Assembly: GCA_004431415.1 (NCBI GenBank)
Contig: QPMI01000489.1
Coordinates: 55,710-119,709 of the forward strand
From: Cyanophora paradoxa CCMP329
Lineage: Eukaryota; Plantae; Glaucophyta
Direction: 5' to 3'
Length of the DNA stretch: 64,000 bases
Shown: positions 1 through 64,000 of the stretch, one piece after another
Position numbering within the stretch: the first letter of the stretch is position 1
Layout: each line of letters starts with the position of its first letter
Notes under the pieces: generated by a model
The model's database searches: none
What the model was told of the DNA's origin: nothing
What the model saw: the letters and a program-made list of their open reading frames with translations, nothing else
Program-made: the position numbers and the translations under genes

Positions 1-72
1 TCGGACTCGGGACTCACCAGGCGCCTCGCGTACGCAGCCGCCAGCCCGTTCTCGGACGGCGAGGGCGACTCG

Positions 73-3000
73 ATGATGATGTTCCCGCCGCAAGATGGAG
101 ACTTCCCGCTCGACGGGAACCCGCGGCTGCTCGACTCCCCCCGATCGCTCCCTGACATGAAGCTCATCAGTTCCAGCCCGGACACGCTGCCCCTGAACGG
201 GGCGCCGCCGTCAACGAGCATGGAATCGGACATGCCAGTCATTCGCATCGGCTCGCTCGAGATGCCCTCGCGGCTGGCGAAGGAGCCTGCGAAGAAGAAG
301 GCCCCTCCGAAGCCGCCCGTCGCGCAGAAGATCCCACACCTCGTGAAGACCCCGTTCGAGGAGTATATAGACGAGTACCACTGGTTCCGCGACAAGGCGA
401 ACCCCAAAGTCATGGAGTGCGCTACGCGCTGGAACGCGACATTTGATCCGCGCTCGCTGAGGCCGCGCAGGTACCTAGAATCCGAAAACACGTACGCGGA
501 AGCAATCATGAAGAACACGGAGGACCTTCAGACGACCCTGTACAACGAGTTCTGCTCCCGCTCGCTAGACGCGGATGCGGAGGCGCGCCCCGCCGATCGC
601 CCCACGCCGCGTCCGCGCGCCGCGGGCTCAGGCGCGCGCAGGTTCCCATTCGCGTCGATAACTACTACTACTACAAGCGCACGGAGCCCGACAAGCAGTA
701 CACGGTACGCGGCGGCGGCTGCAGCTGCCGCCGCGGCGCCCGCACGGCCGCCGCGGCCGACGCCTCCGCGCCCCTCCTCCGCAGGTCCACTGCCGAAAGT
801 TCGACTCGCTTGACGCCTCCGAAGAGGTTGTTTTCGACGAGAACGAGTGGGCAGAGGGCGAGGACTACTTCGAGGTGGGCGTACCCGTACCCCCCGCCTC
901 CGCCCCGCCGCCCCCACCGACGCGCGCCCGGCCCGGGTACAGCTTGGCGTCTTCGAGGTCGCGCCGAACCACAACATAGTCGCCCTGGGCACCAACACGA
1001 CCGGTGACGAGCGGTTCACCGTATACTTCAAGGCGGGCTTATCTGCTTCGCCCTATCTGCCTCTCCGGGATTCAAACCCGCCCCTCCTCGCAGGACCTGG
1101 GTACCGGCTCGCTCCTGGACGACGAGATTCCGGTGCGTCTGCCCGCCTTCCCCCCCGCCCCTCTCTCCGCGCCTCGCCTCCTGAAGCCGCCGCCAGAACG
1201 TAAACACGCTCCGCTGGGCCAACGACAACTCGAGCGTCCTGTACACGGTACCCCTCCCCCTCTCTGTCTGTCAGGCGATCCAACTCTATCGGCCACCGGG
1301 TGAACTTCCGCCTCAGGTGATCCACCCGACGACCGGGCGCTCGTACCGGCTCTACAGGCACCGCCTCGGTACACCCGTCGCCGAAGACGAGCTCATGCAC
1401 TCGGTGCGCCCCTCCCCCCACTCGCTTCCCTCCCCCGCCCCTTCAGAGCGCCCCCCTCCCGTCCTTCATCTGAGCGCCCCCCACCCCCTCCCCCTCCCCC
1501 CGCCACCCTGCAGGAGGACGACGAGGCGTTCGTGCTGAGCATCTCGATGACGAACAGCGGCAAATTCTTCCTCCTCCGCCTCGCCGGTGCGTGCGCGGGG
1601 CGAAGGCGGGCGGGGCGGGCCGCGCGCCCTGCGGCGGCCAGACTAGACGGGGCAGGCAGGCAGGCAGCAGCTAGCTCCATTGTAGGGACGGCTCCATTGT
1701 TCTAGATTCGGGGGGAGGGGGGGGGGGAGGGGGGGTGGGGTGGGGGGGTTAGCTTGACGGCTCAAGGGCGTTCGACCGACAGGCCCAGCCCATCCCATTC
1801 CAGCCCCGCCCCGCCCCGCCCCGCCCCGCTCCCCCAGCATTGTACCCCCCGCCTCACCCCCCGACCGCTTCTTCGTTCACAGACCAATCGACGGCTGAGG
1901 TTCGCTTCATGGACGCCGACGACCCGAAGGGCTACTTCCGCGTCCTGTACCCCCGCGAGCCCAACATCGCCTACTTCGTCGAGGTCCGATTCTTCGCACT
2001 CAATTTACCCGTACCCCCTGCAGCTCTGCGATCAGATTTGATCTCATCTGATCTGATCTGATTTCGAGCAGCACCACGGGAACAAGTTCTTCGTTCTCAC
2101 GAACGACGACGGCGCCGTCAACTTCAAGCTCGTGCAGGGTACCCCCTCGTTTCTTCCCCCCCCCTCGGCGTCGGTTTGAACAGCCGCGGGGCAGTACCCG
2201 TCATCTCGCCGCAGAAGAAGAACTGGCGGGAGGTCCTCGCCAGCAACGAGCAGGTACCGCTCCCGTACCCCCCTTCCTTCCCTTCCCGCCTTCCCGTACC
2301 CCTCACCGCCCCTTCCCGTACCCCCCTCTTTTGCAGGTGCTTCTGGAGCAGATGTTCGTGTACAAGCACCACTTAGTCCTCTTCTGCCTCCGCGACACCC
2401 ACCGCGTCATCAAGGTCAGATCCGATCCGATCCGAACCGATCCGATTTCTGATCCGATCTGATCTGATCCGACTTCTCCCCCCCTCCCATCGCTCAGATC
2501 ATGGACTTGTCGGACGGGGAGTGGCACACGGTCGAGTTCGGCGAGCGTCTCACAAGCGTCTGGCCGGGCAACTACGACGACGAGGACATTCGCATGGTCC
2601 GAGCGCACGTATATATAAGATCCACGGTTCAGTATAAGTCTAGAAGCCCAAAACGACATCCGCATGGTTCGAGCACAAGCACACACATAAGACCCGCGGC
2701 TCATATATGAGACTATAGACTGGGACCTACATATTATAAACTATAGATGACGAACACATCCGCATGGTCCGAGCGCACATATTCGACCCGCGTTTCAGTT
2801 TTGTTAGCTCGCTTAGGAGCTCAGAGCTCAGACTATAGACAGACTATAGACTGGGCCCGAGACACAAAGTCGAAGAGCCCAAGAGCACATCACTCTGTCT
2901 ATGTCTCCTTTCTTCCTGCCGAATATCTGCCTGATACCCCCCGCTCCCCCCCCCCCCAGATCACGGCGTACAAGACGAACAAGATCCGCTTCCTGAAGTC

Positions 3001-5137
3001 CTCCTTCCTCGACCCGGTACCCCCCTCCCCGCCCGCCGAATCCCCGTACCCCCCTCCGTTCCTAACAGGAGCGGCGGCTCCTTTTCGCAGGCGACGTACT
3101 ATGACTACGACATGGACAACCGCGCCAAGACGAAGCGAAAGGTCCGCAGCGAACGAAGCGAGGGCGGGCTAGCTGGCCGGCCAGCTAGCCAAGCCGGACG
3201 CTTAGACGGTTAGCTGCGACGAAGGGAAAGGTCCGGATCCGGGGGGGTGGGCGAGGGGAGGGCACGGTGCCAGCCAGACCTACAAGACCTATAGGGCGTA
3301 CCGGTAGCTAAGCCAGTCTTAGCCGGACGGGTCTGAGCCAGTCTCGGCCCGGTTAGCTGCGCCCCCTCCTCTCCCCCGCCGGGGCTGACAGACCGATCGA
3401 GCGCAGACCGACACGGTTCTGGGGGGGTACGTCCCGGCCATCTACCACCAGGAGGTCCGTTCAGCTCGAAGCGAGCGTACCCGTACCCGTGCCGAATCGT
3501 GCCCCGCCGTCCTGGTTCTGATTCTTCTGTCCCGGTTTCAGCGCATCTTCGCGACCGGTCACGATGGCGTGGAGGTGGGTTCCGGCCGTGTCTTTGCCCA
3601 CGACCTTTAGATTCACGCACCCCCCTCCGCCCAGATCCCCATCTCGCTCGTGTTCCGCAAGGATATGCGGGACCCCGAGAACGGCAACTACTGCCTGGTA
3701 CCCCCTTTCCGTGCACGCGTACCCCCGGGCTCCCGCGAACCCCGTACCCCAGATGGAGGCGTACGGCGCGTACGGCGGAAACAAGCACCCCCGCTTCGAT
3801 CCCCACAAGGTCCGAAAATCGCTGTACCCCTCAGCTCGCAGCTTATACCCCCCTGCAGCTCTCCCTCCTCGACCGCGGCTTCGTCTACGCGATCGCGCAC
3901 GTCCGGTACCCCCCTTTGCGCCTCCGTACCCCTCGACGGCCCTCACGCTCCCCCGCAGCGGCTCGGGCATGAGGGGACGCCAGTGGTACCTCCAGGGCAA
4001 GGTTTTCAACAAAAAGGTACCCCTCCCGCTTTCTTACATCGTTCGTTGCCCAACGGTGTACCCCAGAACACGTTTTACGACTTCATATCCTGCGCCAAGC
4101 ACCTCGTTAGCGCGGGGTACACCCGCCACGAAAGGTCCGCCGCCGTACCCCTCCGAAACGTTCTTTCCCCTTCGCCTTATCCCGAGCTTCCTTCCTTCCT
4201 TCCTGTACCCCAGGCTCGCGATCTACGGGCGCTCGGCGGGCGGACTCCTCATGGGCGCCGTGTTGAACATGGCCCCTGAGCTGTTCAAGGTCGCTGTCGT
4301 CGAGGTCCGCGTACCCCCCGGCGCTTCCCCCCCCACGCCCGCGACGTCTCCCGGTTCGAATCCGAGCAGGTGCCTTTCGTGGACTGCATCAACACGATGA
4401 TCGACCCGAGCATCCCGTGGGTCGCCTTCGAGTACTCGGAATGCGCGTACCCCCCTTCCCCTTCCTCCGCACTTTTCCCCTTGTAACCCAGGGCGCAGGG
4501 GGCGATCCCCGGTCCAGCCGAGAGATGTACGACTACATGAAGAGCTACAGGTACCCCTGGATCACTTCGCCCCCCCTCCCCCCCAACCTCCCGATCGTCA
4601 CTCACGCCCCGGCAGCCCGTACGACAACGTCAAGCCGCAGAACTACCCCCACATCCTAATCAGTGCGCCCATCTTGTACCCCCCCCCCCTCCACGCCACG
4701 CCGCCCGCCTATCCTCCGCCGCGCTCACCTCTCCTCAGCGACCGGCTGGAACGACCCCCGGGTACAGTACTGGGAGCCCACGAAGTGGACCGCCCGCCTC
4801 CGGTGCCCCTACCCCCCCTTTCCCTTCTTCCCCGTACCCCCGTTCCATCTTAACCCGGCCCGGGCGTACCCCCCAGGGCCGTGAAGGAAGACTCGAACAT
4901 TCTGCTGCTCCGGACGCACATCGCGGGTGCGCGGGGCGCCGGCGCCTTCGGGGGAGGCTAGAGAGGCTTTCCGCGCGGTGCTTTCCTAAGATGCAGGACT
5001 TTCCGATAAGGCTACGCCTTCCTCTCTGCCCTCCTCCCTCTCAACCCCCCCCCTCCCCCCGCAGGGCACATGGGGAGCACGGGGCGGTACGACCACCTCG
5101 AGGACCTCGCCTTCAACTACGCCTTCGTCATCGACAG
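73..5137 (+). CDS. Oligopeptidase B-like S9A serine peptidase, multi-exon host gene (frame is open back to position 1, so the true start may lie upstream)
   Basis: Spliced exons give PPVAQKIPH..DEYHWFRD..YLESENTYAE (N-terminus), nucleophile motif IYGRSAGGLLMGAVLN (~4220-4270), GWNDPRVQYWEPTKW (Asp) and GHMG (His, ~5065). Introns are mostly ~55-65 nt, GT/GC-AG. Confidence 0.9.
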
Positions 5138-5325
5138 GCGCCCGCCCGCCCGTCTCTTTAGCTCCAAAAGCTTTAGCTTCCTTAGCTTCCTACTTAGCTT
5201 CCTTCTTAGCTCTTGAAGAGTCGTTTTAGCTCTGTGTCTTCGTCATCGACCGGCGCCCGCCCCGCTCCACTCCGCTCTGGGTGGGTGAACGCTCACTCGC
5301 CTGTCGGCCGCCTCCGCGTGCGCAG

Positions 5326-8300
5326 GCTGGAGGTGCAGCGGCACATCACGGTGGCGCAGCCGCTGGTCAAGGTCGTCCCGCCGACTGCCCTCGCCCCCGT
5401 AGACCTCATCCGCATGTTCCAGGGCTTCCAGGTCCGTCGAGTTGACCGATCTAATCCCCGTCAGCCAATGGGTCGGTTTGATAATATAAGCCAATTTAGA
5501 TTAGACGAGATTCGGGGCTCCTCTAGACGACGCCTTTCAAGGCTTTGGATGCTTGAGACGGCTCTTGCTTGTCCCCAGTTTCATCGAGAGCCCGGCTTCT
5601 TAAGACGGCCTTGGTCTAGTGTGGGGCATGCCTAACCAACGCGCCCGCCGTCTTAAGACGGCCTTGTTAAGACGGCCTTGGTCTAGTGTGGCTCGTCTAA
5701 CCAACGCACGCGCCCCTCGCCTCGCCTCGCCCCACCAACGTGGTCGAACAAACTCCGAGACTCTTTCCCACCGACGCACGCGCCCGCCCCTCGCCTCGCC
5801 CTCAGATCACGATGGCGCTGCACGCGGCGCTGGAGCTCGGCCTCTTCGACCACCTCGCCCGCGCCGGCCGCGCCTCCTGCGACGCCCTCGCAGAGGCCGT
5901 CAACTGCAGGTCCGCCCGCAGCATAGCATCGGGGAGGGGAGGGAGGGAGGATGGCGAGCTAGCTGGGTAGCTGGGCAGCTGGGTGGCTGGGCCGGCCCAG
6001 CCCAGCGTCGCGCTAAGGGCTCCTGTACAAGCGCTGAAAGCTCTGGACGCGCCTCACCTCCTTCGCCCCGCGGCGCAGCGAGCGGGGTACGCGGATCCTG
6101 GCGGACGCGCTGGTGGCGGCCGGCCTCCTGGAGCTCATCGACGGCGACTACACAAACTCCGAGGTCCGCCCGCCCCTTAAAGAGGGCTTTCTAGGGCTTC
6201 TGGGGCTTTCTAGGAAGGTCCGCGGGGGAGGCTGTGGGGGCGAGGGGCGGCGCGAGACGTAGGATGGGGGGACTGGCGCCGGCGTCTCTGTTTCAGCAAG
6301 TGGCGGCTTCTTGGGGCTTCTAGGGCCACTCCGAGGTCCTTGGTCCGCGGGGAGAAGGCTGCGGGGTCGAGGGGCGAGCGGCTTTATGGGGCTCCAGAGT
6401 GCGAGGCAAAGTCGAGGAAGAGCCCGAGAGGGAAGGAAAGAAGAAGAAGACGAAGTTAACTAAGCAAGCTTACTAACTGACTAGCTAGCTAGCTAACTGC
6501 TTAGCTAGCTAACTAACTGATTAGCTAGCTAACTAACTGATTAGCTAGCTAACTAACCAACTAGCGCACTAACTGGACGATTCCGGGGTCTTCGCGCCGG
6601 CTCACCCCGCCCGCCCCCCCGCCCGCCCGCGCAGGTGGCGGCGACGCACCTCGTCCGCGGCCTCGCCAACTACATCGGCGACGTGCGCCGCTACCCCCCT
6701 GCCCGCCCCGATCCCACTACCCCTCCTCCCTGCCCCCCTCCCCCCCCCCCCCCCCCCTGCACCCGAGCGCCCTTCCTTCTCCGCCCTCTTCTCCCTCTCC
6801 TCCCTTCCTTCACCCTCTACCCCCTCCCTGAGCCCTGTACCCCCGGCAGGTGCGGAACTACCTCGTGAACGACTTCATGTGGGACGCCATCCGCCGCCTT
6901 CCCGAGGCCGTCCGCGACGGCGGGCCCAAGGTCAGATCAGATCGGATCCGATCAGATCAGATCAGATTTGATCTGAGCCCATCTGAGATTCGATCCGATC
7001 TGATCTGATTTGATCCGAGCAGAGGCCTGCGGAGGCGGAGGCGGAGGGGGGCCCCGGCGTCGCCCTCTCCCACATGCAGCAGGCCCGCCCTGTACCCCCC
7101 TCTCCTCTCCCCCCCTCTCCCGCTTCCTTCTCTCTTGTTCTTCTTTCTTTCGATGCGCTGAGGCCTTTTTGCGAACGCTCGCAGCATTGGGAGAACGTGG
7201 CCCGCTACAATACCGTTCAGTCGGCGAGGTACCCCTCCCGCCCTCTTTCCCCCCCCCCCCTTCCTGAGCCTCTCTCGCCTCGTTCGCAGCGTCGGGCAAC
7301 AGGTTACGTCCCTGCTCGCCCCCTGGGCCGGTGCGCGTTCTGTACCCCTCCACTCGTCCCCTCCCACTTACCCTCCTGCACCCCCAGCGAGGCACAAGCC
7401 GCTGCACGTGCTGGACGTCGGCTGCGGCGCCGGTTTCCTGGGTACGAAAGTCGTACCCCCCAGATCCTTCTTATCCAGTTTCTTCGTCTCACGCCTTCTA
7501 ATTTCCCTTCCGCGCAGGCTTCAGCGTGCTACAGAGGCACGCCCACGCGCGCCTGTGGAGCCTGGACTGGCCCTCGATCATCTCGATCGCCCGCGGCTAC
7601 GGTACCCCCCTTCTCTCCCCTCCCCTCCCCTCTCTTTCGCTTACCTTCTTCTTTCGTTCGCCTCAGCCGAGCAGCTTCAGCTGAGCGAGCGCGTGACGTT
7701 CATCGAGGGCGACCTATTCCTTACCCCCCTCGGCGGGCCCTACGACCTCATCGTCCTCGGCCAGGTCCGTACGCCCCTCCGCCACTCGGATTGCGTACCC
7801 CCCCCCCTCCCGAGCTTATTCCCCTCTTTTTCGGCGCAGGTCCTGCACCAGCTTTCGGAGGAGCAGTGCAACCTTTTCCTGCGGCGAATCCTGACGGTCC
7901 TCAAGCCCTCCGGACGCGTCGTCATTCACGAAACTGTCTCGTGCGCCGTACCCCTCCCTCCCTTTCTCCCCCGCCCCGATCCCCCCGGGGGGGTACACGG
8001 GCGAGCGTCCGAGCGCGGTGGGCGGGGGTACAGGGGCCTCGACGACGGCTCCTCCTCCATCCACCCCTCCCTCTTCTCCCTCTCCATGCTCGTCCAGGTC
8101 CGCGTACCTTCCAAAAACCTCGCCTACCCCCCTTTGACCCCTCTACCCCCCAAAAGGCACCCGAGGGCGAGGCGTACCCCCTGTCCTGGTACCAGCGGGT
8201 CCTCTCGGACGCGGGCTTCGCCCCCCCCTCCCTGCACCACCTCCAGGTCCGTCTTCTCTCCCCCCCTCCCTCCGGCTTCTGTACCCCCTCACGCCGTCGG

Positions 8301-8403
8301 ATCGGGCGGACAGGGCGCCGGCGAGAAGCTGCTTGTCACGTCGTCCAACCTCATCCCGCTCCGCGCGCGGCGCTACGGGAAGGAGCGCGACAGCCGCCGC
8401 TGA
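5326..8403 (+). CDS. SAM-dependent O-methyltransferase (dimerisation domain + Methyltransf_2-type domain), multi-exon; probably the C-terminal part of the peptidase gene
   Basis: ALHAALELGLFDHL..SERGTRILADALVAAGLL (dimerisation domain), VLDVGCGAG (SAM motif I), VTFIEGDLF, YDLIVLGQVLH, LKPSGRVVIHE; stop at 8401-8403. Confidence 0.85.
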
Positions 8404-9557
8404 TCGTCACCGCCCGCCTGCGCCCGAGCTGTCGGGATCGTCTAGATATAGGCCCAGAACGATTTCGCGATCGCGCGGTGCGCGTATGCATGCACGTGCC
8501 CCGAGCTGTGAACCGAATTCGTATCATCGGATTCGAAAGCGCTGTCTCCATAATATGCGATTAAGCTTTCTGTGCCGCGGTCTCCGCGATCCCTAGCGAG
8601 GGGCTCTTGACTAATTATAAGTGAGCGAAAGCACCCGGCCCTGCCTGTGCTCTTCATGATCGTGATCAGCTGCAGGCTTGTCTTGGGTACGGTAGCCAGC
8701 ACATATATATTAGCTTGGTAGAATATTGGTATACGTACGTCAGGCCTAGGCGGCTAATATAACGCGTTCAATTCTTAGAAGCCTTTAAAAAACCGAAACG
8801 TTATAATTACGCCTTGATCTATATGAAAGTAACTACATGACTGGCGGGCGCCTGTTCGATAAGCTAGAGATTGAATGAAGATAACTGCGAACAACAATTG
8901 CAGTGGGACATACTGCCTTGCGGATGAAACTCAGTGACTCTGCAAATGCTAAGATGTGATGCCTTGAGTACTTGAAAAGCCAGAGAGTGAAAGAAAGCCA
9001 CTTTCAACACACCGATATACGGACATGCATACATACTGCAGCTGCATGCTGAGAGAGCTGTTCGGACTGACAGCGGTCCGGCGGAATCGCACTGCGCACT
9101 GGTGCTGTACATCCTACAAATCAAAGGCTACGTTGAGGTTCTGAACTGTTCTAAACATGATCGGCGATCAGCACGAGGGTACATCAGACCCACTGCAACT
9201 GCATGATGGAAAACTGCAATGCCTTGCGACTAGTATGGACGGCGAGCGCGCACTATACAGAATACAAATGACTCGAAGCAAGGAAGGGCGGACGCAACCT
9301 CACGCCGCCGCGGTCTGCCCCTCTGTCGCACTCGTCCCGAGGACCTGGCGGCTAGCAGTCAGGGAGGAGTAGACAGAATAACGGCGAATTCAGATCGAAG
9401 CCCGCGCGCCTGCGTGCACCCGTGAGCCCCGGAGTGGAGCCAGCGCTTGAACGCGCAGTGCAGGGCGGCGTCTGGAAGCCGGCGTCAGGGCCGGCGGCTC
9501 GCCGGGAGGGGGGGGGGGCAGGGGGGGGTACGGCACCTTCCCGGAGGCAGTACTTCT

Positions 9558-10511
9558 TCAGGGCACCGGAAATGGCGCACGTGGCGAGGAGGCAGAGATT
9601 CGGGCACGCGTGCGCGTGCGCTGCTGTCTGAACGAGCGAGCCTGGCGAGTGGGGTTGCGTGCGTTAGCTTGGGGCGGGGGTACAACGGCGGAGCGGGGCT
9701 CGGGGCGGTCCGCGCTCACTTGACCCGAAATCGAGCAGGGCCTCCGCGAGGCTGAGGAGGGATCGGGATTGAGAGGGGAACAGACAAAGAGAAAGAGAAA
9801 CGGGGGTACGCGAACCTCTCCGAAGCGACGAGCACAGCCTCCTCCCGATCGTCGAGCATCGCGAGCGCGGCCGCCCCGTGGTAAAGGCACAGGCCTGCGG
9901 GGGTACGTCGGCGGCGCGGCGCGGGTGGCCGGATGGGCAGCGGCGCGCCTGCGTCCAGGAGGGGTAGGCGGTGCAGCCCCTGGAGGACGTTCACGCGGGA
10001 TACCGCGGCGCAGAGTGCGCCCTCGGCCATCCCGCGCTGCGTCTTGCTCAATGCTGCGCTGCTGGCTTTGCCTCCGAACTCGAGAGCCAGCGCGCGAAGG
10101 TTCTGGTGCCTGCGGGAGCAATCGGACTCGGATGAAAGCTCCAGGGCGGAGGAAAGTCGGAACGCACGCGACGAAATCGCCGTTCAGGACAATGTGCGCG
10201 GCGGTCTCCATCGCGCCTTGCTTCACCGCGTTCGACGTGACGCCCTTGAGGAGGACCCGCGTGGAGGGCCTCTCAGGAGGGCCGCCTGTGCCGCCCTTCT
10301 TGCACTCTGCGACCCGCTGAAGGAAGCTGAAGGTCTTGGCCGTGCTCTCCCGCACGTGAACGGTCCCTGCAGCGGCATCTCGCTGCTTGACCCCTGCAGC
10401 TGCGGCCTTGTCCGCCTTATCCTTCTCCCGCTCCCGGTTCTCAGCGCCCTCCTTCTCCTTCTGCGGCGTGCCGGGAGGGCCGCGCGCTGCTTCCGAATGT
10501 GTCTCGCTCAT
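9558..10511 (-). CDS. Hypothetical host protein, probably spliced, divergent from the glutaminase gene
   Basis: ATG at 10511 opens a charged, protein-like frame (MSETHSEAARG..VLLKGVTSNAVKQGAMETAAHIVLNG). No family recognised and exon structure unresolved. Confidence 0.3.
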   Translation of the reverse strand: MSETHSEAARGPPGTPQKEKEGAENREREKDKADKAAAAGVKQRDAAAGTVHVRESTAKTFSFLQRVAECKKGGTGGPPERPSTRVLLKGVTSNAVKQGAMETAAHIVLNGDFVACVPTFLRPGAFIRVRLLPQAPEPSRAGSRVRRQSQQRSIEQDAARDGRGRTLRRGIPRERPPGAAPPTPPGRRRAAAHPATRAAPPTYPRRPVPLPRGGRARDARRSGGGCARRFGEVRVPPFLFLFVCSPLNPDPSSASRRPCSISGQVSADRPEPRSAVVPPPQANARNPTRQARSFRQQRTRTRARISASSPRAPFPVP

Positions 10512-10843
10512 GCCGGGAGCTGCCGCATGCAGGTGTGAGGGCTCCTCCGCAAGCTGGCCTTTCTGTTGCGCGCACGCCGCGAGAACGCTGTTGCTGCGAT
10601 GGGCGCGTGCTTTGCAACCTGGAAAGATGCCTGACGCGAAGACGCCTCGTGTGACTTCTGGTGCCCAGCTTAGCTGGCAAGCGCGGTGTACCCGGGTCGG
10701 ACGAGTTCCCCGCCGAACTAGCGCCGATTCTCTCGCCGAATCGCCGTAGGAGCGCCCGCGCAGCGCTTTCAGCATCGTGCACAGTAGCGGAATACCGCAA
10801 AGCCGACCCCCCCGGTGGCGCCAGCGGCGCGGAGGTTTGGATC

Positions 10844-13051
10844 ATGATCCACACGGCGGCCGGCCGCCGCAGCCGGCGGCTGCTGCTGGCTTTGCCCCTT
10901 CTGGCGGTCATTTTTATGGGTCTGGCGTGCTCGGCGGCAGCCGCCGGCCAGGAGGACGCCGGCAAGGCTTCGAAGCCTGAGCAGCCGCCCCCGCGGCCGC
11001 CGCCGACGAGCATCCCGGCCATGAGCATCCGCATGCATGCACAGCGCTTTGCCGGCGAATCCTTCCCGGAATTCGTGAGCTCCGGCCCGCGCCCCTCCGG
11101 ATTCTAGCTTCTCGTGTCTGACGGCGCCGGCGCCAGGCGGCCCGCACAATGCTGGGAGAGGCTCACAAGAAGAAGGGCGACGCGTCGGAGAAGAACTACG
11201 TCTTCAAGTGAGCATCCGCCCCCGCGCGCCCGGCCCGGCGCCCTCCCGGCGCCGCTCACGTGCGCGCCCACCGCAGCCGCCTCGAGCCGTTCCGCAACGC
11301 TAAGAACGACAAGTACGCCCCCACGTGGCCCGCGGAAGACGCCGAGAAGTACGTACCCCTTCCGAGACCGCGGTACCCCTCCCGTAACGCGGTACCCTCC
11401 AGGTACGCCGCGGCGATCCGGGACGAACGGTTCCTCGAGGACCTCGACCACCCCGAGTTCTCCCGCCGCATCTCCTGGTACTGTACCCCCCGCACGCCCT
11501 CGCTCCCGTACCCCGCCCCCTCCCTAACCCGTCGGACTTTGCGCCCCCCGCAGGCTGTACCCTGACGACGGTCCGCCTCCGTCGATTTCCCTTCACCTGT
11601 CTTCCCCCCCTAAATCGAGCGTCGTACCCTGCAGGCTGCATGGTGCGGGCTGAGCTCGTGCGAATGAAGGCCGTCGAGCGGGGGCTACCCATGCCTGCCA
11701 AGGTTCTCCCCCGCCGCCCCCCCGGGCTCCAAGCGTGCGTATCCGTTCCGAATCGCGTACCCGTCAGGTGTTCTCCTTCGGGTCCCTGGCCGTAAAATCG
11801 GAGAACGCGCCCGTTGGCGAGAAGCACATCTACTGGGGCTGGTGCGCCGCTACCCCCCGTATTCCACTATCGTGTACCCCCACCGCCACTTCCGAACGCA
11901 CGTACCCCCGCAGGCACGTGGCCGCCCTCGTGCGAGTGAACGGAGTGCTCATGGCGATCGACCCGAGCATCGGTGCGCCCGTACCCCCTCGAGAGGCTCC
12001 CCGCCTCCCCCCCCCTTCGTCTTCTAACCCGGTACCCCCGGCCGGCAGAGTACGAGCCGATGATGCCTCTGCAGCGGTGGTACGACCTGCAGACGCAGGG
12101 GCCCGTGGCCGGCCCCCTCGAGGGCGCCTCCATTTGCCACGGGTACGCGGACGGCGCCTCTCCTGCACACCCTGTACCCCCATCTAGACGGGTTGGTCCC
12201 CGCACGGAGCTTAGATTCAGACAAGAAGGGGGAGCCTAACCCATAAAACGAGAGAGATACGAGGCAGGAGACTGTTGGGGGGCGTCTTGAAGCTTCTTAA
12301 AGCTTAAGCTGCGCGCAGGTACTCGTACGACCCGGACAGCGAGTGCGAGCCGAGCAGGCCGGAGCCCGAGGAGGTCGTCTTCGACATCCTCGACGAAGAC
12401 CGCTACCTCGGCAAGGTCCGATCCGCCGGGCTATAGCTAGCGCTAGAGGCTTGGGATAGATGAGGGAAGGACGCTTAAGAGGCGGCCTGCTTTGTTCTCG
12501 ATCACAAGCAAGAAGGATGAAAAGTCCGCCGGGCTAGAGGCTCGAGTCTTTCGAAGCTTTAGCTTTCGTTTAGCCTTGGTCCTCGACGAGGACCGCTACC
12601 TCGGCAAGGTCCGATCCGCCGGCCGCGGGCTAGAGGCTTTTGAATCTTATATGAGCTTTATATTTAGCCTTTGTTTGGGGATCGGAGGGATGAGAGGTGG
12701 AATGAGAAAGGATGGGATGGGATGGTATAATATGTGTGGATGCGATTAATCGAGGCGCGCCCGGCCGGCGGCGGGGGCGCTGGCGGCGTGGTTTGGTCGG
12801 CGGGGTTTCGAAGGTTTGCAAGGCAGTGGATATCTAGAGCACTAGGCGTGCCCCTGGTGTCCCCTCTATCTACCGCTGCGAGTGACTGACCGCTGCGCCC
12901 GCAGGAGTGGCGGCGGCAGAAGAGCCTGGGGCGGGACCCGCACGAGGTGCTGGGGCGGTACCCCCCCTGGGTCGAGGCCCCCGAGGAGCGTCCGGAGGGG
13001 GGCGCGGGGCCGGCGGCGCTCCTCCGCGGCGGCTCTCGGAGGCGCGCGTGA
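10844..13051 (+). CDS. Secreted protein-glutamine glutaminase-like enzyme, multi-exon
   Basis: Signal-like LLLALPLLAVIFMGLACSAAA. Spliced exons give RRISWLYPDDGCMVRAEL (Cys), YWGWHVAALVRV (His), MAIDPSI (Asp) and the C-terminal EWRRQKSLGRDPHEVLGAVPPW. Confidence 0.8.
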
Positions 13052-13621
13052 GGCGCGAGGGGCCCGGCCCGGCCCGCGTGAGGCGCGCGTGAGGCGTCGG
13101 CTCGAGGGGCCTGCGCCCTTGAGTGCTTCTCAATTATAATATAAGCCCCTTCTTCCTTAATTTTCAGATCCTTTGCAATTGTGTGATATATAGCAAATCA
13201 GTCCGATTTCGAATCCGTCGGAGGCGCGCGTGAGGCGCGAGGGGCCCGGCCCGGCCCGGCCCGGCGCCCGGCGCTCTTCTTCGTCCTCTTCAAATCCGTT
13301 CATATAATAATAATCACGCGGAGGCGGGAGTGGGGCGCTGTCGTGAGGCGCGGGGGGCCTCGCGCCCCGCATGTCTTAGTGCTTAATCCTTTTCAGACCC
13401 GCTCATGTAATAATCAGTCCGATTTCGAATTCAATCGGGTTTATAATAACGCTTGGGGTTGATCAATCGAATCCTCCGCGGCGTGAGGCGATAGATCATC
13501 GGATAGATGTTTTGTTCTCGATCGCGCGGGCCCGGGGTTCTCGGCAGCGTCAGGTTTGCGCAAACGAGCGGGGCATATGCATGCATATGCATTGGGCGAT
13601 CTTCGAATTGTCGTTTTTCAT

Positions 13622-14041
13622 CTACAGCTGCAGGGACGAGCCGGCGTCGACGTTGCGTTGACGCACCCGCCGGCGCGATCGGCGGAATTTCTTCTCGAAA
13701 TGTTCGGCGCGCTCGCGGTCGTACCCCCGCGGGCCCTCCATGGTTTCCATCCACGAGTAGGGAGCCACAAACCAGACCACCATAATGCTGATCACCATGG
13801 CCAGGTAAGAGGCCAGGAAACGACAGAATTCGAAGAAGCCTACTAGGCTACAGGCAGCGCACTGTTTGATGCCCCTCTGTACGGGGCCGGCGCGGTGCAC
13901 TGCGTCGTCGTGGCAGTAGAGTGTCCCGTTGGCGAGAAGCTCGAACTTGACCCCCCATCTGGTCACGAGGGCCCACGGGCCGGGACGGGGTAACGTGAGA
14001 CGTCGACCCGGCGAGGAAAAGGGGCAGAGGGGCTCGATCAC
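13622..14041 (-). CDS. Possible small membrane protein (exon fragment)
   Basis: Hydrophobic stretch FLASYLAMVISIMVVWFVAPY followed by a basic tail; no family recognised. Confidence 0.25.
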   Translation of the reverse strand: MIEPLCPFSSPGRRLTLPRPGPWALVTRWGVKFELLANGTLYCHDDAVHRAGPVQRGIKQCAACSLVGFFEFCRFLASYLAMVISIMVVWFVAPYSWMETMEGPRGYDRERAEHFEKKFRRSRRRVRQRNVDAGSSLQL

Positions 14042-16077
14042 CCCGCGGGGCCCTTTATGTGAAGGCCGAAGTTCTGCGAAACGGAGGAAGGAACCGCTCG
14101 ATCATGATCATGAAGGCTGCCGCGGCCGCGGGCGTTCGACCTCGCCGAGTCGTGCCACGAGGGGGCCTACGCCACTTACCACGAATTCGGTGTGCCCCCC
14201 CTGCGATTGGAAAAACAAGGGCCGGTGAGGATATCGTGTGGGGGGGGAAGGGGTGGGATCCCGGATGGACGCTTATGGGGGAAGGGAGGGAGTGGGGGCG
14301 GGGGAGGGGGGGGGGTATATGCCTCGTAATCGCTGCCAGAGTTGAGCCACAGAATGATGCCCGTGCGTCGCTGGCGGCCATCGCCGTAGCTGCGGGGGGT
14401 GCAGCTCATGATCAGGCGCAGCCTGGCAGATCAATTATAAAAAATAGCTTAAGCTTGGATCATCGGATTCACATATATAGATAGAGCGCTATAGCATATC
14501 ATCATGGCATAATACTGTATACGTAGTAAACGATACGATACGATATGGCGCACTCACGATACCACTCGGTGCAGTCGTCGAGGCAGCAGGCGTCGTTGTG
14601 ATATCTATCCGCGAATACCACTTTTGAATCCGATGCATTGTATCTGCCGGTTCAACGGTTGCAATTTGCAATCGCAAGCTTATAATTAGGCCCAAGGCCG
14701 AGGGCGATCGCGGTACTACCGGGTACACGAAAGTTAATTTCTATAACATGTATATACGTACAGGAGTGGTCACGAATGAATTGCAATTGGTTGTATATAT
14801 GTATACCTAAGTTGAAATTAAGAATCCGCCTTAGAAAGTTGAGATATAGAAATCGATATATACAAGGCTAGATATATAAAATTTCGAATTCAAAGACTAT
14901 TATCTCATGATCGATCATTAATTAATTGGCGCCGGCGTCGATCGCGAGGCTCTGAGGAATTTAATCGAAATTTCATCGCGCGCGCCGCCTGGGCGCACGT
15001 CAGGTACTTGACGCCGCGGCTCAACAGATCCTCGTATTTGTAAGTGGGGCCGAGGCGCTCCACGATCTTTTCGAGCGCTGCACGCGACTTTGGATGCAGG
15101 GCGGGGTCTGCCGGCGCCGATCGATAAATTGAACACCTCGTCATGATCAAGAGCGCGGCGGCGCGGCGCGGCAAGCGAGCTCGAGGGCAGCGCCTGCGAA
15201 CCGTGCGGTCTGATGTTGTAGCGGAGGCCAGCGCTAGCCTCGTCGAACTCGGCCCCGTTCAGGAGATGATCCACATCGTCGGCGTCCAAGTGGGATGTGA
15301 TCATGATCAGCCGGCGCCCGGCGAGATGATCCCAAAGGAGATGATGTGATCATGATCAGCCGGCGCCCGGCGAGACTCATGATCAGAGCGCGGGCGCCAC
15401 TTGTTAATAGTTAGCGCCCGGCGGCCGGCGCCGGCGCCGCTTAAGCTTTAGCTTGCTATATATGTATATATATAGCTATCATGCTATACTATGATACCGG
15501 TACCGGTACCACTTTATCCATGATCATTGAATTTTGAGCGCCGCCCGCGCCAGCGCTTAAGCTTGGATCGATGTCGGGAATTGTCACGAACGCTCAGCGG
15601 CTCATGCCGCGCGCGGCCGTTCAAACTATATATTGATGTATGGAAAATATCCCGTACTTGCCATGATCATGATCATGAGCGATGACGACGCACGCGTCGA
15701 GAAGCATAAGACCAAGAAGGAGGAGCGCGCCGCAGCTGCAGTTGCGCATGCAGCGGCCGCACGTGTATTCGCCGGCAGTGTTAACGTTCATGATAATGTG
15801 CGTGTACCGTAGTACGCGTACGCGTATACGTACTACGTATACTATGGTTCACCAAGCCAAGTAGGCCGCAGGCGCCCGCGGCTCGGCCCGGCGGCGGCGG
15901 CGGGCCCCGGGGCAGTGCCACGGTGCTACGGTATGCGGCGGTATGAGCAGCCGCGCCGCGGTGACTCGCCGAGTCGCCCGGCGGCCGGCCCGGCGGTCCG
16001 GTACGGTACCGGTGAGGCTGCGGAATTCCGCGGCCGGAGGCTGCGCATGCAGCCTGCAGCTGCAGGCTGCAGCGCTA

Positions 16078-16339
16078 CCGTGTGGCACTAAATTACCGCG
16101 GCATAAATTACCGCGTTAAAAACTCCGGCCCGAGGGTGGCCAAAATACCGCGGTACCAAATTACCGCGTTTTAAAAAACTTGAGTCTTGTATGGGGCGGT
16201 AATTGTGGGGGGTACTGTATGGAGCAACTTGACTGCAGCTTATTACCACGGTACCAAATTACCGCGTTTTAACAAATTCTCGGCGCGGTAATTTGGTACC
16301 GCGGTAATTAAGTGGGCGCGGTATTATAGTGCCACACGG
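16078..16339. mobile_element. MITE with TA target duplication (Tc1/mariner/pogo-type ends)
   Basis: TA|CCGTGTGGCACTAAATTACCGCG ... CGCGGTATTATAGTGCCACACGG|TA (21/23 TIR match), with internal AAATTACCGCG repeats. Confidence 0.7.
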
Positions 16340-18091
16340 TAGCGGCAGTGCAGCGGCACTGCAGCCTGGCCGCCGGGCACAGCCGCACTGTGGGCCAGTC
16401 TGTGGCCCGCCGTAGACGTAGAAAAGTTCGTCGAGACTTAATTTCGACAAAACCCGAAAATCGTGACGTCGACGAAAATATGGTTCGACAGCATCATAAT
16501 TTCGTCAGCGGCCAGCCGCCGCCAGCCCCGCGACTTCGCCATAGACGGGTCAGCCGCTAGTACCCTTCTCCATACAAAAATCCCGTTCAAGAGTATCAAA
16601 TATTAATATTCGTCAAAGTGCAGGTCTGATCATGACGAATATAGACGAAATAAAGACGCTGTCGAAGATTCCGAAGTTCCTACGTTTACAGTACCGTACT
16701 ATGATAGTCTAGCAGATCTAGATTATATATAGAACTAGTACTACTAGTTAGCCTAGTAGTAGCTCAAAGAAAAGTAAGGATGGTACTAAGAGCCTTGAAG
16801 CTGCCGCCTGGGAGCCAAAGACTCTGTCTGAGACTTGGTACAGCTAGGGGTCCGACGGTCCACCGGGTCGCCTTCAACCTTCGGCTCAAGCCAAGCCAAG
16901 CCCGGGGCTCTCGCGGTCAAGCCAAGCCAAGCCGGTCGACCGGCCGGCCCAAGGGCTAGCGCTTGGGCTCCCGGCGGGGTCAAGCCCTTGGCCGGGCTTG
17001 CGGCAAGCCTGAGGGGGGGTACCCTTCCGCATGCCCTTAACAAAAGCTTATAGCTATAGCTTATATAATTATTAGCTTAAAGCTTGGCGCTGTAGCGAAA
17101 TGCTTATTTCGCCTCGAATTCGAAAGAAACACGCGTACGCGTACGTGTACATCTAATCGAGCTCAAGATCAAGAGGGCTAGCTATAGCGCACGCGCCCGC
17201 GGCCGGCGCCGGCGTCGCGTCGGTGCCGGCGCCGGCGCCAGTGAATTCGAATTCGAAGGTGCACGCGTACGTGATATGGATATATAGCGAATTCAAATTA
17301 TAATTACGGAAATCTGTACCAGTACTAGTACTAGTGTTGAGAACCGTTTGAACTTCGGAAGATGAGAAGCACAGGGCGCCGCGGCCGCGGCCGGCGCCGC
17401 CGGGCCGGGGACCGTCGGACCAGCTGCAGGTGATGGGCTTGCCGTCTGCAGCTGCTTCGTCCGACGGTCGGCGCCGCGCCGCGCTAGCGCTGGCTCTGCT
17501 TCGAATTCGAATTCGAATTCAATGATTCGAGCTTCGATCGTACGCGTCGTCTGCACGATCTTAAGCTTGCTCTTGGGCGGCATGCCGCTCAGCGGCTGGC
17601 CTTAAGATTGCGAACGCAGGCTTCCGAGTTCGGCCCCCCCTCCCGGCCCCCAGTGCCCCCCACGTGCACCCCGGCCCCCGCCCCTTCCAGGGCTTGAGCC
17701 GGCTTAAGCTTGAGCCGGCCAAAAGCCGGGCAAGGGCTTGACCCCCCAGCCCGGCTCAATTGCAAGGGCTTGGCTCAAGGGCTTGACTGCAAGCCGCAGG
17801 CCTAGGACCAGGGGATCTTGGGGCGCGAAGCGTCCTTCCTGATCGAGACGCCCGCGCCGCGAAACGTCACTACGTATACTAGACTATTACTACTAATTTA
17901 CTAGTACACGTACAGGAAAATTTCCGAGTTCAGTAGGTCAGCCTTCGCTAGGCCGGCGCCCGTGCCAGGCTGTGAAAGCCTTTTGAAGCCTGTGATCACT
18001 GATCATCCGGTCCTAGCTAGCTATGCGCCGCGGCGCCGGCGCGCAGTTGCGGGCCGTGCCAGTGTGGATATACTTTCACCGCGACACGCAT

Positions 18092-18523
18092 ATGGCGAGC
18101 GTCCGCCCGTCGCCAGCGCTAAGCTCGCTCAGGCCGCTGGCCTTCCTCGTATCCGCCTTGGCCTTGGTCGTGTCTGTCGGATGCCTAGGCCTGTCGGACA
18201 CGTGCGCGGCGAGCTCGGCCCCCACTGCCGCCGCAGCCGGCCGGGGGGACCTCTCCAGCTCCGGATCCACTCTTTTCGACAAGCTTCAGCTCGCGTCCAT
18301 GTACATGTGCGCCGCGACCGACGTCGTCGACATGTACATCGATGCCGGCGGCGCGGGCGCATGCAGGCCCGACCGCGATCGCGAGCCAATGTTGTTCACC
18401 GACCGCACGAGCACCTCCAATCGCGGACACGTGCACGATCGCGAGCTCGAGCTCGCCACTCATATGCATGAATTCGAACGCGCCGACCTAAAAGGCACGT
18501 ACCGTCACGGCCGCCGGGCGTAG
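18092..18523 (+). CDS. Possible secreted or membrane host protein fragment
   Basis: MASVRPS..LAFLVSALALVVSVGCLG signal-like N-terminus; the remainder is unrecognised. Confidence 0.25.
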   Translation: MASVRPSPALSSLRPLAFLVSALALVVSVGCLGLSDTCAASSAPTAAAAGRGDLSSSGSTLFDKLQLASMYMCAATDVVDMYIDAGGAGACRPDRDREPMLFTDRTSTSNRGHVHDRELELATHMHEFERADLKGTYRHGRRA

Positions 18524-19290
18524 TACCGTAGTACGTATAATTATATAAGTTTTTTCCACAAAGCCCATATCAAGGGCAGAAGTCTTATTCCAGAACAGCT
18601 GCAGTACGAAGCTGTATACGTACTACCAGTGTAGGCATAGCTTGCGCTGTAGCTAGGCTGTAATTTAAGTTGCACACTTTGCACCAGCGTTTATGCAGCT
18701 TTAATTATAAATTTACTATATTTGACAACGCACTTGCAACTTATCATGCATCAATATTGTAATCCGATGATCGTTTCGAATTTCCCTGCAATTCAATTCG
18801 AAATCATGACAACGACCCGCCGCAGCTTCGAATTCGAGGCCTGCCTCCGCCCGATCCGCTGCCAAGCTTCGGACAAGGGACTCGCGATCGGCTTCCGTCC
18901 GCGTCGCGGCACGCTCACCGTCGGTCCTCTGGAACTTCCCCGGCGGCGACAAGCGTGTACGTAGGCTTCGTACCGTCAACGACCCCCAGTGCACTTGCGA
19001 CCAGGAATTAATCTCGAACCCACGTGCACCGACTCCCGAAGGATTGTTCGTACACTATTTCGAGTTCTATATATATGTGGGCTCTTGCCAAAGGTCGAGC
19101 TCTCGAGCTTGCCCTTTCGCTGTCAATGCATTGTTAACCCTCGGAGGTTCGATGAGTCACGCGTCACGGAGGTTACATTGTTATATTGCATTCAGGGAGG
19201 CAGGGGACTAACACGTCTGACGTACCCCCCCCCCAGGCCTCCCAGCCTCTAACCCTCTCGCGCGCTAACTGAATGCTGTACCCCCTGCTG

Positions 19291-20031
19291 TTACTGCCCG
19301 AACCTTCCGAACTTGCGTAATTCGGCCTCGCCCTGTACCCAGTGGCTGGTGTCGTCCATCCATTCACGTACCTCCCTCTGACGCTTGAGTGAGTCACGCT
19401 GCTCGGGGGTAGGGGAGGGGGGGCCTTCGAGGCGGGGTGGGGAAGGGGGTACGGTGGCAAAATTCAGCCACTCGGGGGGTATGCCAAATTCGCCGTGAAC
19501 GATCCTCTGCGGTGTGAAATACCGGTCGCTGCTCACGGCCAAGTGGAAGAACGCGCTCCTGAGCCCGGAGAGGAAGCGTGGTTGCATGAATGGCTGCTGG
19601 AGGGACTCGTCGCGCCAGGGGGCTACGAAATCAATGATACGCTGCTGTACCTGCGCGGGCAGGGCAAGGATCTGGCTCTTGCGGTTCGCAAAGGCCGTCC
19701 ATAGGGCTTTCAGGTCCGCCCAATCGCCGTTCAGATCCCTGCGTTCGCGCCTCAGGTACGATCTCGGGTTCTCTGTCATACCCATCAAGCCCGCGGCCCT
19801 GATCATCTCCCTGTCCGGGAGCTCTCGCTCGTCGTGGAATTCGTCTCTCATCCAGCGCACAAGGTAGAGCACGCGCTCCATGAAGTTCTCCGCCGGCGAG
19901 CCGCCCCCTGAGGACGTGCGCCTCCCCTCCAGCACTGCGTTCGCATCCTCCAAGTCCACGTTCCGCTGACGAATCTCCCCGTCCAGGTCGCCGTTGTTGT
20001 ACAGCACGTCGGACTCGCGTGTTCGCGCCAT
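19291..20031 (-). CDS. Hypothetical viral protein, paralog of 20070-20784
   Basis: Intronless 246-aa ORF; SPAENFMERVLYLVRWMRDEF and KSQILALPAQVQQRIIDF align by eye with the neighbouring ORF. Confidence 0.6.
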   Translation of the reverse strand: MARTRESDVLYNNGDLDGEIRQRNVDLEDANAVLEGRRTSSGGGSPAENFMERVLYLVRWMRDEFHDERELPDREMIRAAGLMGMTENPRSYLRRERRDLNGDWADLKALWTAFANRKSQILALPAQVQQRIIDFVAPWRDESLQQPFMQPRFLSGLRSAFFHLAVSSDRYFTPQRIVHGEFGIPPEWLNFATVPPSPPRLEGPPSPTPEQRDSLKRQREVREWMDDTSHWVQGEAELRKFGRFGQ

Positions 20032-20069
20032 GCTTGCGGCTCACTGAGAATATCTATCTGTACCCCCAA

Positions 20070-20784
20070 TCACGTCCATCTCCACGTCAAGCGATTATTC
20101 TCGAAAACGGGGTACGCCTCCTCCTCTGGGGGTATAGTGCCGACCTTTGGCTCGCCCGGCAGACGGTTTCGATCGTCCTGCAGCCAGTCGCGCAGCCGCT
20201 TGCGCTCGTTGACGGGGGGCCTCGAGTCGAAGGGGGATACGTAGGCGGGGGGCGGGGTGGGGCGGGCGGAAGCTCTTGCCAGCTCCGGGGTACGAGCTCG
20301 CGTGGAATCTCGAGCTCCGTGTACCGTGAGCCGTCGTACTGCCGGACACCGCCTTCGCCTGTACGCATGTACCACTGTATCTCATTTCGAAGCCCATTGA
20401 TCACATCGCCTTCGCGCCCGTCTCTACCTGCGAGTAAGAAGTTCATGATCTTCAACCTGGCCTCGTTCGGCAGACGCGCCACGCGGCTTCTAGGCGACAT
20501 CAGCGCCACGTACAGGGACGTAAGCACACTGCTGAAGTCCCAGTTCCGATCATAGGATGGGGGGCGAGCCTCACGGTATCCCGCAGCCCCTGGGATGCAA
20601 CAGGGGCTAGCCCCCTTAGCGGGAAGGACGACATTCCTATCTGATTTCGCATCCCCTCCTTGAATTTATCTCGGATCCAATGTGCCAAGCCCCTTACACG
20701 AGTCAGGAACTCTTCGGGGCTCGAATCTTCGTCCATATGCACGACCGGGTCCGAATCTTCGTCATCGGGCATTTGCAATTGCAC
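20070..20784 (-). pseudogene. Frameshifted paralog of 19291-20031 (breaks may be sequencing errors)
   Basis: Pieces in three overlapping ORFs: SSPEEFLTRVRGLAHWIRDKF / RSRVARLPNEARLKIMNF..PRSWQELPPAPPRPP / NERKRLRDWLQD. Confidence 0.5.
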
Positions 20785-20822
20785 ACATCAAGAAATTCTA
20801 AACGCTACTGCGAGGCTAAGCC

Positions 20823-21479
20823 ATGCATACCGATACAGATTGCGAGACTTTGCAACAGGGGAGCGCGGCGTGGCACGCGGCGCGCCGTGAAAAACTAACT
20901 GCATCTAATTTTGCGGCTGCGTGTGGTATAAATCCCTGGAAATCCAGGGCCCGCCTCTGGGCGGAGCTAAGCGGCATAGCGGAGGAAAACAACTTCGACA
21001 ACCCTGCGCTAACCTACGGACACGACTACGAGCCGCTCGCGGTCTCTCTCTACAAGGCACTGAACGATAACGTTGACATTAAACATACTGGACTGCACGA
21101 ACATAAGGAGCTGCCCTTCCTGGCGGGAAGCCCGGACGGGTTAATCGGAAACGATCGCATCCTCGAAATAAAGGCGCCCTACAAACAAGAACTCTATGAC
21201 AAGGTTCCTACCTATTACATGACGCAGCTGCAAGGACTTTTAGACATAACGGGCCGCGAGTGGGCCGAACTTTTTTGCTTCACGCCTCTGCGCGTGCAAA
21301 CGTGGTACGTCAGACGGGACGAGAGGTACATCGAGCTCATGCGGCAGTGCTTACAGCTATTTTGGATGCACATCAAGGCGGGGACTCCGCCCGAGCCCTA
21401 CAGCGATCGAATGAAGTCGGAGGACCTGAGCGAGGAGCAGGCGGCCCTCCGGGCCTTTAAGTTGTACGCCCTCCTCTAG
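20823..21479 (+). CDS. YqaJ/lambda-exonuclease family viral recombinase-nuclease
   Basis: QQGSAAWHAARREKLTASNF, YGHDYEP, FLAGSPDGLI, LEIKAP, YYMTQLQGLL. Confidence 0.92.
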   Translation: MHTDTDCETLQQGSAAWHAARREKLTASNFAAACGINPWKSRARLWAELSGIAEENNFDNPALTYGHDYEPLAVSLYKALNDNVDIKHTGLHEHKELPFLAGSPDGLIGNDRILEIKAPYKQELYDKVPTYYMTQLQGLLDITGREWAELFCFTPLRVQTWYVRRDERYIELMRQCLQLFWMHIKAGTPPEPYSDRMKSEDLSEEQAALRAFKLYALL

Positions 21480-21672
21480 TGTCCGGACCTTTCCGATACT
21501 CTATATGATTATTGGGAGGGTCCGGACACATCTCCTGGGCGGACTACTTCTGTCCCAGGCCCTCGTAAGACTATTACCCATATTCCAATGACCCCGGACA
21601 GCGCTTCGTCGGACTAGGTAGTGTCCGGACCTTTCCGATAATCTATATGATTCTCGAGAGGGTCCGGACACT
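21479..21672. repeat. Two ~51-bp imperfect palindromes GTGTCCGGACC..GGTCCGGACAC
   Basis: Copies at 21479-21529 and 21620-21672; a third, inverted copy at 54408-54458. Confidence 0.85.
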
Positions 21673-21779
21673 GATTTTGGAACGCCATCTGTACATGCTC
21701 GACATTGCAAATCGATTGAGCTCAAGTGGGCGCACGACTCGTGTAAATTTGACAGACATCTCAAAGATCGGATCTAGAT

Positions 21780-23188
21780 CTAGATACGCCTGTGAACCAA
21801 CGAGTAGCAATCGCGAAAGACGGTGTACACCTCCGAAATACTCGGGGCTGCGCCTAGCGCCGCGAATGCAGCACCCTGCTGCGCCTGCCGCTCGACTGCA
21901 TCCTCAAATATGTCCTCCTTCCACGTGACGTATCTGCGCTTGCGATGTCCCAGCTGCCCGCCGTCCTCTTCGCTGAAAACGCGCCTCACTCCCATGTACT
22001 TTTCGAGCAGGTACTTGATCACTTGCCAGCACTGCTGCGAGAGCTTCTTTTGCTGTTCGGTCGTAGCATCCAAGCGAGGGCAACGCTCATCCAAACTCTG
22101 CAGTGCCGCATAGGCCTCCCGACCGTCTGCGGAGGCGAGCGCCTCGTAGGCCTCCTTCGACCAGAGGACGCGCCCCACCAGCTTGCCGTACCCCTTCCAA
22201 CCGAACAATTTCTTGAAAAGCGACACGATCTTAGAAACCTTTAGGCGCTCCGTCGAAGGCACGATCTCTTCAAGGGGCATGTCGTATTTCAGCACCAGGT
22301 GGATCGTCGCCTTCAGCGGAATCGAGTACATCGTGCTCCACATCCAAGAGACGTCATCCTCGGTCAGCTCGTCGGAACTCTTAACGAGAAATGCAGCGAC
22401 AGCTGCCCGAGTGAGCGACAGCAACTTAGCGGACTCGAGCTGCGCAAGAGATTCGCGGGATTTCCTCCACTCTTGGACGAGGTCGTTGAGCGCGGCTGGG
22501 CCGAGGACACCGGCGTTCAGCACGCTCTCGATCTCTCGCTTCTGCCTCGCCCGCTCTTGGGCAGGTGCATTCGATCCTTGGTCCTCCGTGATTAGCACAT
22601 TCATCCACGGGCAGGTAGAGAGGAGCCGAAGTCGAGCGGCGACAGCAAGGCGGCGGGTCGGCATGCCGGCTCGCCGAGTGCCGTGGTGAATTGCTTTCAG
22701 ATCCAGAAAGCGCTGCGCGTCTGCATCGTCGCTCCCGTCACTCTCGTGCCAGTGCCCGATTGCCTTCTGCACCTGCACTTGCGGTGTACGATTCTTGCGG
22801 ACGGCAACGAGCAGGTGCTCCCCCCCTGGCGGATCGCCCTGAAGCTGCTCGCGCAGAGCTCTCGCTCGAAACAGCAGCTGCACGATGTCTTCGGACTCCA
22901 GCTGTGCGGGCTCCACGTGGAAGATGCCGTAAATTTTGTCGAAGTGCGCTTCGGGAAAATCAACGCCTGCCCCGAGCGCAGATGTAGCGATCAGCACGTC
23001 GCAAGCTTTATACGCTCCCTCTTCCGATAGATCGACGGGTGAGATGCGAACGGGCCCCTCCTTGATGAAGCGACAGCTCTTCTCCTTCGCCTGACCGACG
23101 ATCAAGCCAATCACGAAGGGTGAGGCAGACTCGTCGGCCCAATCGCGTGCCGATTCCTGCGCTTGCCTTGCTAGGCTCTCTGCAATCT
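21780..23188 (-). pseudogene. C-terminal piece of the interrupted UL9/origin-binding-protein-like SF2 helicase
   Basis: DVLIATSALGAGVDF..HFD..DIVQLLFRARAL (SF2 motifs V/VI of UL9 type). Joins the middle piece in frame (PAKAM-EIAES) once element A and one TSD copy are removed. Confidence 0.85.
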
Positions 23189-23193
23189 CCATT

Positions 23194-23598
23194 AGCTCAG
23201 CACTGCGCCGTGTCTCCAAAAAAATACCCGCGAAAAAAATCAAAAACAAATCAGAAAACAAACCATTCCCAGTAACCCAATCTTGAATATCAGTAAATCT
23301 CAGTAAGCCTCAGTAACCAAAATTGAATTAATCGAAGTTATATCATAATCTCGATTAATTATATCTTATCGAAGTTATATCTTTTTTATGCGCCGTGTCT
23401 CCAAAACAATTCCCAAGAAAAACAAACCATTCCCAGTAACCCTATTCGTATTCAACAGTAATCTCAGTAAGCCTCAGTAACAAAAATCGAATTAATCGAA
23501 GTTATATCTTAAATCTTATTTATCGAAGTTATATCATAATCTCGATTAATTATATTTAATCGAAGTTATATCCTTTTCATCCGCCGTGTCTCCCATGA
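23194..23598 (+). repeat. Left TIR of element A
   Basis: Reverse complement of 34331-34734 with local mismatches; internal ~185-bp repeat units and 5 copies of ATCGAAGTTATATC. Confidence 0.93.
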
Positions 23599-23599
23599 T

Positions 23600-24661
23600 T
23601 TAGCGTTTCGTTAAACCACTTCTCAAATTGTATCTCCTCCGAATTACATTACTCCGATTGGGTTTTATGCCTTCTTTTGCTACCAATCGATTCACTTTAT
23701 TCGTTTTATTAACCTGCTGAATCCGTTTTTGTGATGGTATCTTAATGATATCATCTTTATTCACCTTTTGCAATTCTTGTTTCTTAAATCTCCTCTTCAC
23801 TTCTTTTGTTTCCTCACCATCATTATCTTCAAGCACTTTGAAACGATTCCTATCAGCCTTTGCAACAGTGTAGACCTTCTGACTGAATTGCGCACCTTCT
23901 TTTTCAAACAATCCCTTTGGTTGCAAAACTCGAACTGTGTCTCCTGGTTTCACTTGATTAGTATCAGCCTCCTTTACACGATTGTTGTGAACAGTATCCC
24001 TCATGTAAATAAATAACTGTTTATCTTCATTTGTATACACTGCATTTGGAGAGTCATTTTTCAATGCAGAATGGGGACTGCTATTATACAAGTCAATTAC
24101 ATCACTAAGTAGATCGATCCATTTCGTGGTTCCCTTTGCTGTCATCGATTTTCTGAGATACTGTTTGAAAGTCCTAGTGAACCTATCAATTATCCCCAGT
24201 TTATCTCCTACTGTGATGTGGTCATCCTTTGCCACATCTGTGTATAGCATTACACCATGTTCACTGCACCAATTTCGGTATACTGCCTGGGAAAACTCAT
24301 TATCCCCAGAGAGAGCATTAACTTTGCCTGCTTCTTGCTTGAACCTATTTAAAATGCTCGGGATCTCACTGCTGTTTTTAAAAGGATAAACAAATCCTTT
24401 GCGACTAAGTATGTCTACGAAACTAAGCATTTTGAAAATGCCATTGTTGGCAGTCTGAAACCCTCTGAAATATGTTATATCGATTTGAAACGATCTAGGC
24501 TTTGCCACTATGCGAAGAAACGATTTGGGTTTCCTTGGTTTCTTGTAAATTTGCTGGAGTTCTGAGTTTTTGAACTTCTTTTTCAACTCTTTTTCATCAA
24601 AACTCACTTTTTCATTAATCAGTTTCTGCCTATACTTTTTGAATGATAATACACTATCCAT
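23600..24661 (-). CDS. Retroviral-type (rve) integrase, Polinton-like
   Basis: FQIDITYF, FVDILSRKGF, SGDNEF, GIIDRFTRTFK, YNSSPHSAL..SP, and an SH3-like C-terminus (GDTVRV..FEKEG). Confidence 0.93.
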   Translation of the reverse strand: MDSVLSFKKYRQKLINEKVSFDEKELKKKFKNSELQQIYKKPRKPKSFLRIVAKPRSFQIDITYFRGFQTANNGIFKMLSFVDILSRKGFVYPFKNSSEIPSILNRFKQEAGKVNALSGDNEFSQAVYRNWCSEHGVMLYTDVAKDDHITVGDKLGIIDRFTRTFKQYLRKSMTAKGTTKWIDLLSDVIDLYNSSPHSALKNDSPNAVYTNEDKQLFIYMRDTVHNNRVKEADTNQVKPGDTVRVLQPKGLFEKEGAQFSQKVYTVAKADRNRFKVLEDNDGEETKEVKRRFKKQELQKVNKDDIIKIPSQKRIQQVNKTNKVNRLVAKEGIKPNRSNVIRRRYNLRSGLTKR

Positions 24662-27600
24662 TATTGGGCGGCACAGTTACACTTAATATGAGAGAGGAAA
24701 CAATTTTTGGTAATGTGAGCCACAGCATTATTAATTCGATCTACCGAAATATCTTCAAAGTCCATGGCATTGTAGCATCGCAGGCAATGCCCATACTGCT
24801 TCCCATATCGCTGCTTGATCCAATCCCATGTGATGTAATCATGCTCATCGAATTGTCTGTTTGCTGCTCGGTCCTGATCCTTGTAAGTCGAAATCTTCTC
24901 GTTATTCTCTCTTTTCCACACTTTCCAGTGAGCCATTTCGAAATTATCATGGTAAATAACAACATCATCCAGCCTTGTGGTTCGAGTGAGAGCAACATAT
25001 AGCCACTTCTTTGAAACAAATGGCGCCCCAGTTTCGAACACGACTACCCTGTTCCCTTTGCAGCGAATCGTATCACCTTGAACAACATGGCAGGTGTTTG
25101 CGTAAGCCAGGGCGAAATGTTTGACTGCATCCCTGCTGAGAACAATCTCATCCTTCTTGTTGGCAATGTCAGCAATAATGAAACTGTCCTTTGAGAGCTT
25201 GACAATCTTGTAGACAAATCCATTATGAACTATCTTCCCACCCTTTGCAATACGAGTCTTTGCAACAACTTTGATCCCGCCAGCATAAATGGAAACATTA
25301 TCCCCGTAGTTCATTTTGTGAAGGGCTAGGTTCACCTCTGCACCCTTGCGGTTTGTATACACAATGCCTTTATCTGTCTTTGCCAATTCGTCCACAACCT
25401 TGAACCCGTACTTTGCTAGGACCTCACTTACACTCAAACCTTTCTCGAATAAATCAATTCGAATTTGCTCAACCTTTCTGCGATCTTCCTCAGTCTCATG
25501 GCGCTTGTTCACTTGGAGTAACAATTCGTTGGGGAACAGGCGATGGAGGATATCAAGGTAATACTCATCTTGATCAACACTCATATCCTGAATGGGTGGG
25601 TTCTGATACGGGTCACCTGTGGCAATGTATACCTTATCTGGGAACTGCTCATTCATGATGTGGTCCAGGGCTGCCAGTTCTCCAATCTTAAACTGACAGA
25701 TCTCATCAATAACAATGCAATCAAATTCTACCAAACCAGATGCATTCCCTCCTACGATTTCATCCATGTTCGACTCATCGATTTTGAGATGAAGGGCATC
25801 ATAGATTGTCTTCACATTTTTCAATCCTTGCTCTTTCATTTCCTTCACTCGCTTGTTGGTCGGAACAATATAGAGGGGATTTTTGAAACGCTTCCCATAT
25901 TCAACTGTCATGTGAGTCTTTCCAACTCCTGGAACTGATCCGAGAAGAACCCATCGTTTTTGTGTAGCCAGCAAATCACAAATCGCGGTTGTGTCATACT
26001 CATCAACCACAGAGTGTTTGGTATAACTGTAGTTCTCGATTTTCACAAAGTCAGTCGCTCTCTCAAACTTTCCGTAACGAATTCGTTTTGCCTCGAGGTC
26101 TTTCTTCTCACCTGAAAACTTTTTAGAAAAATTGGGGCAGCATTTCACACTGAATTTTCCAATATTCTCAAAGGCATTGCGATCGAATGACACTGGGGCA
26201 ATGGGTTCATAAGCGATCCCATAAACACAATCGGTGTTCAAAGCGAGTGGTCGGATCTGCTGTTTAGCGAGTTCGACACACTTCTCATACATACACATCC
26301 TCATAATTGACAAGAGGGTAGTGTACAATGGCATGAAGCCATCAATGAGCTGCTTTTCTGCTACCTGATTGACATAGTAGATATGGGGTTCGGTCATCTC
26401 TTCCTCACACAGAACGAACTCTGTCTCCTCATAAGTGGCAAGAGTCTCACCAAAGAGGTAAATTTTAACCTCTCCTCCGTTCTGTTTTTGGAACTCGATT
26501 GCATCGTCTCTGTTGTGGAAAATGGTGGTTTTCACTCTGCTATTTCGTTGCTTTCCAGTTTGCCCAATCGCACTCACTAAGATCTGCTTCTTATCAACAG
26601 GATCGAGGTCGCTATCTAAGATTCGAGCAACTGTGTTGCCTGCAAGGTTGGGAATGAGTTTGTAAGGTCGCAGAACCGCTTTGATGGAGATGTCATCCTT
26701 GAAATCCTCGAAATGCTTTTTGAGAACCAAACCAGGAACGACATTGTACTTGGAATCAATGATCATCCTCTTGTATCTGTTGTAGGTGTTTGCTTCATAC
26801 TCCTTTCCGTTCTTGTCTTTGGCTTTGAAAAAGTATTTGTCGTCCAGTTTCACATAATAGAAGCTGTACTCCTCGATTTGCTCTGCAGCTGTGATTGTCA
26901 CACTCTTGAAGACATCGAACTTGCTGAGAACAGGAACGAATTTGATCATCAAGGCTACAATGTAAGGGTATGCTTTGCACATATCGAACTCGTAAATATC
27001 TGTGTTGTAGCGAATTTCATCAAAGGTTTCCTCATCCACATCAAAGAGACCACGAAGGGCAGTCTGCACTCCATTCTTGAATGCATTTATGGTTTGCTCA
27101 TTGTAAGTACTCTTGTTGGAAGTGTTGATTAGAGACCTATACATATCCAGATTTAGTTTCTCGAATTTATCTCTGTACTCAGCATTCTTGAAGCTAATCT
27201 CGAAAGCTGTTTCCACATCTGTATCGTTACCAGGTGGGGTCACGACAACATCCTTATCGTCAATAGTGAAACGAATATGGGTTGCCTTTCCGATTTGGGA
27301 GAACCCAGGTTGCACCTGATAATTATGCACCACAATGAACTCTCTGAGAAGTTCATCCAGTGAACCACCATAGCAGATTCGAATGCTCGATTGGTTCTTT
27401 GGATTGTCAGACCTGACAATTCTCAGAATGTCGTCTGGATTTGTGGCAAACTCCTTGAACCTTCTTTGCTTTATAATCTTGTAACGAGAACTGAGTGGAA
27501 CATTGGTATCTTTTGGCTTGGAGCCATTGAAGGACTGTGTGAGAGCCTTAATATTGTGATTTAACAAATACATGTGACCATTCTCAATCTTCACATATGC

Positions 27601-28749
27601 AACAGAAGGGGTCAAGTGTGTGTTTCTGGTCTTGGGCAGGAAAGTCAGTTCAGGGACAGGGGTCCTGTCGTCCTTTCCAATTGTAACCATGCCTAGGCGC
27701 AGTGGGTCAAGAACCTTCTCCGAAATGGACTTGAAAGAAATGCCCCAATCATCTCCTTCAACAGGGTCTCGCCCATTCACCATCTTAAAGAGTCCGTTAT
27801 AAGACCAATCGATGCGCTTGTATTTCCCTTTGGTCTTAGCCTTCTCAAATGCTCCTCCAAACCATTTGATGAGGACATCGAAAACACACTTCCCAACCTT
27901 GAATGAGTCTCCTTTCAAGAACATTTCCTTGAATGTGGTGGCTTGGGGGTTCCCTTCGTTTTTAATGAAATTCGAAATAATCATTGGAGCGTTTGTATTG
28001 TCTCTGAGGACTTGTTCATTTCTTGGGATGTATTCTTCATTATCTGTGGTGATGACTCTTTCGATTGTCATAATATCGGGGTAGGTATCTTGCTCGATTA
28101 GTTTTAGGTAGCGGAAATCTTGATTGGTCGAGTTAAACTCGATGACTGCTGCAATAAATTCAGCAATGACAGTTCCCTCTACACATGGGAACGTATTGAA
28201 GGTGGATTGAACCAGACCGAGAGCGTTCAGAAAAGCTGCCTTGGTACACTGGATACCAAAGGGGCGATTGTTCCGAAGCCTCTTCGATTCTATATAGGTC
28301 ACACCATTCTCAGTGACCCTGTTTGCATTTGCAGGGGTCTGTTCTCCCTCTTGCAACTCACGGAAGAGTCTCACATTCAGAGTGACCATGTTTCCAGGTG
28401 AGTTTTCAACAAACTCACGAAGGTTAGCCATCATCTGCTGGAAAGGAGTCAAGCGCTTCCGCTCCTTTGCTTCGGCTGCTTTCTTGTTCTGCTTCTCAAC
28501 ATTCTTAGCGGCTCTCTCAGCCCTCTTCTCCTTCTTCTCTTGCTTGCGATACAAACGAGGCTCTACGATACCTCTCAGTGTATCTCTGATATCAATCAAC
28601 TTTGGAATTCTAATTGCTTTGAAAGTAAATTCTCTCAAGAAATAGATATCCTGCTCTCGGGTCAATTTGTCTTCTACTTTTGCTTGCATGTAGTAACCAA
28701 GAATCTCATCCTGTAAATTCTTCGAAATTCGATTACTTGGTCGAGGCAT
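24661..28749 (-). CDS. Multidomain replication protein: divergent family-B polymerase + SF1 (RecD/Pif1-like) helicase + C-terminal His-Me/HNH-like finger
   Basis: Pol motifs YEFDMCKAYP, KQILVSAIGQTGK, LNTDCVY. Helicase motifs GSVPGVGKT, IVIDEICQ, TGDPYQNPPI, YANTCHVVQGDT, LYVALTRTT. C-terminus CLRC..SVDRINN..H..NC..CN. Confidence 0.85.
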   Translation of the reverse strand: MPRPSNRISKNLQDEILGYYMQAKVEDKLTREQDIYFLREFTFKAIRIPKLIDIRDTLRGIVEPRLYRKQEKKEKRAERAAKNVEKQNKKAAEAKERKRLTPFQQMMANLREFVENSPGNMVTLNVRLFRELQEGEQTPANANRVTENGVTYIESKRLRNNRPFGIQCTKAAFLNALGLVQSTFNTFPCVEGTVIAEFIAAVIEFNSTNQDFRYLKLIEQDTYPDIMTIERVITTDNEEYIPRNEQVLRDNTNAPMIISNFIKNEGNPQATTFKEMFLKGDSFKVGKCVFDVLIKWFGGAFEKAKTKGKYKRIDWSYNGLFKMVNGRDPVEGDDWGISFKSISEKVLDPLRLGMVTIGKDDRTPVPELTFLPKTRNTHLTPSVAYVKIENGHMYLLNHNIKALTQSFNGSKPKDTNVPLSSRYKIIKQRRFKEFATNPDDILRIVRSDNPKNQSSIRICYGGSLDELLREFIVVHNYQVQPGFSQIGKATHIRFTIDDKDVVVTPPGNDTDVETAFEISFKNAEYRDKFEKLNLDMYRSLINTSNKSTYNEQTINAFKNGVQTALRGLFDVDEETFDEIRYNTDIYEFDMCKAYPYIVALMIKFVPVLSKFDVFKSVTITAAEQIEEYSFYYVKLDDKYFFKAKDKNGKEYEANTYNRYKRMIIDSKYNVVPGLVLKKHFEDFKDDISIKAVLRPYKLIPNLAGNTVARILDSDLDPVDKKQILVSAIGQTGKQRNSRVKTTIFHNRDDAIEFQKQNGGEVKIYLFGETLATYEETEFVLCEEEMTEPHIYYVNQVAEKQLIDGFMPLYTTLLSIMRMCMYEKCVELAKQQIRPLALNTDCVYGIAYEPIAPVSFDRNAFENIGKFSVKCCPNFSKKFSGEKKDLEAKRIRYGKFERATDFVKIENYSYTKHSVVDEYDTTAICDLLATQKRWVLLGSVPGVGKTHMTVEYGKRFKNPLYIVPTNKRVKEMKEQGLKNVKTIYDALHLKIDESNMDEIVGGNASGLVEFDCIVIDEICQFKIGELAALDHIMNEQFPDKVYIATGDPYQNPPIQDMSVDQDEYYLDILHRLFPNELLLQVNKRHETEEDRRKVEQIRIDLFEKGLSVSEVLAKYGFKVVDELAKTDKGIVYTNRKGAEVNLALHKMNYGDNVSIYAGGIKVVAKTRIAKGGKIVHNGFVYKIVKLSKDSFIIADIANKKDEIVLSRDAVKHFALAYANTCHVVQGDTIRCKGNRVVVFETGAPFVSKKWLYVALTRTTRLDDVVIYHDNFEMAHWKVWKRENNEKISTYKDQDRAANRQFDEHDYITWDWIKQRYGKQYGHCLRCYNAMDFEDISVDRINNAVAHITKNCFLSHIKCNCAAQ

Positions 28750-28990
28750 TTCTTTGTTCACTCTATTAATATATACCTACAAAAGTTTTCTTTAAATACT
28801 TTTATACTCGCGTCAAATTTTACCGGCAAAACCAAAAGTCTCCAACAAAATATATTTAGTCGAGGGCATTCATAAAAATAACGAAGGGTTGGCTCGATCA
28901 GCGAACTCTAAAAATAACAGAATGATTTTATTTGTGGTTCCAGCGCGGTTCCCACGGGTTTCTCAGAGCAGATCGCGCTGAGAAAAACGA

Positions 28991-29248
28991 TTAACAGAGA
29001 TATTTCGATTTGCGACCACGGTTAGAATACGGGACACCATAGAGATACTTCACAAAGCAGACTGCATTGGAAGCATAGAGACGCTGGGAACTCTCAACGA
29101 TTCTCATGGCTCTGTAACACTCATCAGTATGGTATAAATCACGCATTTGCTTTGCGAATTTCGCATTATACTTTTTTAAATATTCCTGACCTTTTTCACT
29201 TTTACGATAACGATAAGTAGCACGCTTCTGAGCCTCACTGATTGGCAT
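28991..29248 (-). CDS. Small basic protein, possibly DNA-binding
   Basis: MPISEAQKRATYRYRKSEKG.. with the same upstream motif as the replication gene. Confidence 0.6.
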   Translation of the reverse strand: MPISEAQKRATYRYRKSEKGQEYLKKYNAKFAKQMRDLYHTDECYRAMRIVESSQRLYASNAVCFVKYLYGVPYSNRGRKSKYLC

Positions 29249-29597
29249 GTTGTCCTTTTCTACTCTCTTAATATATGTTAAGAAATCTTTAAGTAGTTTT
29301 TCTGTCTGTATATAGCGAATAAACTCCTGTCAAATTTTGGTCCCGATTGCAGAGCATCCAGTACGAAAGAAGATGCTGGAAAAATGATAAAGCCACCGAT
29401 ACCCAGAAGGTTCACTTGTCGGCTGCAAGTTTCTACCACTGAACCCGGTAGAACAGGTGATTAAAGTGATTTACCTATGGATATTTCACTTCGCTCTACA
29501 ACGCCTCCATAAAAATGAAGAAGTTTTGAGCCTACGGGATAGGATTGGTTACGTAGCGCTAACAATGTTTGAGAAATTATATTATTCAGATTGATCC

Positions 29598-30359
29598 TTA
29601 ACGGCGATAACCGGGTCTTATACCAAGCTTGGCGAATCCAGAGACCATAGGGGCAGCATTTGGAATCGAGTTGACTGGATCAGCCTGCGAAGTGGCAACC
29701 CGAAGGATCGATTTATTGAGGACCGGCAAATCCGTTTTGTTGGAGTCTTGGTAATCGATTGTCTTCGCAATCAATTCGGTTGGTGATTCTTTTACGACTT
29801 GAACAGGTTCGGGAATAACTTCATGGGTTACTTCTGGTTTCTTCTCAACCTTTTCCTTTGTGATTGGCTGTTCCTTGATCTTGTTTTCGTTTTTGGTCTC
29901 TGCTGCAATACCATCAACAAGACTCTTAGCATACTGATATGTTACAGATTTCAGTCCACCAGTGGTTGAACGAATAAAGTAGCGGTTGCGATGGTCTTTC
30001 TCGGAATAGGTTGAGTAGAGTCGCTCACCACCATCAAGCAGTTTCAGCAGTGTCGATGATGAGGCAACCTTGTCCTTTGTGGATGATTTGAACTGTCCTT
30101 TCTTGATTCCTCGTTTGGCTCCGGGCATGCGGTTCAGTGGGACTTGGTCAACAAGGGCATTATCATCATTACTGTTTTTCGTAGTGGCTTGGGTGAATTG
30201 GTTTCGTTCTTTATGGACTTCCTTTTCGAGGTCACCAGTTCCGTATGCAGCGAGTCCTTTCGATTTCTTATACCAGTTCCTTCCATTCTCACCATTGCCA
30301 ACATCCGCTTCAGCGGCTGGTTTGGCTAAGAAATTCTTGGGTTGAGTCTTGCGAGCCAT
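29598..30359 (-). CDS. Hypothetical Lys-rich protein (possible core protein)
   Basis: 253-aa intact ORF directly downstream of the penton gene; no family recognised. Confidence 0.6.
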   Translation of the reverse strand: MARKTQPKNFLAKPAAEADVGNGENGRNWYKKSKGLAAYGTGDLEKEVHKERNQFTQATTKNSNDDNALVDQVPLNRMPGAKRGIKKGQFKSSTKDKVASSSTLLKLLDGGERLYSTYSEKDHRNRYFIRSTTGGLKSVTYQYAKSLVDGIAAETKNENKIKEQPITKEKVEKKPEVTHEVIPEPVQVVKESPTELIAKTIDYQDSNKTDLPVLNKSILRVATSQADPVNSIPNAAPMVSGFAKLGIRPGYRR

Positions 30360-30395
30360 TTGTAATATTGAAACAAATTTATTCTACAGTATTTC

Positions 30396-31283
30396 CTATG
30401 ACCGTGAGAACGGCAGGTAGAGTCCCTCCAACTCTTTTATGACATTCTTCAATGCTTTTTTCGTCAGATCTTTATCATCTTCAGTAATCAGTTCAAGAGT
30501 CATCGACCAGTCGGTAGTAATGTCTGCTGTGGCTCCATTCCAGTAAGAAAGTCTCACATCTAGAGTCTCAACCTCAACCAAGCCATTCTGCTCGTGAACG
30601 ATCATGGAATTATTCGATGAATCATATTTTAATAGACTGCCAACCGTTTGGTCAATCTCAATTTTCGCGATAGCATTGTTATCTCGTTTGTTATTGCTCA
30701 CATATCTTCCTTTCAGTGGATCAACATGAAGAAGCAAATAGGAATTAAATAGTAGATCTAATGGCATTTCACTATCAATGTAGTGAGCATAAGTAAAGGC
30801 TCCAACTGTGACATTAGATGATAGAGGACTCGATTGGTACAGTGTGTTAGCATTTTCAAAACCACAGAAATTGGCTAAGAGTTGAGTGTTCATAGTGATT
30901 GAGAATGGAACCTCACACATGAACCTTAGAAGCAATGTTGTGGGATCATAGGTTACATAGAAATGGCGAGTGTAAGTTCCGCCACCCGCTTGATTATAGG
31001 GCTGGGATCCAATGCGAGCGATCAGATAATTCACCAGTGAATCCGGTGTATATGCACCTCGGAGGACTTCGTTGTTTCTATTCTTTGGGTTCCCAGCATT
31101 ATCGAGTGTTTGTGTGGTGAGGGTTCCTACTTCAGAGAGGTTGTAAAGATTGTGAAACATCTCAAAGTTCGTTACTCGACAGGCTCTGACCTTTTGGATC
31201 GCATAAGGGAGTCTGTATGTGAAATTAGTTGGGGTTCCATCCGATCGGTCCCTGGAATCAATATTGAGATAGTAACGCGTCAT
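30396..31283 (-). CDS. Minor capsid (penton) protein
   Basis: YLNIDSRDR..TNFTYRLP..V....V..FE..HNLYN N-terminus and AIAKI..LDVRLSYWNG..DWSMTLEL C-terminus, typical of single jelly-roll pentons. Confidence 0.82.
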   Translation of the reverse strand: MTRYYLNIDSRDRSDGTPTNFTYRLPYAIQKVRACRVTNFEMFHNLYNLSEVGTLTTQTLDNAGNPKNRNNEVLRGAYTPDSLVNYLIARIGSQPYNQAGGGTYTRHFYVTYDPTTLLLRFMCEVPFSITMNTQLLANFCGFENANTLYQSSPLSSNVTVGAFTYAHYIDSEMPLDLLFNSYLLLHVDPLKGRYVSNNKRDNNAIAKIEIDQTVGSLLKYDSSNNSMIVHEQNGLVEVETLDVRLSYWNGATADITTDWSMTLELITEDDKDLTKKALKNVIKELEGLYLPFSRS

Positions 31284-31335
31284 TCTGTTTAATAAAGCAT
31301 TTTAAAAATTTCTTTTGGTATTTTAAACATAAGAG

Positions 31336-32543
31336 ATGGCACTCACTGGAACTACCCTGAAGGAACTCCTCGTAACTCCCGGTTCCGATCAAATTTATCT
31401 TTCCCCTGGTCTCCAAATCGGAACCAACCCCAAATACAAACCATTCCTCGAGCAAGTTCGTCCCGGGGCAACACTTTTGGCTTCAAGAATACCGCTTACT
31501 TTGATCTACCTCGCAAGCAACTCCTTGCTGGTGTTTCGCTCTATTTCAAGATTGCCACTGGTGGTGGTGTAGCCTGCACCCTCCCCAATGGTGGTTCTTC
31601 TTTTATTAATGAGGTCCGTTTCGTTCATGGTGGTTTCAAGTATATTATCCCTGGTGATTGGATCACTGTAAACGCCCTGGTCGATAATGATCACGCTACC
31701 ATGAGCAGCATGTATGCTTCTCTCGGTTACTTCAAAGAGACAGATCGTGAAAGCACAGATGAAGCAATGGAATACATCGTTAGAATCCCCGCTGCTTTCT
31801 GGGAAGAAGCTTATTTCCCATTATGTACGCTAGCCGATATGCCAACAATCGAGGTTGATTTCCGTGATGCTGCGATTGTCCAAGTTCCGGCTGGTGGATC
31901 TGTAACCTTTGCGGATTGCTCTCTGATCTGCCAATTCGTAAACATTGCTTCGGCTGAGGCTGAGACACTCCTTAAAATGGCGAACGAACAAGGTGGCATT
32001 CGCATCCCGATCACAGAGGTCATTCACAAGAAGACCCGAGCGCTCAAAACCGCTGATGCTGGTGAATCTGTTGAGGTTACACTCGCTAATGTTTCTGGTC
32101 TGGTTCACTCGATTCTGATGACTGTTCGAGAGGTGAACAAACTTAACACCTACACTCACTCGGATTTCTGCGGTCATGAATCTGCTGTTAAGATTGATCA
32201 GTTCCAGATCTTCCACAACAATCGCTCCCTGGATATATCTAACAAACCCATTTCCGGTTTCCTCTCTGCTGTCAATCACATTCCTTCTCACTACAAGGGT
32301 GTTACTGTGGGCAATACCACGTACGGATTCGAGTCTGGAAATGTTTACGGAATTGTTCTTTCCAAGTCTGGAAAAGATTCGCTTCGGAACTCGGTTATGG
32401 GTTACCAGGATTTCTTCAACAGCAGCTCGAGTTACATGGATCTCACTGTTTCCGGATGCACTGATGCCGCTCCTGTTCAGGTTGATATCTATGCCCTCCG
32501 ACACAATGTTATGGTACTTAATGGCTACAACATCTCTACCTGA
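31336..32543 (+). CDS. Major capsid protein (double jelly-roll, inferred); one frameshift at ~31465 in a G-run
   Basis: Lies between penton and ATPase. Restoring one G gives a ~400-aa beta-rich ORF (FDLPRKQLL, FINEVRF, YIVRIP..FPL..IEVDF, DIYALRHNVM) homologous to the MCP at 42309-43757. Confidence 0.75.
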
Positions 32544-32640
32544 AAGTCTCGAACTTCTAAAGTTCTTTTCTTTTGTTAGTGTAGGAAGCGCAATTATTTG
32601 TAGGTGTGTACTTTATTTTGTTTTTTATCTTATTACTGTA

Positions 32641-33399
32641 ATGGATAACACAGTAAATCTTGATGATATTCCGGAGTTCGATCCGAGTAAGACGGTTCGA
32701 ATCCCGACAAGAATTTTGAATGTTGGTCGCTCCAATACAGGTAAGACAATGTTCACAAAATACTTACTTTACGAGCTTCGTGACAAGATCGATCAAATCG
32801 TTATATTTAGTTCAACAGCTTTTACTGGACAATTCAATGACATCACCCATCCCGATAACATCTATGAAGAGTGGGATGATAACATTGTTTTGAGATTGAT
32901 CAGTATGCAAAAGAAACGAATTGAGAATAACGAAAAGCGAAATAACCTAGTTATCATACTCGATGACATGATAGGTTCAAATTTGGATATGCATAATTCG
33001 GCTGTGTTATCTAAATTAGTAACGAGTGGAAGACATTATTCAATCTCGGTAATCTTTAATGTTCAGCGTTTGTGTTCTATTTCTACTACCATTCGTCGCA
33101 ATGTGGAGTTCGTTGTATTTTTCAATATTCTTGGGAACGAGAAAGAGTTCAATTGCGCCTTTGATGAGTACAATGGTGGTTTGGATAAGAAGACCTACAA
33201 GGAATTGCATAGACTATGGGGTTATAATTACCAAACTGTCATAGCTAGCCTGCAAGGTTATGATATCAAGACCTATACTGATAGAGCAGTACTCACTGAT
33301 GATGATATAAAGGGCTTTAAGAAGTTTGTGAAGAGAAAAGCAATTAAAAGGAGTCAGATGGCTCGGATTCAGCGAGAAATGACCACAATCAGTGTGTAA
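32641..33399 (+). CDS. A32-like (FtsK/HerA) genome-packaging ATPase
   Basis: Walker A VGRSNTGKT, Walker B IILDD, SGRHY, FNVQ, IRRN. Confidence 0.93.
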   Translation: MDNTVNLDDIPEFDPSKTVRIPTRILNVGRSNTGKTMFTKYLLYELRDKIDQIVIFSSTAFTGQFNDITHPDNIYEEWDDNIVLRLISMQKKRIENNEKRNNLVIILDDMIGSNLDMHNSAVLSKLVTSGRHYSISVIFNVQRLCSISTTIRRNVEFVVFFNILGNEKEFNCAFDEYNGGLDKKTYKELHRLWGYNYQTVIASLQGYDIKTYTDRAVLTDDDIKGFKKFVKRKAIKRSQMARIQREMTTISV

Positions 33400-33643
33400 A
33401 AGGACGATTTTTGAGAAATGTTGTATAATAAGGTAGCTTGAAATACTGTGGGGATTGCACAGTTGCGTAGAGCTTAAACAGCGCTTCAAACCGATATGCA
33501 GAACGTTGCGAGATCATAATCTGGTGATGAGATACAAGCGTTTGAAGATGCCGATAATCGATTTACCGAAACTTCGGTGAAACGTGAGCGAAACTTGAAC
33601 CGTGAGATCATATACCCTACTATGGTTTATTCCCCGGGTTTTC

Positions 33644-33890
33644 ATGGCGCATTTAATGGCGCATTTAATGGCGCATTTAATGGCGCATTTTATGGCGCAT
33701 TTTATGGCGCATTTTATGGCGCATTTGATGAAAAGTCCCTACTCTGTGGCATGAACCAATCAGAAGCCAGCAAATTTAAAATTAATATATGAGGTATTAT
33801 CTGAGATATAATCTGAGGTATTATCTGAGATATAATCTGAGGTATTATCTGAGGTATTATCTGAGGTATTATCTGAGATGTTATCTGTGA
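33644..33890. repeat. Two 12-bp tandem arrays (ATGGCGCATTTW x7; TGAGGTATTATC-like x8)
   Basis: Directly visible tandem repeats in the non-coding right arm of element A. Confidence 0.9.
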
Positions 33891-34330
33891 TATAAACCTG
33901 GGGAGAAGTTGAAGGGGGATACAACAAAACAAGTAGCACACCAATCAGATTGCGTCACACATATATACATATACATCATGACAATATACACATCGCCGTG
34001 ATCGTCATGATCTCCCGAATAAGCCGGTGTGTCATATATATCAGATACATATACATCATCATCATGACGTCATATATGAATATATATCACATATACACAA
34101 ATTGATATGTTATAGGTTTGACTATAAATCGATTTCCTATGATATATATGATATATATTACAGTGATATATTGACGTATATACGATTCAAAAACAATTAA
34201 AATTCTATTGTTTTTATTGTCGTTTCTATTGTTGTTTCTAGTGTAACAAATACAGTAAAAAATCGTTCAAAAAATACAGTAAAAATGAGAGGTTTTTCTT
34301 TCGAGGTTTTAACTAAACTTACTTAGTTAT

Positions 34331-34734
34331 TCATGGGAGACACGGCGGATAAAAAGGATATAACTTCGATTAAATATAATTAATCGAGATTATGATATAA
34401 CTTCGATAAATAAGATTTAAGATATAACTTCGATTAATTCGATTTTTGTTACTGAGGCTTACTGAGATTTAGTGAGATTTGGAATTGGGTTACTGTGAAT
34501 GGTTTGTTTTTCTTGGGAATTGTTTTGGAGACACGGCGCATAAAAAAGATATAACTTCGATAAGATATAATTAATCGAGATTATGATATAACTTCGATTA
34601 ATTCAATGTTTCTTACTGAGGCTTACTGAGATTTACTGATATTCAAGATTGGGTTACTGGGAATGGTTTGTTTTCTGATTTGTTTTTGATTTTTTCGCGG
34701 GTATTTTTTTGGAGACACGGCGCAGTGCTGAGCT
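34331..34734 (-). repeat. Right TIR of element A
   Basis: Inverted copy of 23194-23598. Confidence 0.93.
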
Positions 34735-35827
34735 CCATTGCCTTTGCGGGCGTCTCTGTGATGACCAATGCGCGGTGACGACCAGGGCGGCACTGGATCA
34801 TCAAATCGGATTCCACGTGATCCGGGCTGTCCGTGACACGCATTTTCCACGAGCAGGTCCGCCTGGAGTTGTAGAGCAGTCGAAGGCTCGCCCCCCTCTC
34901 TCGCGCAGACTCTGCTAGGTACGCAAGGTCAACAGGTCGCACGAATCCATCCATAGCCACAATGCGAGATGCTTGCATCACACCCCTCCAGAGACCCACG
35001 CAGCGCTCGTTGCGAGGGAGTGATCGCACGCCGAAGTCAAGGCCAACAGGCTCGAGAGTCCCACTCGAAGTCAGATGCTTCGTGAGCGACGAAATTTCAT
35101 CGAGGACCACCAAGATAGGTGTCCGGTCCTTCCAGTCCTCAAGCACTTTGTGCAGAGAATCCAACGTGATGATAACGCACCTGCACTTCGGATGGCGGTA
35201 ACCGTACTCGCCGTGTGACCCCTTCGAGTGTTTCGGTGGCTTCTGAATGTCCATGTACAACACGGCGTTGTCCGGCAGGTTCGCGGCGTCCAGACGTCGC
35301 TTCAAATCACGGCTAAAAGCTCTACGACAGGTTACGAGAATCACGTGCCAGTCGCTTTCTAGGGCCGGCCGCAGGTATGTGTCGATGAGCGCCTGCGTTT
35401 TCCCAGTGTTGAGACCCGAGCAGATGACATCCACTTGAGCGTGGGTCGGCTGGGCTGGCAGCTCGCCGAAAGTGGAAGTTAGAATGTCGCGAGTCAGGAA
35501 GCGCTCGTCCACGAGCTCGTAGCTCACAGAGGACGGAACCATGTCTGCGGACTCGAGTGCGAGCAGAAGCGTCGGTAGCGCAATGTCAAATGCCACGGGC
35601 TGGGTTGGGTCTGTTAAATACTGCCCGAAAGCGCGCGCAGCGGACGAGCTGCCCTCAGGCTCCACCTCGATCCCATACGCGCGTATAGTGATCCTAAACG
35701 CGAATGCTGTCCCTGGACTCGCAATTAGGGGGCAGTTAATGAGTATTAGTATGGAGCCATCGGGCCCGGGCTGGAGATCTTGCACTCGACGGTGGTCGTG
35801 CAAGTCGATGCTGATGCGCAGAGCCTG
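34735..35827 (-). pseudogene. Middle piece of the interrupted UL9-like SF2 helicase
   Basis: CSGLNTGKT (Walker A), VTCRRAF, ITLDSLHKV, VVLDEISS (Walker B), IVAMDG; bounded by the TSDs of elements A and B. Confidence 0.88.
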
Positions 35828-35833
35828 ACCAGC

Positions 35834-37298
35834 ACACATATAAAAACAAATATTATTATCCCTCGCGTTCCGCTCAGGATAATAATATTTGTTTTTATAT
35901 GTGTGTTACTATAAGTTATATAAAGATATTAGCATTTTTATCATAGTGTATATCGATATGTGATATGTATTCTATCGGTAGTTCGTAAATGAATCAATAA
36001 AAATAATATAAGTATCGTGGAATCTTTGTAAAATATGTATATATAATATGTAATCGCGATATAGCCGATATGTGTTTACGATGCGCGATGTGTATCTAAA
36101 ACAACTACAATGTGCTGCTTGGGACGCGCCTCATATAGTCATGTGTATCACCTACGTAGCTTCGATAGGGTGGGGCGGGTGGGGTGAGGTGGGGCATTTT
36201 TTTGAATTCCCTAAAATGTTTCACTCCCAAAAATTCTTGGTCAAAAAAGACCCCACCCAACCCCACTTACCCCACCCTGTATTATTCTCTTTATCTATGA
36301 TTGATTTCAATGTAATTTAAATATAAATATGTATGATTGAGTATGTTAAATTAATACTGGGTGGGGTGTGAGGGTGGGGTGTGAGTGGTATCGGTATGGT
36401 AGTCCAATCTAAGATGGCACACATAAAATCATGATGTGTTATTTTTACTTCCGGTTTGATACTTATCGGACTTCGATAACTTCGATAGGGTGGGGCGGGT
36501 GGGGTGAGGTGGGGCATTTTTTTGAATTCCCTAAAATAATTCCCCTCAAAAATTCTTGGTCAAAAAAGACCCCACCCAACCCCACTTACCCCACCCTGTA
36601 TCTTTTATTATATTTATGATTGATTTCAATGTAATTAATGTATAAAGTATAGAGATTATGTATGTTAAATTAATACCGGGTGGGGTGTGAGGGTGGGGTG
36701 TGAAAGTGGTATCAGCCAACCATTTAATAATTACGATATTGAACCGACGTGATACCGACGAGATATGATATATTCAGATCGTATTAGAACGGCGCGATCA
36801 CTAAGAAAAACAAGTATCATGTGCTGTATATTTCGCGATCCCTGAATCGCGAATCGATAGGGTGGGGTGAGAAAGTGGGGCACCACCCTCACTGTATACA
36901 CTGTGATATGATCGCAATCCCGATGTAGCCTACTATGATATCGTGCGGACTTCGATAGGGTGGGGTAAGTGGGGTGAGGTGGGGCATTTTTTTGAATCCC
37001 TTAAATTTTTGGGGGTCAAATATTTTTGGGCAAAAAAGACCCCACCCAACCCCACCCTCCCCACCCTGTATTACTTATCGATACACCTCACTTATTTCAA
37101 TGTATAAACTCTATTAAATTAGATAGTAAATATGTATAGAAATAACGAGATTGTAGTATAGGGTGGGGTGTAGGGTGGGGGCAAAATGCAAACTGAATCA
37201 GTGCGATATAATTTAGTGAACACAAAGTGGATATGAAGTGGATACGAAGTGGATACGAAGGGGATAAGTGCGCCCCGCCCACTATGCAAGATACATGC
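35834..37298 (+). repeat. Left TIR of element B, with terminal 71-nt hairpin and G-run repeats
   Basis: Reverse complement of 52254-53719; I saw only one substitution and one homopolymer indel. Confidence 0.95.
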
Positions 37299-37599
37299 AA
37301 ACTACATGCGAGTTCTATGAAAACAATAACGATTTAGTCATGTATATATTTCGTATATATGTCCGCACCTCCGTGTGTGTGATCCCGCACAACTTTGCTT
37401 TTTTGTGTTTTTTTTGTTTTTTTTCGCATATCACGACATATACATATATACACCGGCGTCACCGACATATTCGGGGTCATCACATCGCGGCGATTCCGAA
37501 AACATATAGCATGCGATAGCGTAGTATTTTTACGTTGTCTGATCGTAATGTGATAAATTAGCTGTTATGGCTGATCGTAATGTGATAAGAGATCATCGA

Positions 37600-37901
37600 T
37601 AGTAGGCTGACAGTAGGCTGAGAGTAGGCTGATAGTAGGCTGACAGTAGACTGACAGTAGGCTGACAGGGTGATAGTATAGGCTGACAGGGTGATAGTAT
37701 AGGCTGACAGGCTGATAGTATAGGCTGACAGGCTGATAGTATAGGCTGACAGGCTGATAGTATAGGCTGACAGGCTGATAGTATAGGCTGACAGGGTGAT
37801 AGTATCGGCTGATAGTATAGGCTGACAGGATCAGGATTGGCTGATGACAGGCTGACAGGATCGGGATTGGCTGAGGACAGGCTGACAGGATCAGGATTGG
37901 C
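37600..37901. repeat. Tandem minisatellite (AGTAGGCTGAC 11-mers grading into AGTATAGGCTGACAGGCTGAT 21-mers)
   Basis: Directly visible. Confidence 0.9.
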
Positions 37902-38519
37902 TATAATAAAGCGTGCTCAGGTTACGGTGTCCAATCAAAAACGCACACAATTCAATCGGCGAAAGGGGGCATACGGGAAAAGCGAAAGGGGGGATACCAA
38001 AACACCGATTTTCGATGGAAATCGTCAAACGCTTGTATCTCATCACCAGCTCATCACCCTGCAAAACTGAAAATAGCGCCGTGACCGTCTTAACGAGGCT
38101 AGCACGTCCATATAAGTTTCATAGGCTCAAAAAATAATGTGTAAAATGCATAGTTTTTAAAAATGCGATCGCGACTTCGCGGAGACCCCCCCTTTCGTTT
38201 TCCGGGCATAACTTTGGACAGCAAGCCGATCTCGGCGCGCTCTCAATTGCTACGTGCTCGTAACTTGCTTCCGGGCATGTTGGTGCTAGTTTGACTAGCT
38301 AACTCAACCGTGGCAAGAAGTGCAAATTCGCCATAGGCACAAGTGCCCGAAAATCGAGGTGTCCGCTACATTCTGAGAGCCGGCGCGCGTTCCCATGAGG
38401 CTCCACTAGTCATACTTTGCAACCGTGCGCGTATAGAGTAGTTCTACGCTACTACAAAGCGGCGCGGTCTGATTCGCAAAGGGCGCGATTTGGCGGCTAC
38501 GAAAGCACCGCGGCGCCTA

Positions 38520-39962
38520 CTACTTTCGTGGTCTCAAAGTCGCTTTTCGATCGCCATTAGCTACCGGCGCTACCGTTGCTACTTTTCTACTACTTCTTAA
38601 TGTAGCTTTGGTTTCCGGCGCTTTATAGCTCTCAGTTTGATTAGAGAACGACTTATACCATCGTTGGCTATTCACGCCGCCGGATAGCTTAGGCTCGGCG
38701 GCTGTTACTAGCCGCTGTAATTCTTTATTTACGCGTTTCTCTTTTTGCACGCGATCTTCTAATAGAGTGCCTTGCGGCACAGCCGCGGCGGCTTCTATGC
38801 CCTCTCTACGCAATTGCGCATCGACCCGCGCCTCGTCCTTTGCCGCTTCTAATGCATCTACTGTGGGCGCCATTAGGTAATCCACAGCTTGGACAGGCAA
38901 TAGCTCGTGGAAGGCAAAGCGACCCTCTACGCGATTGCCGTCCGGATCAGTTAGCATAAACTTATAGCCCTCGCGCGCGGCGACAGTATATACGATTCGG
39001 CTCCAATTGTTACCGCCCTTAGCGAATGGCGTCTTCTCGATCCGTAGCCTTACTGACATGCCCGGCTGAATCTGATCCAAATAAGCTATCGATTTCTTGA
39101 ATTTCGCATCTTCTTTTTGCACTATAAGCTTATAGTGACTCTCGTTGGTCTCGGCGGGCATATAGCCGGTCGCAGAGTGCACCGTATTATTATAATTATA
39201 TTCCAGAGACGAAAGGACATCTATAAATCGCGCCGTATTATTCGCGATGCAGTAGCTCGTGATCAGCCGCCGCATTTGCTTGTTAAATGCTTCTATGCGC
39301 CCTTGCGCGCGATGGTCGGCTGTGTCCGCTATCTGATGCTCGATAAACTGATTCTCGAAATATTTGCGCATAATATCATTGCGGAATTCGCTTCCCGCAT
39401 CGCTTTGCACTTTGAAAATTGGTCTCGGCGCCTTATTTTGCAGCTGTATAAAGGCGGCTAAGGTCGACGCCGCGGACTTATCCCGCATCGGGATAATGAA
39501 CCCGACCCGTAATGTGTTCTCCATAGCCGTGAGAAAAGCACTGTAATTATCATTATACTTCGAGTAAGCGGGAAAGAATAGCAGATCAATTACGTAGGTA
39601 TCGAGAGGCTGTCGGATCGGTATAGCAGGGTCTCGTTTGCGGGATAGGTGCGGCGCATTAATCTGAACGACCTCTTGCCGGCTATACCACTCTTGCAATT
39701 TCTTATAATTCTCATTGGGCAGCTCTTGCCGTAGCTTAGTGATCCCTTTGAAACCGGTTTGCGGATCGTAGAATTTACGCGCGATTTTCGATTGCTCCGG
39801 GACAGCAAGGGCTACGGGCACGTCGCGGGGCACCAAAGCCTTTAAATCAGACCGCTTTACTATGCGGCTCTCTTTATTCTCTTTCGGCACGGGGATCGGC
39901 AATGTGCTCCCCTCTAAATCTTGCGATCGTCTTACTATTGGCGGTCTTGACATCCTTGTCAT
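38520..39962 (-). CDS. Retroviral-type (rve) integrase, Polinton-like
   Basis: FYDPQTGFKG N-terminus; DDE triad VIDLLF / QSDAGSEF / GRIEAFNK; YNNTVHSATGYMP; GMSVRLR..FAKG..NWS. Confidence 0.93.
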   Translation of the reverse strand: MTRMSRPPIVRRSQDLEGSTLPIPVPKENKESRIVKRSDLKALVPRDVPVALAVPEQSKIARKFYDPQTGFKGITKLRQELPNENYKKLQEWYSRQEVVQINAPHLSRKRDPAIPIRQPLDTYVIDLLFFPAYSKYNDNYSAFLTAMENTLRVGFIIPMRDKSAASTLAAFIQLQNKAPRPIFKVQSDAGSEFRNDIMRKYFENQFIEHQIADTADHRAQGRIEAFNKQMRRLITSYCIANNTARFIDVLSSLEYNYNNTVHSATGYMPAETNESHYKLIVQKEDAKFKKSIAYLDQIQPGMSVRLRIEKTPFAKGGNNWSRIVYTVAAREGYKFMLTDPDGNRVEGRFAFHELLPVQAVDYLMAPTVDALEAAKDEARVDAQLRREGIEAAAAVPQGTLLEDRVQKEKRVNKELQRLVTAAEPKLSGGVNSQRWYKSFSNQTESYKAPETKATLRSSRKVATVAPVANGDRKATLRPRK

Positions 39963-40025
39963 CAGACAATAAAAAAGATCAATGTAACATTTTACATGCA
40001 CGAGGCAATAGAAGGTTTTGTTTGT

Positions 40026-40631
40026 TTACGGTAAATCAGAGAAGAAGATATTAGCAACGACACCATTTCGGTTGGCTCCATTTATATACCACATGTGGCT
40101 GTTACGACTCCACTTCGCTCCATTATCTTTTAAGAATTTACGCAACGTTGTGCGGCGTGTAATATTAATTCCATGCTCTTCGAATTTCCGATGATATTTG
40201 GACAGATCGCGTTTAACATGGAAATATAGAATGTCGATCGGTTGTTGTTCATGCTCACGCTTCATGGCTCTCACTACATCTACCATGCTATACTGAGTGC
40301 ATCTAACATGACCCCAGAAATCCACAACAGGTAAATATCCTCCTGTATCATCATCGACCAGGATGATATTATACCTATATCTGTAAGGGTTCCCAGTGGC
40401 TTTAACATAAGCGAATACGTTATCTGATGATCGGATTACTATTTTATGCGGTTCTTCAATGAAGAAGCCAATCGACTTCACATCTTCTCTACGAATGTAT
40501 GTATTCACAAATGAGAATTGAACATGCTCACTATCAAAGGAGAAAATGACATCTAACAGTTCCACCATGTTTAATGACATTTCAGAGAGAGGGAAACTAA
40601 TGATAGGGTTACCATTAAAGCGATAAGCCAT
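40026..40631 (-). CDS. Hypothetical protein with a C-terminal DUF5710-like motif
   Basis: LKDNGAKWSRNSHMWYI resembles the K..GA.W....WY motif; AAAATTGA upstream. Confidence 0.55.
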   Translation of the reverse strand: MAYRFNGNPIISFPLSEMSLNMVELLDVIFSFDSEHVQFSFVNTYIRREDVKSIGFFIEEPHKIVIRSSDNVFAYVKATGNPYRYRYNIILVDDDTGGYLPVVDFWGHVRCTQYSMVDVVRAMKREHEQQPIDILYFHVKRDLSKYHRKFEEHGINITRRTTLRKFLKDNGAKWSRNSHMWYINGANRNGVVANIFFSDLP

Positions 40632-40770
40632 TGCCTTTTACTTTAAGCTGAGAAAATATTTTCCTGTTGCCTAAATGTAGCGCGTTCTCCTTAAATCATT
40701 TTGCGTTGCCCACGGGGCTTTCAATTTTTGACGATCCGCGGTGAGATTCTCACGTTTACTGTCAATAAAA

Positions 40771-41205
40771 TCAGGCTACCTGAGCGTTTATTGTCAAGAT
40801 TTTCACAATTGTTGTAAACTTTACAAGTAAATACTGTAAAACGCGCAATAAAAAAGGCGCAGTAAAAAAGGCGCAGTAAACGCGCAAATCATCGAGTATG
40901 ATTAACAGGTTACCGACTTTCTCCTTTTTCTTGATTCGCTCCTTGCGTTTCTGTATTATATTGTCGATCAGCTTATGATCGAAATCCTCATACAAATACG
41001 ATGTGACATTGTCATATTGATGGTTCCAGATCGTGGAAGCGAATATCATCACCGAATCTATCTTGTCCTCGTTGTGGTAAAGCAGGTATTTTAAGAATAC
41101 TGACTTACCTACTCCCGTTTTTCCGACAGCAAGTAAACGGCAAGGGAATGAAAGACTTGCCGGGTCGAATTCCGCAAGATCTTCTATACTCACGTTTCCA
41201 GTCAT
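40771..41205 (-). pseudogene. Truncated A32-like packaging ATPase
   Basis: Walker A VGKTGVGKS and Walker B IILDD are present. Similarity to the element A ATPase stops at ~40885, and the GRH and Q motifs are absent. Confidence 0.85.
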
Positions 41206-41252
41206 ATTTGCTTTCCCTTATAAGAAACAAAATAAAAATAAGATCTTTGTAT

Positions 41253-42203
41253 TTAGAACGACATTAAGAATTTTTTAATAGCCCCATTAACATCTTTTTC
41301 GGTGTATGCAATTCGCAGCAGGGCAATACCATTTGTTGCACAGTATCTACTTTTGATACTATCGCGCAGTTTTGTCAATTGTAGGTGCTCTTCCCCTCCA
41401 AAGAATGGAACGGCTTTGAAATGCTGAATTCCGTCATATTCGATTGCAATTTTAAGGCTTGGGATATAGAAGTCAAATCTAAGACAGTTTTGCAGTTTAC
41501 AGTCTTCGAATGTGTGTTGTGTTTCAAAATCTAGACCAATATCTTCGAGGACGTTTTGAATAATCATCTCTCCCTTCGATAAGTTGCAAGATGGACACCC
41601 AGCCCCTTCCAAATGTGAGTTTGGAGTTTGATCGAATTCTTTACCACATGAGCATATTATAGTTACTTTTGTTGCAGAAGTTTCATATGTAACCTTTCTA
41701 TAATCATATCTATTTCCATGGATTGCATTTGCTCGCTCAATAAACTCATCAGTAGTTAAACGAAGAGCTTCTGAACTTTGTTTTCGTCCACAGTCAGGAC
41801 ATCCATTTTTTATATGGATGTGGTTTCGAGGAGAGACATCGAATAACAGCCCACATCCGTTACATTTGAGCTTGACCTTGTCTTTCATTGTTTCAAACTC
41901 CACAAGGCTGTAATCATATTTATCTCCATGTATTTCTTTGGATCGTTCAATAAAGCCTTCCTTAGTAACACGGTGTGCTTGCTTGGATACCCCATCTTTC
42001 CGATTGCACGAATTGCATCCCTGACCATAGATATGTTTTGCAGGCGCTTGCAAGAACTCGCAATTACATTTCTTACAGATAATTGTGATTTTCGTGTAAC
42101 AGCCTGAGTAATTCGCTTTGGAATAATCGTAACGCCCTTCTCCATGAACTTCATTGGCTTTCTGAATGAATGTCTCCTGAGTGTAAGGTTTTCCCATCGG
42201 CAT
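41253..42203 (-). CDS. Zn-ribbon repeat (DUF723-like) + Vsr/PD-(D/E)XK-like putative homing endonuclease
   Basis: Three FI.KA..VHG..YDYS..CxxC..H..G.GCxxC repeats, then SKGE..I..L, LRFDFYIP..IEYDGIQH, D..K..YC..NGI.LLRI.Y. Confidence 0.85.
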   Translation of the reverse strand: MPMGKPYTQETFIQKANEVHGEGRYDYSKANYSGCYTKITIICKKCNCEFLQAPAKHIYGQGCNSCNRKDGVSKQAHRVTKEGFIERSKEIHGDKYDYSLVEFETMKDKVKLKCNGCGLLFDVSPRNHIHIKNGCPDCGRKQSSEALRLTTDEFIERANAIHGNRYDYRKVTYETSATKVTIICSCGKEFDQTPNSHLEGAGCPSCNLSKGEMIIQNVLEDIGLDFETQHTFEDCKLQNCLRFDFYIPSLKIAIEYDGIQHFKAVPFFGGEEHLQLTKLRDSIKSRYCATNGIALLRIAYTEKDVNGAIKKFLMSF

Positions 42204-42308
42204 TTTTGATCTTTCCTTCCCTTTACTCTATGTATTTGCCTTTTCTTTAAGTAGTTTTCCTATGGAAAACGTCAGAAAAATGACATCAAATTTTGCCCGC
42301 GAGATTCC

Positions 42309-43757
42309 TCATGCCGATATTCTACTGAGACCGTTGGCATTCATTACAAGAATATTGTGGCAGTAAGCCGAGATCTGAACACCGACCTTTGTCCAGGTGG
42401 CGAGGGGTGTGCCATTGGGTGTGAGGATTAGGAAGCTCGACGCTGATTGTGTTAGATCGACGTAGCCAGTCGCCTTCTCACCTTTGAGCGCCGCTTTACC
42501 ATCGAGAGCAAAGCAGAAGCCAGTGTAAATGGGGCGCTTGTTGCTATCGATCCAGTTGGTCATCTTGAATTTATCGGCGAGCTCCATAGCCGCGGATTGC
42601 AGCGGGACACCAGTGTTAGAATATAGGTAATTGTTGTTATTTAGAACTTGCATCACGACATTATCATCGAAGGCAAGGGTGCGGACAGTAGAGTGCCCTC
42701 CTTTATTATCGCCCAGTGTGTTTTCGTCGCGAACCTTGACAACAAGTGCGTAAACGAGTCCCGAAATTTGAGATAGTGACAGGCGCAGACCAGAGCCGAG
42801 AGCAAGACCGGTATAATCCGCAAACTGAATATCAGTGTAGGGGATGGCGATGCCAGAGGTCTTAACACGAGTAATGATTTCGCCCATCGTTTCCTCATCG
42901 ATGTTAACAGCATCCATAATAATACGAGGGGTCGTCATTTCCAGATTCGCAAGAGCAGGTGTAGGTGTGAGAGCCGCACTATCGAAAATCGCAGTGGCAT
43001 TAGGGTGAGCTAAGGTCTTAATATTTCCGAAAGCAGCCGCAACAGCAAGCGTCGTCTCGCCATCGGTCGAATTGGCAGCAGTAATTGCAGTCGTGTTATT
43101 CTGAGCGTAAACGCCAGGAACCGCCGCAGTTTCGAGCAGCGCAGGGGTTTGGAAATATACTTCGACCGCGATTTCGGATGGGAGCGCACCGATGGGCACG
43201 CCAGCATCGAGGAAGCTCGGAATTCGCATGGTAAAAATGCCACCGGCTTGGTTGCCGCCCTCCACCTTCGGTCCGAGATGCAGCCCATGCTTGCGCTTCT
43301 TTTGGTCGAATTCAGCCGGAGTGTTAGCCAGGAAAGCGTAATCTACCAGTCGCTCAGCGGGAATAATTTGCTCATACGACCCGTATTTAATGCTGACTCG
43401 CTGAACAAACGAGCCAGGAAGCCCGCGGACGAATCCAGTATTGAATAGATCAGCCGAGCAGTCAGCCGAGGTCTTGGCGATGGCAGTCAGCGCCTTCGCC
43501 GATGGAATGGTAACTTGGAGGCTAATACCATTGCACCAATTGTAGCGAGGGAGATAGAAGACCACACGAGTGGTAGCACCAGTAGAGGAGAACAGATTGC
43601 CGGGATCCGCAATTGGGAGCACCTCAACACGAGAAGGCTTGAATTGTTTATCAACGCCCACAATAAATCCGCGATCCAAAAGCATGCTCTTGTAATCCTC
43701 CGGGGTTTCCAGGACGGATTTGAGCGTGAGGCGGCTAAGCGAGGTCGTGGGATCCAT
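42309..43757 (-). CDS. Major capsid protein (double jelly-roll, inferred)
   Basis: 482 aa; VFYLPR, SFVQRVSIKYG, FTMRIPSFL..VPIGAL..IAVEVYF, ISAYCHNIL; homologous to the element A MCP and adjacent to penton and ATPase. Confidence 0.78.
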   Translation of the reverse strand: MDPTTSLSRLTLKSVLETPEDYKSMLLDRGFIVGVDKQFKPSRVEVLPIADPGNLFSSTGATTRVVFYLPRYNWCNGISLQVTIPSAKALTAIAKTSADCSADLFNTGFVRGLPGSFVQRVSIKYGSYEQIIPAERLVDYAFLANTPAEFDQKKRKHGLHLGPKVEGGNQAGGIFTMRIPSFLDAGVPIGALPSEIAVEVYFQTPALLETAAVPGVYAQNNTTAITAANSTDGETTLAVAAAFGNIKTLAHPNATAIFDSAALTPTPALANLEMTTPRIIMDAVNIDEETMGEIITRVKTSGIAIPYTDIQFADYTGLALGSGLRLSLSQISGLVYALVVKVRDENTLGDNKGGHSTVRTLAFDDNVVMQVLNNNNYLYSNTGVPLQSAAMELADKFKMTNWIDSNKRPIYTGFCFALDGKAALKGEKATGYVDLTQSASSFLILTPNGTPLATWTKVGVQISAYCHNILVMNANGLSRISA

Positions 43758-43790
43758 ATTTCGTTTTTATCTTCCGCTGAGAAATTTATT

Positions 43791-45077
43791 TTAGAAGAAC
43801 GGATTATTTTTTACAGCCACCCCGCTCAACGCATTCGTTAAATTGCCGCAATGCGGGTAGTCCTCATATAGCATTTTCGCGAATCCCTTATTAACAATGC
43901 GCTGTAAATCGTCGTCGGGCTCATCCACTCCCATAGTAATTTCCAAAATGAATGTGTGCTCACAGCTTCCGAGGAAATACCTATAACCGCTCTCCGTGAG
44001 AATTTGAACGGTTAAACTATCAAACGAAAGGCGGGTGTTAAAGTATTTCGTGAAAGCATCCGCCCCATAATTAATTAGCTCAGCATCCGCATAGGCTGTG
44101 CCTTTCGAAATCGGGATCTTAGCGAGGAATCCATTAGTAGCCTCGGTGCATGTCGTAAAAAGCGAGCAGTCCGGCTCTGTGATCTTTAAAACTATTGCAT
44201 TATCCGGTGTATAATCAGGGGCAGTGCCTCCGGCTATGCCTAAGACCAGAGCCGTCGAATTATAATTGCGGAATGCATCACCAGCTGAGTAAACGACACC
44301 GCTCCCAGCGAAGGCTGTGTAGCCCGATCCGTTGTATTGATCTATCATTATGTTCTCTCTGATCGATGTAAACCCGAGAAGAGTCATCGTGCGATAGGCG
44401 AGCACCTTTCTTTCATTCGCAGTAGACGAAGTGGCATTACTCGGACCATATTTAGTGAAAGCTATGTAGACATAATCACTCGAATAAAAGCATATGGCAT
44501 TTAATGTGCTCTCAAAACGGCATCTCACCACCGGGTAAAAGGTTCCCCCTGTCGATGCGTAGCTTGGATTAATTTTTGTGTCGATCATATCCTTGATGTA
44601 GTTGCCAGTTCCATTTTTCGTTAAGATGTTATCGATTGCAGTGGCAAGGTCGGTTCCAGTCGAGTATGTGCCAGGAGGGATCGTAATTGCTACGTCTCTG
44701 TATCGGGTATATCTTCTGAAAGTGTTTAGGTAATCAGGCGGTATATAGTTGCCTTGGTCGCCGAAATCTATCGCTTTGTATGCTTCGTATATTGCAGTTG
44801 CCTGTGTTTCTCTTATTTCCGCAGTGGCACCATTGAGCTGACCGCTCGAAAATCGGTAAGGAAATGATATGAAAATTGTATTAGCATCATCGGCTTTCGT
44901 CTCCCCGATTTCAGTATAGAATTGAGGGCTTGGAACCGTCGGAATCGTGTTGGAAAATTCGATCTGTCGCACAGCGATGCTCTTCACATTGTGGTATTGC
45001 TTTGGAAGGGTCACCTTATAGGAATGAGCCGAGCCCTCTGATCGATCACGGCTACTGATGCTGAGATACTCGCGCAT
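43791..45077 (-). CDS. Minor capsid (penton) protein 1 with a large insertion
   Basis: YLSISSRDR..SYKVTLPKQYHNVKSI..IEFSNT; FLAKIPI..LTVQILTESG..EHTFILEI. Confidence 0.8.
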   Translation of the reverse strand: MREYLSISSRDRSEGSAHSYKVTLPKQYHNVKSIAVRQIEFSNTIPTVPSPQFYTEIGETKADDANTIFISFPYRFSSGQLNGATAEIRETQATAIYEAYKAIDFGDQGNYIPPDYLNTFRRYTRYRDVAITIPPGTYSTGTDLATAIDNILTKNGTGNYIKDMIDTKINPSYASTGGTFYPVVRCRFESTLNAICFYSSDYVYIAFTKYGPSNATSSTANERKVLAYRTMTLLGFTSIRENIMIDQYNGSGYTAFAGSGVVYSAGDAFRNYNSTALVLGIAGGTAPDYTPDNAIVLKITEPDCSLFTTCTEATNGFLAKIPISKGTAYADAELINYGADAFTKYFNTRLSFDSLTVQILTESGYRYFLGSCEHTFILEITMGVDEPDDDLQRIVNKGFAKMLYEDYPHCGNLTNALSGVAVKNNPFF

Positions 45078-45104
45078 TTTATTCTTTATTAATAGGAAAT
45101 AAAA

Positions 45105-46078
45105 ATGATTCGGAAGCCAGTTAACGATTTCTATAATGGCAAGTTTACGAGGGTCAATGTTAATATCGATTCTATTGAGCGCAGTGCAGGGCACCCGGGA
45201 GAATATACAGTAAAGCTTTCTCAGCGACTTCTGAACGTAAAAGGGGTGCGCATTGCAAGCGCCGAGCTCCCAAACACGATTTATGCTGTCACCGATAATT
45301 CCAGAGGCGTGACCATACAGGGAATGACGAACAGCATCACCTTTTCCCCTTTCCCTGATATAGGAAACTACACCCCCGCGATTTGGGGATATGGTAATAA
45401 GAACTTAGGCTATTCGGGCAGCTTTGTAGATGTGGATCCTCTCACAAGCGAAAGCGTCACAGTCTACTACAAGTGGCTCTATAATCCAGCGACTATGAAA
45501 ATTACGTTTTATTCGAGCATTCCCCTCGCACTGAGCTGTGCACATGACGACTTTGCAAGGTTCCATGGAATGATCAAAGGGCAGATCTACCAAACAGCAG
45601 TCGCAGAAAAAGGAAGCCCTCATTATCAGGTCTCGTATGCTGATGTGACCCCATTCCACTTGCAGTATTCATTCTTGCAAGCATTCGAGGGTCGCTCAAT
45701 ATTCCCGCCTAATTTACCAATATCCGAGAAATTCCTATACAATGCAGTGACCTTCCCGAATGCGATTAATCTAAATCCGACCCCTATGTTTACCTACAAA
45801 TTAAAGAGTTTACTCCCTTTTACGACAGGTATATGGTGGCAGCAAAGACAGATGAGGGCGGAAATGCAAACCTCGCTAAGATCCCACTAACCAGCCCCTT
45901 GGGATCGTTTGTTTACTACCTGACATTCCGCAGAATCGATACTGTGGAGTTCTTTAATTCCCACGATCAGGCTTATGACATAGACACCCTCACAATTAAA
46001 TGGCTCGACGCCTACAATAATGTAGTCAACTTTAATGGCGTTAATCACAGCTTTATATTAGAGGTGCTATCGGGTTAA
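45105..46078 (+). CDS. Minor capsid (penton) protein 2; frameshift at ~45783 in a C-run
   Basis: VNIDSIERS..EYTVKL..NVKGVRIASAELPNT; after the shift LAKIPL..LTIKWLD..VNFNGVNHSFILEV. Confidence 0.78.
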
Positions 46079-46096
46079 AATAATCTTATATTACAA

Positions 46097-49000
46097 ATGA
46101 GTATCACGAATCTCCCCTTTATCACTCGGGAAACCTTGTATTTGGATGACGGTTTCGAGCTCAGCAGTAACATTACCGCTTCCAATGTGACCATATCTTC
46201 GAACCTTGTGGTAAAAGACTTTCTATTAAATCAGAGCAACCTTCAATATATTGATATCACCAGCAATCTCCCTTTTACCTATGGCACTGATAACTCAGCC
46301 CTCGTTATCTATCATGGGGGCTCGCCTGTTGCATTCTTTGGCAGCAATTTCCCCACAGTGCGAACCTTTCAGCACGAAATCAATAAAGCCCGCCCCATCC
46401 CACTGACAGCTGTCGTCGAATGGGATCCTGTTAAATATTCGCAGAGCATCACAAGCAATATCACACTCACTCGACCACATTTAATTGAGGTCATGGGGGT
46501 CGACCTTGTAAAGGAGTTTTATAGTGAGCGATTCACAAGAAACGAGCGAGATGTAGCCCAGGATCTCGAAATCTCGGGTTTATCAATTGCTACCGCAGCA
46601 AACACGGCAGGGCTCGCTGTTTTAACAGGTGCAATCACCATCACTGATGCGATCATGTATTTATCCCGCGATTTGGTGCCTTTGCTCGATCATCAGTTTA
46701 ATCTCGGGCAGTCTAACACTGATGCTGTTAAGAAATGGCTGAATGTGTATGCCTATGATGGGTGGTTTGATGACTTGCACACGACTAACCTTTATAGCAC
46801 GACCTCAAAAACAAGTAACATAATCTTGCCTTTCAATCACTCAGTCCGACCCAGTGATTTACCCACTGATGAGAGAGCTCTGATCAGCTATAACGACTTT
46901 AACAGCAATCTTTCCCGCTCAGTTTCGCGGACTGAGACCTACACTGTCGAGGGATACCCTCAGCAGCTCGCAAATGGGGTCTATGTCGCTTATGTAGGCA
47001 AACCTACATATACATTCACTTGGGATCAGTTGGGTGTCACAGGTTTGGAGAGTATACCCACTGTTTCATTGGTGGATCACACAACTTATTATAATCCTAT
47101 CACTAACAATAATGAATCTAATAAAGCGTTTATCCAAAATGTCACCTCCACAGGGTTTCAGGTCTCGTTTGTCATTAACGAGACATACAATTTACTTATC
47201 ATCCGAAACAACTCATTGAGTTCCGAAGCTACTATTAGTTTCACTCTCACCATCAATTACATTAGCCCTGTATTCGATAGCAAACCCAGAGTAAAGGTTT
47301 ACCGAGATTTACAAGGTAGCAATATCGTGCCCTTCTCACAGAATTTCGATCTTGGGGCGAATTCTTTAAGGTGGAACACAGTTTATACTTTGAGTGCAAA
47401 CACCTGTAATATTGTGGTCGCAGGATCATCGGCTACTATTGGAGAATTGACCGCCCCTTTTAGAAAGGAGTTTCTCAAAGAACTGTATATAACGAAGTCT
47501 GATTTACCAGATGCTATTTCGTTGGTGCTCTCCCCAACTCCCAGTATATCCTATCACAATGTGAAAGACACCAGTAATGTAGTGCAGAGGGGAAGCAAAG
47601 TATTCCAGGCATCCGAGATATCAGCAACAACATATAGATACCTTGCAGCGGTTCCAGCGAATTTTAATTTCACATTTGAGACACCATTTGTTTCCCCTCC
47701 TACTATTGAAATAACTGACACGAATTTGTATGTGGTAAATGATGGGTCAGCTACATCACTTCAAAATGCACCAGCCGGCTACTCTCCATTTGTCGCAACA
47801 AATATAACAACAACCGGCTTTACACTTGTCGGAAATGCAACAGTGACATATGCTCTGACAGCATATCCTGTTGGGTTGTATTTTGCGAAATTTAATCTTT
47901 CAGCGATCCCACCTGTGTCCCTTTCTCCTCCCTTTACTATAAGTTGGAAGGCAACAGGAACTATTCCGCGATTCGACCCCGAAGACCGCTTGAAAATTAG
48001 GTATCCTCTCGATGTGACCGACCTTCATACTACGAGAATCAATGGGCAGAATTTCGTATTTAATGGAACCAATGCAACTCTGATCGATAATCGAGTAACG
48101 AATAATTACTTTTTCGATTCTCGATATATTAATACTTGCAATATTGTCATACAGAACACGTTTGAGAATCGAAGTAAGACCTTATCAGTCACCTTGCCCA
48201 CTCACTCGAATGTCTCAGATGGATTTCACTATTATCTTTTCAATCGCAATTACACCTCATATATTCCATACCCTTCTGAGACTGTCAACATGAGCTATCC
48301 CAGAGTCACCCTTACATCGACCAATGCTGACTTCTTTGGATCCACGGACTTTATGACCTTCTTTGCTTTCACATCCTCTACTGATGGGCTCTTAGTTTAT
48401 TACACTTTCAAATCTGATACTGTTGCTACCCAGATTGAAAGCCACCCAAACACTGATATTATCACAGTAGGCGATAAGAAATATATAAAAACCGCTTCCC
48501 CATGGGTTTGCACTGTCCGGCTCGATGACAGATACACTCCTAACCTAAATAGCATTGGAATGCACTCGACATGCAATATTTATGTGCAAGGTGCAATTTC
48601 AGCTTCAAAGTACTTTGAGGGTGGGAACTGTGATGCAGCCCATAGGTTGCTATCGAGAAATGGACTCTTTGAGTCATTTAGTGGGACAGCTCTACCGCCA
48701 TTCATCAGGGACACAGTCTATGATACAACATGCAATATTTGGGTGTGCCGATCTGTGATCAATCCACCTGTAACACAGGAATTATACAGTTACCTCGCGA
48801 ATAAGTATGGGGCAATCACAGGGTCTTCAACAGGAAATCCAGCAACAGCTCCTATCGTGTTTGCAAATGCATACACAGCGCCAACCTCATTGGCAGGGTC
48901 GACAGAACCGCCACCAAACGATCCCAATCCGAACCAGCCTAACCCAGATCCCGATTCAAAAGATCCCCCTACAACTGATCCAGATCCAAACACGACACCT

Positions 49001-49420
49001 AATAATCCCACTAATCCTACAAATCCAGTCGGAGCACCCGGAATGGATCCAGGAACGTTAGTGCTTCTCATTCTCTTGCCGATTCTCGGTGCTCTTGGAC
49101 TTGTGCTTGCATACAAATTCCGAGCTTTATGTTGTGCTTGCATAGACAGAACCATTGCAGGTGCAGGTAATAAATACTCGGTGCCAGAAATGAATGTGAC
49201 CCAAACAGCCGAAGGAGATGTGGGGTTAGAGGTGAGGTCAGCCGAGGGGCATGGTCTTAGTGTTGTGAGAACTGATCAACCACCAGCAAGTAGGGCAGCA
49301 CCCAAAAAATCGCGAGCAGAACGAATGGCTGAATCAATAATAAAAGATAATGCAGACTTTATGGCGGAAATTGCACAACGAGAGGGCAGAACATACGAGC
49401 TTCTCCCAATGCGACCCTAA
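46097..49420 (+). CDS. Large fibre/spike-like protein with Pro/Asn stalk and C-terminal transmembrane helix
   Basis: Thr/Ser/Asn-rich; fibre-like repeats LVP..FNLG..KW..VY and IVP..FDLG..RWNTVY; PNDPNPNQPNPDP stalk; TLVLLILLPILGALGLVLAY. Confidence 0.7.
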   Translation: MSITNLPFITRETLYLDDGFELSSNITASNVTISSNLVVKDFLLNQSNLQYIDITSNLPFTYGTDNSALVIYHGGSPVAFFGSNFPTVRTFQHEINKARPIPLTAVVEWDPVKYSQSITSNITLTRPHLIEVMGVDLVKEFYSERFTRNERDVAQDLEISGLSIATAANTAGLAVLTGAITITDAIMYLSRDLVPLLDHQFNLGQSNTDAVKKWLNVYAYDGWFDDLHTTNLYSTTSKTSNIILPFNHSVRPSDLPTDERALISYNDFNSNLSRSVSRTETYTVEGYPQQLANGVYVAYVGKPTYTFTWDQLGVTGLESIPTVSLVDHTTYYNPITNNNESNKAFIQNVTSTGFQVSFVINETYNLLIIRNNSLSSEATISFTLTINYISPVFDSKPRVKVYRDLQGSNIVPFSQNFDLGANSLRWNTVYTLSANTCNIVVAGSSATIGELTAPFRKEFLKELYITKSDLPDAISLVLSPTPSISYHNVKDTSNVVQRGSKVFQASEISATTYRYLAAVPANFNFTFETPFVSPPTIEITDTNLYVVNDGSATSLQNAPAGYSPFVATNITTTGFTLVGNATVTYALTAYPVGLYFAKFNLSAIPPVSLSPPFTISWKATGTIPRFDPEDRLKIRYPLDVTDLHTTRINGQNFVFNGTNATLIDNRVTNNYFFDSRYINTCNIVIQNTFENRSKTLSVTLPTHSNVSDGFHYYLFNRNYTSYIPYPSETVNMSYPRVTLTSTNADFFGSTDFMTFFAFTSSTDGLLVYYTFKSDTVATQIESHPNTDIITVGDKKYIKTASPWVCTVRLDDRYTPNLNSIGMHSTCNIYVQGAISASKYFEGGNCDAAHRLLSRNGLFESFSGTALPPFIRDTVYDTTCNIWVCRSVINPPVTQELYSYLANKYGAITGSSTGNPATAPIVFANAYTAPTSLAGSTEPPPNDPNPNQPNPDPDSKDPPTTDPDPNTTPNNPTNPTNPVGAPGMDPGTLVLLILLPILGALGLVLAYKFRALCCACIDRTIAGAGNKYSVPEMNVTQTAEGDVGLEVRSAEGHGLSVVRTDQPPASRAAPKKSRAERMAESIIKDNADFMAEIAQREGRTYELLPMRP

Positions 49421-49449
49421 TTTTTGTAGTATGCCTTAATAGAGAAATA

Positions 49450-50912
49450 ATGACGGAACCCATAGTAGAAACGACAGTAAAGAATGCTGTATTGGATAAT
49501 CAATTTTATATAACCCATGGCAATATACCCAGTGAATCCAATGACCTAATTGTTAATCTAAAAGGCTATGTGATGGGAGCTATGGCTTCTAACCTATGGA
49601 ATGACCTTTTCGGTTACGAGTTTGGTCACATCTATGACATTGCAAATGGGATCGGCTATGTGGATGCAATGGCAGGCACAGCCTTTCGCAATTTAAATTG
49701 CAACTGTGTGGGTGGGTGGATGTTTCAGATCTGTTCAAATGTCGATCCTACTATTGATCCCGCCACTGTGACCTTTGATTGCAATCTGTATGCCCCAAAA
49801 CCATTTTTTCTATCACTTGCAATCTCGTTAATTCGGATGTGCCCATAGTAGCACCTGTAATAGGTGCATCAAATATGTATATCCAAAGAAATCCGGTCGT
49901 GCATACAGGCGCCGAATTTATATTAGGCGACAACACCCCAATTAGTCGACTCGAATTGCCCACGAATTTCACCTTTAATCTCGTGGATGAGTTCCCTAAC
50001 AGTCAAAGTCTCATGTATTTCACCTCTGAAAATCGCCTTTCGGGTGCATTCTCGCCCATCGAGCTCTCTATACCGAAGCAAAAGGTGAGCTATAAAGAGC
50101 TTACAGATGTGCCGGCGGGTTTTAGTGGGAAGTGGAGTGATATCATTCAGAAGCCGACTTGGAGTAGTGTAGCATACACAGGAAATTACTATGATTTAGT
50201 AGGAACTCCCGATTTCACAAGCTATATACCTCGTTGGATCGATCAAGGTGTAATTATATCAGAATCTACACTCCCTTTCAATGGGACATGGGATAGGTTA
50301 TTTACTAAGCCGAATTTGCATGCTGTTGCCACAAGTGGTGACTACAACGATTTAACTAACACCCCCAATGCACCGACCTTGCATGCTGTGGCTACAAGTG
50401 GGAGCTATACAGATTTAGTTAATACACCTAACCTCCACGCTGTGGCTACAAGTGGAAATTATGATGATCTGATTAACACACCTACTTCGCCACCCACTCA
50501 CAATCACAGCATAGAGTTGCTCACGAATTTCGGTAGTTATGTGAATCCAAATGCATATGTGCAACAAGGGACAGCGAATGTAGTTTTGGAAAATAGAATA
50601 TACAATGCAGGAGAGACCTTTCAGTTATCGGGAACGGTCGTATTCTCTACCCCATTTTATAGTGATGCAGTGATTACTACCTCTATCGAGAATAGCTACA
50701 ACTCTGTTAATTGGGAAATGACCAACTGTGTGTATATCGGACCTGAGTATGTTAATAATGAGAGAGTAGGACTAAAAACTAAGTTTACATGGATCGTTAG
50801 ATTCACAGCTTTCGCATCGACTAATTTCACAAATGTCACAGCAGCAAATCGCACCCTTAAACTCCATTGGATTGCTGTCGGACCTCTCCAAAACAATAAT
50901 ATTCTCACATAA
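49450..50912 (+). CDS. Tail-fibre-like protein; frameshift at ~49795
   Basis: Repeats LHAVATSG(D/S/N)Y.DL.NTP typical of phage-type fibre shafts. Confidence 0.7.
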
Positions 50913-50933
50913 TAAGTAAAGAACAATCAAAAG

Positions 50934-51934
50934 ATGTCGACTGTATTCACACCTGTGTTTTCCTTATCAGCCAGTGCTGTCCATAATGTGCAACACACAG
51001 TCTATGATTTATCTCCGAGCCACCCTTCGACTGAGACAGCGAAAACCGATTCTTTTAATGACCAAAGCATACTCAGAGTCAAAGAACTCAGAGCTGACAA
51101 GATTGATGGACTCGTTAAAGCTACTCAAATGATCGTATCGAATCGACCCGCAATCTCTTCGGGGCTGGTCACCAAAGAAAATCTATATGAAGGTCAACAG
51201 GATTCCAAAACGGCTTTTAATCCGGCTGATAGGAATTCGGCGGCTTTCCAAGTTTACAGTGGCGGGGCATGGATTGGGACTGGATTGGGAGTGAATGGGA
51301 ATGCGACAATTACAGGAAGCCTTACAGCTGGATCATTTGAAACAGTTAAAACGACGACTATTGATTCTGGGGCGAACACAGAATTAGTAATTAAGCGAAA
51401 CAATGAGAATATCGCTTCCACATTTGTAAACAGCTTCACCAATTCAACAAGTGGGGCAGTTGCTGGAACTTACAGCTGGAAAGGTCTTACAGTCAATGGG
51501 ACAAACTCTTATCTTGGGACTCCAAACCATCCTCGATTTTGCTATGGATTAAATACAACAGTAACATCAGCTGCAATTATCAACGCATGGGGCATATCAT
51601 TTTAGGATCAACATCATTTTCGAATGGAGTATTCACAGCACCCATAGGAGGACATTACAGGTTCGTTTTCACAGCAATGACATCAAGATATGATACAGGA
51701 AACACACATGTTATTTTACAAGTAAATGGTGCAGATACAGCAGTGAATGCATTAGTAGGTGTTGTAACTAATGCAGATGAATATAGAAGATATCGCTGTC
51801 TCGGTTTCAACACTATTCAATCACTTAGTGCAGGTGATAGTGTGCGACTCAGATTAGCATTGGGTAGTCAGCTTTATGGTGATGCAAGCACTGCATTTTG
51901 TCAATGGTCAGGTGAATTAATTTCGGCAATATAA
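50934..51934 (+). CDS. Fibre protein with C-terminal gC1q-like head; frameshift at ~51537
   Basis: FSNGVFTAPIGGHYRF..LQVNG..LSAGDSVRL..WSGELI matches the C1q globular-domain pattern. Confidence 0.72.
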
Positions 51935-51942
51935 GTAAAAGA

Positions 51943-52206
51943 ATGTCGAACATCTACCAAGTGGTTCTAACTGATACTGAAAAACTCGGAATGGAATACT
52001 GTGCCTACTCTGTTCAGGATTGGATCGATAATGCTGCTCATAATAGGGCGAGAATCGCGATTGATGAGATTGTGGACAAAGAAGTTAAATCGTGTATTGC
52101 TGCTGGAATTCCGATTCCACTCACAAAGGAAGCGATTGTAGAGCAAGCGTTTAATCGGGGGACTGTTCGAAAGGCAAGCGAAATTCCTGTGAGTGCTCCT
52201 ATGTAA
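51943..52206 (+). CDS. Small phage-type protein of the kind found after C1q fibre genes (possible assembly chaperone)
   Basis: LTDTEK..MEY.A..VQDWIDNA.HNRARIAIDEIV..IP.TKEAIV; recognised from memory of phage proteins. Confidence 0.6.
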   Translation: MSNIYQVVLTDTEKLGMEYCAYSVQDWIDNAAHNRARIAIDEIVDKEVKSCIAAGIPIPLTKEAIVEQAFNRGTVRKASEIPVSAPM

Positions 52207-52253
52207 AGAGAGATGGGTTTATTGTTATTTTTCATAGATCATGCATAAGAAAG

Positions 52254-53719
52254 GCATGTATCTTGCATAGTGGGCGGGGCGCACTTATCCCCTTCGTATC
52301 CACTTCGTATCCACTTCATATCCACTTTGTGTTCACTAAATTATATCGCACTGATTCAGTTTGCATTTTGCCCCCACCCTACACCCCACCCTATACTACA
52401 ATCTCGTTATTTCTATACATATTTACTATCTAATTTAATAGAGTTTATACATTGAAATAAGTGAGGTGTATCGATAAGTAATACAGGGTGGGGAGGGTGG
52501 GGTTGGGTGGGGTCTTTTTTGCCCAAAAATATTTGACCCCCAAAAATTTAAGGGATTCAAAAAAATGCCCCACCTCACCCCACTTACCCCACCCTATCGA
52601 AGTCCGCACGATATCATAGTAGGCTACATCGGGATTGCGATCATATCACAGTGTATACAGTGAGGGTGGTGCCCCACTTTCTCACCCCACCCTATCGATT
52701 CGCGATTCAGGGATCGCGAAATATACAGCACATGATACTTGTTTTTCTTAGTGATCGCGCCGTTCTAATACGATCTGAATATATCATATCTCGTCGGTAT
52801 CACGTCGGTTCAATATCGTAATTATTAAATGGTTGGCTGATACCACTTTCACACCCCACCCTCACACCCCACCCGGTATTAATTTAACATACATAATCTC
52901 TATACTTTATACATTAATTACATTGAAATCAATCATAAATATAATAAAAGATACAGGGTGGGGTAAGTGGGGTTGGGTGGGGTCTTTTTTGACCAAGAAT
53001 TTTTGAGGGGGAATTATTTTAGGGAATTCAAAAAAATGCCCCACCTCACCCCACCCGCCCCACCCTATCGAAGTTATCGAAGTCCGATAAGTATCAAACC
53101 GGAAGTAAAAATAACACATCATGATTTTATGTGTGCCATCTTAGATTGGACTACCATACCGATACCACTCACACCCCACCCTCACACCCCACCCAGTATT
53201 AATTTAACATACTCAATCATACATATTTATATTTAAATTACAGTGAAATCAATCATAGATAAAGAGAATAATACAGGGTGGGGTAAGTGGGGTTGGGTGG
53301 GGTCTTTTTTGACCAAGAATTTTTGGGAGTGAAACATTTTAGGGAATTCAAAAAAATGCCCCACCTCACCCCACCCGCCCCACCCTATCGAAGCTACGTA
53401 GGTGATACACATGACTATATGAGGCGCGTCCCAAGCAGCACATTGTAGTTGTTTTAGATACACATCGCGCATCGTAAACACATATCGGCTATATCGCGAT
53501 TACATATTATATATACATATTTTACAAAGATTCCACGATACTTATATTATTTTTATTGATTCATTTACGAACTACCGATAGAATACATATCACATATCGA
53601 TATACACTATGATAAAAATGCTAATATCTTTATATAACTTATAGTAACACACATATAAAAACAAATATTATTATCCTGAGCGGAACGCGAGGGATAATAA
53701 TATTTGTTTTTATATGTGT
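52254..53719 (-). repeat. Right TIR of element B
   Basis: Inverted copy of 35834-37298; terminal hairpin at 53649-53719. Confidence 0.95.
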
Positions 53720-54316
53720 ACCAGCTCGCCATAGCTCATCTCGCACCAGCTTGTTCTCGTGCAAAAGATCAAGGAATCGTTTGAAAATGGCGCTCGAGCT
53801 CGAAACTGAGCTAGCTGCAGCTACAGCATCCGCCGCGGGATTCGAGTTCCAAGCCGAGGTGCAAGTGTCCGTCGCAAGATCATGAGCGCCGCCGTCCGGA
53901 ATCGACCGAAGAGCCGCCGCGCCAGTGCCGCTATCGAATTGAAGCTCGAGCGCTCCAGATGAGCCGAGAACCCAGGCTGCAAAGGCACAGACCTCTTGGT
54001 TTTGAACGACGTAAGCAACTCGCAGCTGCGGGCTATTCGACACAGGCCGAGAGAACGTGAGGCCTCCGTATTTATCCACGTACGCGCGAGCAGCCGCACA
54101 GCTCGTCTCGTCGCCGGCTCCCGAAAAGCAGCTGGGTGTAATTCCAGGCGGGTGGGCAATGCATACGACGGCGCCCAGCACCGGGCTCCAGCTCTTGGTA
54201 ACAGAGACGAGAGGGAAGCGAAGCAAGAAGGTGGCCTCTTCGTCGCTAAAGCTGATGGTCTGAACACCTGGAAGGCGCGAGAGGAGCTCGTCGCTGCACA
54301 CGCTGGCCGGCGCCAT
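53720..54316 (-). pseudogene. N-terminal piece (199 codons) of the interrupted UL9-like helicase
   Basis: Starts at ATG 54316; ELWRAG joins QALRISID at 35827 in frame across the ACCAGC TSD. Confidence 0.85.
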
Positions 54317-54407
54317 TCCTACGATGTCCTGTGCTCAGAATTTTTTGGGGTTGCACTGCAAGGCTCGGGGGCTTCGAATGAGTTCGCTCGCCCACTTGCA
54401 CCTGCAG

Positions 54408-54458
54408 CTGTCCGGACCCTCCCTAGAATCATATAGATTATCGGAAAGGTCCGGACAG
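54408..54458 (-). repeat. Third (inverted) copy of the GTCCGGACC palindrome
   Basis: Reverse complement closely matches 21621-21671. Confidence 0.85.
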
Positions 54459-54552
54459 TACCGTCGTCCGTCCAATAAGAAGAAAAGCTGGGATGGCTGT
54501 TGCTGTCTGGCTGTAGTTTGGAAATTTGTAGGACGGCCGTATAGGCTAGCAC

Positions 54553-54853
54553 TGTTACACGACTTCGTCTGTCTGTTACACAGAATTTGAGGCTGTGTTA
54601 CACAATTACGTCGGACTGTTACACAAGAGTCTAGCTTCTGTTACACAGATCTCAAGCGTATGTTACACAGTTTTGTATGGGAAGGGACTCGTCCGACGAC
54701 TTCAGAAGTAAAATTGAAGGATGGATCTGGGGCCTTCACACGTGGATCTGTGTAACACGCGTGGATCTAGCTGTGAGAGACGGGGCGGCAGGCGGGGGCC
54801 CGTGTAACACAGCCGCGGGCCCTGTGTAACAGTCGGACGAGGGGCGTGTAACA
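54553..54853. promoter_or_regulatory. Phased iteron-like array (TGTTACAC x6, then inverted GTGTAACA x4): candidate replication origin
   Basis: Direct copies at 54553, 54574, 54596, 54617, 54639, 54661; inverted copies at 54750, 54802, 54824, 54846; period 21-22 bp. The repeats are certain; the function is inferred. Confidence 0.65.
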
Positions 54854-56688
54854 GGCCTGGGCCTGACCTCGGCCTAGCTAGCACTCACTCAACCGGACCC
54901 CGTTGAGCGCCCTAGCCTAATAGGGTACAGGCCCGGCAGGTGGAGGGGGAGCCGGCCTAGTCCCGTCGGTCCTGGGCTCGAGCTCCAGTCTCTAGGCCCG
55001 GCGCCGCCGGCGGCCGCAGTGCTAGCTAGCCTGGGTTTAGAAATTTGTGGGACGGCCGTGTGCATCCACGTGTTCGAGGGTGATTGGTCGACAAAAAAAC
55101 GTGTCTGAGCTTCAGAGTCTGACGGTCCACGAACCGCCGGTGGCTACTAGTACGGTACGTAGTAGTGCTAGCTGCGCTGGTACTACCGGTACCGGCGGTA
55201 CGTACGGCAGGCGTTGGTACTACTAGGTTACTCGGTACTAGAGTCGGTAGCTAGCTGCCAGTAGTAGCTGGCCCACCCAGGCCCGGTGGTCTAGTGGCTA
55301 GTAGTGGGCTAGTACTAGGCTGTGCTAGGCCGCTGCGGCCCGCCGGGCTGCTAGGCTGTGCCAGCTATAGCCGCTGAGCGGCCTAGCACCGAACTACGGT
55401 GCTACGGTAGTGCGGTGCACAGTGCAGCGCCGGTAGCCGCGCGCCTGCCAGAGTCCGGGAGTCCGCACTGCTCAGCCTGGCAGTGCTCGCTGAGCTCGGA
55501 GTCGGTGCTGTCGACCGTCGGAAGTCAGTCTCAGGGCCAGCTGCGCGCCGGGCCGACGCCTGCAGCGCTGCGCAACCGGTGCATTGCTGCGGCCTTGAGC
55601 TCTCTGCAGCTGCAGCCCGCTCGATTCGGCGAGCTTGCAGAGGCCAGCGCGTGTCGTAGCCTCGTAGACTGCCCGTAGAGGCATTGCACCGGAACCGTAC
55701 GCACTGTGACGAGAGCCGTGCATCGTGGCCCGAGCAGCCCCATGTCGACGCGGCTGCCTCGCCCGTGTACGAGTGTACGTGCGCCCCCGGCCCGGCCCGC
55801 GTCCCGAGTCCCGAGCCACGCAGCCTACGCCTTCTAGCTGCCGGCGCGGCCCCGATTGGAGGCTCTCTCGACGCCCGACTGACGCCGCCTTGCGCAGGCC
55901 CGATCGCCGCGGCCGCCGGCCTTCGGAGCTCTCCGAGTCTGACCAGCGCTCGAGCTCTCCCGACCCGCGGTCTCTTCAGGTGCGCGCCCGCTGTTCTCGC
56001 CCCGCGCTCGCTCTTGCGGTGCTGTACTAGCCGCGCTGAACCGCTCCGGAGCCGCGGCCCGTTGCTCCGGCCCTCGGCTGAAACTCGGGCCTCGCAGTGC
56101 AGGTGCACCCGAGAGTCTGGTCCTGCGCATCCCGGGGGCCCGCGCTTGCAAGCTGCGCACGTCCCACGTGCTCTAGATACGCTCTAGCGTTCCAGCGCGC
56201 TGGCCCGGCGCTCCCGGGCCCCGATTTCGGCTCCGCCCCCCGCGCCCCCGACCTCTTCGCCCGCCTAGCTAAGGCCCGCCCGCCGGCGCCTGGCCCGGAT
56301 CTCTGCTCAGCGCGACGCAGGGCCCATGGGGCGGGAGGCCGCCGCTGGCCCAGCGGTCAGGGCGCCGTCCTTGGCCCCGGTGAGTGCGCCCGCCGCCTGC
56401 CTTGACCCCCGACCTGAGCCCCTTTTGCAGGGCGCTGGGCTCTCCAATCGCGCCACTCGCCCTTTCCTGCCCCGCCCCGCCACGCCCGCCCCGCCTCGTG
56501 TGCGCTATAGCTAGCTAACCCTGCCCCGCGCCGCAGAGGGTTCGTAGCGGAGGGCTCGCAGGCTGCGGCGCCAGTGCTCAAGACGGAGCCCGAGCCCTGC
56601 AGACGCAGACGTCGAGATGGCGGAGGCCAAGGCGCCCGGCTCCCCTGCCCCTCGCTCGAGTCACTGTGTTTTTTCAAGGCCACTCAAA

Positions 56689-57318
56689 CTACGCATCTGT
56701 ACACATGGCTGCCTGCAAGTTCGTGGGAAGGGGGTGCGCCTTAGGGAGGGCGGGGAGGGTGTCTGGAATCGGCAGTGCCGGTATCGCCTGCGCCGGGATC
56801 TCATTCAGAACAGCATGGCGTCCATGATGCTCCAAGGCGAGAATGTTGTAGCACTGAGCTGCTTCAATTTCTGTTTTGAAGTAGAACTCTTTCACTTTCT
56901 TCGGGGCCACCTTTATTTTGGCCACCCAGAGGTTATCTCGTTTCCGAAAGTCCACGCCCTTGAACTTTGAGGTGAATTCACGACCAGCTGGAGGGCGCAT
57001 TTTCGCTCGATTCCTGCAATTTTCGGATTTAGTGACGAACTCCAGGTTGCATTTTCGGTTGTCGAGCTTGTTTCTGTTGATGTGGTTGGTTTCTCTACCT
57101 GTAGGCGGCTTGCCCATGATGAAGTGATGAATCAGCACGTTTCGATGTTTTCCTTCTCCGTTCCATTTCATGTATGCCTTTGCGTAGCCCAGGTAGTTGA
57201 CGCTCCAACCATGTTTCGACACTCGCTCGTAGTCCTCGGCATCGATGAGCATGTGCAGGCCCTCGCCATGTTTGCCTGATAATTTCACCTCTATGCAGTT
57301 TCCGGCTGTTCCCTGCAT
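56689..57318 (-). CDS. HNH endonuclease with AP2 DNA-binding domain
   Basis: LIDAEDY..W..GYA..IHHFIM..NHINRNKLDNRKCNL..EN..N; TSKFKGV..WVAKI..FKTEIEAAQCYN..HG..A.LN. Confidence 0.9.
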   Translation of the reverse strand: MQGTAGNCIEVKLSGKHGEGLHMLIDAEDYERVSKHGWSVNYLGYAKAYMKWNGEGKHRNVLIHHFIMGKPPTGRETNHINRNKLDNRKCNLEFVTKSENCRNRAKMRPPAGREFTSKFKGVDFRKRDNLWVAKIKVAPKKVKEFYFKTEIEAAQCYNILALEHHGRHAVLNEIPAQAIPALPIPDTLPALPKAHPLPTNLQAAMCTDA

Positions 57319-57386
57319 CTTTGCTAGAGCTTAGAAAAAAGTCTGCAGACACACTGGCAGTTTTTCTAAATTCAGACATCGAAACC

Positions 57387-57578
57387 ATGGCCTTCGCTGA
57401 CTCCTATCCCAACCACTACACCCTTGGAGCCCTCGCCGCGACCCTCACCTGGCTCCTCGGCGGCACCCCCACGGCCTCGGCCGTCATAGGCGTGGGCTTC
57501 GGCTACGCCGCCAAGACCCTCTACGCCCCCGGCTCCGTCTCGATGGCGACGGCCGGCATGCGCCCCGCGGGGCGCTAA
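57387..57578 (+). CDS. Small hydrophobic viral protein
   Basis: ATG 57387 after TTTTCTAA; two hydrophobic segments. Confidence 0.5.
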   Translation: MAFADSYPNHYTLGALAATLTWLLGGTPTASAVIGVGFGYAAKTLYAPGSVSMATAGMRPAGR

Positions 57579-57696
57579 GTTAACTCTCCCTTTTCAAAGT
57601 TTTCCCAAGTTCATACCCCCCTTTCCCTTTTCCAAGTTGCTCAAGTCCGTCGACGTTCCCTTTTAAATTTTCTTCATTCACGTTACACGTCTGAAC

Positions 57697-58182
57697 ATGC
57701 CGAACGCCGTAGAGAAGCTGTTGTGTACGGTGTTCAAATCGGACTCGCGCTGCAGCAAGATCGGCGAGGCTGCCAAGGGCGGGGGCGGGGCGAAGGTCGA
57801 GGGGCCTAAGCTAAGGGGCGCGGACCCGGCGCCGCCGGCGCTGAAGTCGATTAAGGCTGCGGGCAAGGGCCGCGGCGTCGGGCCCCTGCCCCTCGTGGCG
57901 ATCGCCCCGGGCCAGCGCGAGGCGGCGCACGCGGCGACGGCGGCGCTGGCCTCGCAGCAGCAGAGGGAGGGGGCGCCGCGCCTGAGCGCCGGCATCTGGG
58001 CGCAGCCTGCGCCCGCGCGCGAGTACGGCGTCAGCGCTTACTTCGACGGCGCGAACGAGCTGAGCCGCCAGGAGATCTGGGCCTGGGAGGCGCGGCGCGC
58101 GGTCGACGGGCACCTGCCGCTGCTCGTGGCGCTCGGCGGCTCGCTCCTGATGGTCTGGTACCTGCGCGGCCTGACCCTCTAG
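57697..58182 (+). CDS. Hypothetical viral protein with C-terminal TM helix
   Basis: GC3-rich codons; LPLLVALGGSLLMVWYL. Confidence 0.55.
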   Translation: MPNAVEKLLCTVFKSDSRCSKIGEAAKGGGGAKVEGPKLRGADPAPPALKSIKAAGKGRGVGPLPLVAIAPGQREAAHAATAALASQQQREGAPRLSAGIWAQPAPAREYGVSAYFDGANELSRQEIWAWEARRAVDGHLPLLVALGGSLLMVWYLRGLTL

Positions 58183-58208
58183 TTAGTTTTTCGAAGCGCT
58201 AGCTAAAG

Positions 58209-58598
58209 ATGGGCTGGGTGGACGCCGTGCTCACCAAGGTCTTCGGCCCGAAGAGTGCGCAGCCGCCGCCGAGCTTCAACCTGGCCGCGGCGATCAGCAC
58301 GACGATCGAGCGCAAGAACAACGAGCTCATCCTCAAGAACGACGGCAAGCTTCCTTGGGCCGACGTGGCCGCGGGCGCGCTCGGCAGCACGCTGACGGGA
58401 ATCGATCGGACGGGCGCCGCGGGCGTGAAGGTCGGCCAGGCGGTTGCGGCCGTGCCGGAGCTTGCGATGAAGGGCTGGCACTACGCCAAGATCGCCGCCG
58501 GCGTCGCCGCGGTGCTCCTTGCGATCTGGCTCGCGTGGAAGCTGCGCGGCGCCTACCAGGGCGCGCGGCTGCAGAGCGCGCAGCTCGACTATTTCTAA
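58209..58598 (+). CDS. Hypothetical membrane protein (Gly2, possibly myristoylated)
   Basis: MGWVDAVL.. and IAAGVAAVLLAIWLAW. Confidence 0.6.
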   Translation: MGWVDAVLTKVFGPKSAQPPPSFNLAAAISTTIERKNNELILKNDGKLPWADVAAGALGSTLTGIDRTGAAGVKVGQAVAAVPELAMKGWHYAKIAAGVAAVLLAIWLAWKLRGAYQGARLQSAQLDYF

Positions 58599-58955
58599 GC
58601 TAGGTAAGCGCGACAGCCCGCGGCTTCCGTGTCCTCTGAGGAACAGCGGACCTGAGCGCGTAGCTGAGCGCAGCGTTCATCAGAGCAAGCGCTTCTAGAA
58701 GCAGACGTCGCTTTCCATCAAGACGCGGGATACGGAAGTCATCACAAGCGCAGACGTACAGGCGATAGAGGCCAGTTGCTGCCCACGGACACGGTTCCCG
58801 GGCTGCCGGGCACCACGGCCGGCGAGCTCCTAGTGCGCAACCTGCGCCTGCAGTACGTCTCCCGCCTCCGCCGCTCCAAGGCCAAGAAGGCGCGCCTGGA
58901 CTCGGGCGATAGCAGCTCTAGCTCGTAGGGCTCTGTACTCTTGTATTCAATGCCG

Positions 58956-59240
58956 TTACCAGTTCCTGTTCCTATCCCAGAGCACGACTCGGGTAAAGGG
59001 CACGGTCATAGCGAACATGAACTCGGCAAATTTGGCGAAGTTCATGAGGGTCCCTAGGCGCGGGTCCTCCCAGTAGATAGCTTCGCGCAGGGACTCGTAG
59101 ATGCGCATGAGGGAGCGCTCGTTCTCGGTCGCGAAGGCGTCGGAGGGCTCGTCGGGATCCGGATCCGAGAGCTCCGAGTACTCGTCCGAGCTGCCCGCGC
59201 TCTCGACGCCTGCGGCCGGGTCGGGCGAGGGGTCAGCCAT
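58956..59240 (-). CDS. Small acidic protein resembling small NCLDV hypothetical proteins
   Basis: Acidic N-terminus then LMRIYESLRE..MNFAKFAEFMF; upstream TTTTCTAG. Confidence 0.55.
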   Translation of the reverse strand: MADPSPDPAAGVESAGSSDEYSELSDPDPDEPSDAFATENERSLMRIYESLREAIYWEDPRLGTLMNFAKFAEFMFAMTVPFTRVVLWDRNRNW

Positions 59241-59266
59241 TCTTTGCTGGTAGAAGGGCTAGAAAA

Positions 59267-59608
59267 TCACGGCCGCCGGTACTCCATCGAGTCGCCGCGC
59301 CAGTACTTGTTGCCGGAGGCGAGCAGCTTCATCGGCTCGCCCGTCGAATCGTGCGTCCAGGCCTCGCCCGTCCAGACGGCCGTGCCGCCGTCCTCTAGCT
59401 TGAGGCGGTGGCCCGCCTCGAGCCGATCGCCGTTGAGCATGCGGCCGGCCATGAGCGCCAGGTCCCACTCGGTGAGGCCGCGCTGCTCTTCCGCGGTCAG
59501 GCCGCGCTCGACGCGCTCGGGCTGGCGCGCCTCGCGCTCCATGCGACTGAGGCCCACTAGAAAGAAGATGGGCAGCGCAAAGGCCATGAGATCTAGCAGG
59601 GCCTCCAT
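59267..59608 (-). CDS. Hypothetical viral protein with hydrophobic N-terminus
   Basis: MEALLDLMAFALPIFFLVGL; upstream TTTTCTAA; packed head-to-tail with neighbours. Confidence 0.55.
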   Translation of the reverse strand: MEALLDLMAFALPIFFLVGLSRMEREARQPERVERGLTAEEQRGLTEWDLALMAGRMLNGDRLEAGHRLKLEDGGTAVWTGEAWTHDSTGEPMKLLASGNKYWRGDSMEYRRP

Positions 59609-59618
59609 TGGGCAAGAC

Positions 59619-59908
59619 TTAGAAAAGGTTCCGGGCCAGGCCCGAGAGCTGCGGGCCCAGGCGCCGGGCGGCGTAGTAGAGCGCGGCGGCCGCGGCGGCC
59701 AGGATCAGGAGGCGCGGCGGGCCGCGCGCGGGCTCCTCTGCGGTCAGGTCAACGGCCTCGGGCTCGCGCGCCGGCGTCGCCAGGATCTCGGGCTCGGAGC
59801 TAAGGGACTTGGGCCCGCGGCGGCGGCGCTGCTTCGGTGCAGAGGCGGCTGCAACGGAGAGAAGGTCCTCAGGCTCCTGCTTGATACCTGCGCAATCGGT
59901 GAAGTCCA
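59619..59908 (-). CDS. Small protein with C-terminal hydrophobic segment
   Basis: MDFTDCAGIKQEPE..LLILAAAAAALYYAA. Confidence 0.45.
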
Positions 59909-59980
59909 TGCTTGCTGGGTACCTTGGAAAATTGTGGGAGGCGCCCGGAGGCTGCGAACGAAGGGCAACTTGAAACTTCG

Positions 59981-60433
59981 GCGTCATTTACGTCCGCGTC
60001 ATTTACGTCAGCGTCATTTACGTCACGGAGTTTGCCGGCGACTCGGGACCTGGGCCAGGGCCCGGGGAAAAAAATTCGAGACTTGGAAAAATAGGGTATC
60101 CCTAATACCGCTAGTACCAGTAGCTACTAGTACCGCTAGTACTACGTAGTACTACTTAGTACTACTACTGTACTACTTAGTACTACTACTGTACTACTTA
60201 GTACTACTTGCTCAGTACTACTAGCTACCGGTACTGGTACACCTTTTATAGATTTAAGCATTCATTCAATGTGAATAACGATAATAGTAATAATAATAAC
60301 GATAAATAATAGGGATACCCTATTTTTCCAAGTCTCGAATTTTTTTTCTCGGGCCCTGGCCCAGGTCCCGAGTCGCCGGCAAACTCCGTGACGTAAATGA
60401 CGCTGACGTAAATGACGCGGACGTAAATGACGC
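59981..60433. repeat. 124-bp inverted repeat (59981-60104 / 60310-60433) carrying three GACGTAAATGACGC-type units around an AGTACT/AT-rich spacer
   Basis: Direct comparison; a partial third copy lies at 61212-61282. Confidence 0.9.
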
Positions 60434-60479
60434 GACCCTTCGGTTAATTAATTCAGCAAGCGCTAGCGCTAGCTAGATA

Positions 60480-60887
60480 TCACAGCTCTACCTGGCCCAA
60501 GTTGATGGTATCTAGCAGGGCCTGCTCTTCCAAGTCTGCACCGCCGCCGCCCAGCGCTAGCGCTAGCTCGATACCGCCTCCGGACTTGATCTCCCTTGGC
60601 TCCAGCCACCTGAGGGGCTCAGGCCACCTCCTCCTGGTGAAGCCCGTATCGTTGCTCTTGTCCAGCTTGAGGTAGCGGTAGGGCGCCGGCGCCGGCCAGT
60701 CGGGCCTGTGGCTGCTGGCCTCCTTGGCTATCTCCTTGGGGCTACGCGGACGCAGGTCTGCCTTGGCCTTCGCCCTCTGCAGAGGGCCCAGCGCCTTGAA
60801 CTTCGGTGCCTTCGTCGCCGGCAGGGCCTTCGGCTGGGGCTTCACCGCCTTCGGCTGCTGAGGCCTTAGCTGCTTCGATTTCGGCAT
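60480..60887 (-). CDS. Basic Lys/Pro-rich hypothetical protein
   Basis: ORF overlaps the 3' end of 60742-61125; no family recognised. Confidence 0.4.
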   Translation of the reverse strand: MPKSKQLRPQQPKAVKPQPKALPATKAPKFKALGPLQRAKAKADLRPRSPKEIAKEASSHRPDWPAPAPYRYLKLDKSNDTGFTRRRWPEPLRWLEPREIKSGGGIELALALGGGGADLEEQALLDTINLGQVEL

Positions 60888-61125
60888 ACTTCTTGCTCAT
60901 AAATGAGAAAAGCGCCTCGAAGTCGGCCTTTATCTCCTCCTTGGTCCAGGATGTCACCTGATCCGGGTCACCTGAGAACGGCGCATCGAACGCCACGTGG
61001 AGCGATTTGCAGGCCTGAGCTATCATTGGCTCGGGCCAGGCCAGCTCGATCAGCTGAAGGTAGATGTTCAGGGCCTTGTCGAGCTTGGCGCCCTGAGAGA
61101 CTAGCTGGGAGATAGCGGGCTCCAT
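60742..61125 (-). CDS. Hypothetical viral protein
   Basis: Helical N-terminus; upstream TTTTCTAA motif. Confidence 0.5.
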   Translation of the reverse strand: MEPAISQLVSQGAKLDKALNIYLQLIELAWPEPMIAQACKSLHVAFDAPFSGDPDQVTSWTKEEIKADFEALFSFMSKKYAEIEAAKASAAEGGEAPAEGPAGDEGTEVQGAGPSAEGEGQGRPASA

Positions 61126-61409
61126 GGTACAGCAGAGCTTTAGAAAATGGCGCCAAGTCCAAGTCCTTTTTTTTACGGGCGAGGCCTGGGCCCGGGCCAG
61201 GGCCGAGTCCCAACTCCGTGACGTAAATGACGCTGACGTAAATGACGCGGACGTAAATGACGCCGAATTTTCAAGTTGCCCTCACCTGAACGTCAGCTGA
61301 GCGCTCACCTGACCCTCAGCTGAGCGCTCACCTGAACGGCCTTTATAAGCGCGCGGCACGCGGCGTTCCCTCACACTCTCAATCTCTCTCAACGCAACCA
61401 GCAGGCAAC

Positions 61410-61837
61410 ATGGCCCTTGTCGCCCAGTTCAACGTCGAGGAATACACCGTGCGCGTGATCGGCGAGCCATCGAACGCGAGGTGGAAGTTCTCAAGCACGG
61501 CGTAGTTTACGACTGCAGGGACTGCCCCGGCAAGACCCTCCTCATGAAGCTCGCCGACGATGGCCTCTCCTTCACCCTCATCTCCTGCATCAAGACCCAC
61601 GTTGGGCACACGGCCGGCATCATCACCTTCGCCGCGGGGCGCCTGAATTCCGACACCGTCGTCGTGCCGGAGTGGGCCGCGTTCTGGGCGGCGATCTCGC
61701 CCTCGGGCCGCGCCCTTGCCTACACCTTCTTCGGCAAGCACGACGAGTGCGACATCTGGGTGACGCGCAGGGCGATGGGCTCGATGGTCGTCAAGCGCGA
61801 CCAGCTGCACCAGCAGTGCGATTATCCTTTAGCATAG
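61410..61837 (+). CDS. Hypothetical viral protein (frameshift near 61478)
   Basis: ATG 61410 after a TATA-like TTTATAAG; GC3-rich codons continue in ORF 61481-61837. Confidence 0.5.
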
Positions 61838-62021
61838 ACGATAGGTCGATTACCTTTGATCTCGAGGCCAAGATCCCGCAGCCGTGCTGAAATTGACAGT
61901 GTAGCCCCTCTGAAATTGAACACGTGTTTTCTGGCTTTGTCTGAAGCTCACCTGACGCGGGGCCTTAAGAGGGTGCGCGGGGCCTCGTTTCCTCACACTT
62001 TATCAGCAAGCAAACGAGAGA

Positions 62022-62305
62022 ATGTGCGCCCCAAGTACTTCACCTGCTGCCTCACCTTCGGCATCTTCGAGTACGAGGCCATGGACGAGGATCTCGACGA
62101 GAACGGCGAGATCTGCTTCAACTACTGCAGGCTGCTGCGCAACATCTCGCTGGAGTGCCGCAAGGGCGACTGCTTCCAGCACATCATGCTCAATCCCGCC
62201 AAGAACGAGATCACCCTGTACGCCGTCGCCAGCCCCAGCGCCAGATTTAGACTCTCGAATATTCGCGTAGCCGTGATCGAGGCCCTCCCCTCCCCAGTGA
62301 GCTGA
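62022..62305 (+). CDS. Small Cys-rich hypothetical protein (probable frameshift just after the ATG)
   Basis: KYFTCCLTFGIFEYEAMDEDLDENGEICFNYC; preceded by the same promoter cassette as its neighbours. Confidence 0.45.
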
Positions 62306-62421
62306 ATTGAACACGTGTTTTACCTGAATCACCTGAGCGCTCACCCGAGGTCAGCTGAAGTCAGGCCGGGCGGCCTCAAATATTTTCTAGCGCTAGGCTG
62401 AAGCACACTAAGCTAACCAAC

Positions 62422-63198
62422 ATGGCCACCGTCCGCACGCCACGAGATCGACCCGCCAAGCTCGCCTTCGAATCGACGCCAACGGCCGCATCAAGGCCAA
62501 GTACGACGGCTTGCAGGGCCTCATGATGTACGCGCCGCCCATGGTCACGATCAACCCTGCATCAACACGAGCAAGGCAAGGCGTGGAGCGACGAGAAGAA
62601 GGCCTTCGTCATGGAAGAAAACGGCGGATTCTACACGCTGGACCTCACCGATCTCAGCGCCGTCGACGGCCAGACGAACCCGGCCGCGGACGAATTCCTC
62701 AAGCTGCTGGAGGCCCTGGACGCGAAATTCTGCGAGTTCGTGCAGCAGAACCAGGCCAAGCTCAAGGTCTCGCCCGGGCGCGCCCTCTCCAAGGACCAGA
62801 TCTCGGTGCTGCAGACGCCCAGCGTGCGCATCAAGGTCGACAAGGAGTCGGGCCAGGCCTTCTACAAGTACCTCAACATGCGCATCCGCACGCAGACGAT
62901 GGCCGGCAAGCGCAAGACCGTGCCCGTCGTCGACATGTCCAACTACCTCATCACCGAGCGCGCCACCATCGGCACCGGCGACCTGGTGGCGGCCCTCGTT
63001 AAAATCGACACCGCCTACGCCATCCCCGAGGGCAAGTTCGGCCTCAAGTGGTCCTTCCTCGCCGTGCAGCAGTGCAAGGTCGGCGCCTTTCGCTTCGCCG
63101 GCCGCACGCCCGAGCTGGCCTTCAAGCCCTACGACAACGAGGCCGATTTCGAGCCCTACCTAAACCCCGAGTCTATGTATGCAGCCCCCATGCAGTAG
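62422..63198 (+). CDS. Putative OB-fold ssDNA-binding protein (T7 gp2.5-like / NCLDV type); 5' part frameshifted
   Basis: FYTLDL..FLKLLEALDAKF..YLNMRI..GDLVAALVKI..GKFGLKWSFLAVQ, with an acidic/aromatic tail. Confidence 0.65.
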
Positions 63199-63252
63199 CT
63201 TAGCCGAATAAATTGTAATTTCTCTGGTGCAATTGATTACAAGCGTTTACAA

Positions 63253-63999
63253 TCAGAGGCCGTTGAACTTGCCGCCCACCGCCCTGGGCTCCGCCGCCGT
63301 CGAGGCCGCCGCCTCCGTCACCTCCTTCATCATCTCCGGGTTCGCGTTGGCCGCGTGCACCGCCAGCACCGTCTGCACCAGGGCCATCCCCAGGCGCGCC
63401 TCGGGCCCCAGGGTCACGTAGCGCGAGTACTTAATCACCAGCTCCTCTAAGATCGGCTGCACCTGGTCCATGGAAGAGAGCGTCGCCTGCCCGAGCCCGT
63501 CTAACTTCAGGCCGATCGGATCGTACGCTTTGTTAAGGTGCTCCAGCGAGTGCATGCCCGCGATCAGAAAGAGGCGCGCCGCCTCCAGCGAACCCCGCGT
63601 GCTCAGCTCGCGCTGAATTTCCTCGTACTCTTCCTTCAGCTCGTCCAGCGGCGTGGCGAGGCTCAGCTTCTTCGTGGACGTCAGCTCGCCCCCGAACGAG
63701 CGCCTGTACTGCGCGATCTGCCGCAGAACCTGCTTCTTCTCGTCCACGTCCACCTGCGCCTCGTCGCGCGGCCTCTCCTGCAGGTCGATCCCCAGCGCCT
63801 TTTTCACGCTCTGCTCCTTCTTCTTCGTCATTTCGATGTGCTCCTGCACGCTGAAGCTCGCGCCCTTGCTCGGCGCCGTCGGCGGCACCGTGGGCCCGTC
63901 GCCCGGTAGCGACGTCTTGTCGGCCTTCGGCGCCTTCTCGCCCTTTTCCTTGCCTTCCTTCGCGGGGCGGCCCTTCTTCCGAGGCTGCGGGATCCCCAC
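63253..63999 (-). CDS. DUF5767-like Nucleocytoviricota protein (5' end probably outside the window)
   Basis: LDELKEEYE..LEHLNKAYDPIGLKLDG..ILEELVIKY..LGPEARL..VHAAN matches the family pattern as I recall it. Confidence 0.7.
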   Translation of the reverse strand: MGIPQPRKKGRPAKEGKEKGEKAPKADKTSLPGDGPTVPPTAPSKGASFSVQEHIEMTKKKEQSVKKALGIDLQERPRDEAQVDVDEKKQVLRQIAQYRRSFGGELTSTKKLSLATPLDELKEEYEEIQRELSTRGSLEAARLFLIAGMHSLEHLNKAYDPIGLKLDGLGQATLSSMDQVQPILEELVIKYSRYVTLGPEARLGMALVQTVLAVHAANANPEMMKEVTEAAASTAAEPRAVGGKFNGL

Positions 64000-64000
64000 C

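What the first reader, a model, noticed from the sequence alone, without database searches (positions are those of the whole stretch)
18700..64000. Outer element looks like a compact Nucleocytoviricota-related virus using UL9-like helicase + YqaJ + SSB
Seen: intronless, tightly packed ORFs with host-like high GC, including YqaJ, an OB-fold SSB-like protein, a DUF5767-like protein and several small TM proteins. Known: lambda-exonuclease and SSB genes are typical of Nucleocytoviricota, including their small Yaravirus/mriyavirus-type relatives. Inference: an endogenised small NCLDV-like lineage with a herpes-like replication logic (origin-binding helicase, exonuclease, SSB). Its capsid, ATPase and polymerase genes are not in this window, so the classification is open.
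Basis: partly seen in the sequence, partly recalled or inferred. Interest (0 to 1): 0.7.

Follow-up and report, generated by a model that had tools for sequence, protein, structure and literature searches.

The report
Multi-copy mriyavirus provirus in glaucophyte alga
The stretch is the left part of a virus-derived element that sits in dozens of copies in the alga Cyanophora paradoxa and is likely a mriyavirus, a small relative of giant viruses; it joins genes of one mriyavirus branch to a helicase type known only from the other branch, and two smaller Polinton-like viruses have inserted into that helicase gene.

Summary
The host is Cyanophora paradoxa (database labels). From about 19,100 to the window end, minus two Polinton-like viruses (23,194-34,734 and 35,834-53,719, each with a target-site duplication), lie 15.5 kb of one multi-copy element. 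Its exonuclease, T7-type SSB (fold confirmed) and DUF5767 gene match profiles built from free gamadvirus contigs (E 4e-51, 4e-23, 5e-30). By gene order they are mriyavirus PDDEXK, PEV_26 and Mriya_48. Sister copies continue with PEV_20 and Mriya_51. A WTTCT motif precedes 12 of 15 element genes and 97 of 217 gamadvirus genes. The 1,032-codon UL9-like SF2 helicase belongs to the element and is flanked by 49-bp hairpins. None of the 60 published mriyavirus representatives combines SF2 helicase with PEV genes, and the trees place this lineage outside the sampled gamadviruses. Capsid, ATPase, VLTF and HUH genes were not seen, because the window ends and the genome was not held. A preprint already notes mriyavirus-related regions in a glaucophyte assembly in one sentence. 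Verdict: new variant of a known kind; the 'herpes-like logic' is a plausible but untested reading of known mriyavirus parts.

The parts
19100..64000 (.). Outer element (left part of a multi-copy mriyavirus-like provirus); 15,463 bp after removing both PLVs; runs off the right end
   Evidence: Depth step at about 19,100; size; synteny on other C. paradoxa contigs
19291..20031 (-). 246-aa ORF without a family match, conserved among copies
   Evidence: Cluster of 6 members, on contigs that also carry the SSB or helicase; 7 of 8 listed differences at third codon positions
20087..20772 (-). Two short ORFs, probably one frameshifted gene
   Evidence: ORFs; extra base at 20558 in DNA contigs; no Pfam or PHROG hit
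20823..21479 (+). YqaJ / lambda-type exonuclease, matching the mriyavirus PDDEXK family
   Evidence: PF09588 E 6e-28; gamadvirus HMM E 4e-51; best gamadvirus 127 bits against 86 for the best of 3 phage proteins
21480..21528 (.). 49-bp imperfect palindrome, copy 1, directly behind the exonuclease stop codon
   Evidence: 3 matches against 0 in 100 shuffles; hairpin -38 kcal/mol; high depth in DNA and in one RNA-like run
21622..21670 (.). Palindrome copy 2, about 110 bp downstream of the helicase stop
21780..23188 (-). UL9-like SF2 helicase, 3' piece
   Evidence: P0102 (tig342) reads across the PLV1 site without a break
23194..34734 (.). Nested Polinton-like virus 1 (TIRs, rve integrase, large helicase-domain protein, capsid-like ORF, A32 ATPase), 5-bp TSD
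   Evidence: TIRs, TSD CCATT, Pfam; capsid type resembles one listed in PMC10120064 Table S2 (by eye)
34735..35827 (-). UL9-like SF2 helicase, middle piece with Walker A and B
   Evidence: PF02399 E 5e-13; NF042913 CyRepA1 E 2e-9, below cut-off
35834..53719 (.). Nested Polinton-like virus 2 (1.46-kb TIRs, rve integrase, A32 ATPase, capsid-like and fibre-like ORFs), 6-bp TSD
   Evidence: TIRs, TSD ACCAGC, Pfam; P0070 and P0067 read across the site
53720..54316 (-). Helicase 5' piece; N-terminal region without a recognised domain; the three pieces add up to 1,032 codons without a stop
   Evidence: no Pfam or AEP-like motif
54409..54457 (.). Palindrome copy 3, inverted relative to copies 1 and 2, about 90 bp upstream of the helicase start
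   Evidence: (62 bp at 92% to 21610-21670)
56689..57318 (-). HNH-AP2 endonuclease, low-depth accessory gene
   Evidence: PF13392 E 4e-6; phrog_99 E 2e-28; contig depth 557
57387..58928 (+). Four small sense ORFs (57387, 57697, 58209, 58671), two with a C-terminal hydrophobic segment
   Evidence: Clusters of 10 and 13 members; GC3 0.72-0.94; hydropathy
58956..59240 (-). 94-aa acidic protein, weak match to gamadvirus PEV_34
   Evidence: Top of 1,010 window ORFs at E 0.003; hhalign probability 57%; 16 of 21 listed differences at third positions
59267..61125 (-). Four small ORFs (59267, 59619, 60480, 60742) around a non-coding inverted repeat at 59981-60433
61411..62305 (+). Two small, frameshifted ORFs upstream of the SSB
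   Evidence: related sequence in gene models P0004, P0028
62422..63198 (+). T7 gp2.5-type OB-fold SSB (gamadvirus PEV_26); 5' part frameshifted in this assembly
   Evidence: (E 4e-23)
63253..64000 (-). DUF5767 protein, by position the mriyavirus Mriya_48 envelope protein; 5' end cut by the window
   Evidence: PF19071 E 2e-13; gamadvirus HMM E 5e-30; order mapping

Best explanation
The window holds the left 15.5 kb of one copy of a multi-copy integrated element of Cyanophora paradoxa that is likely a mriyavirus provirus, a divergent relative of the gamadviruses that carries a UL9-like SF2 helicase. SHOWN: gene identities, multi-copy synteny, the upstream motif, the hairpins, and the two PLV insertions that split an otherwise open helicase frame. 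INFERRED: (1) capsid, ATPase and VLTF genes lie to the right, as in 35-45 kb mriyaviruses; (2) genes are read by host RNA polymerase II from the WTTCT motif, probably with viral late factors; (3) the helicase opens the DNA, most plausibly at the hairpins that flank its gene, the SSB coats the single strand and a host polymerase copies it; (4) exonuclease plus SSB act as a resect-and-anneal pair that supports recombination-dependent replication and integration, since no integrase was seen in the window; (5) this copy has lost its helicase to the PLV insertions and can replicate only with help from another copy. I put about 0.8 on the mriyavirus identity, 0.55 on a complete virion module in most copies and 0.3 on the hairpins being the helicase's origin.
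For: Gamadvirus-derived HMMs find the window's exonuclease (E 4e-51), DUF5767 (5e-30) and SSB (4e-23) among 1,010 ORFs, and neighbours in sister copies match PEV_20 (2e-6) and Mriya_51 (4e-10). The SSB alignment retrieved 27 IMG/VR loci, all with the gamadvirus block order. ORF order in L122 fits the numbering of the 42,686-nt gamadvirus row of PMC11253617 Table S1. The order SSB, DUF5767, PEV_20, Mriya_51 is contiguous on tig443 (g767-g764) and recurs on others. WTTCT 12-40 nt before ATG: gamadvirus starts 97 of 217 against 373 of 7,758 other ATGs; element starts 12 of 15 against 13 of 299, including helicase and exonuclease. The SSB family has 22 clusters, 20 of them EukProt gene models named like the C. 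paradoxa set. Helicase models lie within 2-11 gene numbers of element genes on 5 of 8 other contigs. An uninterrupted helicase exists in P0102. A preprint reports mriyavirus-related regions, placed in a capsid tree, in a glaucophyte assembly (10.1101/2025.04.19.649669).
Against: No capsid, ATPase, VLTF2, VLTF3 or RuvC match in the outer element within the window; capsid and ATPase hits fall only in the PLVs. Mriya_50 and Mriya_1 were not found. Labels for Mriya_48, PEV_20 and Mriya_51 rest on gene order, not on the paper's sequences. The gamadvirus SSB-ATPase-VLTF3 block is not kept: the SSB abuts Mriya_48 tail to tail. Trees put the lineage on long branches outside the sampled gamadviruses, and the exonuclease tree is the unfinished quick one. 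The helicase has only 3 clear relatives among 1.84 billion representatives, all from C. paradoxa, and matches a yaravirus-type SF2 helicase at only 5 bits. The helicase region has far lower DNA depth (about 510-550) than the gene cluster (3,000-27,000), so this helicase type is in few copies. The element's motif was first noticed by eye, and start codons were chosen by me.
Confidence: 0.75

Rival explanations
1. The helicase gene with its flanking inverted hairpins is a separate mobile or swappable cassette that entered a gamadvirus-like provirus; the virus proper uses another helicase or several interchangeable ones.
For: Hairpin copies 2 and 3 form 62-bp inverted ends at 92% identity around the gene. 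At least three helicase types (99%, 75-80%, about 50% identity) occur in the genome while the SSB copies are about 98% alike. Loose ends of other copies begin at 21489-21559, at the hairpin. No published representative joins SF2_hel to PEV genes.
Against: All three helicase types sit next to element genes (tig342, tig443, tig983, tig21763). The helicase start carries the element's WTTCT motif. No target-site duplication was evident at the hairpins by eye. The hairpins may simply be 3'-end signals of the two convergent genes.
Confidence: 0.25
2. A capsid-less derivative of a mriyavirus that now spreads inside the genome like a large transposon or by segmental duplication.
For: No virion core gene was seen; many gene models of sister copies are broken or fused; host-like GC.
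Against: Envelope-type Mriya_48 and Mriya_51 are kept in 20 or more copies; differences among copies fall mostly at third codon positions; many breaks may be long-read errors; the preprint placed glaucophyte sequences in a mriyavirus capsid tree.
Confidence: 0.15
3. A fragment of a giant endogenous viral element of Megaviricetes, as reported for C. paradoxa by best-hit taxonomy.
For: DUF5767, T7-type SSB, YqaJ and UL9-like helicases occur in large viruses; the SSB's nearest predicted structures are from Mimiviridae and relatives; PMC12344493 reports GEVEs in this species.
Against: PEV_20, PEV_26 and PEV_34 were scored only in gamadviruses among the 60 representatives; all 27 retrieved SSB loci are gamadvirus-like, although the query included one gamadvirus sequence; dozens of near-identical compact copies.
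Confidence: 0.05
4. The ORFs are pieces of spliced host genes.
For: Minus-strand splice joints in RNA-like contigs over 57857-58380; a spliced antisense model has a longest open frame of 214 codons against 157 unspliced.
Against: Sense ORFs are uninterrupted with GC3 up to 0.94, match viral families and recur as a block on many contigs; the host genes at 1-12,000 are cut by many short introns.
Confidence: 0.02

Closest known systems
'Gamadviridae' (Pleurochrysis endemic viruses, Phaglo-G; Mriyaviricetes; PMC11253617)
   Same: PDDEXK exonuclease, PEV_26 SSB, Mriya_48, PEV_20, Mriya_51, probably PEV_34; order Mriya_51, PEV_20, Mriya_48; WTTCT upstream motif
   Different: SF2 UL9-like helicase where gamadviruses have SF3; SSB not next to ATPase and VLTF3; Mriya_50 not found; identities only 25-35%; outside the sampled clade in trees; glaucophyte host and dozens of integrated copies
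Yaraviridae with SF2_hel (8 of 60 representatives in PMC11253617 Table S1)
   Same: UL9-like SF2 helicase; both it and the L146 helicase hit NF042913 below cut-off; Mriya_48 and Mriya_51 homologues in L074
   Different: Those helicases carry an intact AEP primase domain, not detected here; direct similarity is only 5 bits; none of the 8 has PEV genes
Mriyaviricetes-related regions in a Glaucocystophyceae assembly (10.1101/2025.04.19.649669, Fig. 5f)
   Same: Probably the same element family; class-level assignment agrees
   Different: The section read gives one sentence, with no species name, gene content, copy number, helicase, motif or nested PLVs; figure and supplements could not be seen
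Herpesvirus UL9 / ICP8 / alkaline nuclease system (recalled, not from a call, except the fold hit)
   Same: SF2 origin-binding-type helicase beside palindromes with AT-rich centres, an SSB with a related OB fold (ICP8 Z 6.3) and a lambda-type exonuclease
   Different: No polymerase or primase seen; small T7-type SSB; no evidence that the helicase binds the hairpins; unrelated virion lineage
Endogenous PLVs of C. paradoxa (PMC10120064: 366 capsid genes in two groups)
   Same: The two nested elements resemble the two capsid types of Table S2 (by eye)
   Different: Their insertion into a mriyavirus helicase gene is not mentioned in what I read

Membership tests
Mriyaviricetes | NCLDV-like double-jelly-roll major capsid protein | tested here: inconclusive
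   Gamadvirus capsid HMM finds nothing in the outer element within the window; the right part is not available
Mriyaviricetes | A32 packaging ATPase, VLTF3, VLTF2, RuvC | tested here: inconclusive
   No outer-element hit in the window; ATPase hits are in the PLVs; the element runs off the window
Mriyaviricetes | HUH endonuclease | not tested
   Too few loci for an HMM; the single L056 HUH-like ORF gave no credible hit among outer-element ORFs
Mriyaviricetes | PDDEXK (YqaJ-like) nuclease | tested here: met
   E 4e-51 to the gamadvirus family; closer to gamadvirus than to 3 phage proteins by bit score
Mriyaviricetes | Mriya_48 | tested here: met
   E 5e-30 to the family that maps to Mriya_48 by order
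Mriyaviricetes | Mriya_51 | tested here: met
   In sister copies, two to three genes beyond Mriya_48: E 4e-10; outside this window
Mriyaviricetes | Mriya_50 and Mriya_1 | tested here: inconclusive
   No hit in the window or in the stored proteins
Mriyaviricetes | SF3 or SF2 helicase | tested here: met
   UL9-like SF2 helicase, 1,032 codons
Mriyaviricetes | Genome of 35-45 kb without PolB or RNA polymerase | not testable with these tools
   15.5 kb seen, none of these genes in it; no genome held
'Gamadviridae' | PEV_26 T7-type SSB | tested here: met
'Gamadviridae' | PEV_20 | tested here: met
   109-aa neighbour in sister copies, E 2e-6; pairwise only 11 of 34 identities
'Gamadviridae' | PEV_34, PEV_35, PEV_27, PEV_14, PEV_15 | tested here: inconclusive
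   PEV_34 weak (E 0.003, probability 57%); the others no hit in the window
'Gamadviridae' | Conserved block SSB, ATPase, VLTF3, minor capsid | tested here: not met
   SSB is followed by ATPase in 26 of 27 retrieved loci; here it abuts Mriya_48 in the opposite direction, also in sister copies
'Gamadviridae' | SF3 helicase | tested here: inconclusive
   An SF2 helicase is present instead; the paper calls the two mutually exclusive; no SF3 profile was run on the unseen part
'Gamadviridae' | Placement inside the clade | tested here: inconclusive
   Outside the sampled members on long branches in three trees with one or few outgroups
Yaraviridae SF2_hel group | Intact N-terminal AEP primase domain | tested here: inconclusive
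   No Pfam hit and no AEP-like motif in the N-terminal part of the window protein or P0067; no fold was made

The most novel reading that the evidence does not exclude
A third mriyavirus lineage, specific to glaucophytes, that persists as dozens of proviruses, exchanges a hairpin-bounded UL9-type helicase cassette that serves as its origin module, and is itself parasitised by Polinton-like viruses: PLV2 uses the same upstream motif (5 of 11 starts against 35 of 523 other ATGs) and inserts into the essential helicase gene. That would be a virophage-like parasite of a 40-kb virus rather than of a giant virus.
Probability: 0.15. Interest if true: 0.82.

Novelty: new variant of a known kind. Interest (0 to 1): 0.52.

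Why it matters
Mriyaviruses are proposed as the closest living relatives of the ancestor of giant viruses, and are known almost only from metagenomes. A family of dozens of copies in a cultured, sequenced alga would make their gene expression, replication and integration testable. The mix of gamadvirus genes with an SF2 helicase shows a replication-module combination absent from the 60 published representatives. The WTTCT motif shared with free gamadviruses is a candidate mriyavirus promoter, and it resembles the late TCTA motif of CroV and ChlorV (PMC13196603). If PLV2 depends on it, virophage-like parasitism reaches down to small viruses.

Tried and rejected
No whole genome was held, so the contig could not be extended. 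Scans with near-identical Cyanophora queries found no relatives: viral contigs, metagenome contigs, hairpin pattern, first motif pattern. Of the 118 loci from the relaxed motif, only 2 were true relatives. The single-sequence SSB model was unusable (pLDDT 39), and sequence searches of the PDB gave nothing. The Atlas gave no usable hit for the Mriya_51-like region. The helicase found no match in plasmids or phages; PF02399 did not detect the helicase of G001. No RNA holder was on record; the RNA label of X15, X17 and X18 is a guess, so expression is not claimed. Depths are summed contig depths and are used only as a rough guide. Six look-ups of earlier scan findings gave nothing relevant. Two PLVs in one 3.1-kb gene has a chance of 6e-5 per gene at the genome-wide density, but about 32,000 such stretches exist, so it does not show targeting. 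PLV1 lacks the motif (0 of 5). 'Ariadnavirales' (about 200 kb) was considered and dropped. No complex prediction and no genome-contig scan were run.

Full report
ANATOMY. The composition profile shows a GC-rich frame with an AT-richer block from 23 to 54 kb. Inverted repeats bound two elements in that block: 23194-34734 with a 5-bp duplication and 35834-53719 with a 6-bp duplication. Both carry an rve integrase and an A32 ATPase, and their capsid-like ORFs resemble, by eye, the two C. paradoxa capsid types in PMC10120064 Table S2 (supplement rows seen). They split one minus-strand gene whose three pieces give 1,032 codons with no internal stop. The middle piece matches Herpes_ori_bp (E 5e-13). 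The empty PLV1 site is real: P0102, a near-identical copy on another contig, reads straight across it, and P0070 and P0067 cross the PLV2 site. A DNA contig of 2,670 nt also runs 1,118 nt beyond the PLV1 junction, about the length of the middle piece.

HOST AND COPY NUMBER. Window proteins cluster with EukProt entries labelled Cyanophora paradoxa. The SSB search returned 22 clusters, the largest with 22 members; 20 clusters are EukProt gene models. DUF5767 gave 14 clusters, the largest with 22 members. In run X1, host flanks lie at depth about 200-250, the contig 17777-19099 at 250, and depth rises to about 5,000 or more from 19,100 on. The right gene cluster lies mostly at 3,000-27,000, while the helicase, the non-coding 54.5-56.9 kb stretch and the HNH gene lie at about 510-560. 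These are summed contig depths and only a rough guide. Gene numbers link a helicase model to element genes on tig983, tig443, tig21763, tig342 and tig21742, 5 of the 8 other contigs with a helicase model; the cluster lists were capped at 15 members. The 246-aa ORF lies 9 and 12 gene numbers from the SSB on tig20936 and tig194. So left arm, helicase and right cluster form one element.

WHAT LIES BEYOND THE WINDOW. Fused gene models gave two neighbours beyond DUF5767: a 109-aa protein and a protein of about 370 aa with 16 clusters. On tig443 the order SSB, DUF5767, 109 aa, 370 aa is contiguous (g767-g764). I could not walk further.

IDENTITY. A motif from the 370-aa family retrieved 118 viral loci, of which 2 were relatives. 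L056 holds homologues of the 370-aa protein, SSB, DUF5767 and exonuclease at 25-35% identity, next to VLTF3 and an A32 ATPase. An SSB alignment that included L056 retrieved 27 loci with the same block order; this sample is therefore biased towards L056's group. The order fits Pleurochrysis endemic virus 2 in Table 1 of PMC11253617 (section read). The ORF order of L122 fits the numbering of the 42,686-nt gamadvirus row of Table S1 from PEV_26 to VLTF2. This labels DUF5767 as Mriya_48, the 109-aa protein as PEV_20, the 370-aa protein as Mriya_51, the SSB as PEV_26 and the exonuclease as PDDEXK. The labels rest on position. Of 27 family HMMs run on 1,010 window ORFs, three hit the outer element strongly (PDDEXK 4e-51, Mriya_48 5e-30, SSB 4e-23) and one weakly (PEV_34, 0.003; hhalign 57%). 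PEV_20 and Mriya_51 hit stored sister proteins (2e-6, 4e-10). ATPase, capsid and minor capsid HMMs hit only the PLVs; VLTF2, VLTF3, RuvC and Mriya_50 hit nothing, and Mriya_1 nothing below E 0.7.

SSB FOLD. The model of P0001 with 25 relatives (pLDDT 71.6) matches T7 gp2.5, ASFV CP312R and Enc34 SSB, and many Nucleocytoviricota proteins in BFVD. The Atlas placed the window protein near DUF5871/DUF2738 clusters at 0.94-0.95, with a low recognition value.

WHERE IT DIFFERS. In Table S1 (all 60 rows seen; counted by eye) SF2_hel is scored in 8 genomes, none with a PEV gene, and no gamadvirus has it. The paper describes these helicases as UL9-related with an intact AEP domain. Here no AEP was detected. 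The helicase of L146, from a contig with the length of one SF2_hel row, shares the CyRepA1-like family hit but matches a Cyanophora helicase HMM at only 5 bits. A search of 1.84 billion representatives gave 4 hits: 3 Cyanophora helicases and 1 unrelated repeat protein. Trees of the exonuclease (quick IQ-TREE, unfinished), Mriya_48 and Mriya_51 (FastTree) put the Cyanophora sequences on long branches outside or at the edge of the sampled gamadviruses, with too few outgroups to place them. The SSB lies tail to tail with Mriya_48, not before the ATPase. I therefore file it as a likely mriyavirus close to, but not within, 'Gamadviridae'.

SIGNALS. WTTCT lies 12-40 nt before 12 of 15 element starts against 13 of 299 other ATGs, and before 97 of 217 gamadvirus starts against 373 of 7,758; PLV2 has 5 of 11 against 35 of 523, PLV1 0 of 5 against 34 of 422. 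I first saw the motif by eye in the element; the gamadvirus count is the independent test. CroV and ChlorV have a late TCTA motif (PMC13196603, passages), and virophages often share their helper's promoter (passages). Three 49-bp palindromes occur (0 in 100 shuffles): one behind the exonuclease stop, one behind the helicase stop and one before the helicase start. The first has high depth in one RNA-like run, which fits a 3'-end hairpin; the third does not fit that role and suggests an origin or a cassette end.

MECHANISM. Shown: parts, order, copy family, insertions, motif. From the literature: mriyaviruses lack PolB and RNA polymerase, probably replicate in the nucleus, and are thought to start by HUH nicking. 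Inferred: the SF2 helicase replaces the SF3 one; SSB and exonuclease provide resection and annealing, which could also explain integration without an integrase; this copy is helicase-dead.

EXPRESSION AND SELECTION. Contigs from runs guessed to be RNA cover most element genes but come from diverged copies; I do not claim expression of this copy. Listed differences fall at third positions in 16 of 21 and 7 of 8 cases for two ORFs; the tables showed only part of all differences. Splice joints seen only in those runs lie antisense to two ORFs.

PRIOR REPORTS. Searches. PMC12344493 (passages and one section) reports giant-virus elements in C. paradoxa without detail. PMC10120064 counts 366 PLV capsids. 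The preprint 10.1101/2025.04.19.649669 (passages and section 10) reports Mriyaviricetes-related regions in a Glaucocystophyceae assembly in one sentence; its figure and supplements were not visible and may bear on novelty. 10.64898/2026.06.19.733378 (passages) does not name Cyanophora. 10.64898/2026.08.29.747986 (first quarter) and PMC12085832 (one passage) were not decisive. These searches did not show the SF2-plus-PEV combination, the motif or PLVs nested in a mriyavirus.

VERDICT. A real, multi-copy viral element, likely a mriyavirus provirus; new variant of a known kind. Interest 0.52. The boldest open reading, a third lineage with its own virophage-like PLV, has probability 0.15 and interest 0.82.

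Noticed in passing
window 57857-58380: Contigs of RNA-like runs skip four host-type introns on the minus strand (three GT-AG, one GC-AG; three joints in all three runs, none in the DNA run), antisense to ORFs 57697 and 58209: possibly a spliced antisense RNA against the element.
   Followed up: partly
window 35834-53719: PLV2 has the element's WTTCT motif before 5 of 11 starts, including its capsid-like gene; PLV1 before 0 of 5. Not corrected for AT content beyond the local background.
   Followed up: partly
window 59962-61282: 127-bp inverted repeat around an AT-rich TACTAG-like spacer, with a third copy at 61185-61282; each arm holds three TGACGTAAAT-like repeats. Candidate origin or regulatory switch between divergent gene blocks.
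   Followed up: no
window 61890-62312: AAATTGA twice (61890, 61913) and a near match at about 62305 before the small ORFs and the SSB, the three starts region that partly lacks WTTCT; resembles the AAAATTGA early motif of mimiviruses.
   Followed up: no
window 15840-16600: High-depth repeat with inverted sub-repeats in the host flank (depth about 10,000 in X1), probably a MITE-like element.
   Followed up: no
window 54460-56600: Non-coding, host-like 2.2-kb stretch inside the element at low depth (about 510), perhaps a later insertion shared by few copies.
   Followed up: no
window 20500-20772: By eye a paralogue of the 246-aa ORF at 19291-20031 (similar stretch near the N-terminus); not tested.
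   Followed up: no
window 1-8400: Intron-dense host genes that look like an oligopeptidase B and an O-methyltransferase (recognised by eye, no search).
   Followed up: no
P0008, P0113, P0114, P0127, P0003, P0108: Relatives at 56-89% identity on short Logan and ENA contigs show that the lineage exists beyond this assembly.
   Followed up: no
L119-L145: Free gamadvirus genes carry TTTCT(G/A)A about 15-27 nt before the start, strongest for capsid, ATPase and Mriya_51 and rare for VLTF3 and minor capsid; my searches did not show this motif described for mriyaviruses.
   Followed up: partly
L146:5592-9346: This yaravirus-type 40-kb contig carries a class II ribonucleotide reductase and, by eye, dUTPase- and ThyX-like ORFs.
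   Followed up: no
tig00020936 (PMC10120064 Table S2): Another contig with element genes also carries a PLV1-type capsid gene; whether it lies inside the element is unknown.
   Followed up: no

Follow-up and report, generated by a model that had tools for sequence, protein, structure and literature searches.

Two Polinton-like viruses within one UL9-like helicase gene of an endogenous virus-like element in Cyanophora paradoxa

Three elements in one window

The window, i.e., the whole stretch of 64,000 nucleotides of Cyanophora paradoxa DNA analysed here, contains two AT-rich elements, A and B, which lie within a third element that is GC-rich (Table 1). Element A (11,541 bp; 40.6% GC) has AG..CT ends and the target-site duplication (TSD) CCATT, while element B (17,886 bp; 43.4% GC) has AC..GT ends and the TSD ACCAGC. 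Both carry terminal inverted repeats (TIRs), whose identity (97% vs 99.6%) was rejected as an insertion clock. The only DNA match common to the two elements is 29 nt long, and their integrase genes, both on the minus strand, encode proteins that are 26% identical in a BLAST-type comparison.

By its gene content, element A is a Polinton-like virus (PLV), since TIRs and a short TSD occur together with a predicted major capsid protein (MCP), an A32-like packaging ATPase, an rve-type integrase and a replicase. Its MCP is near-identical by eye to the product of gene_49165, for which an HHpred match of 97% to an MCP is listed in PMC10120064 (Table S2). The A integrase has 22 relatives sharing 26-46% identity, four of which contain PF00665. 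None of the 22 comes from the host annotation, so gene-number adjacency cannot expose PLV insertions.

Judged by its TIRs and TSD, together with a predicted MCP, ATPase and integrase homologous to those of A (E value 4e-24 between the two ATPases), element B is also a PLV. The AlphaFold model of its MCP was uninformative (pLDDT 31). Each TIR of B terminates in a 71-nt hairpin (z -13.5). No polymerase or helicase of B was found among its ORFs by Pfam or in stop-free frames of at least 90 aa; a replicase of their own is usual in PLVs and is missing from some groups such as VC40.

The third element contains nucleocytovirus-type genes and is multicopy in the host. The resident virus of the original prediction was thereby recognized as a repeated virus-like element, with genes in 22-member clusters. 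No terminus was found within the window, and in the visible part the 3.1-kb helicase gene is the longest. The gene at 62611 has no Pfam match, and its product may be SSB-like. The helicase gene is flanked by palindromic sites and adjoins a phased repeat array; in site 1 other copies diverge at 21489, as seen from a loose end in the reads. Ten of the 12 matches to TGTTACAC in the window fall in the array, with 0.88 expected across the whole window, and A and B each have one isolated match and no array. The array likely represents a replication origin, and this putative origin is 0.8 kb from the B insertion site. The third element is possibly mriyavirus-like.

Table 1. Features of the window, numbered from its first letter.
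Element	Feature	Position	Strand	Basis
Third	YqaJ-like PD-(D/E)XK nuclease	20823..21479	+	PF09588 E 6e-28
Third	Imperfect palindromic site 1, 49 bp, downstream of helicase	21480..21528	.	z -6.9
Third	Imperfect palindromic site 2, 49 bp	21622..21670	.	z -6.2
Third	Helicase C-terminal piece	21780..23188	-	stop-free; 99% identity to P0002-P0004
A	TSD copies	23189..23193, 34735..34739		CCATT
A	Whole element	23194..34734		window sequence
A	TIRs, ~420 bp	23194..23615, 34308..34734		405/419 aligned bases identical
A	Integrase, rve-type	23600..24661	-	weak rve matches below cut-off
A	Replicase, 1362 aa	24661..28749	-	PolB-like motifs by eye, then SF1 helicase (AAA_19 E 1.7e-7, UvrD_C_2)
A	Probable minor capsid protein, judged by its position	30396..31283	-	weakly like two B genes, E 2e-5, 6e-8
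A	Major capsid protein, frameshift near 31461 in window	31336..32543	+	MCP of PMC10120064 nearly identical by eye
A	ORF with A32-like packaging ATPase	32176..33399	+	PF04665 E 3.4e-15, residues 167-322
Third	Helicase middle piece, SF2 motifs I-III, including right TSD of A	34735..35827	-	PF02399 E 3.8e-13
B	TSD copies	35828..35833, 53720..53725		ACCAGC
B	Whole element	35834..53719		window sequence
B	TIRs, ~1,500 bp	35834..37333, 52221..53719		1489/1495 aligned bases identical
B	Integrase, rve-type	38520..39962	-	rve E 0.014, below cut-off; E 2e-19 to A integrase
B	A32-like ATPase, truncated at 14-bp tandem repeat in present copy	40771..41205	-	PF04665 E 2.3e-5
B	Zinc-finger repeat protein, probable endonuclease	41253..42203	-	DUF4379 E 8.7e-13; DUF2726 weak
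B	Major capsid protein	42309..43757	-	BLAST E 1.5e-10 to A MCP
B	Probable fibre genes (H-lectin-like, C1q-like)	46097..51934	+	weak Pfam matches below cut-off
Third	Helicase N-terminal piece, including right TSD of B	53720..54316	-	stop-free; matches P0028, P0031, P0083
Third	Imperfect palindromic site 3, 49 bp, upstream of helicase, inverted vs sites 1 and 2	54409..54457	.	z -6.0
Third	Phased repeat array	54553..54853	.	TGTTACAC x6 at 21-22 bp spacing, then 4 inverted copies
Third	HNH-AP2 endonuclease	56689..57318	-	PF13392 E 4e-6
Third	Conserved third-element gene	62611..63198	+	22-member cluster; 98% in 12/14 compared
Third	DUF5767 gene, runs past window end	63253..64000	-	PF19071 E 2e-13; 22-member cluster and further host copies

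The interrupted helicase gene and its family

Translated separately, the three helicase pieces (597, 1093 and 1409 nt) contain no internal stop and fit in phase into one ORF of 3099 nt. The prediction of two distinct integrating viruses in a single ORF was confirmed in all coordinates, TSDs and ends, and the double insertion in one helicase gene is genuine. As had also been proposed, the gene has hardly decayed: contigs assembled from reads differ from it at 2 positions over 1,101 nt and at 14-15 over 1,545 nt. The claim that both insertions knock the gene out can hold only for the first; the second landed in a gene that was already broken.

The gene had been assigned to the UL9/origin-binding helicases. 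The UL9-like SF2 part of this assignment stands, based on a PF02399 match of the middle piece that spans profile positions 43-162 of 820 only, and P0028, a model from another contig that contains all three pieces in order, also matches this profile (E value 3.7e-5). Origin binding does not follow from homology and is suggested by the adjoining repeat array, which is circumstantial. The C-terminal piece, which would comprise the second motor half and the C-terminal region, has no Pfam match, and the AlphaFold model of this region was uninformative (pLDDT 42). The Foldseek list obtained with that model leans to viral origin-binding helicases at TM-scores of only ~0.1 and was not used. An N-terminal AEP primase domain was not detected by Pfam on the N-terminal piece, on P0031 or at the N-terminus of P0028. 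A phmmer search against 1.84 billion representatives returned four matches, of which three are host paralogues and the other, an unrelated repeat protein, was discarded, while a PDB profile search gave no match below E 0.38. Searches of viral and metagenome contigs yielded no relative of the helicase, of the 62611 and DUF5767 genes or of the B MCP.

In the host the helicase exists as four subtypes. Gene models from other contigs bridge the junctions between N-terminal and middle pieces (P0083), middle and C-terminal pieces (P0003), or both (P0031). The A position is uninterrupted in 14 of the 23 other helicase models (11 contigs), although gene models may splice an insertion away, and P0003 is the only one of these 14 that belongs to the window's own subtype. 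The B site is spanned by three of the 23, the remaining 20 ending short of it, and none of the 23 contains PLV-derived sequence. P0002 and P0004, of the same subtype and on other contigs, start at the Met created by the A-site TSD. P0091 begins at a Met three residues beyond the matching position even though isoforms P0089 and P0092 of the same gene read through; thus, starts of the kind seen in P0002 and P0004 can be gene-model artefacts.

Site occupancy and the origin of the double insertion

Three DNA runs were examined, X1, X4 and X6; the assembly possibly derives from X1. In all three, a contig joint skips 11,546 nt, i.e., A plus one TSD, as at an empty A site, and loose ends match the continuations of empty A and empty B sites; in X4 a single contig runs uninterrupted through both. 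Uninterrupted alleles, the existence of which had been raised by the original prediction, are therefore present in the reads as well as among the sister gene models. The middle helicase piece is one uninterrupted contig in each run, with no additional break. Filled sites were seen in X1 and X6, where short contigs cross the right junction of A (34708-34762) and the left junction of B (35804-35861) with only 27-30 letters on each side, under the 31-letter bridging threshold. Among the pieces listed, none crosses the left junction of A, and X4 had no filled-junction contig among the 8 listed of its 16 pieces. Within each run the depth is similar at both filled junctions, as expected for one shared haplotype. 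It amounts to 45-49% (X1) and 32-39% (X6) of middle-piece depth, which could correspond to one or several copies, depth not being copy number. An estimate of copy number was dropped because candidate single-copy depths conflict (115 in X4; 15-16 in X6 vs 70-85 at its junctions).

Loose ends also led to other copies of A and B. Among 15 of the 19 rows, 6 were empty-site ends, 2 were duplicates, 2 had a mixed consensus and 5 were clean flanks, which were searched. None of these five matches the window, including its 15 kb of the third element, and the target sites of A and B share no motif, their flanks being varied. PLVs are numerous in this host, with 366 MCP hits in 99.9 Mb, in two clusters (PMC10120064 Tables S1, S4), and rve integrases are listed for 85 of 156 glaucophyte elements, one of which is noted to have a PTR/H-lectin fibre (PMC12220804 Table S6). 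Viral genes of C. paradoxa are reported to be methylated and silent (PMC12344493), and mavirus-like rve elements to integrate without sequence specificity (PMC8547959).

Taken together, it appears probable that two unrelated rve PLVs came to lie in one helicase copy through a pile-up in silent, dispensable viral DNA and not by aimed insertion. Each integrase would make a staggered cut of 5 or 6 bp without choice of sequence; the first insertion would break a viral gene that is redundant, so that the alga loses nothing, and the second would fall in a gene already broken. The enrichment might come either from a preference of the integrases for such chromatin or from the loss of cells with insertions in host genes. 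The unlike TSD lengths, ends and flanks, the lack of a common target motif, the empty sites in all three runs, the 14 models that read through the A site, the lack of PLV sequence in all 23 and the five flanks foreign to the window support this explanation, as do the abundance of PLVs, the silence of viral genes, unspecific rve integration and the frequent nesting in Halocafeteria. Against it stand the same five flanks, in that none matches the portion of the third element contained in the window, the starts of P0002 and P0004, P0003 as the sole read-through of its own subtype, the filled-junction depth, and the finding in Cafeteria that 15 of the resolved integration sites are inside predicted host genes and not in silent DNA (PMC8547959). 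It also requires regional enrichment, here assumed, because a double insertion in any of 20 helicase copies has P 0.0003-0.0014 under uniform chance. We consider it improbable that uniform insertion, noticed afterwards, accounts for the locus: if there are 183-366 elements, the genome as a whole should contain 0.4-1.6 pairs within 1,093 bp, but third-element DNA only 0.004-0.017 (30 copies of 35 kb assumed). If insertions were limited to one tenth of the genome, the latter expectation would be 0.4-1.7 under the same assumed sizes. Since uniform chance is strained (P ~0.001 for the helicase family) and gene targeting is not supported, the observations are best matched by an enrichment of insertions in silent viral DNA.

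The original prediction suggested that PLVs may target the replication-initiator gene of the resident virus, silencing it or hitch-hiking on it. In the form weighed here, the integrases would be attracted to this gene or to its origin and would thereby silence the resident virus. Two independent insertions within 3.1 kb, a putative origin close to the B site, models that begin at the A-site Met and a junction depth that might mean more than one copy would favour such targeting, which was nevertheless not upheld and is improbable: the target sites have no motif in common, the alleles without insertion and the unbroken middle piece recur in every run, the A-site starts are open to the artefact exemplified by P0091, and a knock-out gains nothing from a second insertion. 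It is very improbable that the locus is an assembly chimera of repeated elements. Filled-junction contigs for one side of each element, none of them from the pieces of X4 considered, frameshifts in A and B in the window, and the possible use of X1 for the assembly could point that way, but exact TSDs on both elements, pieces in phase and filled-junction contigs from two runs of different years argue against it.

Unlikely, yet deserving some weight, is that A and B are satellites which integrate anywhere in the third virus during co-replication, in the manner of provirophages. The helicase gene would then simply be the largest target in the visible element, and B would borrow a replicase from helper or host. 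The hairpin ends of B and its lack of a recognizable polymerase or helicase are consistent with this, as is Sputnik 2, for which integration is described at more or less any place in the helper genome (PMC6723459). Contig tig00020936 reportedly combines an A-type MCP with third-element genes, and contigs of X15, an RNA run by our guess, cover the third-element YqaJ gene and the A integrase, MCP and ATPase genes. Sharing of a contig is, however, expected given the 366 MCP hits, the X15 contigs cannot reveal expression levels, none of the five flanks matches the 15 kb of third element within the window, and A and B lack the repeat array. A broader and rather doubtful idea is a three-tier system, in which a small multicopy nucleocytovirus-like virus with swappable origin-helicase cassettes is preferred by PLV satellites, one of them without a replicase, that ride or disable it. 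If true, the hyperparasites would exploit a small endogenous virus and not a giant virus, in a system that can be tested in a cultured alga.

As observed, the locus is a clean natural case of virus-in-virus nesting. The alga can be cultured and has alleles with and without the insertions, which should be useful for measuring PLV integration sites. If the third virus were shown to be preferred, PLVs of unknown replication strategy would gain a named helper or victim. The four-subtype helicase cassette, between palindromes and beside a phased array, would allow a direct test of whether a UL9-like protein from outside the herpesviruses binds an origin.

Relation to known systems

In the text and tables covered, no paper was found that deals with the present locus or with PLVs aimed at a UL9-like gene. 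The PLVs reported from C. paradoxa (PMC10120064, PMC12220804) share with A and B the host, the common rve integrase and, for A, a listed MCP that is near-identical by eye; in the passages and table rows covered, neither insertion sites nor nesting inside another virus are described.

With respect to the third element, the SF2_hel group of Mriyaviricetes (bioRxiv 10.1101/2024.02.29.582850) is described as similarly compact and as encoding both a PD-(D/E)XK nuclease and an SF2 helicase of UL9-like type, and mriyavirus-related regions are reported as embedded in a glaucophyte assembly (10.1101/2025.04.19.649669). An SF2 helicase is present in a subset of Yaraviridae. In contrast, the capsid, ATPase, VLTF2/3 and HUH genes given for the 35-45 kb genomes of Mriyaviricetes are absent from the third element within the window, the N-terminal primase of the SF2_hel group was not detected by Pfam in its helicase, and the mriyavirus nuclease is called non-orthologous to YqaJ, whereas that of the third element is YqaJ-like. 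Replicase modules of small eukaryotic DNA viruses, lying within their own repeats and swapped between genomes, are described in bioRxiv 10.64898/2026.10.13.758929, with one example of tandem integration (EVE_QPMI01_83). These are pPolB, PolA or AEP modules of PLVs, unlike the UL9-like helicase and phased array of the non-PLV element described here.

The EMALEs of Cafeteria burkhardae (PMC8547959) resemble A and B in their rve integrase, short TSDs, low GC, unspecific integration and insertions in coding sequence. They differ in being virophages with a virophage capsid, and the elements reported as nested in them are Ngaro retrotransposons. The provirophage Sputnik 2 of Lentille virus (PMC6723459) is likewise a small virus inside the genome of another, shown in a replicating giant virus, whereas for A and B a dependence on the third virus is hypothetical. 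Nested PLVs have previously been described in other systems. In Halocafeteria seosinensis (bioRxiv 10.64898/2026.07.28.741278), five PLVs and nine virophages with TIRs and TSDs are reported inside other viral elements, and palindromic ends are proposed as replication primers in some subtypes. The recipients given for that species are PLVs, virophages or transposons, whereas the recipient here is GC-rich and carries nucleocytovirus-type genes, and a single gene of it has been struck twice.

Insertion structure and gene content

GC content in the window falls from about 60% to about 41–43% in a pair of blocks with a short GC-rich island between them, and long inverted repeats form the limits of both blocks. 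The three helicase pieces flanking them, each translated separately, sum to 3,099 nt in phase without stops, and a profile search matched PF02399 on the middle piece. The coordinates, target-site duplications (TSDs) and stop-free frame of the original prediction are exact.

Features of the window
Feature	Position	Description
Host genes	1-13000	intron-rich; include a prolyl oligopeptidase-family gene (PF02897)
Gene-poor region	13001-19000	six-base palindromes, 66 per kb (about 15 in viral genes)
Palindromes	21480-21528; 21622-21670; 54409-54457	49 bp, imperfect; bracket helicase gene
Element A	23194-34734	TIRs about 420 bp; TSD CCATT, 5-bp
A capsid gene	31461	frameshift/truncation site
A capsid-ATPase boundary	32538	frameshift/truncation site
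Element B	35834-53719	TIRs about 1,500 bp; TSD ACCAGC, 6-bp
B ends	35834-35904; 53649-53719	71-nt hairpins, perfect 28-bp stem
B ATPase	40838-40880	frameshift/truncation site; 14-bp tandem repeat
B capsid-like gene	45770-45890	frameshift/truncation site
TGTTACAC array	54553-54853	ten phased repeats, two opposed blocks
Inverted repeats	59962-60433; 61180-61338	127 nt, flanking a 199-nt tandem-rich spacer; third copy partial

Element A encodes an rve-type integrase, a capsid protein, an A32-like ATPase and a 1,362-aa protein that combines PolB-like motifs, recognized by eye, with an SF1 helicase. The corresponding proteins of B share 26% (integrase), 26% (capsid protein) and 42% over 110 aa (ATPase) identity with those of A. 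B also encodes fibre-like genes, and no replicase was found in it; its hairpin ends make hairpin-primed replication by enzymes of the host or a helper possible. A and B are two different PLVs in the helicase gene, as had been proposed. The frameshifts and truncation present in both could be either assembly errors or decay. Exact EukProt matches were obtained for 1 of 10 and 3 of 6 window proteins in two query sets, and all named cluster mates are from Cyanophora paradoxa. Contigs of X15, a run taken as RNA by guess, span 20761-21559 (YqaJ gene), 23650-24724 (A integrase) and 30740-33674 (A capsid and ATPase); level and strand are not readable from contigs. An A-type capsid gene is reported at 8.4–9.4 kb of tig00020936, which also carries the third-element genes g16183 and g16192.

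Read support and age of the insertions

Among read contigs from four runs covering 19000-36600, the joint omitting A and one TSD is present in all three DNA runs (X1, X4 and X6), crossed in X4 by one contig. Within 34670-35900, contigs have loose ends at 34733 and 35833 that correspond in all three runs to window 23157-23186 and 53726-53749, i.e., the empty-site continuations of A and B. Thus both empty sites exist in nature, and the uninterrupted alleles that the original prediction proposed to seek in reads were recovered. The middle piece forms a single unbroken contig in each DNA run, and helicase gene models on other contigs run across the junctions. For A-right and B-left in their filled state, contigs of 55 and 58 letters, shorter than the bridging rule demands, are listed at depths of 45 and 41 in X1 (middle piece 92) and 70 and 85 in X6 (middle piece 218); none is listed for X4, rare variants being dropped from contigs. 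Of the four junctions to be confirmed, the listed contigs cover these two. Separately, 90 nt held by the window at 19174-19265 are missing from most X1 and X4 contigs.

The interrupted helicase differs from read contigs at 2 of 1,101 and 14–15 of 1,545 positions, and from the gene models P0002 and P0004 by 3–4 residues. These few differences, together with the lack of any stop or frameshift, fit the recent hits claimed from the undecayed reading frame.

Origin of the double insertion

We consider it probable that the double hit reflects a pile-up in dispensable viral DNA. Both integrations would be indifferent to sequence, as reported for rve integration in Cafeteria; the first would have broken a redundant gene, and the second would have been neutral. 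Gene-specific targeting of the helicase, as suggested originally, is unsupported and appears improbable. The A and B target sites are unlike each other, the A position is read through by 14 of 23 helicase models (on 11 contigs) and the B position crossed by 3, PLV sequence is present in none of the 23, five clean foreign A/B flanks do not match the window, and the middle piece is unbroken. On the other hand, P0002 and P0004 begin at the Met that the A-site TSD forms, although P0091 indicates that similar starts occur in intact genes too; the window's own subtype has only one read-through model, and the filled junctions may represent more than one copy.

C. paradoxa is reported to have 366 MCP hits in 99.9 Mb (PMC10120064), and 156 glaucophyte elements have been tallied (PMC12220804). 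Uniform placement of 183–366 elements would give 0.4–1.6 pairs within 1,093 bp genome-wide and 0.0003–0.0014 double hits in 20 helicase copies, so that uniform chance is strained and, in our estimate, improbable. Were surviving insertions limited to a tenth of the genome, 0.03–0.13 double hits would be expected in helicase copies and, with size and copy number assumed, 0.4–1.7 close pairs in the third element's DNA; moderate regional enrichment is therefore enough. Viral genes in C. paradoxa are reported to be methylated and silent (PMC12344493), which makes an insertion sink in such DNA plausible. Hitch-hiking of A and B on the third element at the level of the virus seems unlikely, and an assembly chimera, given the filled junctions, is hardly credible.

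The probable helicase cassette and the third element

The TGTTACAC array lies upstream of the helicase, 237 bp from its start, and comprises six copies spaced 21–22 bp followed by four inverted ones; it looks like an iteron-type origin. The genome contains at least four helicase subtypes, 43–80% identical over the middle piece, whereas the neighbouring gene P0066 is 99% identical even though its contig bears another subtype. Within the first palindrome, other copies in the read contigs part from the window sequence. Four subtypes on a near-identical backbone suggest a swappable cassette, and palindromes, array and helicase likely mark such an origin-plus-initiator unit. This arrangement may be the window's more original feature.

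The helicase neighbours include genes for a YqaJ-like nuclease and an HNH-AP2 endonuclease, one DUF5767 gene, and several unknown ones. In the host annotation, two of these neighbours belong to clusters of 22 members, and gene numbers indicate the same order on other contigs, which points to a multicopy element with nucleocytovirus-type genes; we infer that it is a virus. DUF5767 relatives with 56–75% identity (P0071, P0076 and P0077) occur on short contigs of other public assemblies, so the element has relatives beyond this annotation. Its left end may lie within the gene-poor region. The 127-nt inverted repeats, each containing a 15-bp unit three times, may represent a small insertion or a repeat with a regulatory role.

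A literature search, with figures and bioRxiv supplements outside its scope, found no paper on this locus. A subset of mriyaviruses is reported to have UL9-like SF2 helicases (10.1101/2024.02.29.582850), a feature common to the third element, and a glaucophyte assembly has been reported with mriyavirus-related regions (10.1101/2025.04.19.649669); the third element is possibly mriyavirus-like, its part in the window containing no capsid or HUH gene. Tandem elements and repeat-bracketed replicases have been described for PLVs, as have provirophages of Lentille virus in a review. Nested PLVs and virophages are already described from Halocafeteria, and A and B resemble these in their virus-in-virus nesting.

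What the first reader, a model, noticed from the sequence alone, without database searches (positions are those of the whole stretch)
24661..28749. All-in-one replication protein: possible vOTU protease + atypical PolB + SF1 helicase + HNH-like finger
Seen: the polymerase motifs are non-canonical (DMCKAYP for DxxSLYP; KQILVSAIG for KxxxNSxYG; NTDC for DTDS) but keep the two key aspartates. I see no clear 3'-5' exonuclease motifs. A complete SF1 helicase follows, then CxxC..DRINN..H..N..CxN. Upstream, GKCVFDVL...ENGHMY gives a Cys/His pair. Known: protein-primed PolBs of polintons and adenoviruses carry a terminal protein and an OTU-like domain N-terminally. Inference: a self-processing, possibly proofreading-less replicase with a built-in helicase and a resolvase-like finger.
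Basis: partly seen in the sequence, partly recalled or inferred. Interest (0 to 1): 0.7.

Follow-up and report, generated by a model that had tools for sequence, protein, structure and literature searches.

The report
Polinton-like virus all-in-one replicase
A small virus integrated in a eukaryote's genome encodes one long protein with predicted protease, DNA polymerase, helicase and nuclease-finger parts that likely copies the viral DNA by itself; it is one more member of an already described protein family.

Summary
The 1362-aa ORF (28749-24661, minus strand) carries all motifs named. Residues 253-401 model as an OTU protease (Cys288 kept in 121 of 122 relatives, His392 in 122 of 122). Residues 429-889 match phi29 protein-primed polymerase (Z 14.9), with only an exonuclease remnant. 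An SF1B helicase and a PacI-like HNH finger follow.

This layout is published as the pPolB-S1H or Tlr1-like helicase of Polinton-like viruses (PMC5499653, PMC11161782); 983 relatives were found. The gene lies in an 11.5-kb element with 405-nt inverted repeats, a 5-bp target duplication, an integrase and a packaging ATPase.

Additions from this work: 15 of 16 listed substitutions between copies are silent, which favours a working polymerase. Tyr223 is a candidate priming residue. This element and a second one both interrupt a single UL9-like helicase gene of a larger resident element, and other sequencing runs hold that gene uninterrupted. No activity was tested. Verdict: new member of a known kind, low to moderate interest.

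The parts
24661..28749 (-). pPolB-S1H (Tlr1-like) replicase ORF, 1362 aa
28453..28749 (-). Residues 1-99: variable, charged N-terminal helices; function unassigned
   Evidence: model; only generic coiled-coil matches
28045..28392 (-). Residues 120-235: alpha/beta middle domain at the position of the terminal protein (inferred)
   Evidence: secondary structure; position as described in PMC11161782; no fold match of its own obtained
28081..28083 (-). Tyr223, candidate priming (linking) residue in the loop before the last strand of the middle domain (inferred)
   Evidence: Ser/Tyr at 222-223 in 36 of 47 relatives, against a median of 6 for column pairs 120-280
27547..27993 (-). Residues 253-401: vOTU-like cysteine protease; Cys288 (27886-27888), His392 (27574-27576)
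27055..27465 (-). Residues about 429-565: exonuclease-domain remnant without conserved catalytic acids
26083..27054 (-). Residues about 566-889: protein-primed PolB palm and fingers with TPR1/TPR2-like insertions; Asp589, Tyr594, Lys721, Asp840
24955..26004 (-). Residues about 916-1265: SF1B (Pif1/Dda/RecD2-like) helicase
24664..24912 (-). Residues about 1280-1362: zinc-binding HNH (His-Me) finger, Asp-Arg type with a loop His
23600..24661 (-). rve-type integrase; its ATG overlaps the replicase stop codon (TAATG)
   Evidence: weak Pfam rve, below cut-off; E 3e-19 to the L001 integrase, which passes Pfam rve
23194..23598 (.). Left terminal inverted repeat of element E1 (ends AG...CT)
   Evidence: 96.6% over 406 columns
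34331..34734 (.). Right terminal inverted repeat of E1
23189..23193 (+). 5-bp target-site duplication, left copy; right copy at 34735-34739
   Evidence: present once in empty-site contigs
32641..33399 (+). A32-like genome-packaging ATPase
   Evidence: Pox_A32, E 3e-15
31336..32543 (+). Probable major capsid protein gene (inferred), broken by frame shifts near 31460 and 32540 in this copy
   Evidence: no Pfam or NCBIfam match; not folded
30396..31283 (-). Probable minor capsid (penton) gene (inferred from size, place and a recalled motif)
   Evidence: no family match
28991..30359 (-). Two unassigned ORFs (253 aa and 85 aa)
21780..23193 (-). 3' piece of the interrupted UL9-like SF2 helicase gene of the outer element
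34735..35833 (-). Middle piece of the same UL9-like gene
   Evidence: (Herpes_ori_bp, E 5e-13)
53720..54316 (-). 5' piece of the same UL9-like gene
35834..53719 (.). Second integrated Polinton-like element E2 (1.5-kb inverted repeats, 6-bp duplication); no replicase ORF seen

Best explanation
The gene encodes the pPolB-S1H (Tlr1-like) replicase of an 11.5-kb integrated Polinton-like virus: a polyprotein that likely primes, copies and unwinds the linear viral genome by itself. Shown: the domain order, the folds (as models), the conservation of the catalytic residues, the element's ends, and purifying selection. Inferred steps: (1) the middle domain acts as terminal protein, and the palm adds the first nucleotide to a hydroxyl residue, Tyr223 being the best candidate; (2) the vOTU Cys288/His392 dyad cuts between middle domain and protease, leaving the primer protein on the new 5' end; (3) the palm, with Asp589 and Asp840, elongates without proofreading; (4) the SF1B helicase moves 5'-3' on the displaced strand, the same direction as the fork, and supplies the strand separation and grip that a thumbless, exonuclease-less palm would lack; (5) the HNH finger nicks or trims DNA at ends or branches; (6) the integrase encoded directly downstream inserts the product.
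For: Polymerase: the model of residues 425-930 has pLDDT 85.4 and pTM 0.85. All 9 Foldseek matches at E<=0.001 are phi29 polymerase. VIA gives phi29 Z 14.9 (rmsd 5.3, 359 aligned) against Z<=7.9 for RNA-primed PolBs. Protease: the best two of 48,161 chains are yeast Otu2 (Z 7.1, rmsd 3.9, 112 aligned; Z 6.8), and 44 of 50 rows in the second look are OTU/deubiquitinase entries on residues 252-420. His392 and Otu2 His300 each lie 7 residues before the end of the aligned range. Helicase: Pfam AAA_19 above cut-off; the family profile hits Dda, RecD2 and Pif1-type chains, best E 8e-18. Conservation. Selection: 15 of 16 listed substitutions between this copy and other runs are synonymous, against 21-34% expected (p<=9e-7); all but one lie in residues 438-759. 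Context: inverted repeats, duplication, integrase, ATPase; the integrase follows within 17-93 nt in 4 of 7 related viral contigs. Literature: PMC11161782 describes TP-vOTU-PALM-S1H with C-terminal HNH or GIY-YIG and predicts an active polymerase.
Against: No activity was assayed. PMC5499653 read the same palm as inactivated, because motif C is altered and motif 4 is missing. This copy also lacks the motif B Asn (Val725; Asn in 109 of 122). The OTU Z-scores (6-7) are in the range the tool calls middling; the Cys-His distance was not measurable; and the third triad position is Tyr (87 of 122), where Otu2 has Asn. The middle domain's order of strands and helices differs from the PRD1-type terminal protein, and it gave no fold match. 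Tyr223 itself is kept in only 18 of 47, and one other site (263-264) scores higher for Ser/Tyr. The HNH matches are weak (E 0.012 at best against solved structures) and the protein itself misses Pfam HNH. The substitution table showed only 40 of 258 rows. The capsid-like gene of this copy is frame-shifted, so this copy may not be autonomous.
Confidence: 0.75

Rival explanations
1. The palm is a dead polymerase used as a DNA-binding scaffold; the protein works as a helicase and a host or helper-virus polymerase copies the genome (the 2016 reading).
For: The first Asp of motif C is absent, motif 4 and the thumb have no counterpart, and the exonuclease is lost. The motif B Asn is replaced in this copy and in 13 of 122 relatives.
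Against: Both metal-binding Asp residues, the motif B Lys and the steric-gate Tyr are almost invariant (121, 122, 122 and 118 of 122) at about 25-30% overall identity. PMC11161782 notes that active PolBs lack the same Asp. Silent-change bias shows selection on the domain, though not catalysis.
Confidence: 0.12
2. The polymerase and helicase work, but the OTU domain acts mainly as a deubiquitinase against host defence and the protein is not self-processed.
For: Every fold match of the domain is a deubiquitinase or a viral protease/deubiquitinase. No cleavage site was identified here.
Against: The domain always sits between the terminal-protein-like domain and the palm, and the related pGKL1 polymerase is known to lose its priming domain by proteolysis (PMC11161782). 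The two roles are not exclusive.
Confidence: 0.08
3. The ORF is a decayed relic whose odd motifs reflect neutral drift after integration.
For: The capsid-like gene of this copy and the ATPase of the neighbouring element are broken.
Against: The frame is open for 4.1 kb; no indel within the ORF is among those listed for three other runs (12 of 17 rows shown); 15 of 16 listed changes are silent; the same motif variants occur in a subgroup of relatives; and the inverted repeats are 96.6% identical.
Confidence: 0.03

Closest known systems
pPolB-S1H fusion proteins / Tlr1-like helicases of Polinton-like viruses and transpovirons (PMC5499653; PMC11161782; pMVRE groups 2-3 in PMC13215967)
   Same: Length within the 1,000-1,400 aa described; order of variable N-terminus, middle alpha/beta domain, vOTU with Cys and His, exonuclease-less protein-primed palm, SF1B helicase, C-terminal HNH; linear element with inverted repeats.
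   Different: Nothing in architecture. The sequence is distant (best relatives about 30% identity) and belongs to a subgroup without the motif B Asn. No tree against the named reference proteins was built.
Tlr1 element of Tetrahymena
   Same: Replicase plus rve integrase, capsid genes and ATPase, with no maturation protease seen (gene set as in PMC5499653).
   Different: Tlr1 ends in GIY-YIG, this protein in HNH.
Mavirus pPolB
   Same: [quoted passage not shown]
   Different: Mavirus uses a separate SF3 helicase; here an SF1 helicase and an HNH are fused.
phi29 DNA polymerase
   Same: Closest solved fold (Z 14.9); insertions laid out like TPR1 and TPR2.
   Different: phi29 proofreads, has a thumb (recalled), uses a separate terminal protein and has no helicase.
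PacI-type His-Me finger (group 20 in PMC5714182)
   Same: Asp-Arg in place of the usual Asp-His, two zinc pairs, helix Asn.
   Different: The loop residue that is Tyr in PacI is His here (114 of 122 relatives). The match is weak.

Membership tests
pPolB-S1H / Tlr1-like helicase | SF1B helicase in the C-terminal part of a 1,000-1,400 aa protein | tested here: met
pPolB-S1H / Tlr1-like helicase | Protein-primed PolB palm with motifs A and B, and motif C lacking its first Asp | tested here: met
   the motif B Asn is replaced by Val in this copy
pPolB-S1H / Tlr1-like helicase | TPR1 and TPR2 subdomains | tested here: met
   Insertions between motifs A and B and between B and C in the model; alignment to phi29 spans chain residues 5-499 and scores twice the RNA-primed PolBs. 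Residue-level superposition not seen.
pPolB-S1H / Tlr1-like helicase | No functional exonuclease domain | tested here: met
   No conserved Exo I-III acids; a structural remnant is present
pPolB-S1H / Tlr1-like helicase | vOTU with catalytic Cys and His next to the palm | tested here: met
   Cys-His distance not measured
pPolB-S1H / Tlr1-like helicase | Middle alpha/beta domain at the terminal-protein position | tested here: inconclusive
   An alpha/beta domain is modelled at 120-235 but was not folded or searched alone; no fold match or 107
pPolB-S1H / Tlr1-like helicase | C-terminal HNH or GIY-YIG nuclease domain | tested here: met
   Conserved CxxC..DR..H..N..CxxCN pattern; Pfam HNH in 2 of 8 aligned members; weak PacI match; not folded
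pPolB-S1H / Tlr1-like helicase | Falls in the Tlr1/PLV/transpoviron clade in palm or helicase trees | not tested
   The reference sequences were not held
pPolB-S1H / Tlr1-like helicase | Polymerase, helicase and protease activity | not testable with these tools
   needs bench assays
Polinton-like virus (integrated) | Terminal inverted repeats and target-site duplication | tested here: met
Polinton-like virus (integrated) | A32-like packaging ATPase | tested here: met
Polinton-like virus (integrated) | Double jelly-roll major capsid protein and penton | tested here: inconclusive
   Candidates by size and place; the major one is related to the E2 candidate (E 2e-10); no family match, not folded
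Canonical Polinton/Maverick pPolB | Intact exonuclease domain and no fused helicase | tested here: not met
T4 endonuclease VII-type resolvase | Asp-His catalytic pair at the end of the first strand (PMC5714182; the pairing for Endo VII is recalled) | tested here: not met
   Arg at the His position in 114 of 122 relatives

The most novel reading that the evidence does not exclude
The HNH finger is not a passenger homing endonuclease, as PMC11161782 suggests, but a working part of the replicase. It cuts the protein-capped genome ends and hands clean ends to the integrase encoded directly behind it (here with overlapping stop and start codons). That would answer how protein-primed integrating viruses shed their terminal protein before integration, a step that paper calls unclear. 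The finger is intact in 112 of 122 relatives (a set biased towards it, since the query held it), and the integrase follows directly in 4 of 7 related contigs.
Probability: 0.15. Interest if true: 0.65.

Novelty: new member of a known kind. Interest (0 to 1): 0.27.

Why it matters
The architecture is known, so the finding itself is ordinary. Its use is as a test case. Two papers by the same group disagree on whether this palm is an active polymerase (PMC5499653 against PMC11161782), and my searches surfaced no biochemical test. This copy is intact, under purifying selection, has exactly mapped genome ends and offers named residues to mutate. If active, it is a one-chain primer, protease, polymerase and helicase machine without proofreading. 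The double insertion into one helicase gene of another resident element is a side lead on whether these viruses target other viruses.

Tried and rejected
No whole genome is held for this window, so copy number and other insertion sites could not be checked. A single-sequence search of solved structures found nothing useful. The word-indexed search found only 2 relatives, against 983 by full HMMER. Locus searches with the protein and with three single relatives found nothing; a closer subgroup alignment without the query gave 7 loci.

Alignment A2 misplaced the N-terminal fragment and was discarded. A3 had misaligned ends; it was used only as a family profile, not for folding. The middle domain was not searched alone, so its lack of a fold match is no evidence. 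The ESM Atlas gave only leads: HNH-type clusters at 0.81-0.87 and unnamed eukaryotic clusters at 0.88-0.91.

No RNA holder was listed, which says nothing about expression. Contig depth over the replicase is 3-5 times that over the flanking gene, but the tool says depth is no copy number, so it was not used. No terminal inverted repeats were found in the 4 related loci tested; these may be cut.

Rejected: a new fusion (in print); an Endo VII-type resolvase (Asp-Arg, not Asp-His); a canonical Polinton pPolB; decay. The outer element could not be filed as a Mriyavirus: only a UL9-like helicase, YqaJ, DUF5767 and an HNH-AP2 gene were identified, and no capsid or HUH gene of its own lies in the window. 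Paper search was swamped by unrelated papers and is weak; one search gave 2 unrelated papers; search 78 on nested insertions gave 5 papers, of which I read passages of two.
Full report
Observation. A full HMMER search with residues 174-1362 found 983 representatives at E<=0.001 and 227 at E<=1e-30. I aligned the protein with the 122 relatives of at least 1150 aa among 152 held, dropping 30 shorter ones. Cys288 is kept in 121 of 122, His392 in 122, Asp589 in 121, Tyr594 in 118, Lys721 in 122, Asp840 in 122, Walker Lys944 and Glu1016 in 122, and the full HNH set in 112; 110 of 122 keep all four sets. The query included the helicase and HNH, so the set is biased towards proteins that have them.

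Protease. Residues 1-432 were folded with a 48-sequence alignment: mean pLDDT 79.9, and 90-97 over residues 291-400. Cys288 starts a helix and His392 starts the second strand of a hairpin, as PMC11161782 describes for vOTU. Against 48,161 chains the two best matches are yeast Otu2 (Z 7.1, rmsd 3.9, 112 aligned; Z 6.8); 4 of the 50 rows are OTU domains, and the rest are generic matches to the long N-terminal helix. In the second look, 44 of 50 rows are OTU or deubiquitinase entries on residues 252-420. Otu2's triad is Cys178, His300, Asn302 (PMC10175282, passages). His392 sits at the same distance from the end of the aligned range as His300, but the Asn position is Tyr, so this is probably a dyad. 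The Z-scores are middling, and the Cys-His distance could not be measured. The best viral match is a densovirus-labelled DNA polymerase (E 3e-4).

Polymerase. Residues 425-930 were folded with 51 sequences: pLDDT 85.4, pTM 0.85. All 9 Foldseek matches at E<=0.001 are phi29 polymerase (best 6.8e-9). VIA gives Z 14.9, rmsd 5.3, 359 aligned, covering phi29 residues 5-499, against at most 7.9 for RNA-primed PolBs. The match begins in phi29's exonuclease domain, so a remnant of that fold survives, but no acidic column there is conserved. It ends before the thumb (boundary recalled), and the helicase follows. The odd motifs are family traits: motif C lacks its first Asp throughout. The motif B Asn is present in 109 of 122 but replaced in this protein and 13 relatives, most of which share its DxxKxYP and KxxLVSxIG pattern.

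Helicase and finger. Pfam AAA_19 and Viral_helicase1 pass their cut-offs. The family profile hits Pif1-, Dda- and RecD-type chains (best E 8e-18), which places it in SF1B; PMC5499653 states that this group moves 5'-3'. The C-terminal finger has Asp-Arg where most HNH nucleases have Asp-His. The family profile matched PacI weakly (E 0.012). In an 8-sequence profile, His1345 falls on PacI's loop Tyr (E 4.3), the residue that replaces the catalytic His in that group (PMC5714182, passages). His1345 may therefore be the general base (inference). A resolvase role is not specifically supported.

Middle domain. Residues 120-235 model as an alpha/beta domain at the place where PMC11161782 puts a terminal-protein-like domain of variable topology. 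That paper locates priming residues (Ser or Tyr, near Gly or Pro) in the loop before the last strand. Here that loop reads Asp-Thr-Tyr-Pro-Asp. Ser or Tyr occurs at 222-223 in 36 of 47 relatives, against a median of 6 over column pairs 120-280; only the pairs at 263-265, in the linker and OTU start, score higher. Tyr223 is a candidate, no more.

The element. The gene lies in element E1, 23194-34734 (GC 0.41 against 0.58-0.60 in the flanks), with inverted repeats of about 405 nt at 96.6% identity, AG...CT ends and a 5-bp duplication. E1 also encodes an rve-type integrase whose start overlaps the replicase stop, an A32 ATPase, and probable penton and capsid genes, which were inferred and not folded. 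The capsid-like gene is frame-shifted near 31460 and 32540 in this copy; other runs show length differences at both places, so these are either assembly errors or damage to this copy. In 4 of 7 related viral contigs an integrase follows the replicase within 17-93 nt; one more has one about 2 kb on, and two show none (one ends 80 nt after the gene). One contig carries a Sputnik-type capsid, so the replicase also occurs in virophages, in line with PMC13215967 (part 1 and passages). The left flank holds a prolyl oligopeptidase gene in many short pieces, which points to an intron-rich eukaryote, probably a protist or alga (inference).

Evidence of function. Twenty runs of one organism hold at least half of the gene's words; some may be the window's own source. 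Of the differences listed for three of them, 16 fall in the ORF and 15 are synonymous, against 21% expected (34% for transitions only), p<=9e-7. The table showed 40 of 258 rows, chosen by support and not by effect. This shows selection on the polymerase region, not catalysis.

Nested insertion. E1 and a second element, E2 (35834-53719; 1.5-kb repeats at 99%, 6-bp duplication), both interrupt one UL9-like SF2 helicase gene. A paralog covers all three pieces in order. Contigs of 2670 nt (run X1) and 3360 nt (run X4) cover both sides of E1's site and share exactly 5 letters between the sides. I matched the contigs across the two calls by run, length, depth and strand. The X4 contig continues 713 letters further, the length expected if E2 is also absent; those letters were not compared. 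These contigs differ from the window at 12-13 of 1494 positions and may be other copies, since a neighbouring gene has 22 relatives, 20 of them named from EukProt contigs. The outer region has YqaJ, DUF5767 and HNH-AP2 genes. UL9-like helicases occur in some mriyaviruses and giant viruses (10.1101/2024.02.29.582850, passages), but membership was not established. Two hits 1.1 kb apart suggest either a target preference or tolerated insertion in dispensable viral DNA; one locus cannot decide.

Comparison with print. PMC5499653 (parts 1-3 of 5 read) described the pPolB-SF1 fusion with a C-terminal HNH in Polinton-like viruses and judged the palm inactive. PMC11161782 (parts 2-4 of 6 read) added the vOTU with conserved Cys and His, predicted an active polymerase and named these proteins pPolB-S1H. 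I did not open its supplement; Figs S6 and S7 may already show this middle-domain variant. PMC12721341 (passages) describes a different, reversed fusion. Passages of 10.64898/2026.06.19.733378 (also part 1), PMC12220804 and 10.64898/2026.10.13.758929 treat such replicases as common and mobile, and the last notes that pPolB travels with DDE integrases; the preprints' supplements were closed. An earlier scan note on another genome reached the same family; it is not independent support.

Verdict. Observation confirmed and interpretation supported, but the system is known: a new, distant member of the pPolB-S1H family. Interest 0.27.

Noticed in passing
window 21780-23193, 34735-35833, 53720-54316 (minus strand): One UL9/origin-binding-protein-like SF2 helicase gene is interrupted by two different Polinton-like elements 1.1 kb apart; contigs from other runs hold it without the first and probably without the second. 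Possible targeting of a resident virus's replication gene.
   Followed up: partly
window 35834-53719: Element E2 has an integrase, capsid-like genes, a truncated A32 ATPase and fibre-like genes, but no polymerase or helicase ORF was seen. Each end is a 72-nt near-perfect hairpin, which hints at hairpin-primed copying or dependence on another element's replicase.
   Followed up: partly
window 21475-21530, 21617-21672, 54405-54463: Three related 54-nt hairpins bracket the UL9-like helicase gene, the outer pair inverted. They could be its binding origin, or the ends of a small mobile replicase unit.
   Followed up: no
window 24659-24663: The replicase stop and integrase start overlap (TAATG), with no room for a promoter between them; this may indicate coupled translation. 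Related contigs have gaps of 17-93 nt instead.
   Followed up: partly
window 54470-64000 and 19291-21479: GC-rich, intron-free-looking genes (YqaJ, DUF5767, HNH-AP2, and an unassigned 195-aa protein with about 20 paralogs in one eukaryotic gene set) suggest a multi-copy endogenous virus related to giant viruses or mriyaviruses; unclassified.
   Followed up: partly
window 31336-32543: The capsid-like gene of E1 is frame-shifted near 31460 and 32540; other runs differ in length at both places.
   Followed up: partly
L005:2209-8279: A contig with Sputnik-type major and minor capsid genes carries the same vOTU-palm-SF1-HNH replicase family.
   Followed up: no
L001:8048-9013: An ORF that reads like a ribonucleotide reductase small subunit (recalled likeness, not tested) lies just upstream of the replicase in a 20-kb viral contig.
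   Followed up: no
window 33600-33900 and 37590-37890: Short tandem-repeat arrays (12-nt units in E1; 11- and 21-nt units in E2) lie just inside one terminal repeat of each element.
   Followed up: no
window 59962-61282: A cluster of inverted and direct repeats with a TGACGT-containing 12-nt unit in the outer region.
   Followed up: no

Follow-up and report, generated by a model that had tools for sequence, protein, structure and literature searches.

It is not yet settled how polinton-like viruses (PLVs) replicate their ends when they lack a protein-primed polymerase, and the matter bears directly on an element in the genome of Cyanophora paradoxa CCMP329. In the stretch of DNA analyzed here (64,000 nucleotides of contig QPMI01000489.1, hereafter the window), two elements, A and B, both interrupt one 1032-codon open reading frame (ORF) for a UL9-like (Herpes_ori_bp) helicase, which contains no stop once the insertions are removed. 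All three relatives of this ORF are C. paradoxa proteins (43-48%). The first element encodes its own replicase. Is the second copied without one and, if so, what do the hairpins at its ends contribute?

Elements A and B

23194-34734, element A, a polinton-like virus with AG...CT ends and a 5-bp target-site duplication (TSD)
24661-28749, pPolB-SF1 helicase fusion of element A, 1362 aa, Tlr1-like type
35834-53719, element B, a 17.9-kb integrated polinton-like virus

The two elements are related in their capsid, ATPase, integrase, and minor capsid genes. The capsid gene of A lies in pieces at 31336-32543 of the window sequence, and its protein is nearly the same, by eye, as a C. paradoxa entry in Table S2 of Bellas et al. 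2023, where 366 MCP genes are given for the C. paradoxa genome (PMC10120064). The 1362-aa protein of A gave no PDB sequence match. Around both A and B lies an outer mobile element (21479-54458) that carries imperfect hairpins of 51 bp at 21479-21529, 21620-21672, and 54408-54458, and with a YqaJ exonuclease gene at 20823-21479.

The ends of element B

35828-35833, left copy of the TSD, ACCAGC, 6 bp
35834-35904, left terminal palindrome of two 28-bp arms around a 15-nt loop
35834-37297, left terminal inverted repeat (TIR), ~1464 bp, two differences from the right TIR
36165-36280, 36485-36599, and 36955-37069, three imperfect palindromes of ~115 bp in the left TIR, mirrored at 52484-53388
37298-38519, non-coding spacer containing tandem repeats of 11, 21, and 30 bp
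52255-53719, right TIR, inverted copy of the left TIR
53649-53719, right terminal palindrome, mirror of the left; the + strand here ends in the terminal 3′-OH
53720-53725, right copy of the TSD, ACCAGC, 6 bp

The first-pass annotation of this DNA described the ends of B as mirrored 71-nt hairpins with a perfect 28-bp stem, and the sequence, the arm count, and the predicted folding all bear this out. The left palindrome consists of an arm (35834-35861), a loop that includes GCG-TTC-CGC (35862-35876), and the exact reverse-complement arm (35877-35904); on the + strand of the right palindrome, the purine-rich loop is located at 53677-53691. At both ends, the perfect 28-bp arms begin at the first base past the TSD, and the left stem appears to be 29 bp long through chance pairing of the flanking C with the next inner G. 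The 28-nt arm occurs in four exact copies in the window, with zero expected from 100 shuffles, while the 71-nt palindrome folds as DNA at -26.7 kcal/mol (z = -13.7), which none of 200 shuffles equals. Rfam returned over the hairpin only miRNA models, far below their gathering scores. The same folding analysis of the ends of A revealed no terminal hairpin (z of +1.3 and +0.7).

The edge of B is supported independently by an empty site. In four of four sequencing runs (X1, X4, X6, and X16, out of 20 listed), a contig joins the left flank to the right flank with a single ACCAGC, which confirms both the edge of B and the 6-bp duplication. The filled junction of this insertion site was seen in X1 only, among the contig pieces listed (32 of 59). 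The TIRs are 99.9% identical, and B has a GC content of 43% vs 62% in the host. Each of the ~115-bp palindromes in the TIR sets G-run arrays against C-run arrays on the two flanks of an AT-rich spacer and folds with z between -4.8 and -5.0 (0 of 200 shuffles each). We infer that this layout is origin-like, and G-quadruplexes could possibly form in it. Elsewhere in the window, there is an isolated 18-bp perfect stem with a 17-nt loop in an AT-richer patch (16249-16301) as well as a MITE-like small nested inverted-repeat element (59962-61282) with three 15-bp TGACG-containing repeats per arm and an internal 10/21-bp tandem array.

Gene content of element B

38520-39962, - strand, rve-type integrase, 480 aa, D-D-E triad by inspection
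40026-40631, - strand, ORF201, 201 aa, weak DUF5710 lead at the C-terminus, 5′ part in two alleles across the B family
40771-41205, - strand, A32 packaging ATPase, partial, ending just past Walker B at ~40885
41253-42203, - strand, homing-type endonuclease gene (PHROG HNH endonuclease, E 9e-81)
42309-43757, - strand, major capsid protein, double jelly-roll, 482 aa
43791-45077 (- strand) and 45105-46078 (+ strand), two probable minor capsid genes, N-terminus in common with ORF295 of element A
46097-52206, + strand, probable fibre/attachment module of 1107, 132, 345, 223, 115, and 87 aa

The integrase resembles that of A (26%, E 2e-18) and a PHROG transposase (E 2.4e-6), and its Pfam rve match is below the cut-off (E 0.014). 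For the capsid protein, the Atlas gives 0.98 to the Capsid_N/Capsid_NCLDV clusters, and a low-confidence structural model (pLDDT 41) matches the PBCV-1 and SGIV capsids in Foldseek (E 2e-7). Its closest relative is a C. paradoxa protein (41%) that is named with matching length in the table of Bellas et al. 2023. The two ORFs at 43791-46078, which we take to be minor capsid genes, gave no Pfam family match above cut-off. The one on the + strand is split by one missing base. Contigs of all four runs have an extra C behind 45780, and the gap in the window may be a private mutation or an assembly error. In the fibre module, there are weak H_lectin and C1q matches together with 54-bp repeats. Here, the C1q-like gene (51373-51977) is a variable attachment module, with many alternative alleles across B copies (10 among the 15 of 19 joints listed). 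None of the 14 ORFs, several of them unassigned, gave a Pfam match to a maturation protease. Collectively, the double jelly-roll capsid, the integrase, the long TIRs, and the 6-bp TSD identify B as an endogenous polinton-like virus.

Absence of a replicase and truncation of the ATPase

It was also noted at first pass that no polymerase, primase, or helicase is recognizable between the TIRs of B, and this holds in Pfam searches of 14 ORFs, in PHROG searches of 12 ORFs, and in a motif scan with A as positive control. The PolB motifs A, B, and C and the SF1 motifs are found in no B gene, while the same patterns recover all of them in the 1362-aa protein of A. This protein, compared with B, gave no match below E 0.5. 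B thus lacks the protein-primed family B polymerase by which Polintons/Mavericks are defined in the strict sense. There is likewise no Pfam or PHROG match for an HUH Rep nickase, and the pattern matches for it are out of frame with B genes. Of the 14,958 nt that separate the TIRs, ORFs occupy 13,171, and the sole gap of more than 140 nt is the 1.2-kb repeat-rich spacer. Beside the integrase, ORF201 is the largest ORF without an assignment (Atlas score 0.80; DUF5710 with a Pfam E of 0.079; allele joint at 40472-40633). As a hidden replicase it was rejected: its model has a pLDDT of 45, no Foldseek match reaches E≤0.001, and the best VIA Z is 5.5.

The packaging ATPase (Pox_A32 in Pfam, E 2.3e-5) is cut. 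It aligns to the ATPase of A only up to residue 112 of 254, its C-terminal half is absent in any frame, and a 14-bp unit is repeated three times (40838-40880) after the break. A degenerate C-terminus behind the break was considered and dismissed (p 0.32-0.68 vs shuffles in three frames; no Pfam match). The break is on the integrase-proximal side, where A carries its replicase. Given the missing replicase and the cut ATPase, the B copy in the window, judged from its sequence, cannot replicate by itself and probably cannot package by itself.

The B family across sequencing runs

Does this hold for one copy or for a family? Read depth was expressed in units in which the lowest-depth alleles equal one copy, and these units are not a true copy number; the sequencing runs have near-constant depth ratios and were counted as one genome. 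The capsid and integrase genes are present at ~21-35 units in four runs (X1, X12, X16, and X10), and the sequence behind the ATPase break (40747) is present at 19-23 units. Both sides of the break are therefore common to the family, though depth does not show that they are adjacent. The nuclease gene region (41210-42350) reaches ~6 of ~22 units, that is, about one-quarter of the B copies, and the two ORF201 alleles account for 7-9 units each.

The tip and the inner TIR form a single unbroken contig at ~30 (X1) and ~24 (X16) units, with no other letters listed; this uniformity is in contrast to the interior, where 963 places are variable. In X1, at least three different outer flanks join the tip. 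The expectation that the hairpins are conserved among relatives is therefore supported for the ~24-30 ends that have them in common, although not every capsid-bearing copy is accounted for, as ~44 units would be expected if ~22 capsid-bearing copies had a tip at both ends. No relative with flanking DNA was found among viral contigs, metagenome contigs, prokaryote genomes, and phage records; a word-indexed search returned zero capsid matches and one integrase match for B, and a full scan returned two capsid relatives.

The cut ATPase raises the possibility that a deletion gave rise to the B copy or its subfamily, and that sisters of full length have the entire ATPase and, between it and ORF201, a non-pPolB replicase (e.g., a primase-helicase) that the hairpin serves. 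We give this reading nearly an even chance. It would explain why the ATPase stops past Walker B, with the 14-bp triplication at the break and on the very side that holds the replicase in A. Moreover, in a July 2026 preprint on Halocafeteria seosinensis, replication genes are usually integrase-proximal, and the palindrome-tipped elements described there do encode non-pPolB replicases (10.64898/2026.07.28.741278). The listing of joints is also insensitive: most copies lack the 1.1-kb nuclease gene, and yet none of the joints listed (15 of 19) reflects its presence or absence. Against a deletion stand the 19-23 units at 40747 relative to 21-35 for capsid and integrase, and the finding that none of the loose ends listed (24 of 536) falls at the break, neither of which shows adjacency. 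On balance, a deletion derivative is about as likely as a replicase-less B family. It is compatible with hairpin priming and would alter the notion that the family as a whole is without a replicase.

Orientation of the loop and solo copies of the tip

In the rolling-hairpin model of AAV replication, both loop orientations are predicted (PMC8195378). The contigs were read in 31-letter words and the arm has 28 bp, and a loop in the opposite sense would show up as a branch in the graph at each end of the 71-mer. X1 and X16 each have a single contig that leads from 35834 across the hairpin to 36020 or 36130. In X6, the tip contig is interrupted solely by a variant with one mismatch (depth 5), and the inner contig of X4 starts in the same loop sense. 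A second orientation was thus seen in none of the four runs, in contigs that drop rare variants, and no contig in these runs links the loop, read in the inverted sense, to the inner TIR, as a replication intermediate would. For 25 independent ends at 50:50, the chance of finding all in one orientation is 6e-8; the B ends, however, share descent. Flip and flop forms, which the first-pass annotation had proposed to look for, are hence not what the data display, and the single orientation speaks against replication of the AAV flip/flop type. There are parvovirus ends that retain a single orientation. Our literature search returned no paper on such single-orientation ends.

The orientation also bears on a possible role of the palindrome in excision or resolution. 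Here, the tip would extrude as a cruciform, and a junction nuclease of the host or the virus would cut it to give a linear genome closed by hairpins, as in poxviruses, with replication from the internal G-rich palindromes. Arms that are 82% AT would favor extrusion, and three origin-like palindromes do lie further inside the TIR. Poxvirus junction resolution gives both loop orientations, and the same would be expected here, where one is seen. Two 31-mers in X4 (35875-35904; depth 4 and 10.5), in which the inner arm is followed by a base other than the G of the TIR, resemble a hairpin left on the host flank, but they are absent from X1, X6, and X16 and may be library fold-backs. We therefore regard resolution as improbable.

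The X4 31-mers are relevant in another context. Both arms show the same end sequence, and it had been suggested that each 71-mer looks like a mini-element, which the integrase might move on its own; the two 31-mers are compatible with solo copies of this kind. They may represent a solo hairpin, a hairpin left on a flank, or a library fold-back. With no inner-arm branch in X1, X6, and X16 and no solo copy in the window, independent mobility of the 71-mer finds no backing in three of four runs, and we consider it very improbable indeed.

Strand asymmetry of the tip

The two strands of the tip differ in how their loops may fold. On the strand with the 3′-OH, the loop can form a T-G wobble, a tandem G-A/A-G in a pyrimidine-GA-purine context, and a 3-bp stem with a GAA triloop; on the opposite strand, it has pyrimidine mismatches and a TTC loop. 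The folding energies are -27.8 kcal/mol for the 3′-end strand and -26.7 kcal/mol for the other strand. Tandem sheared G:A pairs in a pyrimidine-GA-purine context are a stable DNA motif (PMC10085684), and GNA triloops are stable, less so with a G:C closing pair (PMC3201870). The GAA triloop of B is closed by G:C, the weaker closing pair. This asymmetry, read post hoc from one sequence, points to a preference for folding of the strand that would be able to prime. Compensatory changes in the arms cannot add to it, as every tip seen has the same sequence and no diverged relative complete with its ends came to light.

The uniformity of the tips raises the question of whether the palindrome is a frozen accident, in which fold-back repair in one founder was copied to both TIRs and to all descendants, and the integrase needs the outer arm only. 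One origin would suffice for identical tips and for a single loop orientation, TIRs this alike indicate that the copies are young or homogenized, and accidental annealing is named as an alternative in the Halocafeteria preprint. Nevertheless, the same layout recurs there in five subtypes of unrelated stramenopile elements and tracks non-pPolB replication (10.64898/2026.07.28.741278), A has no palindrome, and the loop of B is not random-looking but favors the 3′ strand. We judge an accident unlikely.

A model for copying and integration of element B

We propose that B, without a replication enzyme of its own, carries a tip that folds on the 3′-end strand, primes host or helper polymerases, and doubles as the integrase attachment site, and we consider the chances for and against this model evenly balanced. 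B would leave the chromosome, or its ends would unwind. The 3′ arm would then fold onto the inner arm and be extended, resulting in a hairpin-closed end. The folded arm:arm duplex would be the same 28-bp duplex as that of an open end, so the rve integrase would nick, or use the 3′-OH, at the hairpin base and join it to target DNA. Host gap repair would subsequently fill in both the 6-bp duplication and the 71 nt in their unfolded form. Joining and repair in this manner would keep the same loop on the joined strand, which fits a single orientation without AAV-type hairpin transfer. The packaging ATPase might be supplied in trans, e.g., by sister families of PLVs that are still intact, A being one. 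A role for the surrounding UL9-like helicase in B is speculative.

A replicase-less, hairpin-tipped B beside a pPolB-bearing, hairpin-less A is what a hairpin-primed, helper-replicated element predicts. The idea that B is such a satellite, put forward at first pass, thus agrees with the family-wide hairpins, the lack of a replicase in B, and the lack of a hairpin in A, while its flip/flop part does not stand. The orientation also weighs against priming itself, as hairpin-closed dimers would normally give both orientations over many rounds, and the model requires single-round copying or selection of one isomer. In its widest form, the model describes a capsid-encoding family of ~20 copies without a replicase and a working ATPase, a satellite of other PLVs or of the host, whose hairpin-closed ends prime and are joined directly by the integrase, fixing one orientation. 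We put this form forward tentatively and think it rather unlikely.

Relation to known elements

Palindromic tips and a hairpin-priming model are already published. In the Halocafeteria preprint, palindromes in TIRs beside TSDs are described for virophage subtypes 1, 2, 5, and 6 and PLV subtype 4; they are linked to non-pPolB replication genes, and hairpin priming is proposed (10.64898/2026.07.28.741278). Similar to these elements, B has a palindrome inside the TIR that adjoins the TSD, an rve integrase, no pPolB, and a position nested in other mobile DNA. Those elements have non-pPolB replication genes, whereas B has none in the window copy; B also differs in its cut ATPase and probable glaucophyte host. 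The palindrome illustrated there is 52 nt long, while the tip of B has 71 nt and an asymmetric loop with internal structure; the available text of the preprint does not take up loop orientation. New in B are the lack of any replicase, the fixed loop orientation, and the strand-asymmetric tip.

Bellas et al. 2023 found many endogenous elements without a detectable polymerase; these usually keep a helicase, whereas B has none, and the available main text contains no match for hairpins or end structure (PMC10120064). The Tlr1-like PLVs of Krupovic et al. 2024 have in common with B an rve integrase, a DJR capsid, an A32 ATPase, and long TIRs with internal repeats. They encode a pPolB-S1H fusion, which B lacks, and B has hairpin tips; A is of this Tlr1-like type (PMC11071308). 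With AAV, B shares terminal palindromes and, as proposed here, priming from their 3′-OH and helper dependence. However, AAV has Rep nicking and flip and flop ends, while B lacks Rep, shows a single orientation, measures 18 kb, and is integrated by an rve integrase with a 6-bp duplication (PMC8195378). As far as the available texts go, Bulzu et al. mention C. paradoxa PLVs once, with no match for hairpin or palindrome (PMC12220804), and PLV end hairpins do not appear in PMC11296320, 10.64898/2026.10.13.758929, or 10.1101/2025.10.09.676808. Our literature search, of incomplete coverage, returned no report of a hairpin-tipped PLV without replication genes or of its loop orientation.

Implications

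Elements A and B form a natural pair in one host gene: A has a pPolB-helicase and plain ends, and B has hairpin ends and no replicase. The palindromic-tip pattern is thereby extended to a probable glaucophyte. Moreover, the single loop orientation is a constraint absent from the published hairpin model and argues against simple hairpin transfer of the AAV type. If the whole B family is without a replicase and an ATPase, it would constitute a satellite of satellites in a cultivable alga, in which the structure of the ends would be directly testable.

Follow-up and report, generated by a model that had tools for sequence, protein, structure and literature searches.

Overall organization of the locus

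The window, i.e., the whole 64,000-nucleotide stretch of Cyanophora paradoxa DNA analyzed here, contains host-like DNA at its left and an outer element into which two further elements are nested (Table 1). We regard the outer element as a multicopy Nucleocytoviricota-like insertion that is likely endogenous in the genome of this alga. It carries a UL9-like helicase gene, which the nested elements split into three in-frame pieces (3,099 nt and 1,032 aa in total). Upstream of this gene, with 237 bp between the ATG and the nearest site, lies an array of the octamer TGTTACAC. The sequence-only reading had placed the array directly upstream of the helicase; the short distance agrees with this, but a hairpin lies in between, and the adjacent piece encodes only the N-terminal 197 aa. 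On the other side, a palindrome-rich, low-copy stretch of 1.5 kb (55100-56600, 70% GC) with no convincing gene separates the array from an HNH endonuclease gene.

Table 1. Coordinates of the features of the outer element in the window
Feature	Position	Strand	Remarks
YqaJ-like recombinase/nuclease gene	20823..21479	+	PF09588, E 6.3e-28
51-bp hairpin, two further copies	21479..21529, 21621..21671	+	Between YqaJ and helicase stop codons
Helicase piece 3	21780..23193	-	Second RecA domain motifs and C-terminal region
Nested insertion A	23194..34734	.	Terminal inverted repeats, 5-bp target duplication
Helicase piece 2	34740..35833	-	Walker A and B region; PF02399 (Herpes_ori_bp), E 3.9e-13
Nested insertion B	35834..53719	.	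Long terminal inverted repeats, 6-bp target duplication
Helicase piece 1	53726..54316	-	N-terminal 197 aa; no Pfam family, no DxD
51-bp hairpin, imperfect	54408..54458	-	Between array and helicase ATG
Bracket direct repeat, left copy	54516..54540	+	
Left arm of array	54553..54668	+	Six TGTTACAC octamers, 21/22-bp spacing, 58% AT
Central spacer	54669..54749	.	81 bp, 52% AT
Right arm of array	54750..54853	-	Four inverted TGTTACAC octamers, spacings 52, 22, and 22 bp, 35% AT
Bracket direct repeat, right copy	55035..55059	+	23/25 identical to left copy
HNH endonuclease gene	56689..57318	-	Weak AP2 domain; in the array's low-copy stretch
127-bp inverted repeat (98%)	59981..60433	.	Around phased short repeats
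Predicted ssDNA-binding-protein (SSB)-like gene	62527..63198	+	
DUF5767 gene	63253..63999	-	E 2.2e-13; outer element runs past window edge here

Layout of the octamer array

The window holds 12 copies of TGTTACAC, where 0.88 would be expected and no more than 5 arose in any of 100 shuffled sequences; 10 of the 12 are confined to 301 bp (54553-54853), and the word is absent from the host part of the window. The forward octamers start at 54553, 54574, 54596, 54617, 54639, and 54661, which reproduces the spacings of 21, 22, 21, 22, and 22 bp read initially; when six sites were placed at random, an all-21/22 phase arose in 1 of 400,000 simulations over 130 bp and in 0 of 400,000 over 310 bp. The inverted octamers start at 54750, 54802, 54824, and 54846, so that the last three are indeed 22 bp apart. 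The variability of the spacers also holds, with a mean identity of only 37% over the 13 nt located 3' of each forward octamer; the array is therefore not a plain tandem repeat, and the octamer has been kept while its surroundings drift. The direct repeat said to bracket the block at ~54516 and ~55035 is likewise present, and no third copy exists in the window at up to six mismatches. In the contigs of three of the four sequencing runs, the first base of the sixth forward site (54661) is C.

The two arms constitute a degenerate inverted duplication centered near 54705, whose 39-nt arms are 79% complementary. The 20-bp core of the spacer (54700-54719) consists of an A-rich 10-nt loop flanked by 5-bp inverted arms, and the best 40-bp window at the array center reaches 65% AT, compared with ~40% AT for the outer element. 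This duplication, in which context beyond the octamer is conserved, could mean that the array is a functionless, decayed product of local tandem and inverted duplications, all the more in a genome rich in local repeats and in an element copy damaged by two insertions. However, ten exact octamers at constant spacing among such dissimilar spacers are the reverse of neutral decay, and the word is nonrandomly tied to origin-like sites in other viral contigs (80 loci analyzed of at least 121; see below), which makes this explanation very improbable.

The split UL9-like helicase

All three helicase pieces match the same protein group. The PF02399 match of piece 2 (48.9 bits against a cut-off of 20) covers model positions 43 to 162 of 820, i.e., the first RecA domain only, and the SF2 motifs were located in pieces 2 and 3. 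In a PDB sequence search, herpes simplex virus (HSV) origin-binding protein provided the four best of five matches (E 0.053 to 0.058). Piece 1 shares 30% identity with the N terminus of homologue P0002, and piece 3 shares 43% with homologue P0001. In protein searches, the credible homologues are Cyanophora paradoxa gene models only; they are diverged and form two groups, ~48% and 77 to 80% identical to piece 2, which together with the window copy gives three helicase variants. Copies of this helicase are named on the C. paradoxa contigs tig00021037, tig00021462, tig00021428, tig00021763, tig00000983, tig00000443, tig00021742, and tig00000128. A further candidate, P0006 (E 6.7e-4), was discarded as a cysteine-repeat protein. 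No helicase relatives were found in viral and metagenome contigs with the few exact peptide words used, a search in which absence weighs little.

The N-terminal 337 aa (piece 1 and the first 140 aa of piece 2) contain no DxD and match no Pfam family at E values up to 5, and hence an active primase is not indicated. At the other end of the protein, the last 170 aa were modeled as three helices followed by a β-hairpin with a basic tip, an arrangement as a winged helix would show, in a model of low confidence (mean pLDDT 52.3; hairpin below 50); a 470-aa helicase part was modeled with a pLDDT of 40.5. Fold searches with the low-confidence C-terminal model returned 0 matches at E 0.001 in BFVD, where the row of best probability was a viral origin-binding-domain protein (E 0.95), and 0 of 48,161 chains at Z 5 in VIA. 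The Atlas gave nothing above 0.83 for the C-terminal part.

The two insertions, which interrupt the viral helicase gene at points ~1.1 kb from each other, are different AT-rich Polinton-like or virophage-like elements. Insertion A has a weak integrase match, an SF1 helicase, and an A32 ATPase, and insertion B has an A32-like ATPase piece and fibre-like genes; for their putative capsid proteins, a PDB sequence search gave nothing credible. Insertion B carries tandem arrays of 11, 21, and 30 bp immediately interior to its left terminal repeat (37587-37902), and insertion A carries 12-bp arrays close to its right end (33640-33920). Targeting of a larger virus's replication gene is a possible origin of this pairing. 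Since the gene is split, no full helicase can come from the window copy, so that the array would function only in trans or in a copy with a whole gene. From contig ends and lengths we infer that a form with the gene undivided is likely to exist: in all four runs, contigs terminate precisely at the target duplication of insertion B, and the contig of run X2 carries 1,102 extra bases, exactly the length computed for the empty-site form of insertion A.

Contig depth and affiliation of the outer element

Contig depth, a rough measure that gives no copy number and of which only the contrast is used here, is at host level in the four runs up to ~19100; it is high from ~19100 to the helicase end and again from ~57.4 kb to the window edge. 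In run X16, host unique contigs have depths of 191 to 250, the helicase and array contigs 507 to 553, and single contigs of the flanking viral genes 5,200 to 5,900. A high-depth repeat also occurs at 16070-16780, within the host-like DNA to the left of the outer element. In each of the four runs, the array is spanned by one contig with 0 or 1 differences at ~2 to 4 times the host depth; it is therefore not a dispersed repeat at 80% likeness, which the sequence-only reading had named as a refutation of its proposal. The entire stretch from 53.7 to 57.4 kb is low-copy, so that the shared depth does not single out the array.

The gene content of the outer element fits a mriyavirus-like insertion. 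The nearest Atlas clusters of the SSB-like gene are Nucleocytoviricota DUF5871/DUF2738 (features 0.94 to 0.96, of low recognition value and a lead only), and its product shares 98% identity with a cluster of 22 members, 14 of which are listed by name, all from C. paradoxa. At 62420-62570, this gene lacks in frame the N-terminal ~40 residues of its 260-aa paralogues; other copies carry single-base insertions there, and the window copy therefore looks frameshifted. According to C. paradoxa gene names, homologues of the helicase and of the SSB-like protein lie on one contig (tig00000443 g778 and g767). Relatives of the SSB, DUF5767, and YqaJ genes with DNA context were not found with a few exact peptide words, for which absence is weak evidence.

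A subset of Yaraviridae carries UL9-related SF2 helicases (10.1101/2024.02.29.582850), giant-virus insertions have been reported in C. paradoxa, and mriyavirus-related regions have been reported in a glaucophyte assembly (10.1101/2025.04.19.649669); the supplementary maps of the latter study may include the outer element. The YqaJ and SSB-like genes are not specific to Mriyaviricetes, and no capsid, packaging ATPase, VLTF2, VLTF3, or HUH endonuclease gene was detected among the ORFs scanned of the outer element, which exceeds the window; membership in Mriyaviricetes is thus putative.

The same octamer in viral contigs

Viral contigs were scanned for two copies of TGTTACAC spaced by 21 or 22 bp, yielding at least 121 loci, of which 80 were analyzed with their flanks and 41 were dropped. 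Intergenic clusters with TGTTACAC on both strands are present in 24 of these 80 loci, compared with 0/80 for each of two permuted control words of the same composition, one of them, like TGTTACAC, near-palindromic. A primase-helicase gene lies beside 10 of the 24 clusters (9 of 17 nonredundant groups) and beside none of the other 56 loci analyzed; the Pfam families concerned are DUF3987 with Prim-Pol, DUF5906/D5, DUF927, and VapE-like. The Pfam scan covered the longest ORFs near the clusters, and five loci have no 200-aa ORF within 1.5 kb. In 9 of the 56 noncluster loci (80 analyzed of at least 121), the TGTTACAC pair falls inside a phage initiator gene. Three phased copies occur at 12 viral loci, among which L122, from the contig of L010, adjoins a primase-helicase already counted; 11 ORFs from eight other three-copy loci match no primase-helicase family.

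Nine clusters (L007, L011, L016, L021, L032, L034, L042, L056, and L065) are located instead by terminase-small-subunit or cytosine-methylase genes, with no primase-helicase among the ORFs scanned there. The centers of the phage clusters are much more AT-rich than that of the window array. An HMM of three helicase C termini matched none of 11 phage proteins; since the phage helicases show no detectable similarity to the window helicase, the shared word is an analogy and not a homology. Judged by the sequence contexts in which it recurs, TGTTACAC is a recurrent origin-type word, from which it does not follow that the window helicase reads it.

Hairpins and other repeats of the outer element

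Three copies of a 51-bp hairpin bracket the helicase gene, ~100 bp from each of its ends, the copy at 54408-54458, 95 bp from the array, being inverted relative to those at 21479 and 21621. Their z values range from -4.4 (54408-54458) to -5.6, and at the RNA level G-U pairs let each copy fold better on one of its strands, which for the 54408-54458 copy is the strand of the helicase. The hairpin is multicopy in the organism, and another copy has the same arm around a different AT-rich core; it may be read as a terminator, a resolution site, or a cassette boundary. The inverted repeat at 60 kb is also multicopy, with a third arm at 61180 (61180-61282). Within it lie AGTACTACT repeats phased at 10/21 bp as well as a 40-bp stretch of 85% AT, the highest AT content in the outer element; this palindrome is a candidate family-wide origin or bidirectional promoter. 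Units of TGACGTAAATGACG recur with a 15-bp period in three places, including the 127-bp inverted repeat (59962-60433), and TCACCTGA units with a 23-bp period (61278-61350 and 62329-62351) are followed by a TATA-like word before the 61.4 kb ORF.

Because other phased arrays thus precede other genes, two further explanations of the octamer array retain some probability. The array could be an upstream activating or silencing region through which a host transcription factor controls the helicase promoter, the phase reflecting cooperative binding. It does lie 5' of the helicase gene, the TGACGTAAATGACG and TCACCTGA arrays are likewise intergenic, and 6 of its 10 sites read CTGTTA, which may resemble a MYB site; mriyaviruses, moreover, are described as having no RNA polymerase and as presumably relying on host nuclei. 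Nevertheless, such a factor would leave the two-way symmetry and the enrichment of the word beside primase-helicases unexplained, a strong hairpin, which folds best on the helicase's strand, separates the array from the ATG, and the host part of the window is devoid of the octamer. We consider control by a host factor unlikely.

Alternatively, the array could be recognized by a different protein of the virus, for instance an HUH initiator or a packaging factor whose gene lies outside the window, or it could be a secondary site, with the 60-kb palindrome serving as the family-wide origin. An HUH endonuclease is reported for all mriyaviruses and proposed as their initiator, the palindrome is multicopy around AT-rich DNA, nine of the 24 phage clusters of the word (80 loci analyzed of at least 121) lie beside terminase-small-subunit or methylase genes, and a hairpin lies close to the array. 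A family-wide site would, however, be expected to be high-copy like the core genes, whereas the array is low-copy like its helicase variant, although variable spacers would hide diverged copies; in addition, there is no HUH gene among the 35 ORFs scanned. Binding by a different viral protein carries a similarly low probability.

A proposed origin-initiator pair

Compared with these alternatives, we favor, at about even chances, the reading in which the array is an iteron-type origin of the virus-like element, predicted to be read by the adjacent UL9-like helicase. The array is nonrandom and phased; the helicase combines the PF02399 match with SF2 motifs; array and helicase share a low depth against high-depth flanking viral genes; and TGTTACAC marks origin-like clusters beside primase-helicases of unrelated viral contigs (80 loci analyzed of at least 121). 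On the opposite side, the center is not strongly AT-rich and the right arm is 35% AT, the array precedes the gene whereas SaPI origins follow it, other phased arrays lie before genes and a palindrome with an 85%-AT core lies at 60 kb, and for mriyaviruses, as the likeliest group, initiation by an HUH endonuclease has been proposed. GC skew, calculated as had been suggested for the outer element, does not switch clearly at the array in the visible part of this incomplete element.

In the proposed mechanism, helicase molecules would dock via their C-terminal domain every two helical turns along each arm, all on the same side of the DNA. The helicases on the two arms would oppose each other over the 81-bp spacer and open the duplex, assisted by the SSB-like protein of the element and by host replication enzymes. 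Binding at the array could also repress the helicase's own promoter. The original proposal of a cis origin or autoregulatory operator for the adjacent helicase thereby gains indirect support from the shared low depth, the nondispersed array, and the octamer beside primase-helicases; its herpesvirus analogy fares less well (see below).

A broader reading, for which the balance is clearly less favorable, is that origin and initiator form exchangeable modules in a family of eukaryotic Nucleocytoviricota-like viruses, in which each UL9-like helicase variant (three groups within one algal genome) has its own phased iteron array, as in plasmid incompatibility groups; the design would be that of phage satellites, with the same octamer as in phage primase-helicase origins. 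If it is true, an origin would have been identified, together with sequence-specific initiation by UL9/R8/F1055L-like helicases outside the herpesviruses.

Comparison with known replication origins

Plasmid iteron origins have direct repeats with a ~22-bp phase, that is, two helical turns, beside the initiator gene. The window array has the same two-turn spacing of direct repeats beside a putative initiator gene; unlike plasmid iterons, its units conserve only 8 bp, and a second, inverted arm is present.

HSV-1 UL9 and oriS share with the window locus a PF02399 SF2 helicase and inverted octamer sites around a spacer. HSV Box 1 is GTTCGCAC, and the recognition motif of UL9 is RVKNL (PMC12543377); Box 1 and TGTTACAC agree in 4 of 8 positions, and neither the C-terminal piece of the window helicase nor its paralogues contain RVKNL. 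In contrast to oriS, described with three boxes and a short AT-rich spacer, the window has ten sites over 300 bp and a spacer that is 52% AT. Compared with the domain layout of UL9 (PMC13483431), the window helicase has an extra N-terminal region of ~330 aa, and its Pfam match is restricted to model positions 43 to 162. The likeness to the inverted UL9 boxes that the sequence-only reading had drawn is therefore weak.

The small nuclear Nucleocytoviricota form a second comparison group, consisting of Mriyaviricetes (a Yaraviridae subset with UL9/R8/F1055L-like SF2 helicases; 10.1101/2024.02.29.582850) and the SmDNAV primase-helicase of Ariadnavirales. These viruses have a UL9-related SF2 helicase, a PDDEXK/YqaJ-type nuclease, and a T7-like SSB, to which the helicase, YqaJ-like, and putative SSB genes of the outer element may correspond. 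Their helicases are described with an intact AEP primase, whereas the N-terminal 337 aa of the window helicase are without DxD; in the literature covered, no origin is described for them.

By analogy of layout, a closer known counterpart than the herpes oriS appears to be the origin of SaPI, PICI, and P4 elements. In SaPI origins, the helicase encoded next to the opposed iterons recognizes them through its C-terminal domain (PMC7581432), a self-loading Rep or PriRep helicase is encoded beside the origin in SaPI/PICI (10.64898/2026.10.17.759575), and the alpha protein of phage P4 has a C-terminal winged helix (PMC2777425). They are alike in having short iterons in two opposed sets (here 6 + 4) over ~300 bp next to a helicase gene. 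They differ in that the window helicase is a UL9-like SF2 enzyme, while theirs are SF3 or MCM-like hexameric Rep proteins; the window array is 237 bp upstream of the ATG, while theirs is directly downstream of the helicase gene; and the strict 21/22-bp phase, the center of only 52% AT where SaPI/PICI/P4-type origins have an AT-rich region, and the eukaryotic host are particular to the window. A possible likeness of the octamer to the iteron of phage P4 found no confirmation, since the word considered for that iteron does not occur in the literature looked up.

The sequence-only reading knew of no description of this arrangement for such a virus. Titles and abstracts in our literature search, from whose scope subscription journals mostly fell out, describe neither such an array nor an iteron origin for the UL9-like helicase of such a virus, but the layout itself is known; since the design is familiar from bacterial satellites, the surprise is limited. 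What was not found in the literature searched is the pairing with a UL9-like SF2 helicase, the upstream position, the strict two-turn phase, and the setting in a multicopy, likely endogenous virus of an alga. Mimiviruses, African swine fever virus, some mriyaviruses, and SmDNAV also have UL9-related helicases, but in the literature covered a defined origin is described for herpes UL9 only. The present locus provides a concrete 8-bp candidate site together with an intact coding piece for the C terminus, and its host genome harbors several diverged variants of the helicase, which makes an origin-binding role of UL9-related helicases directly testable.
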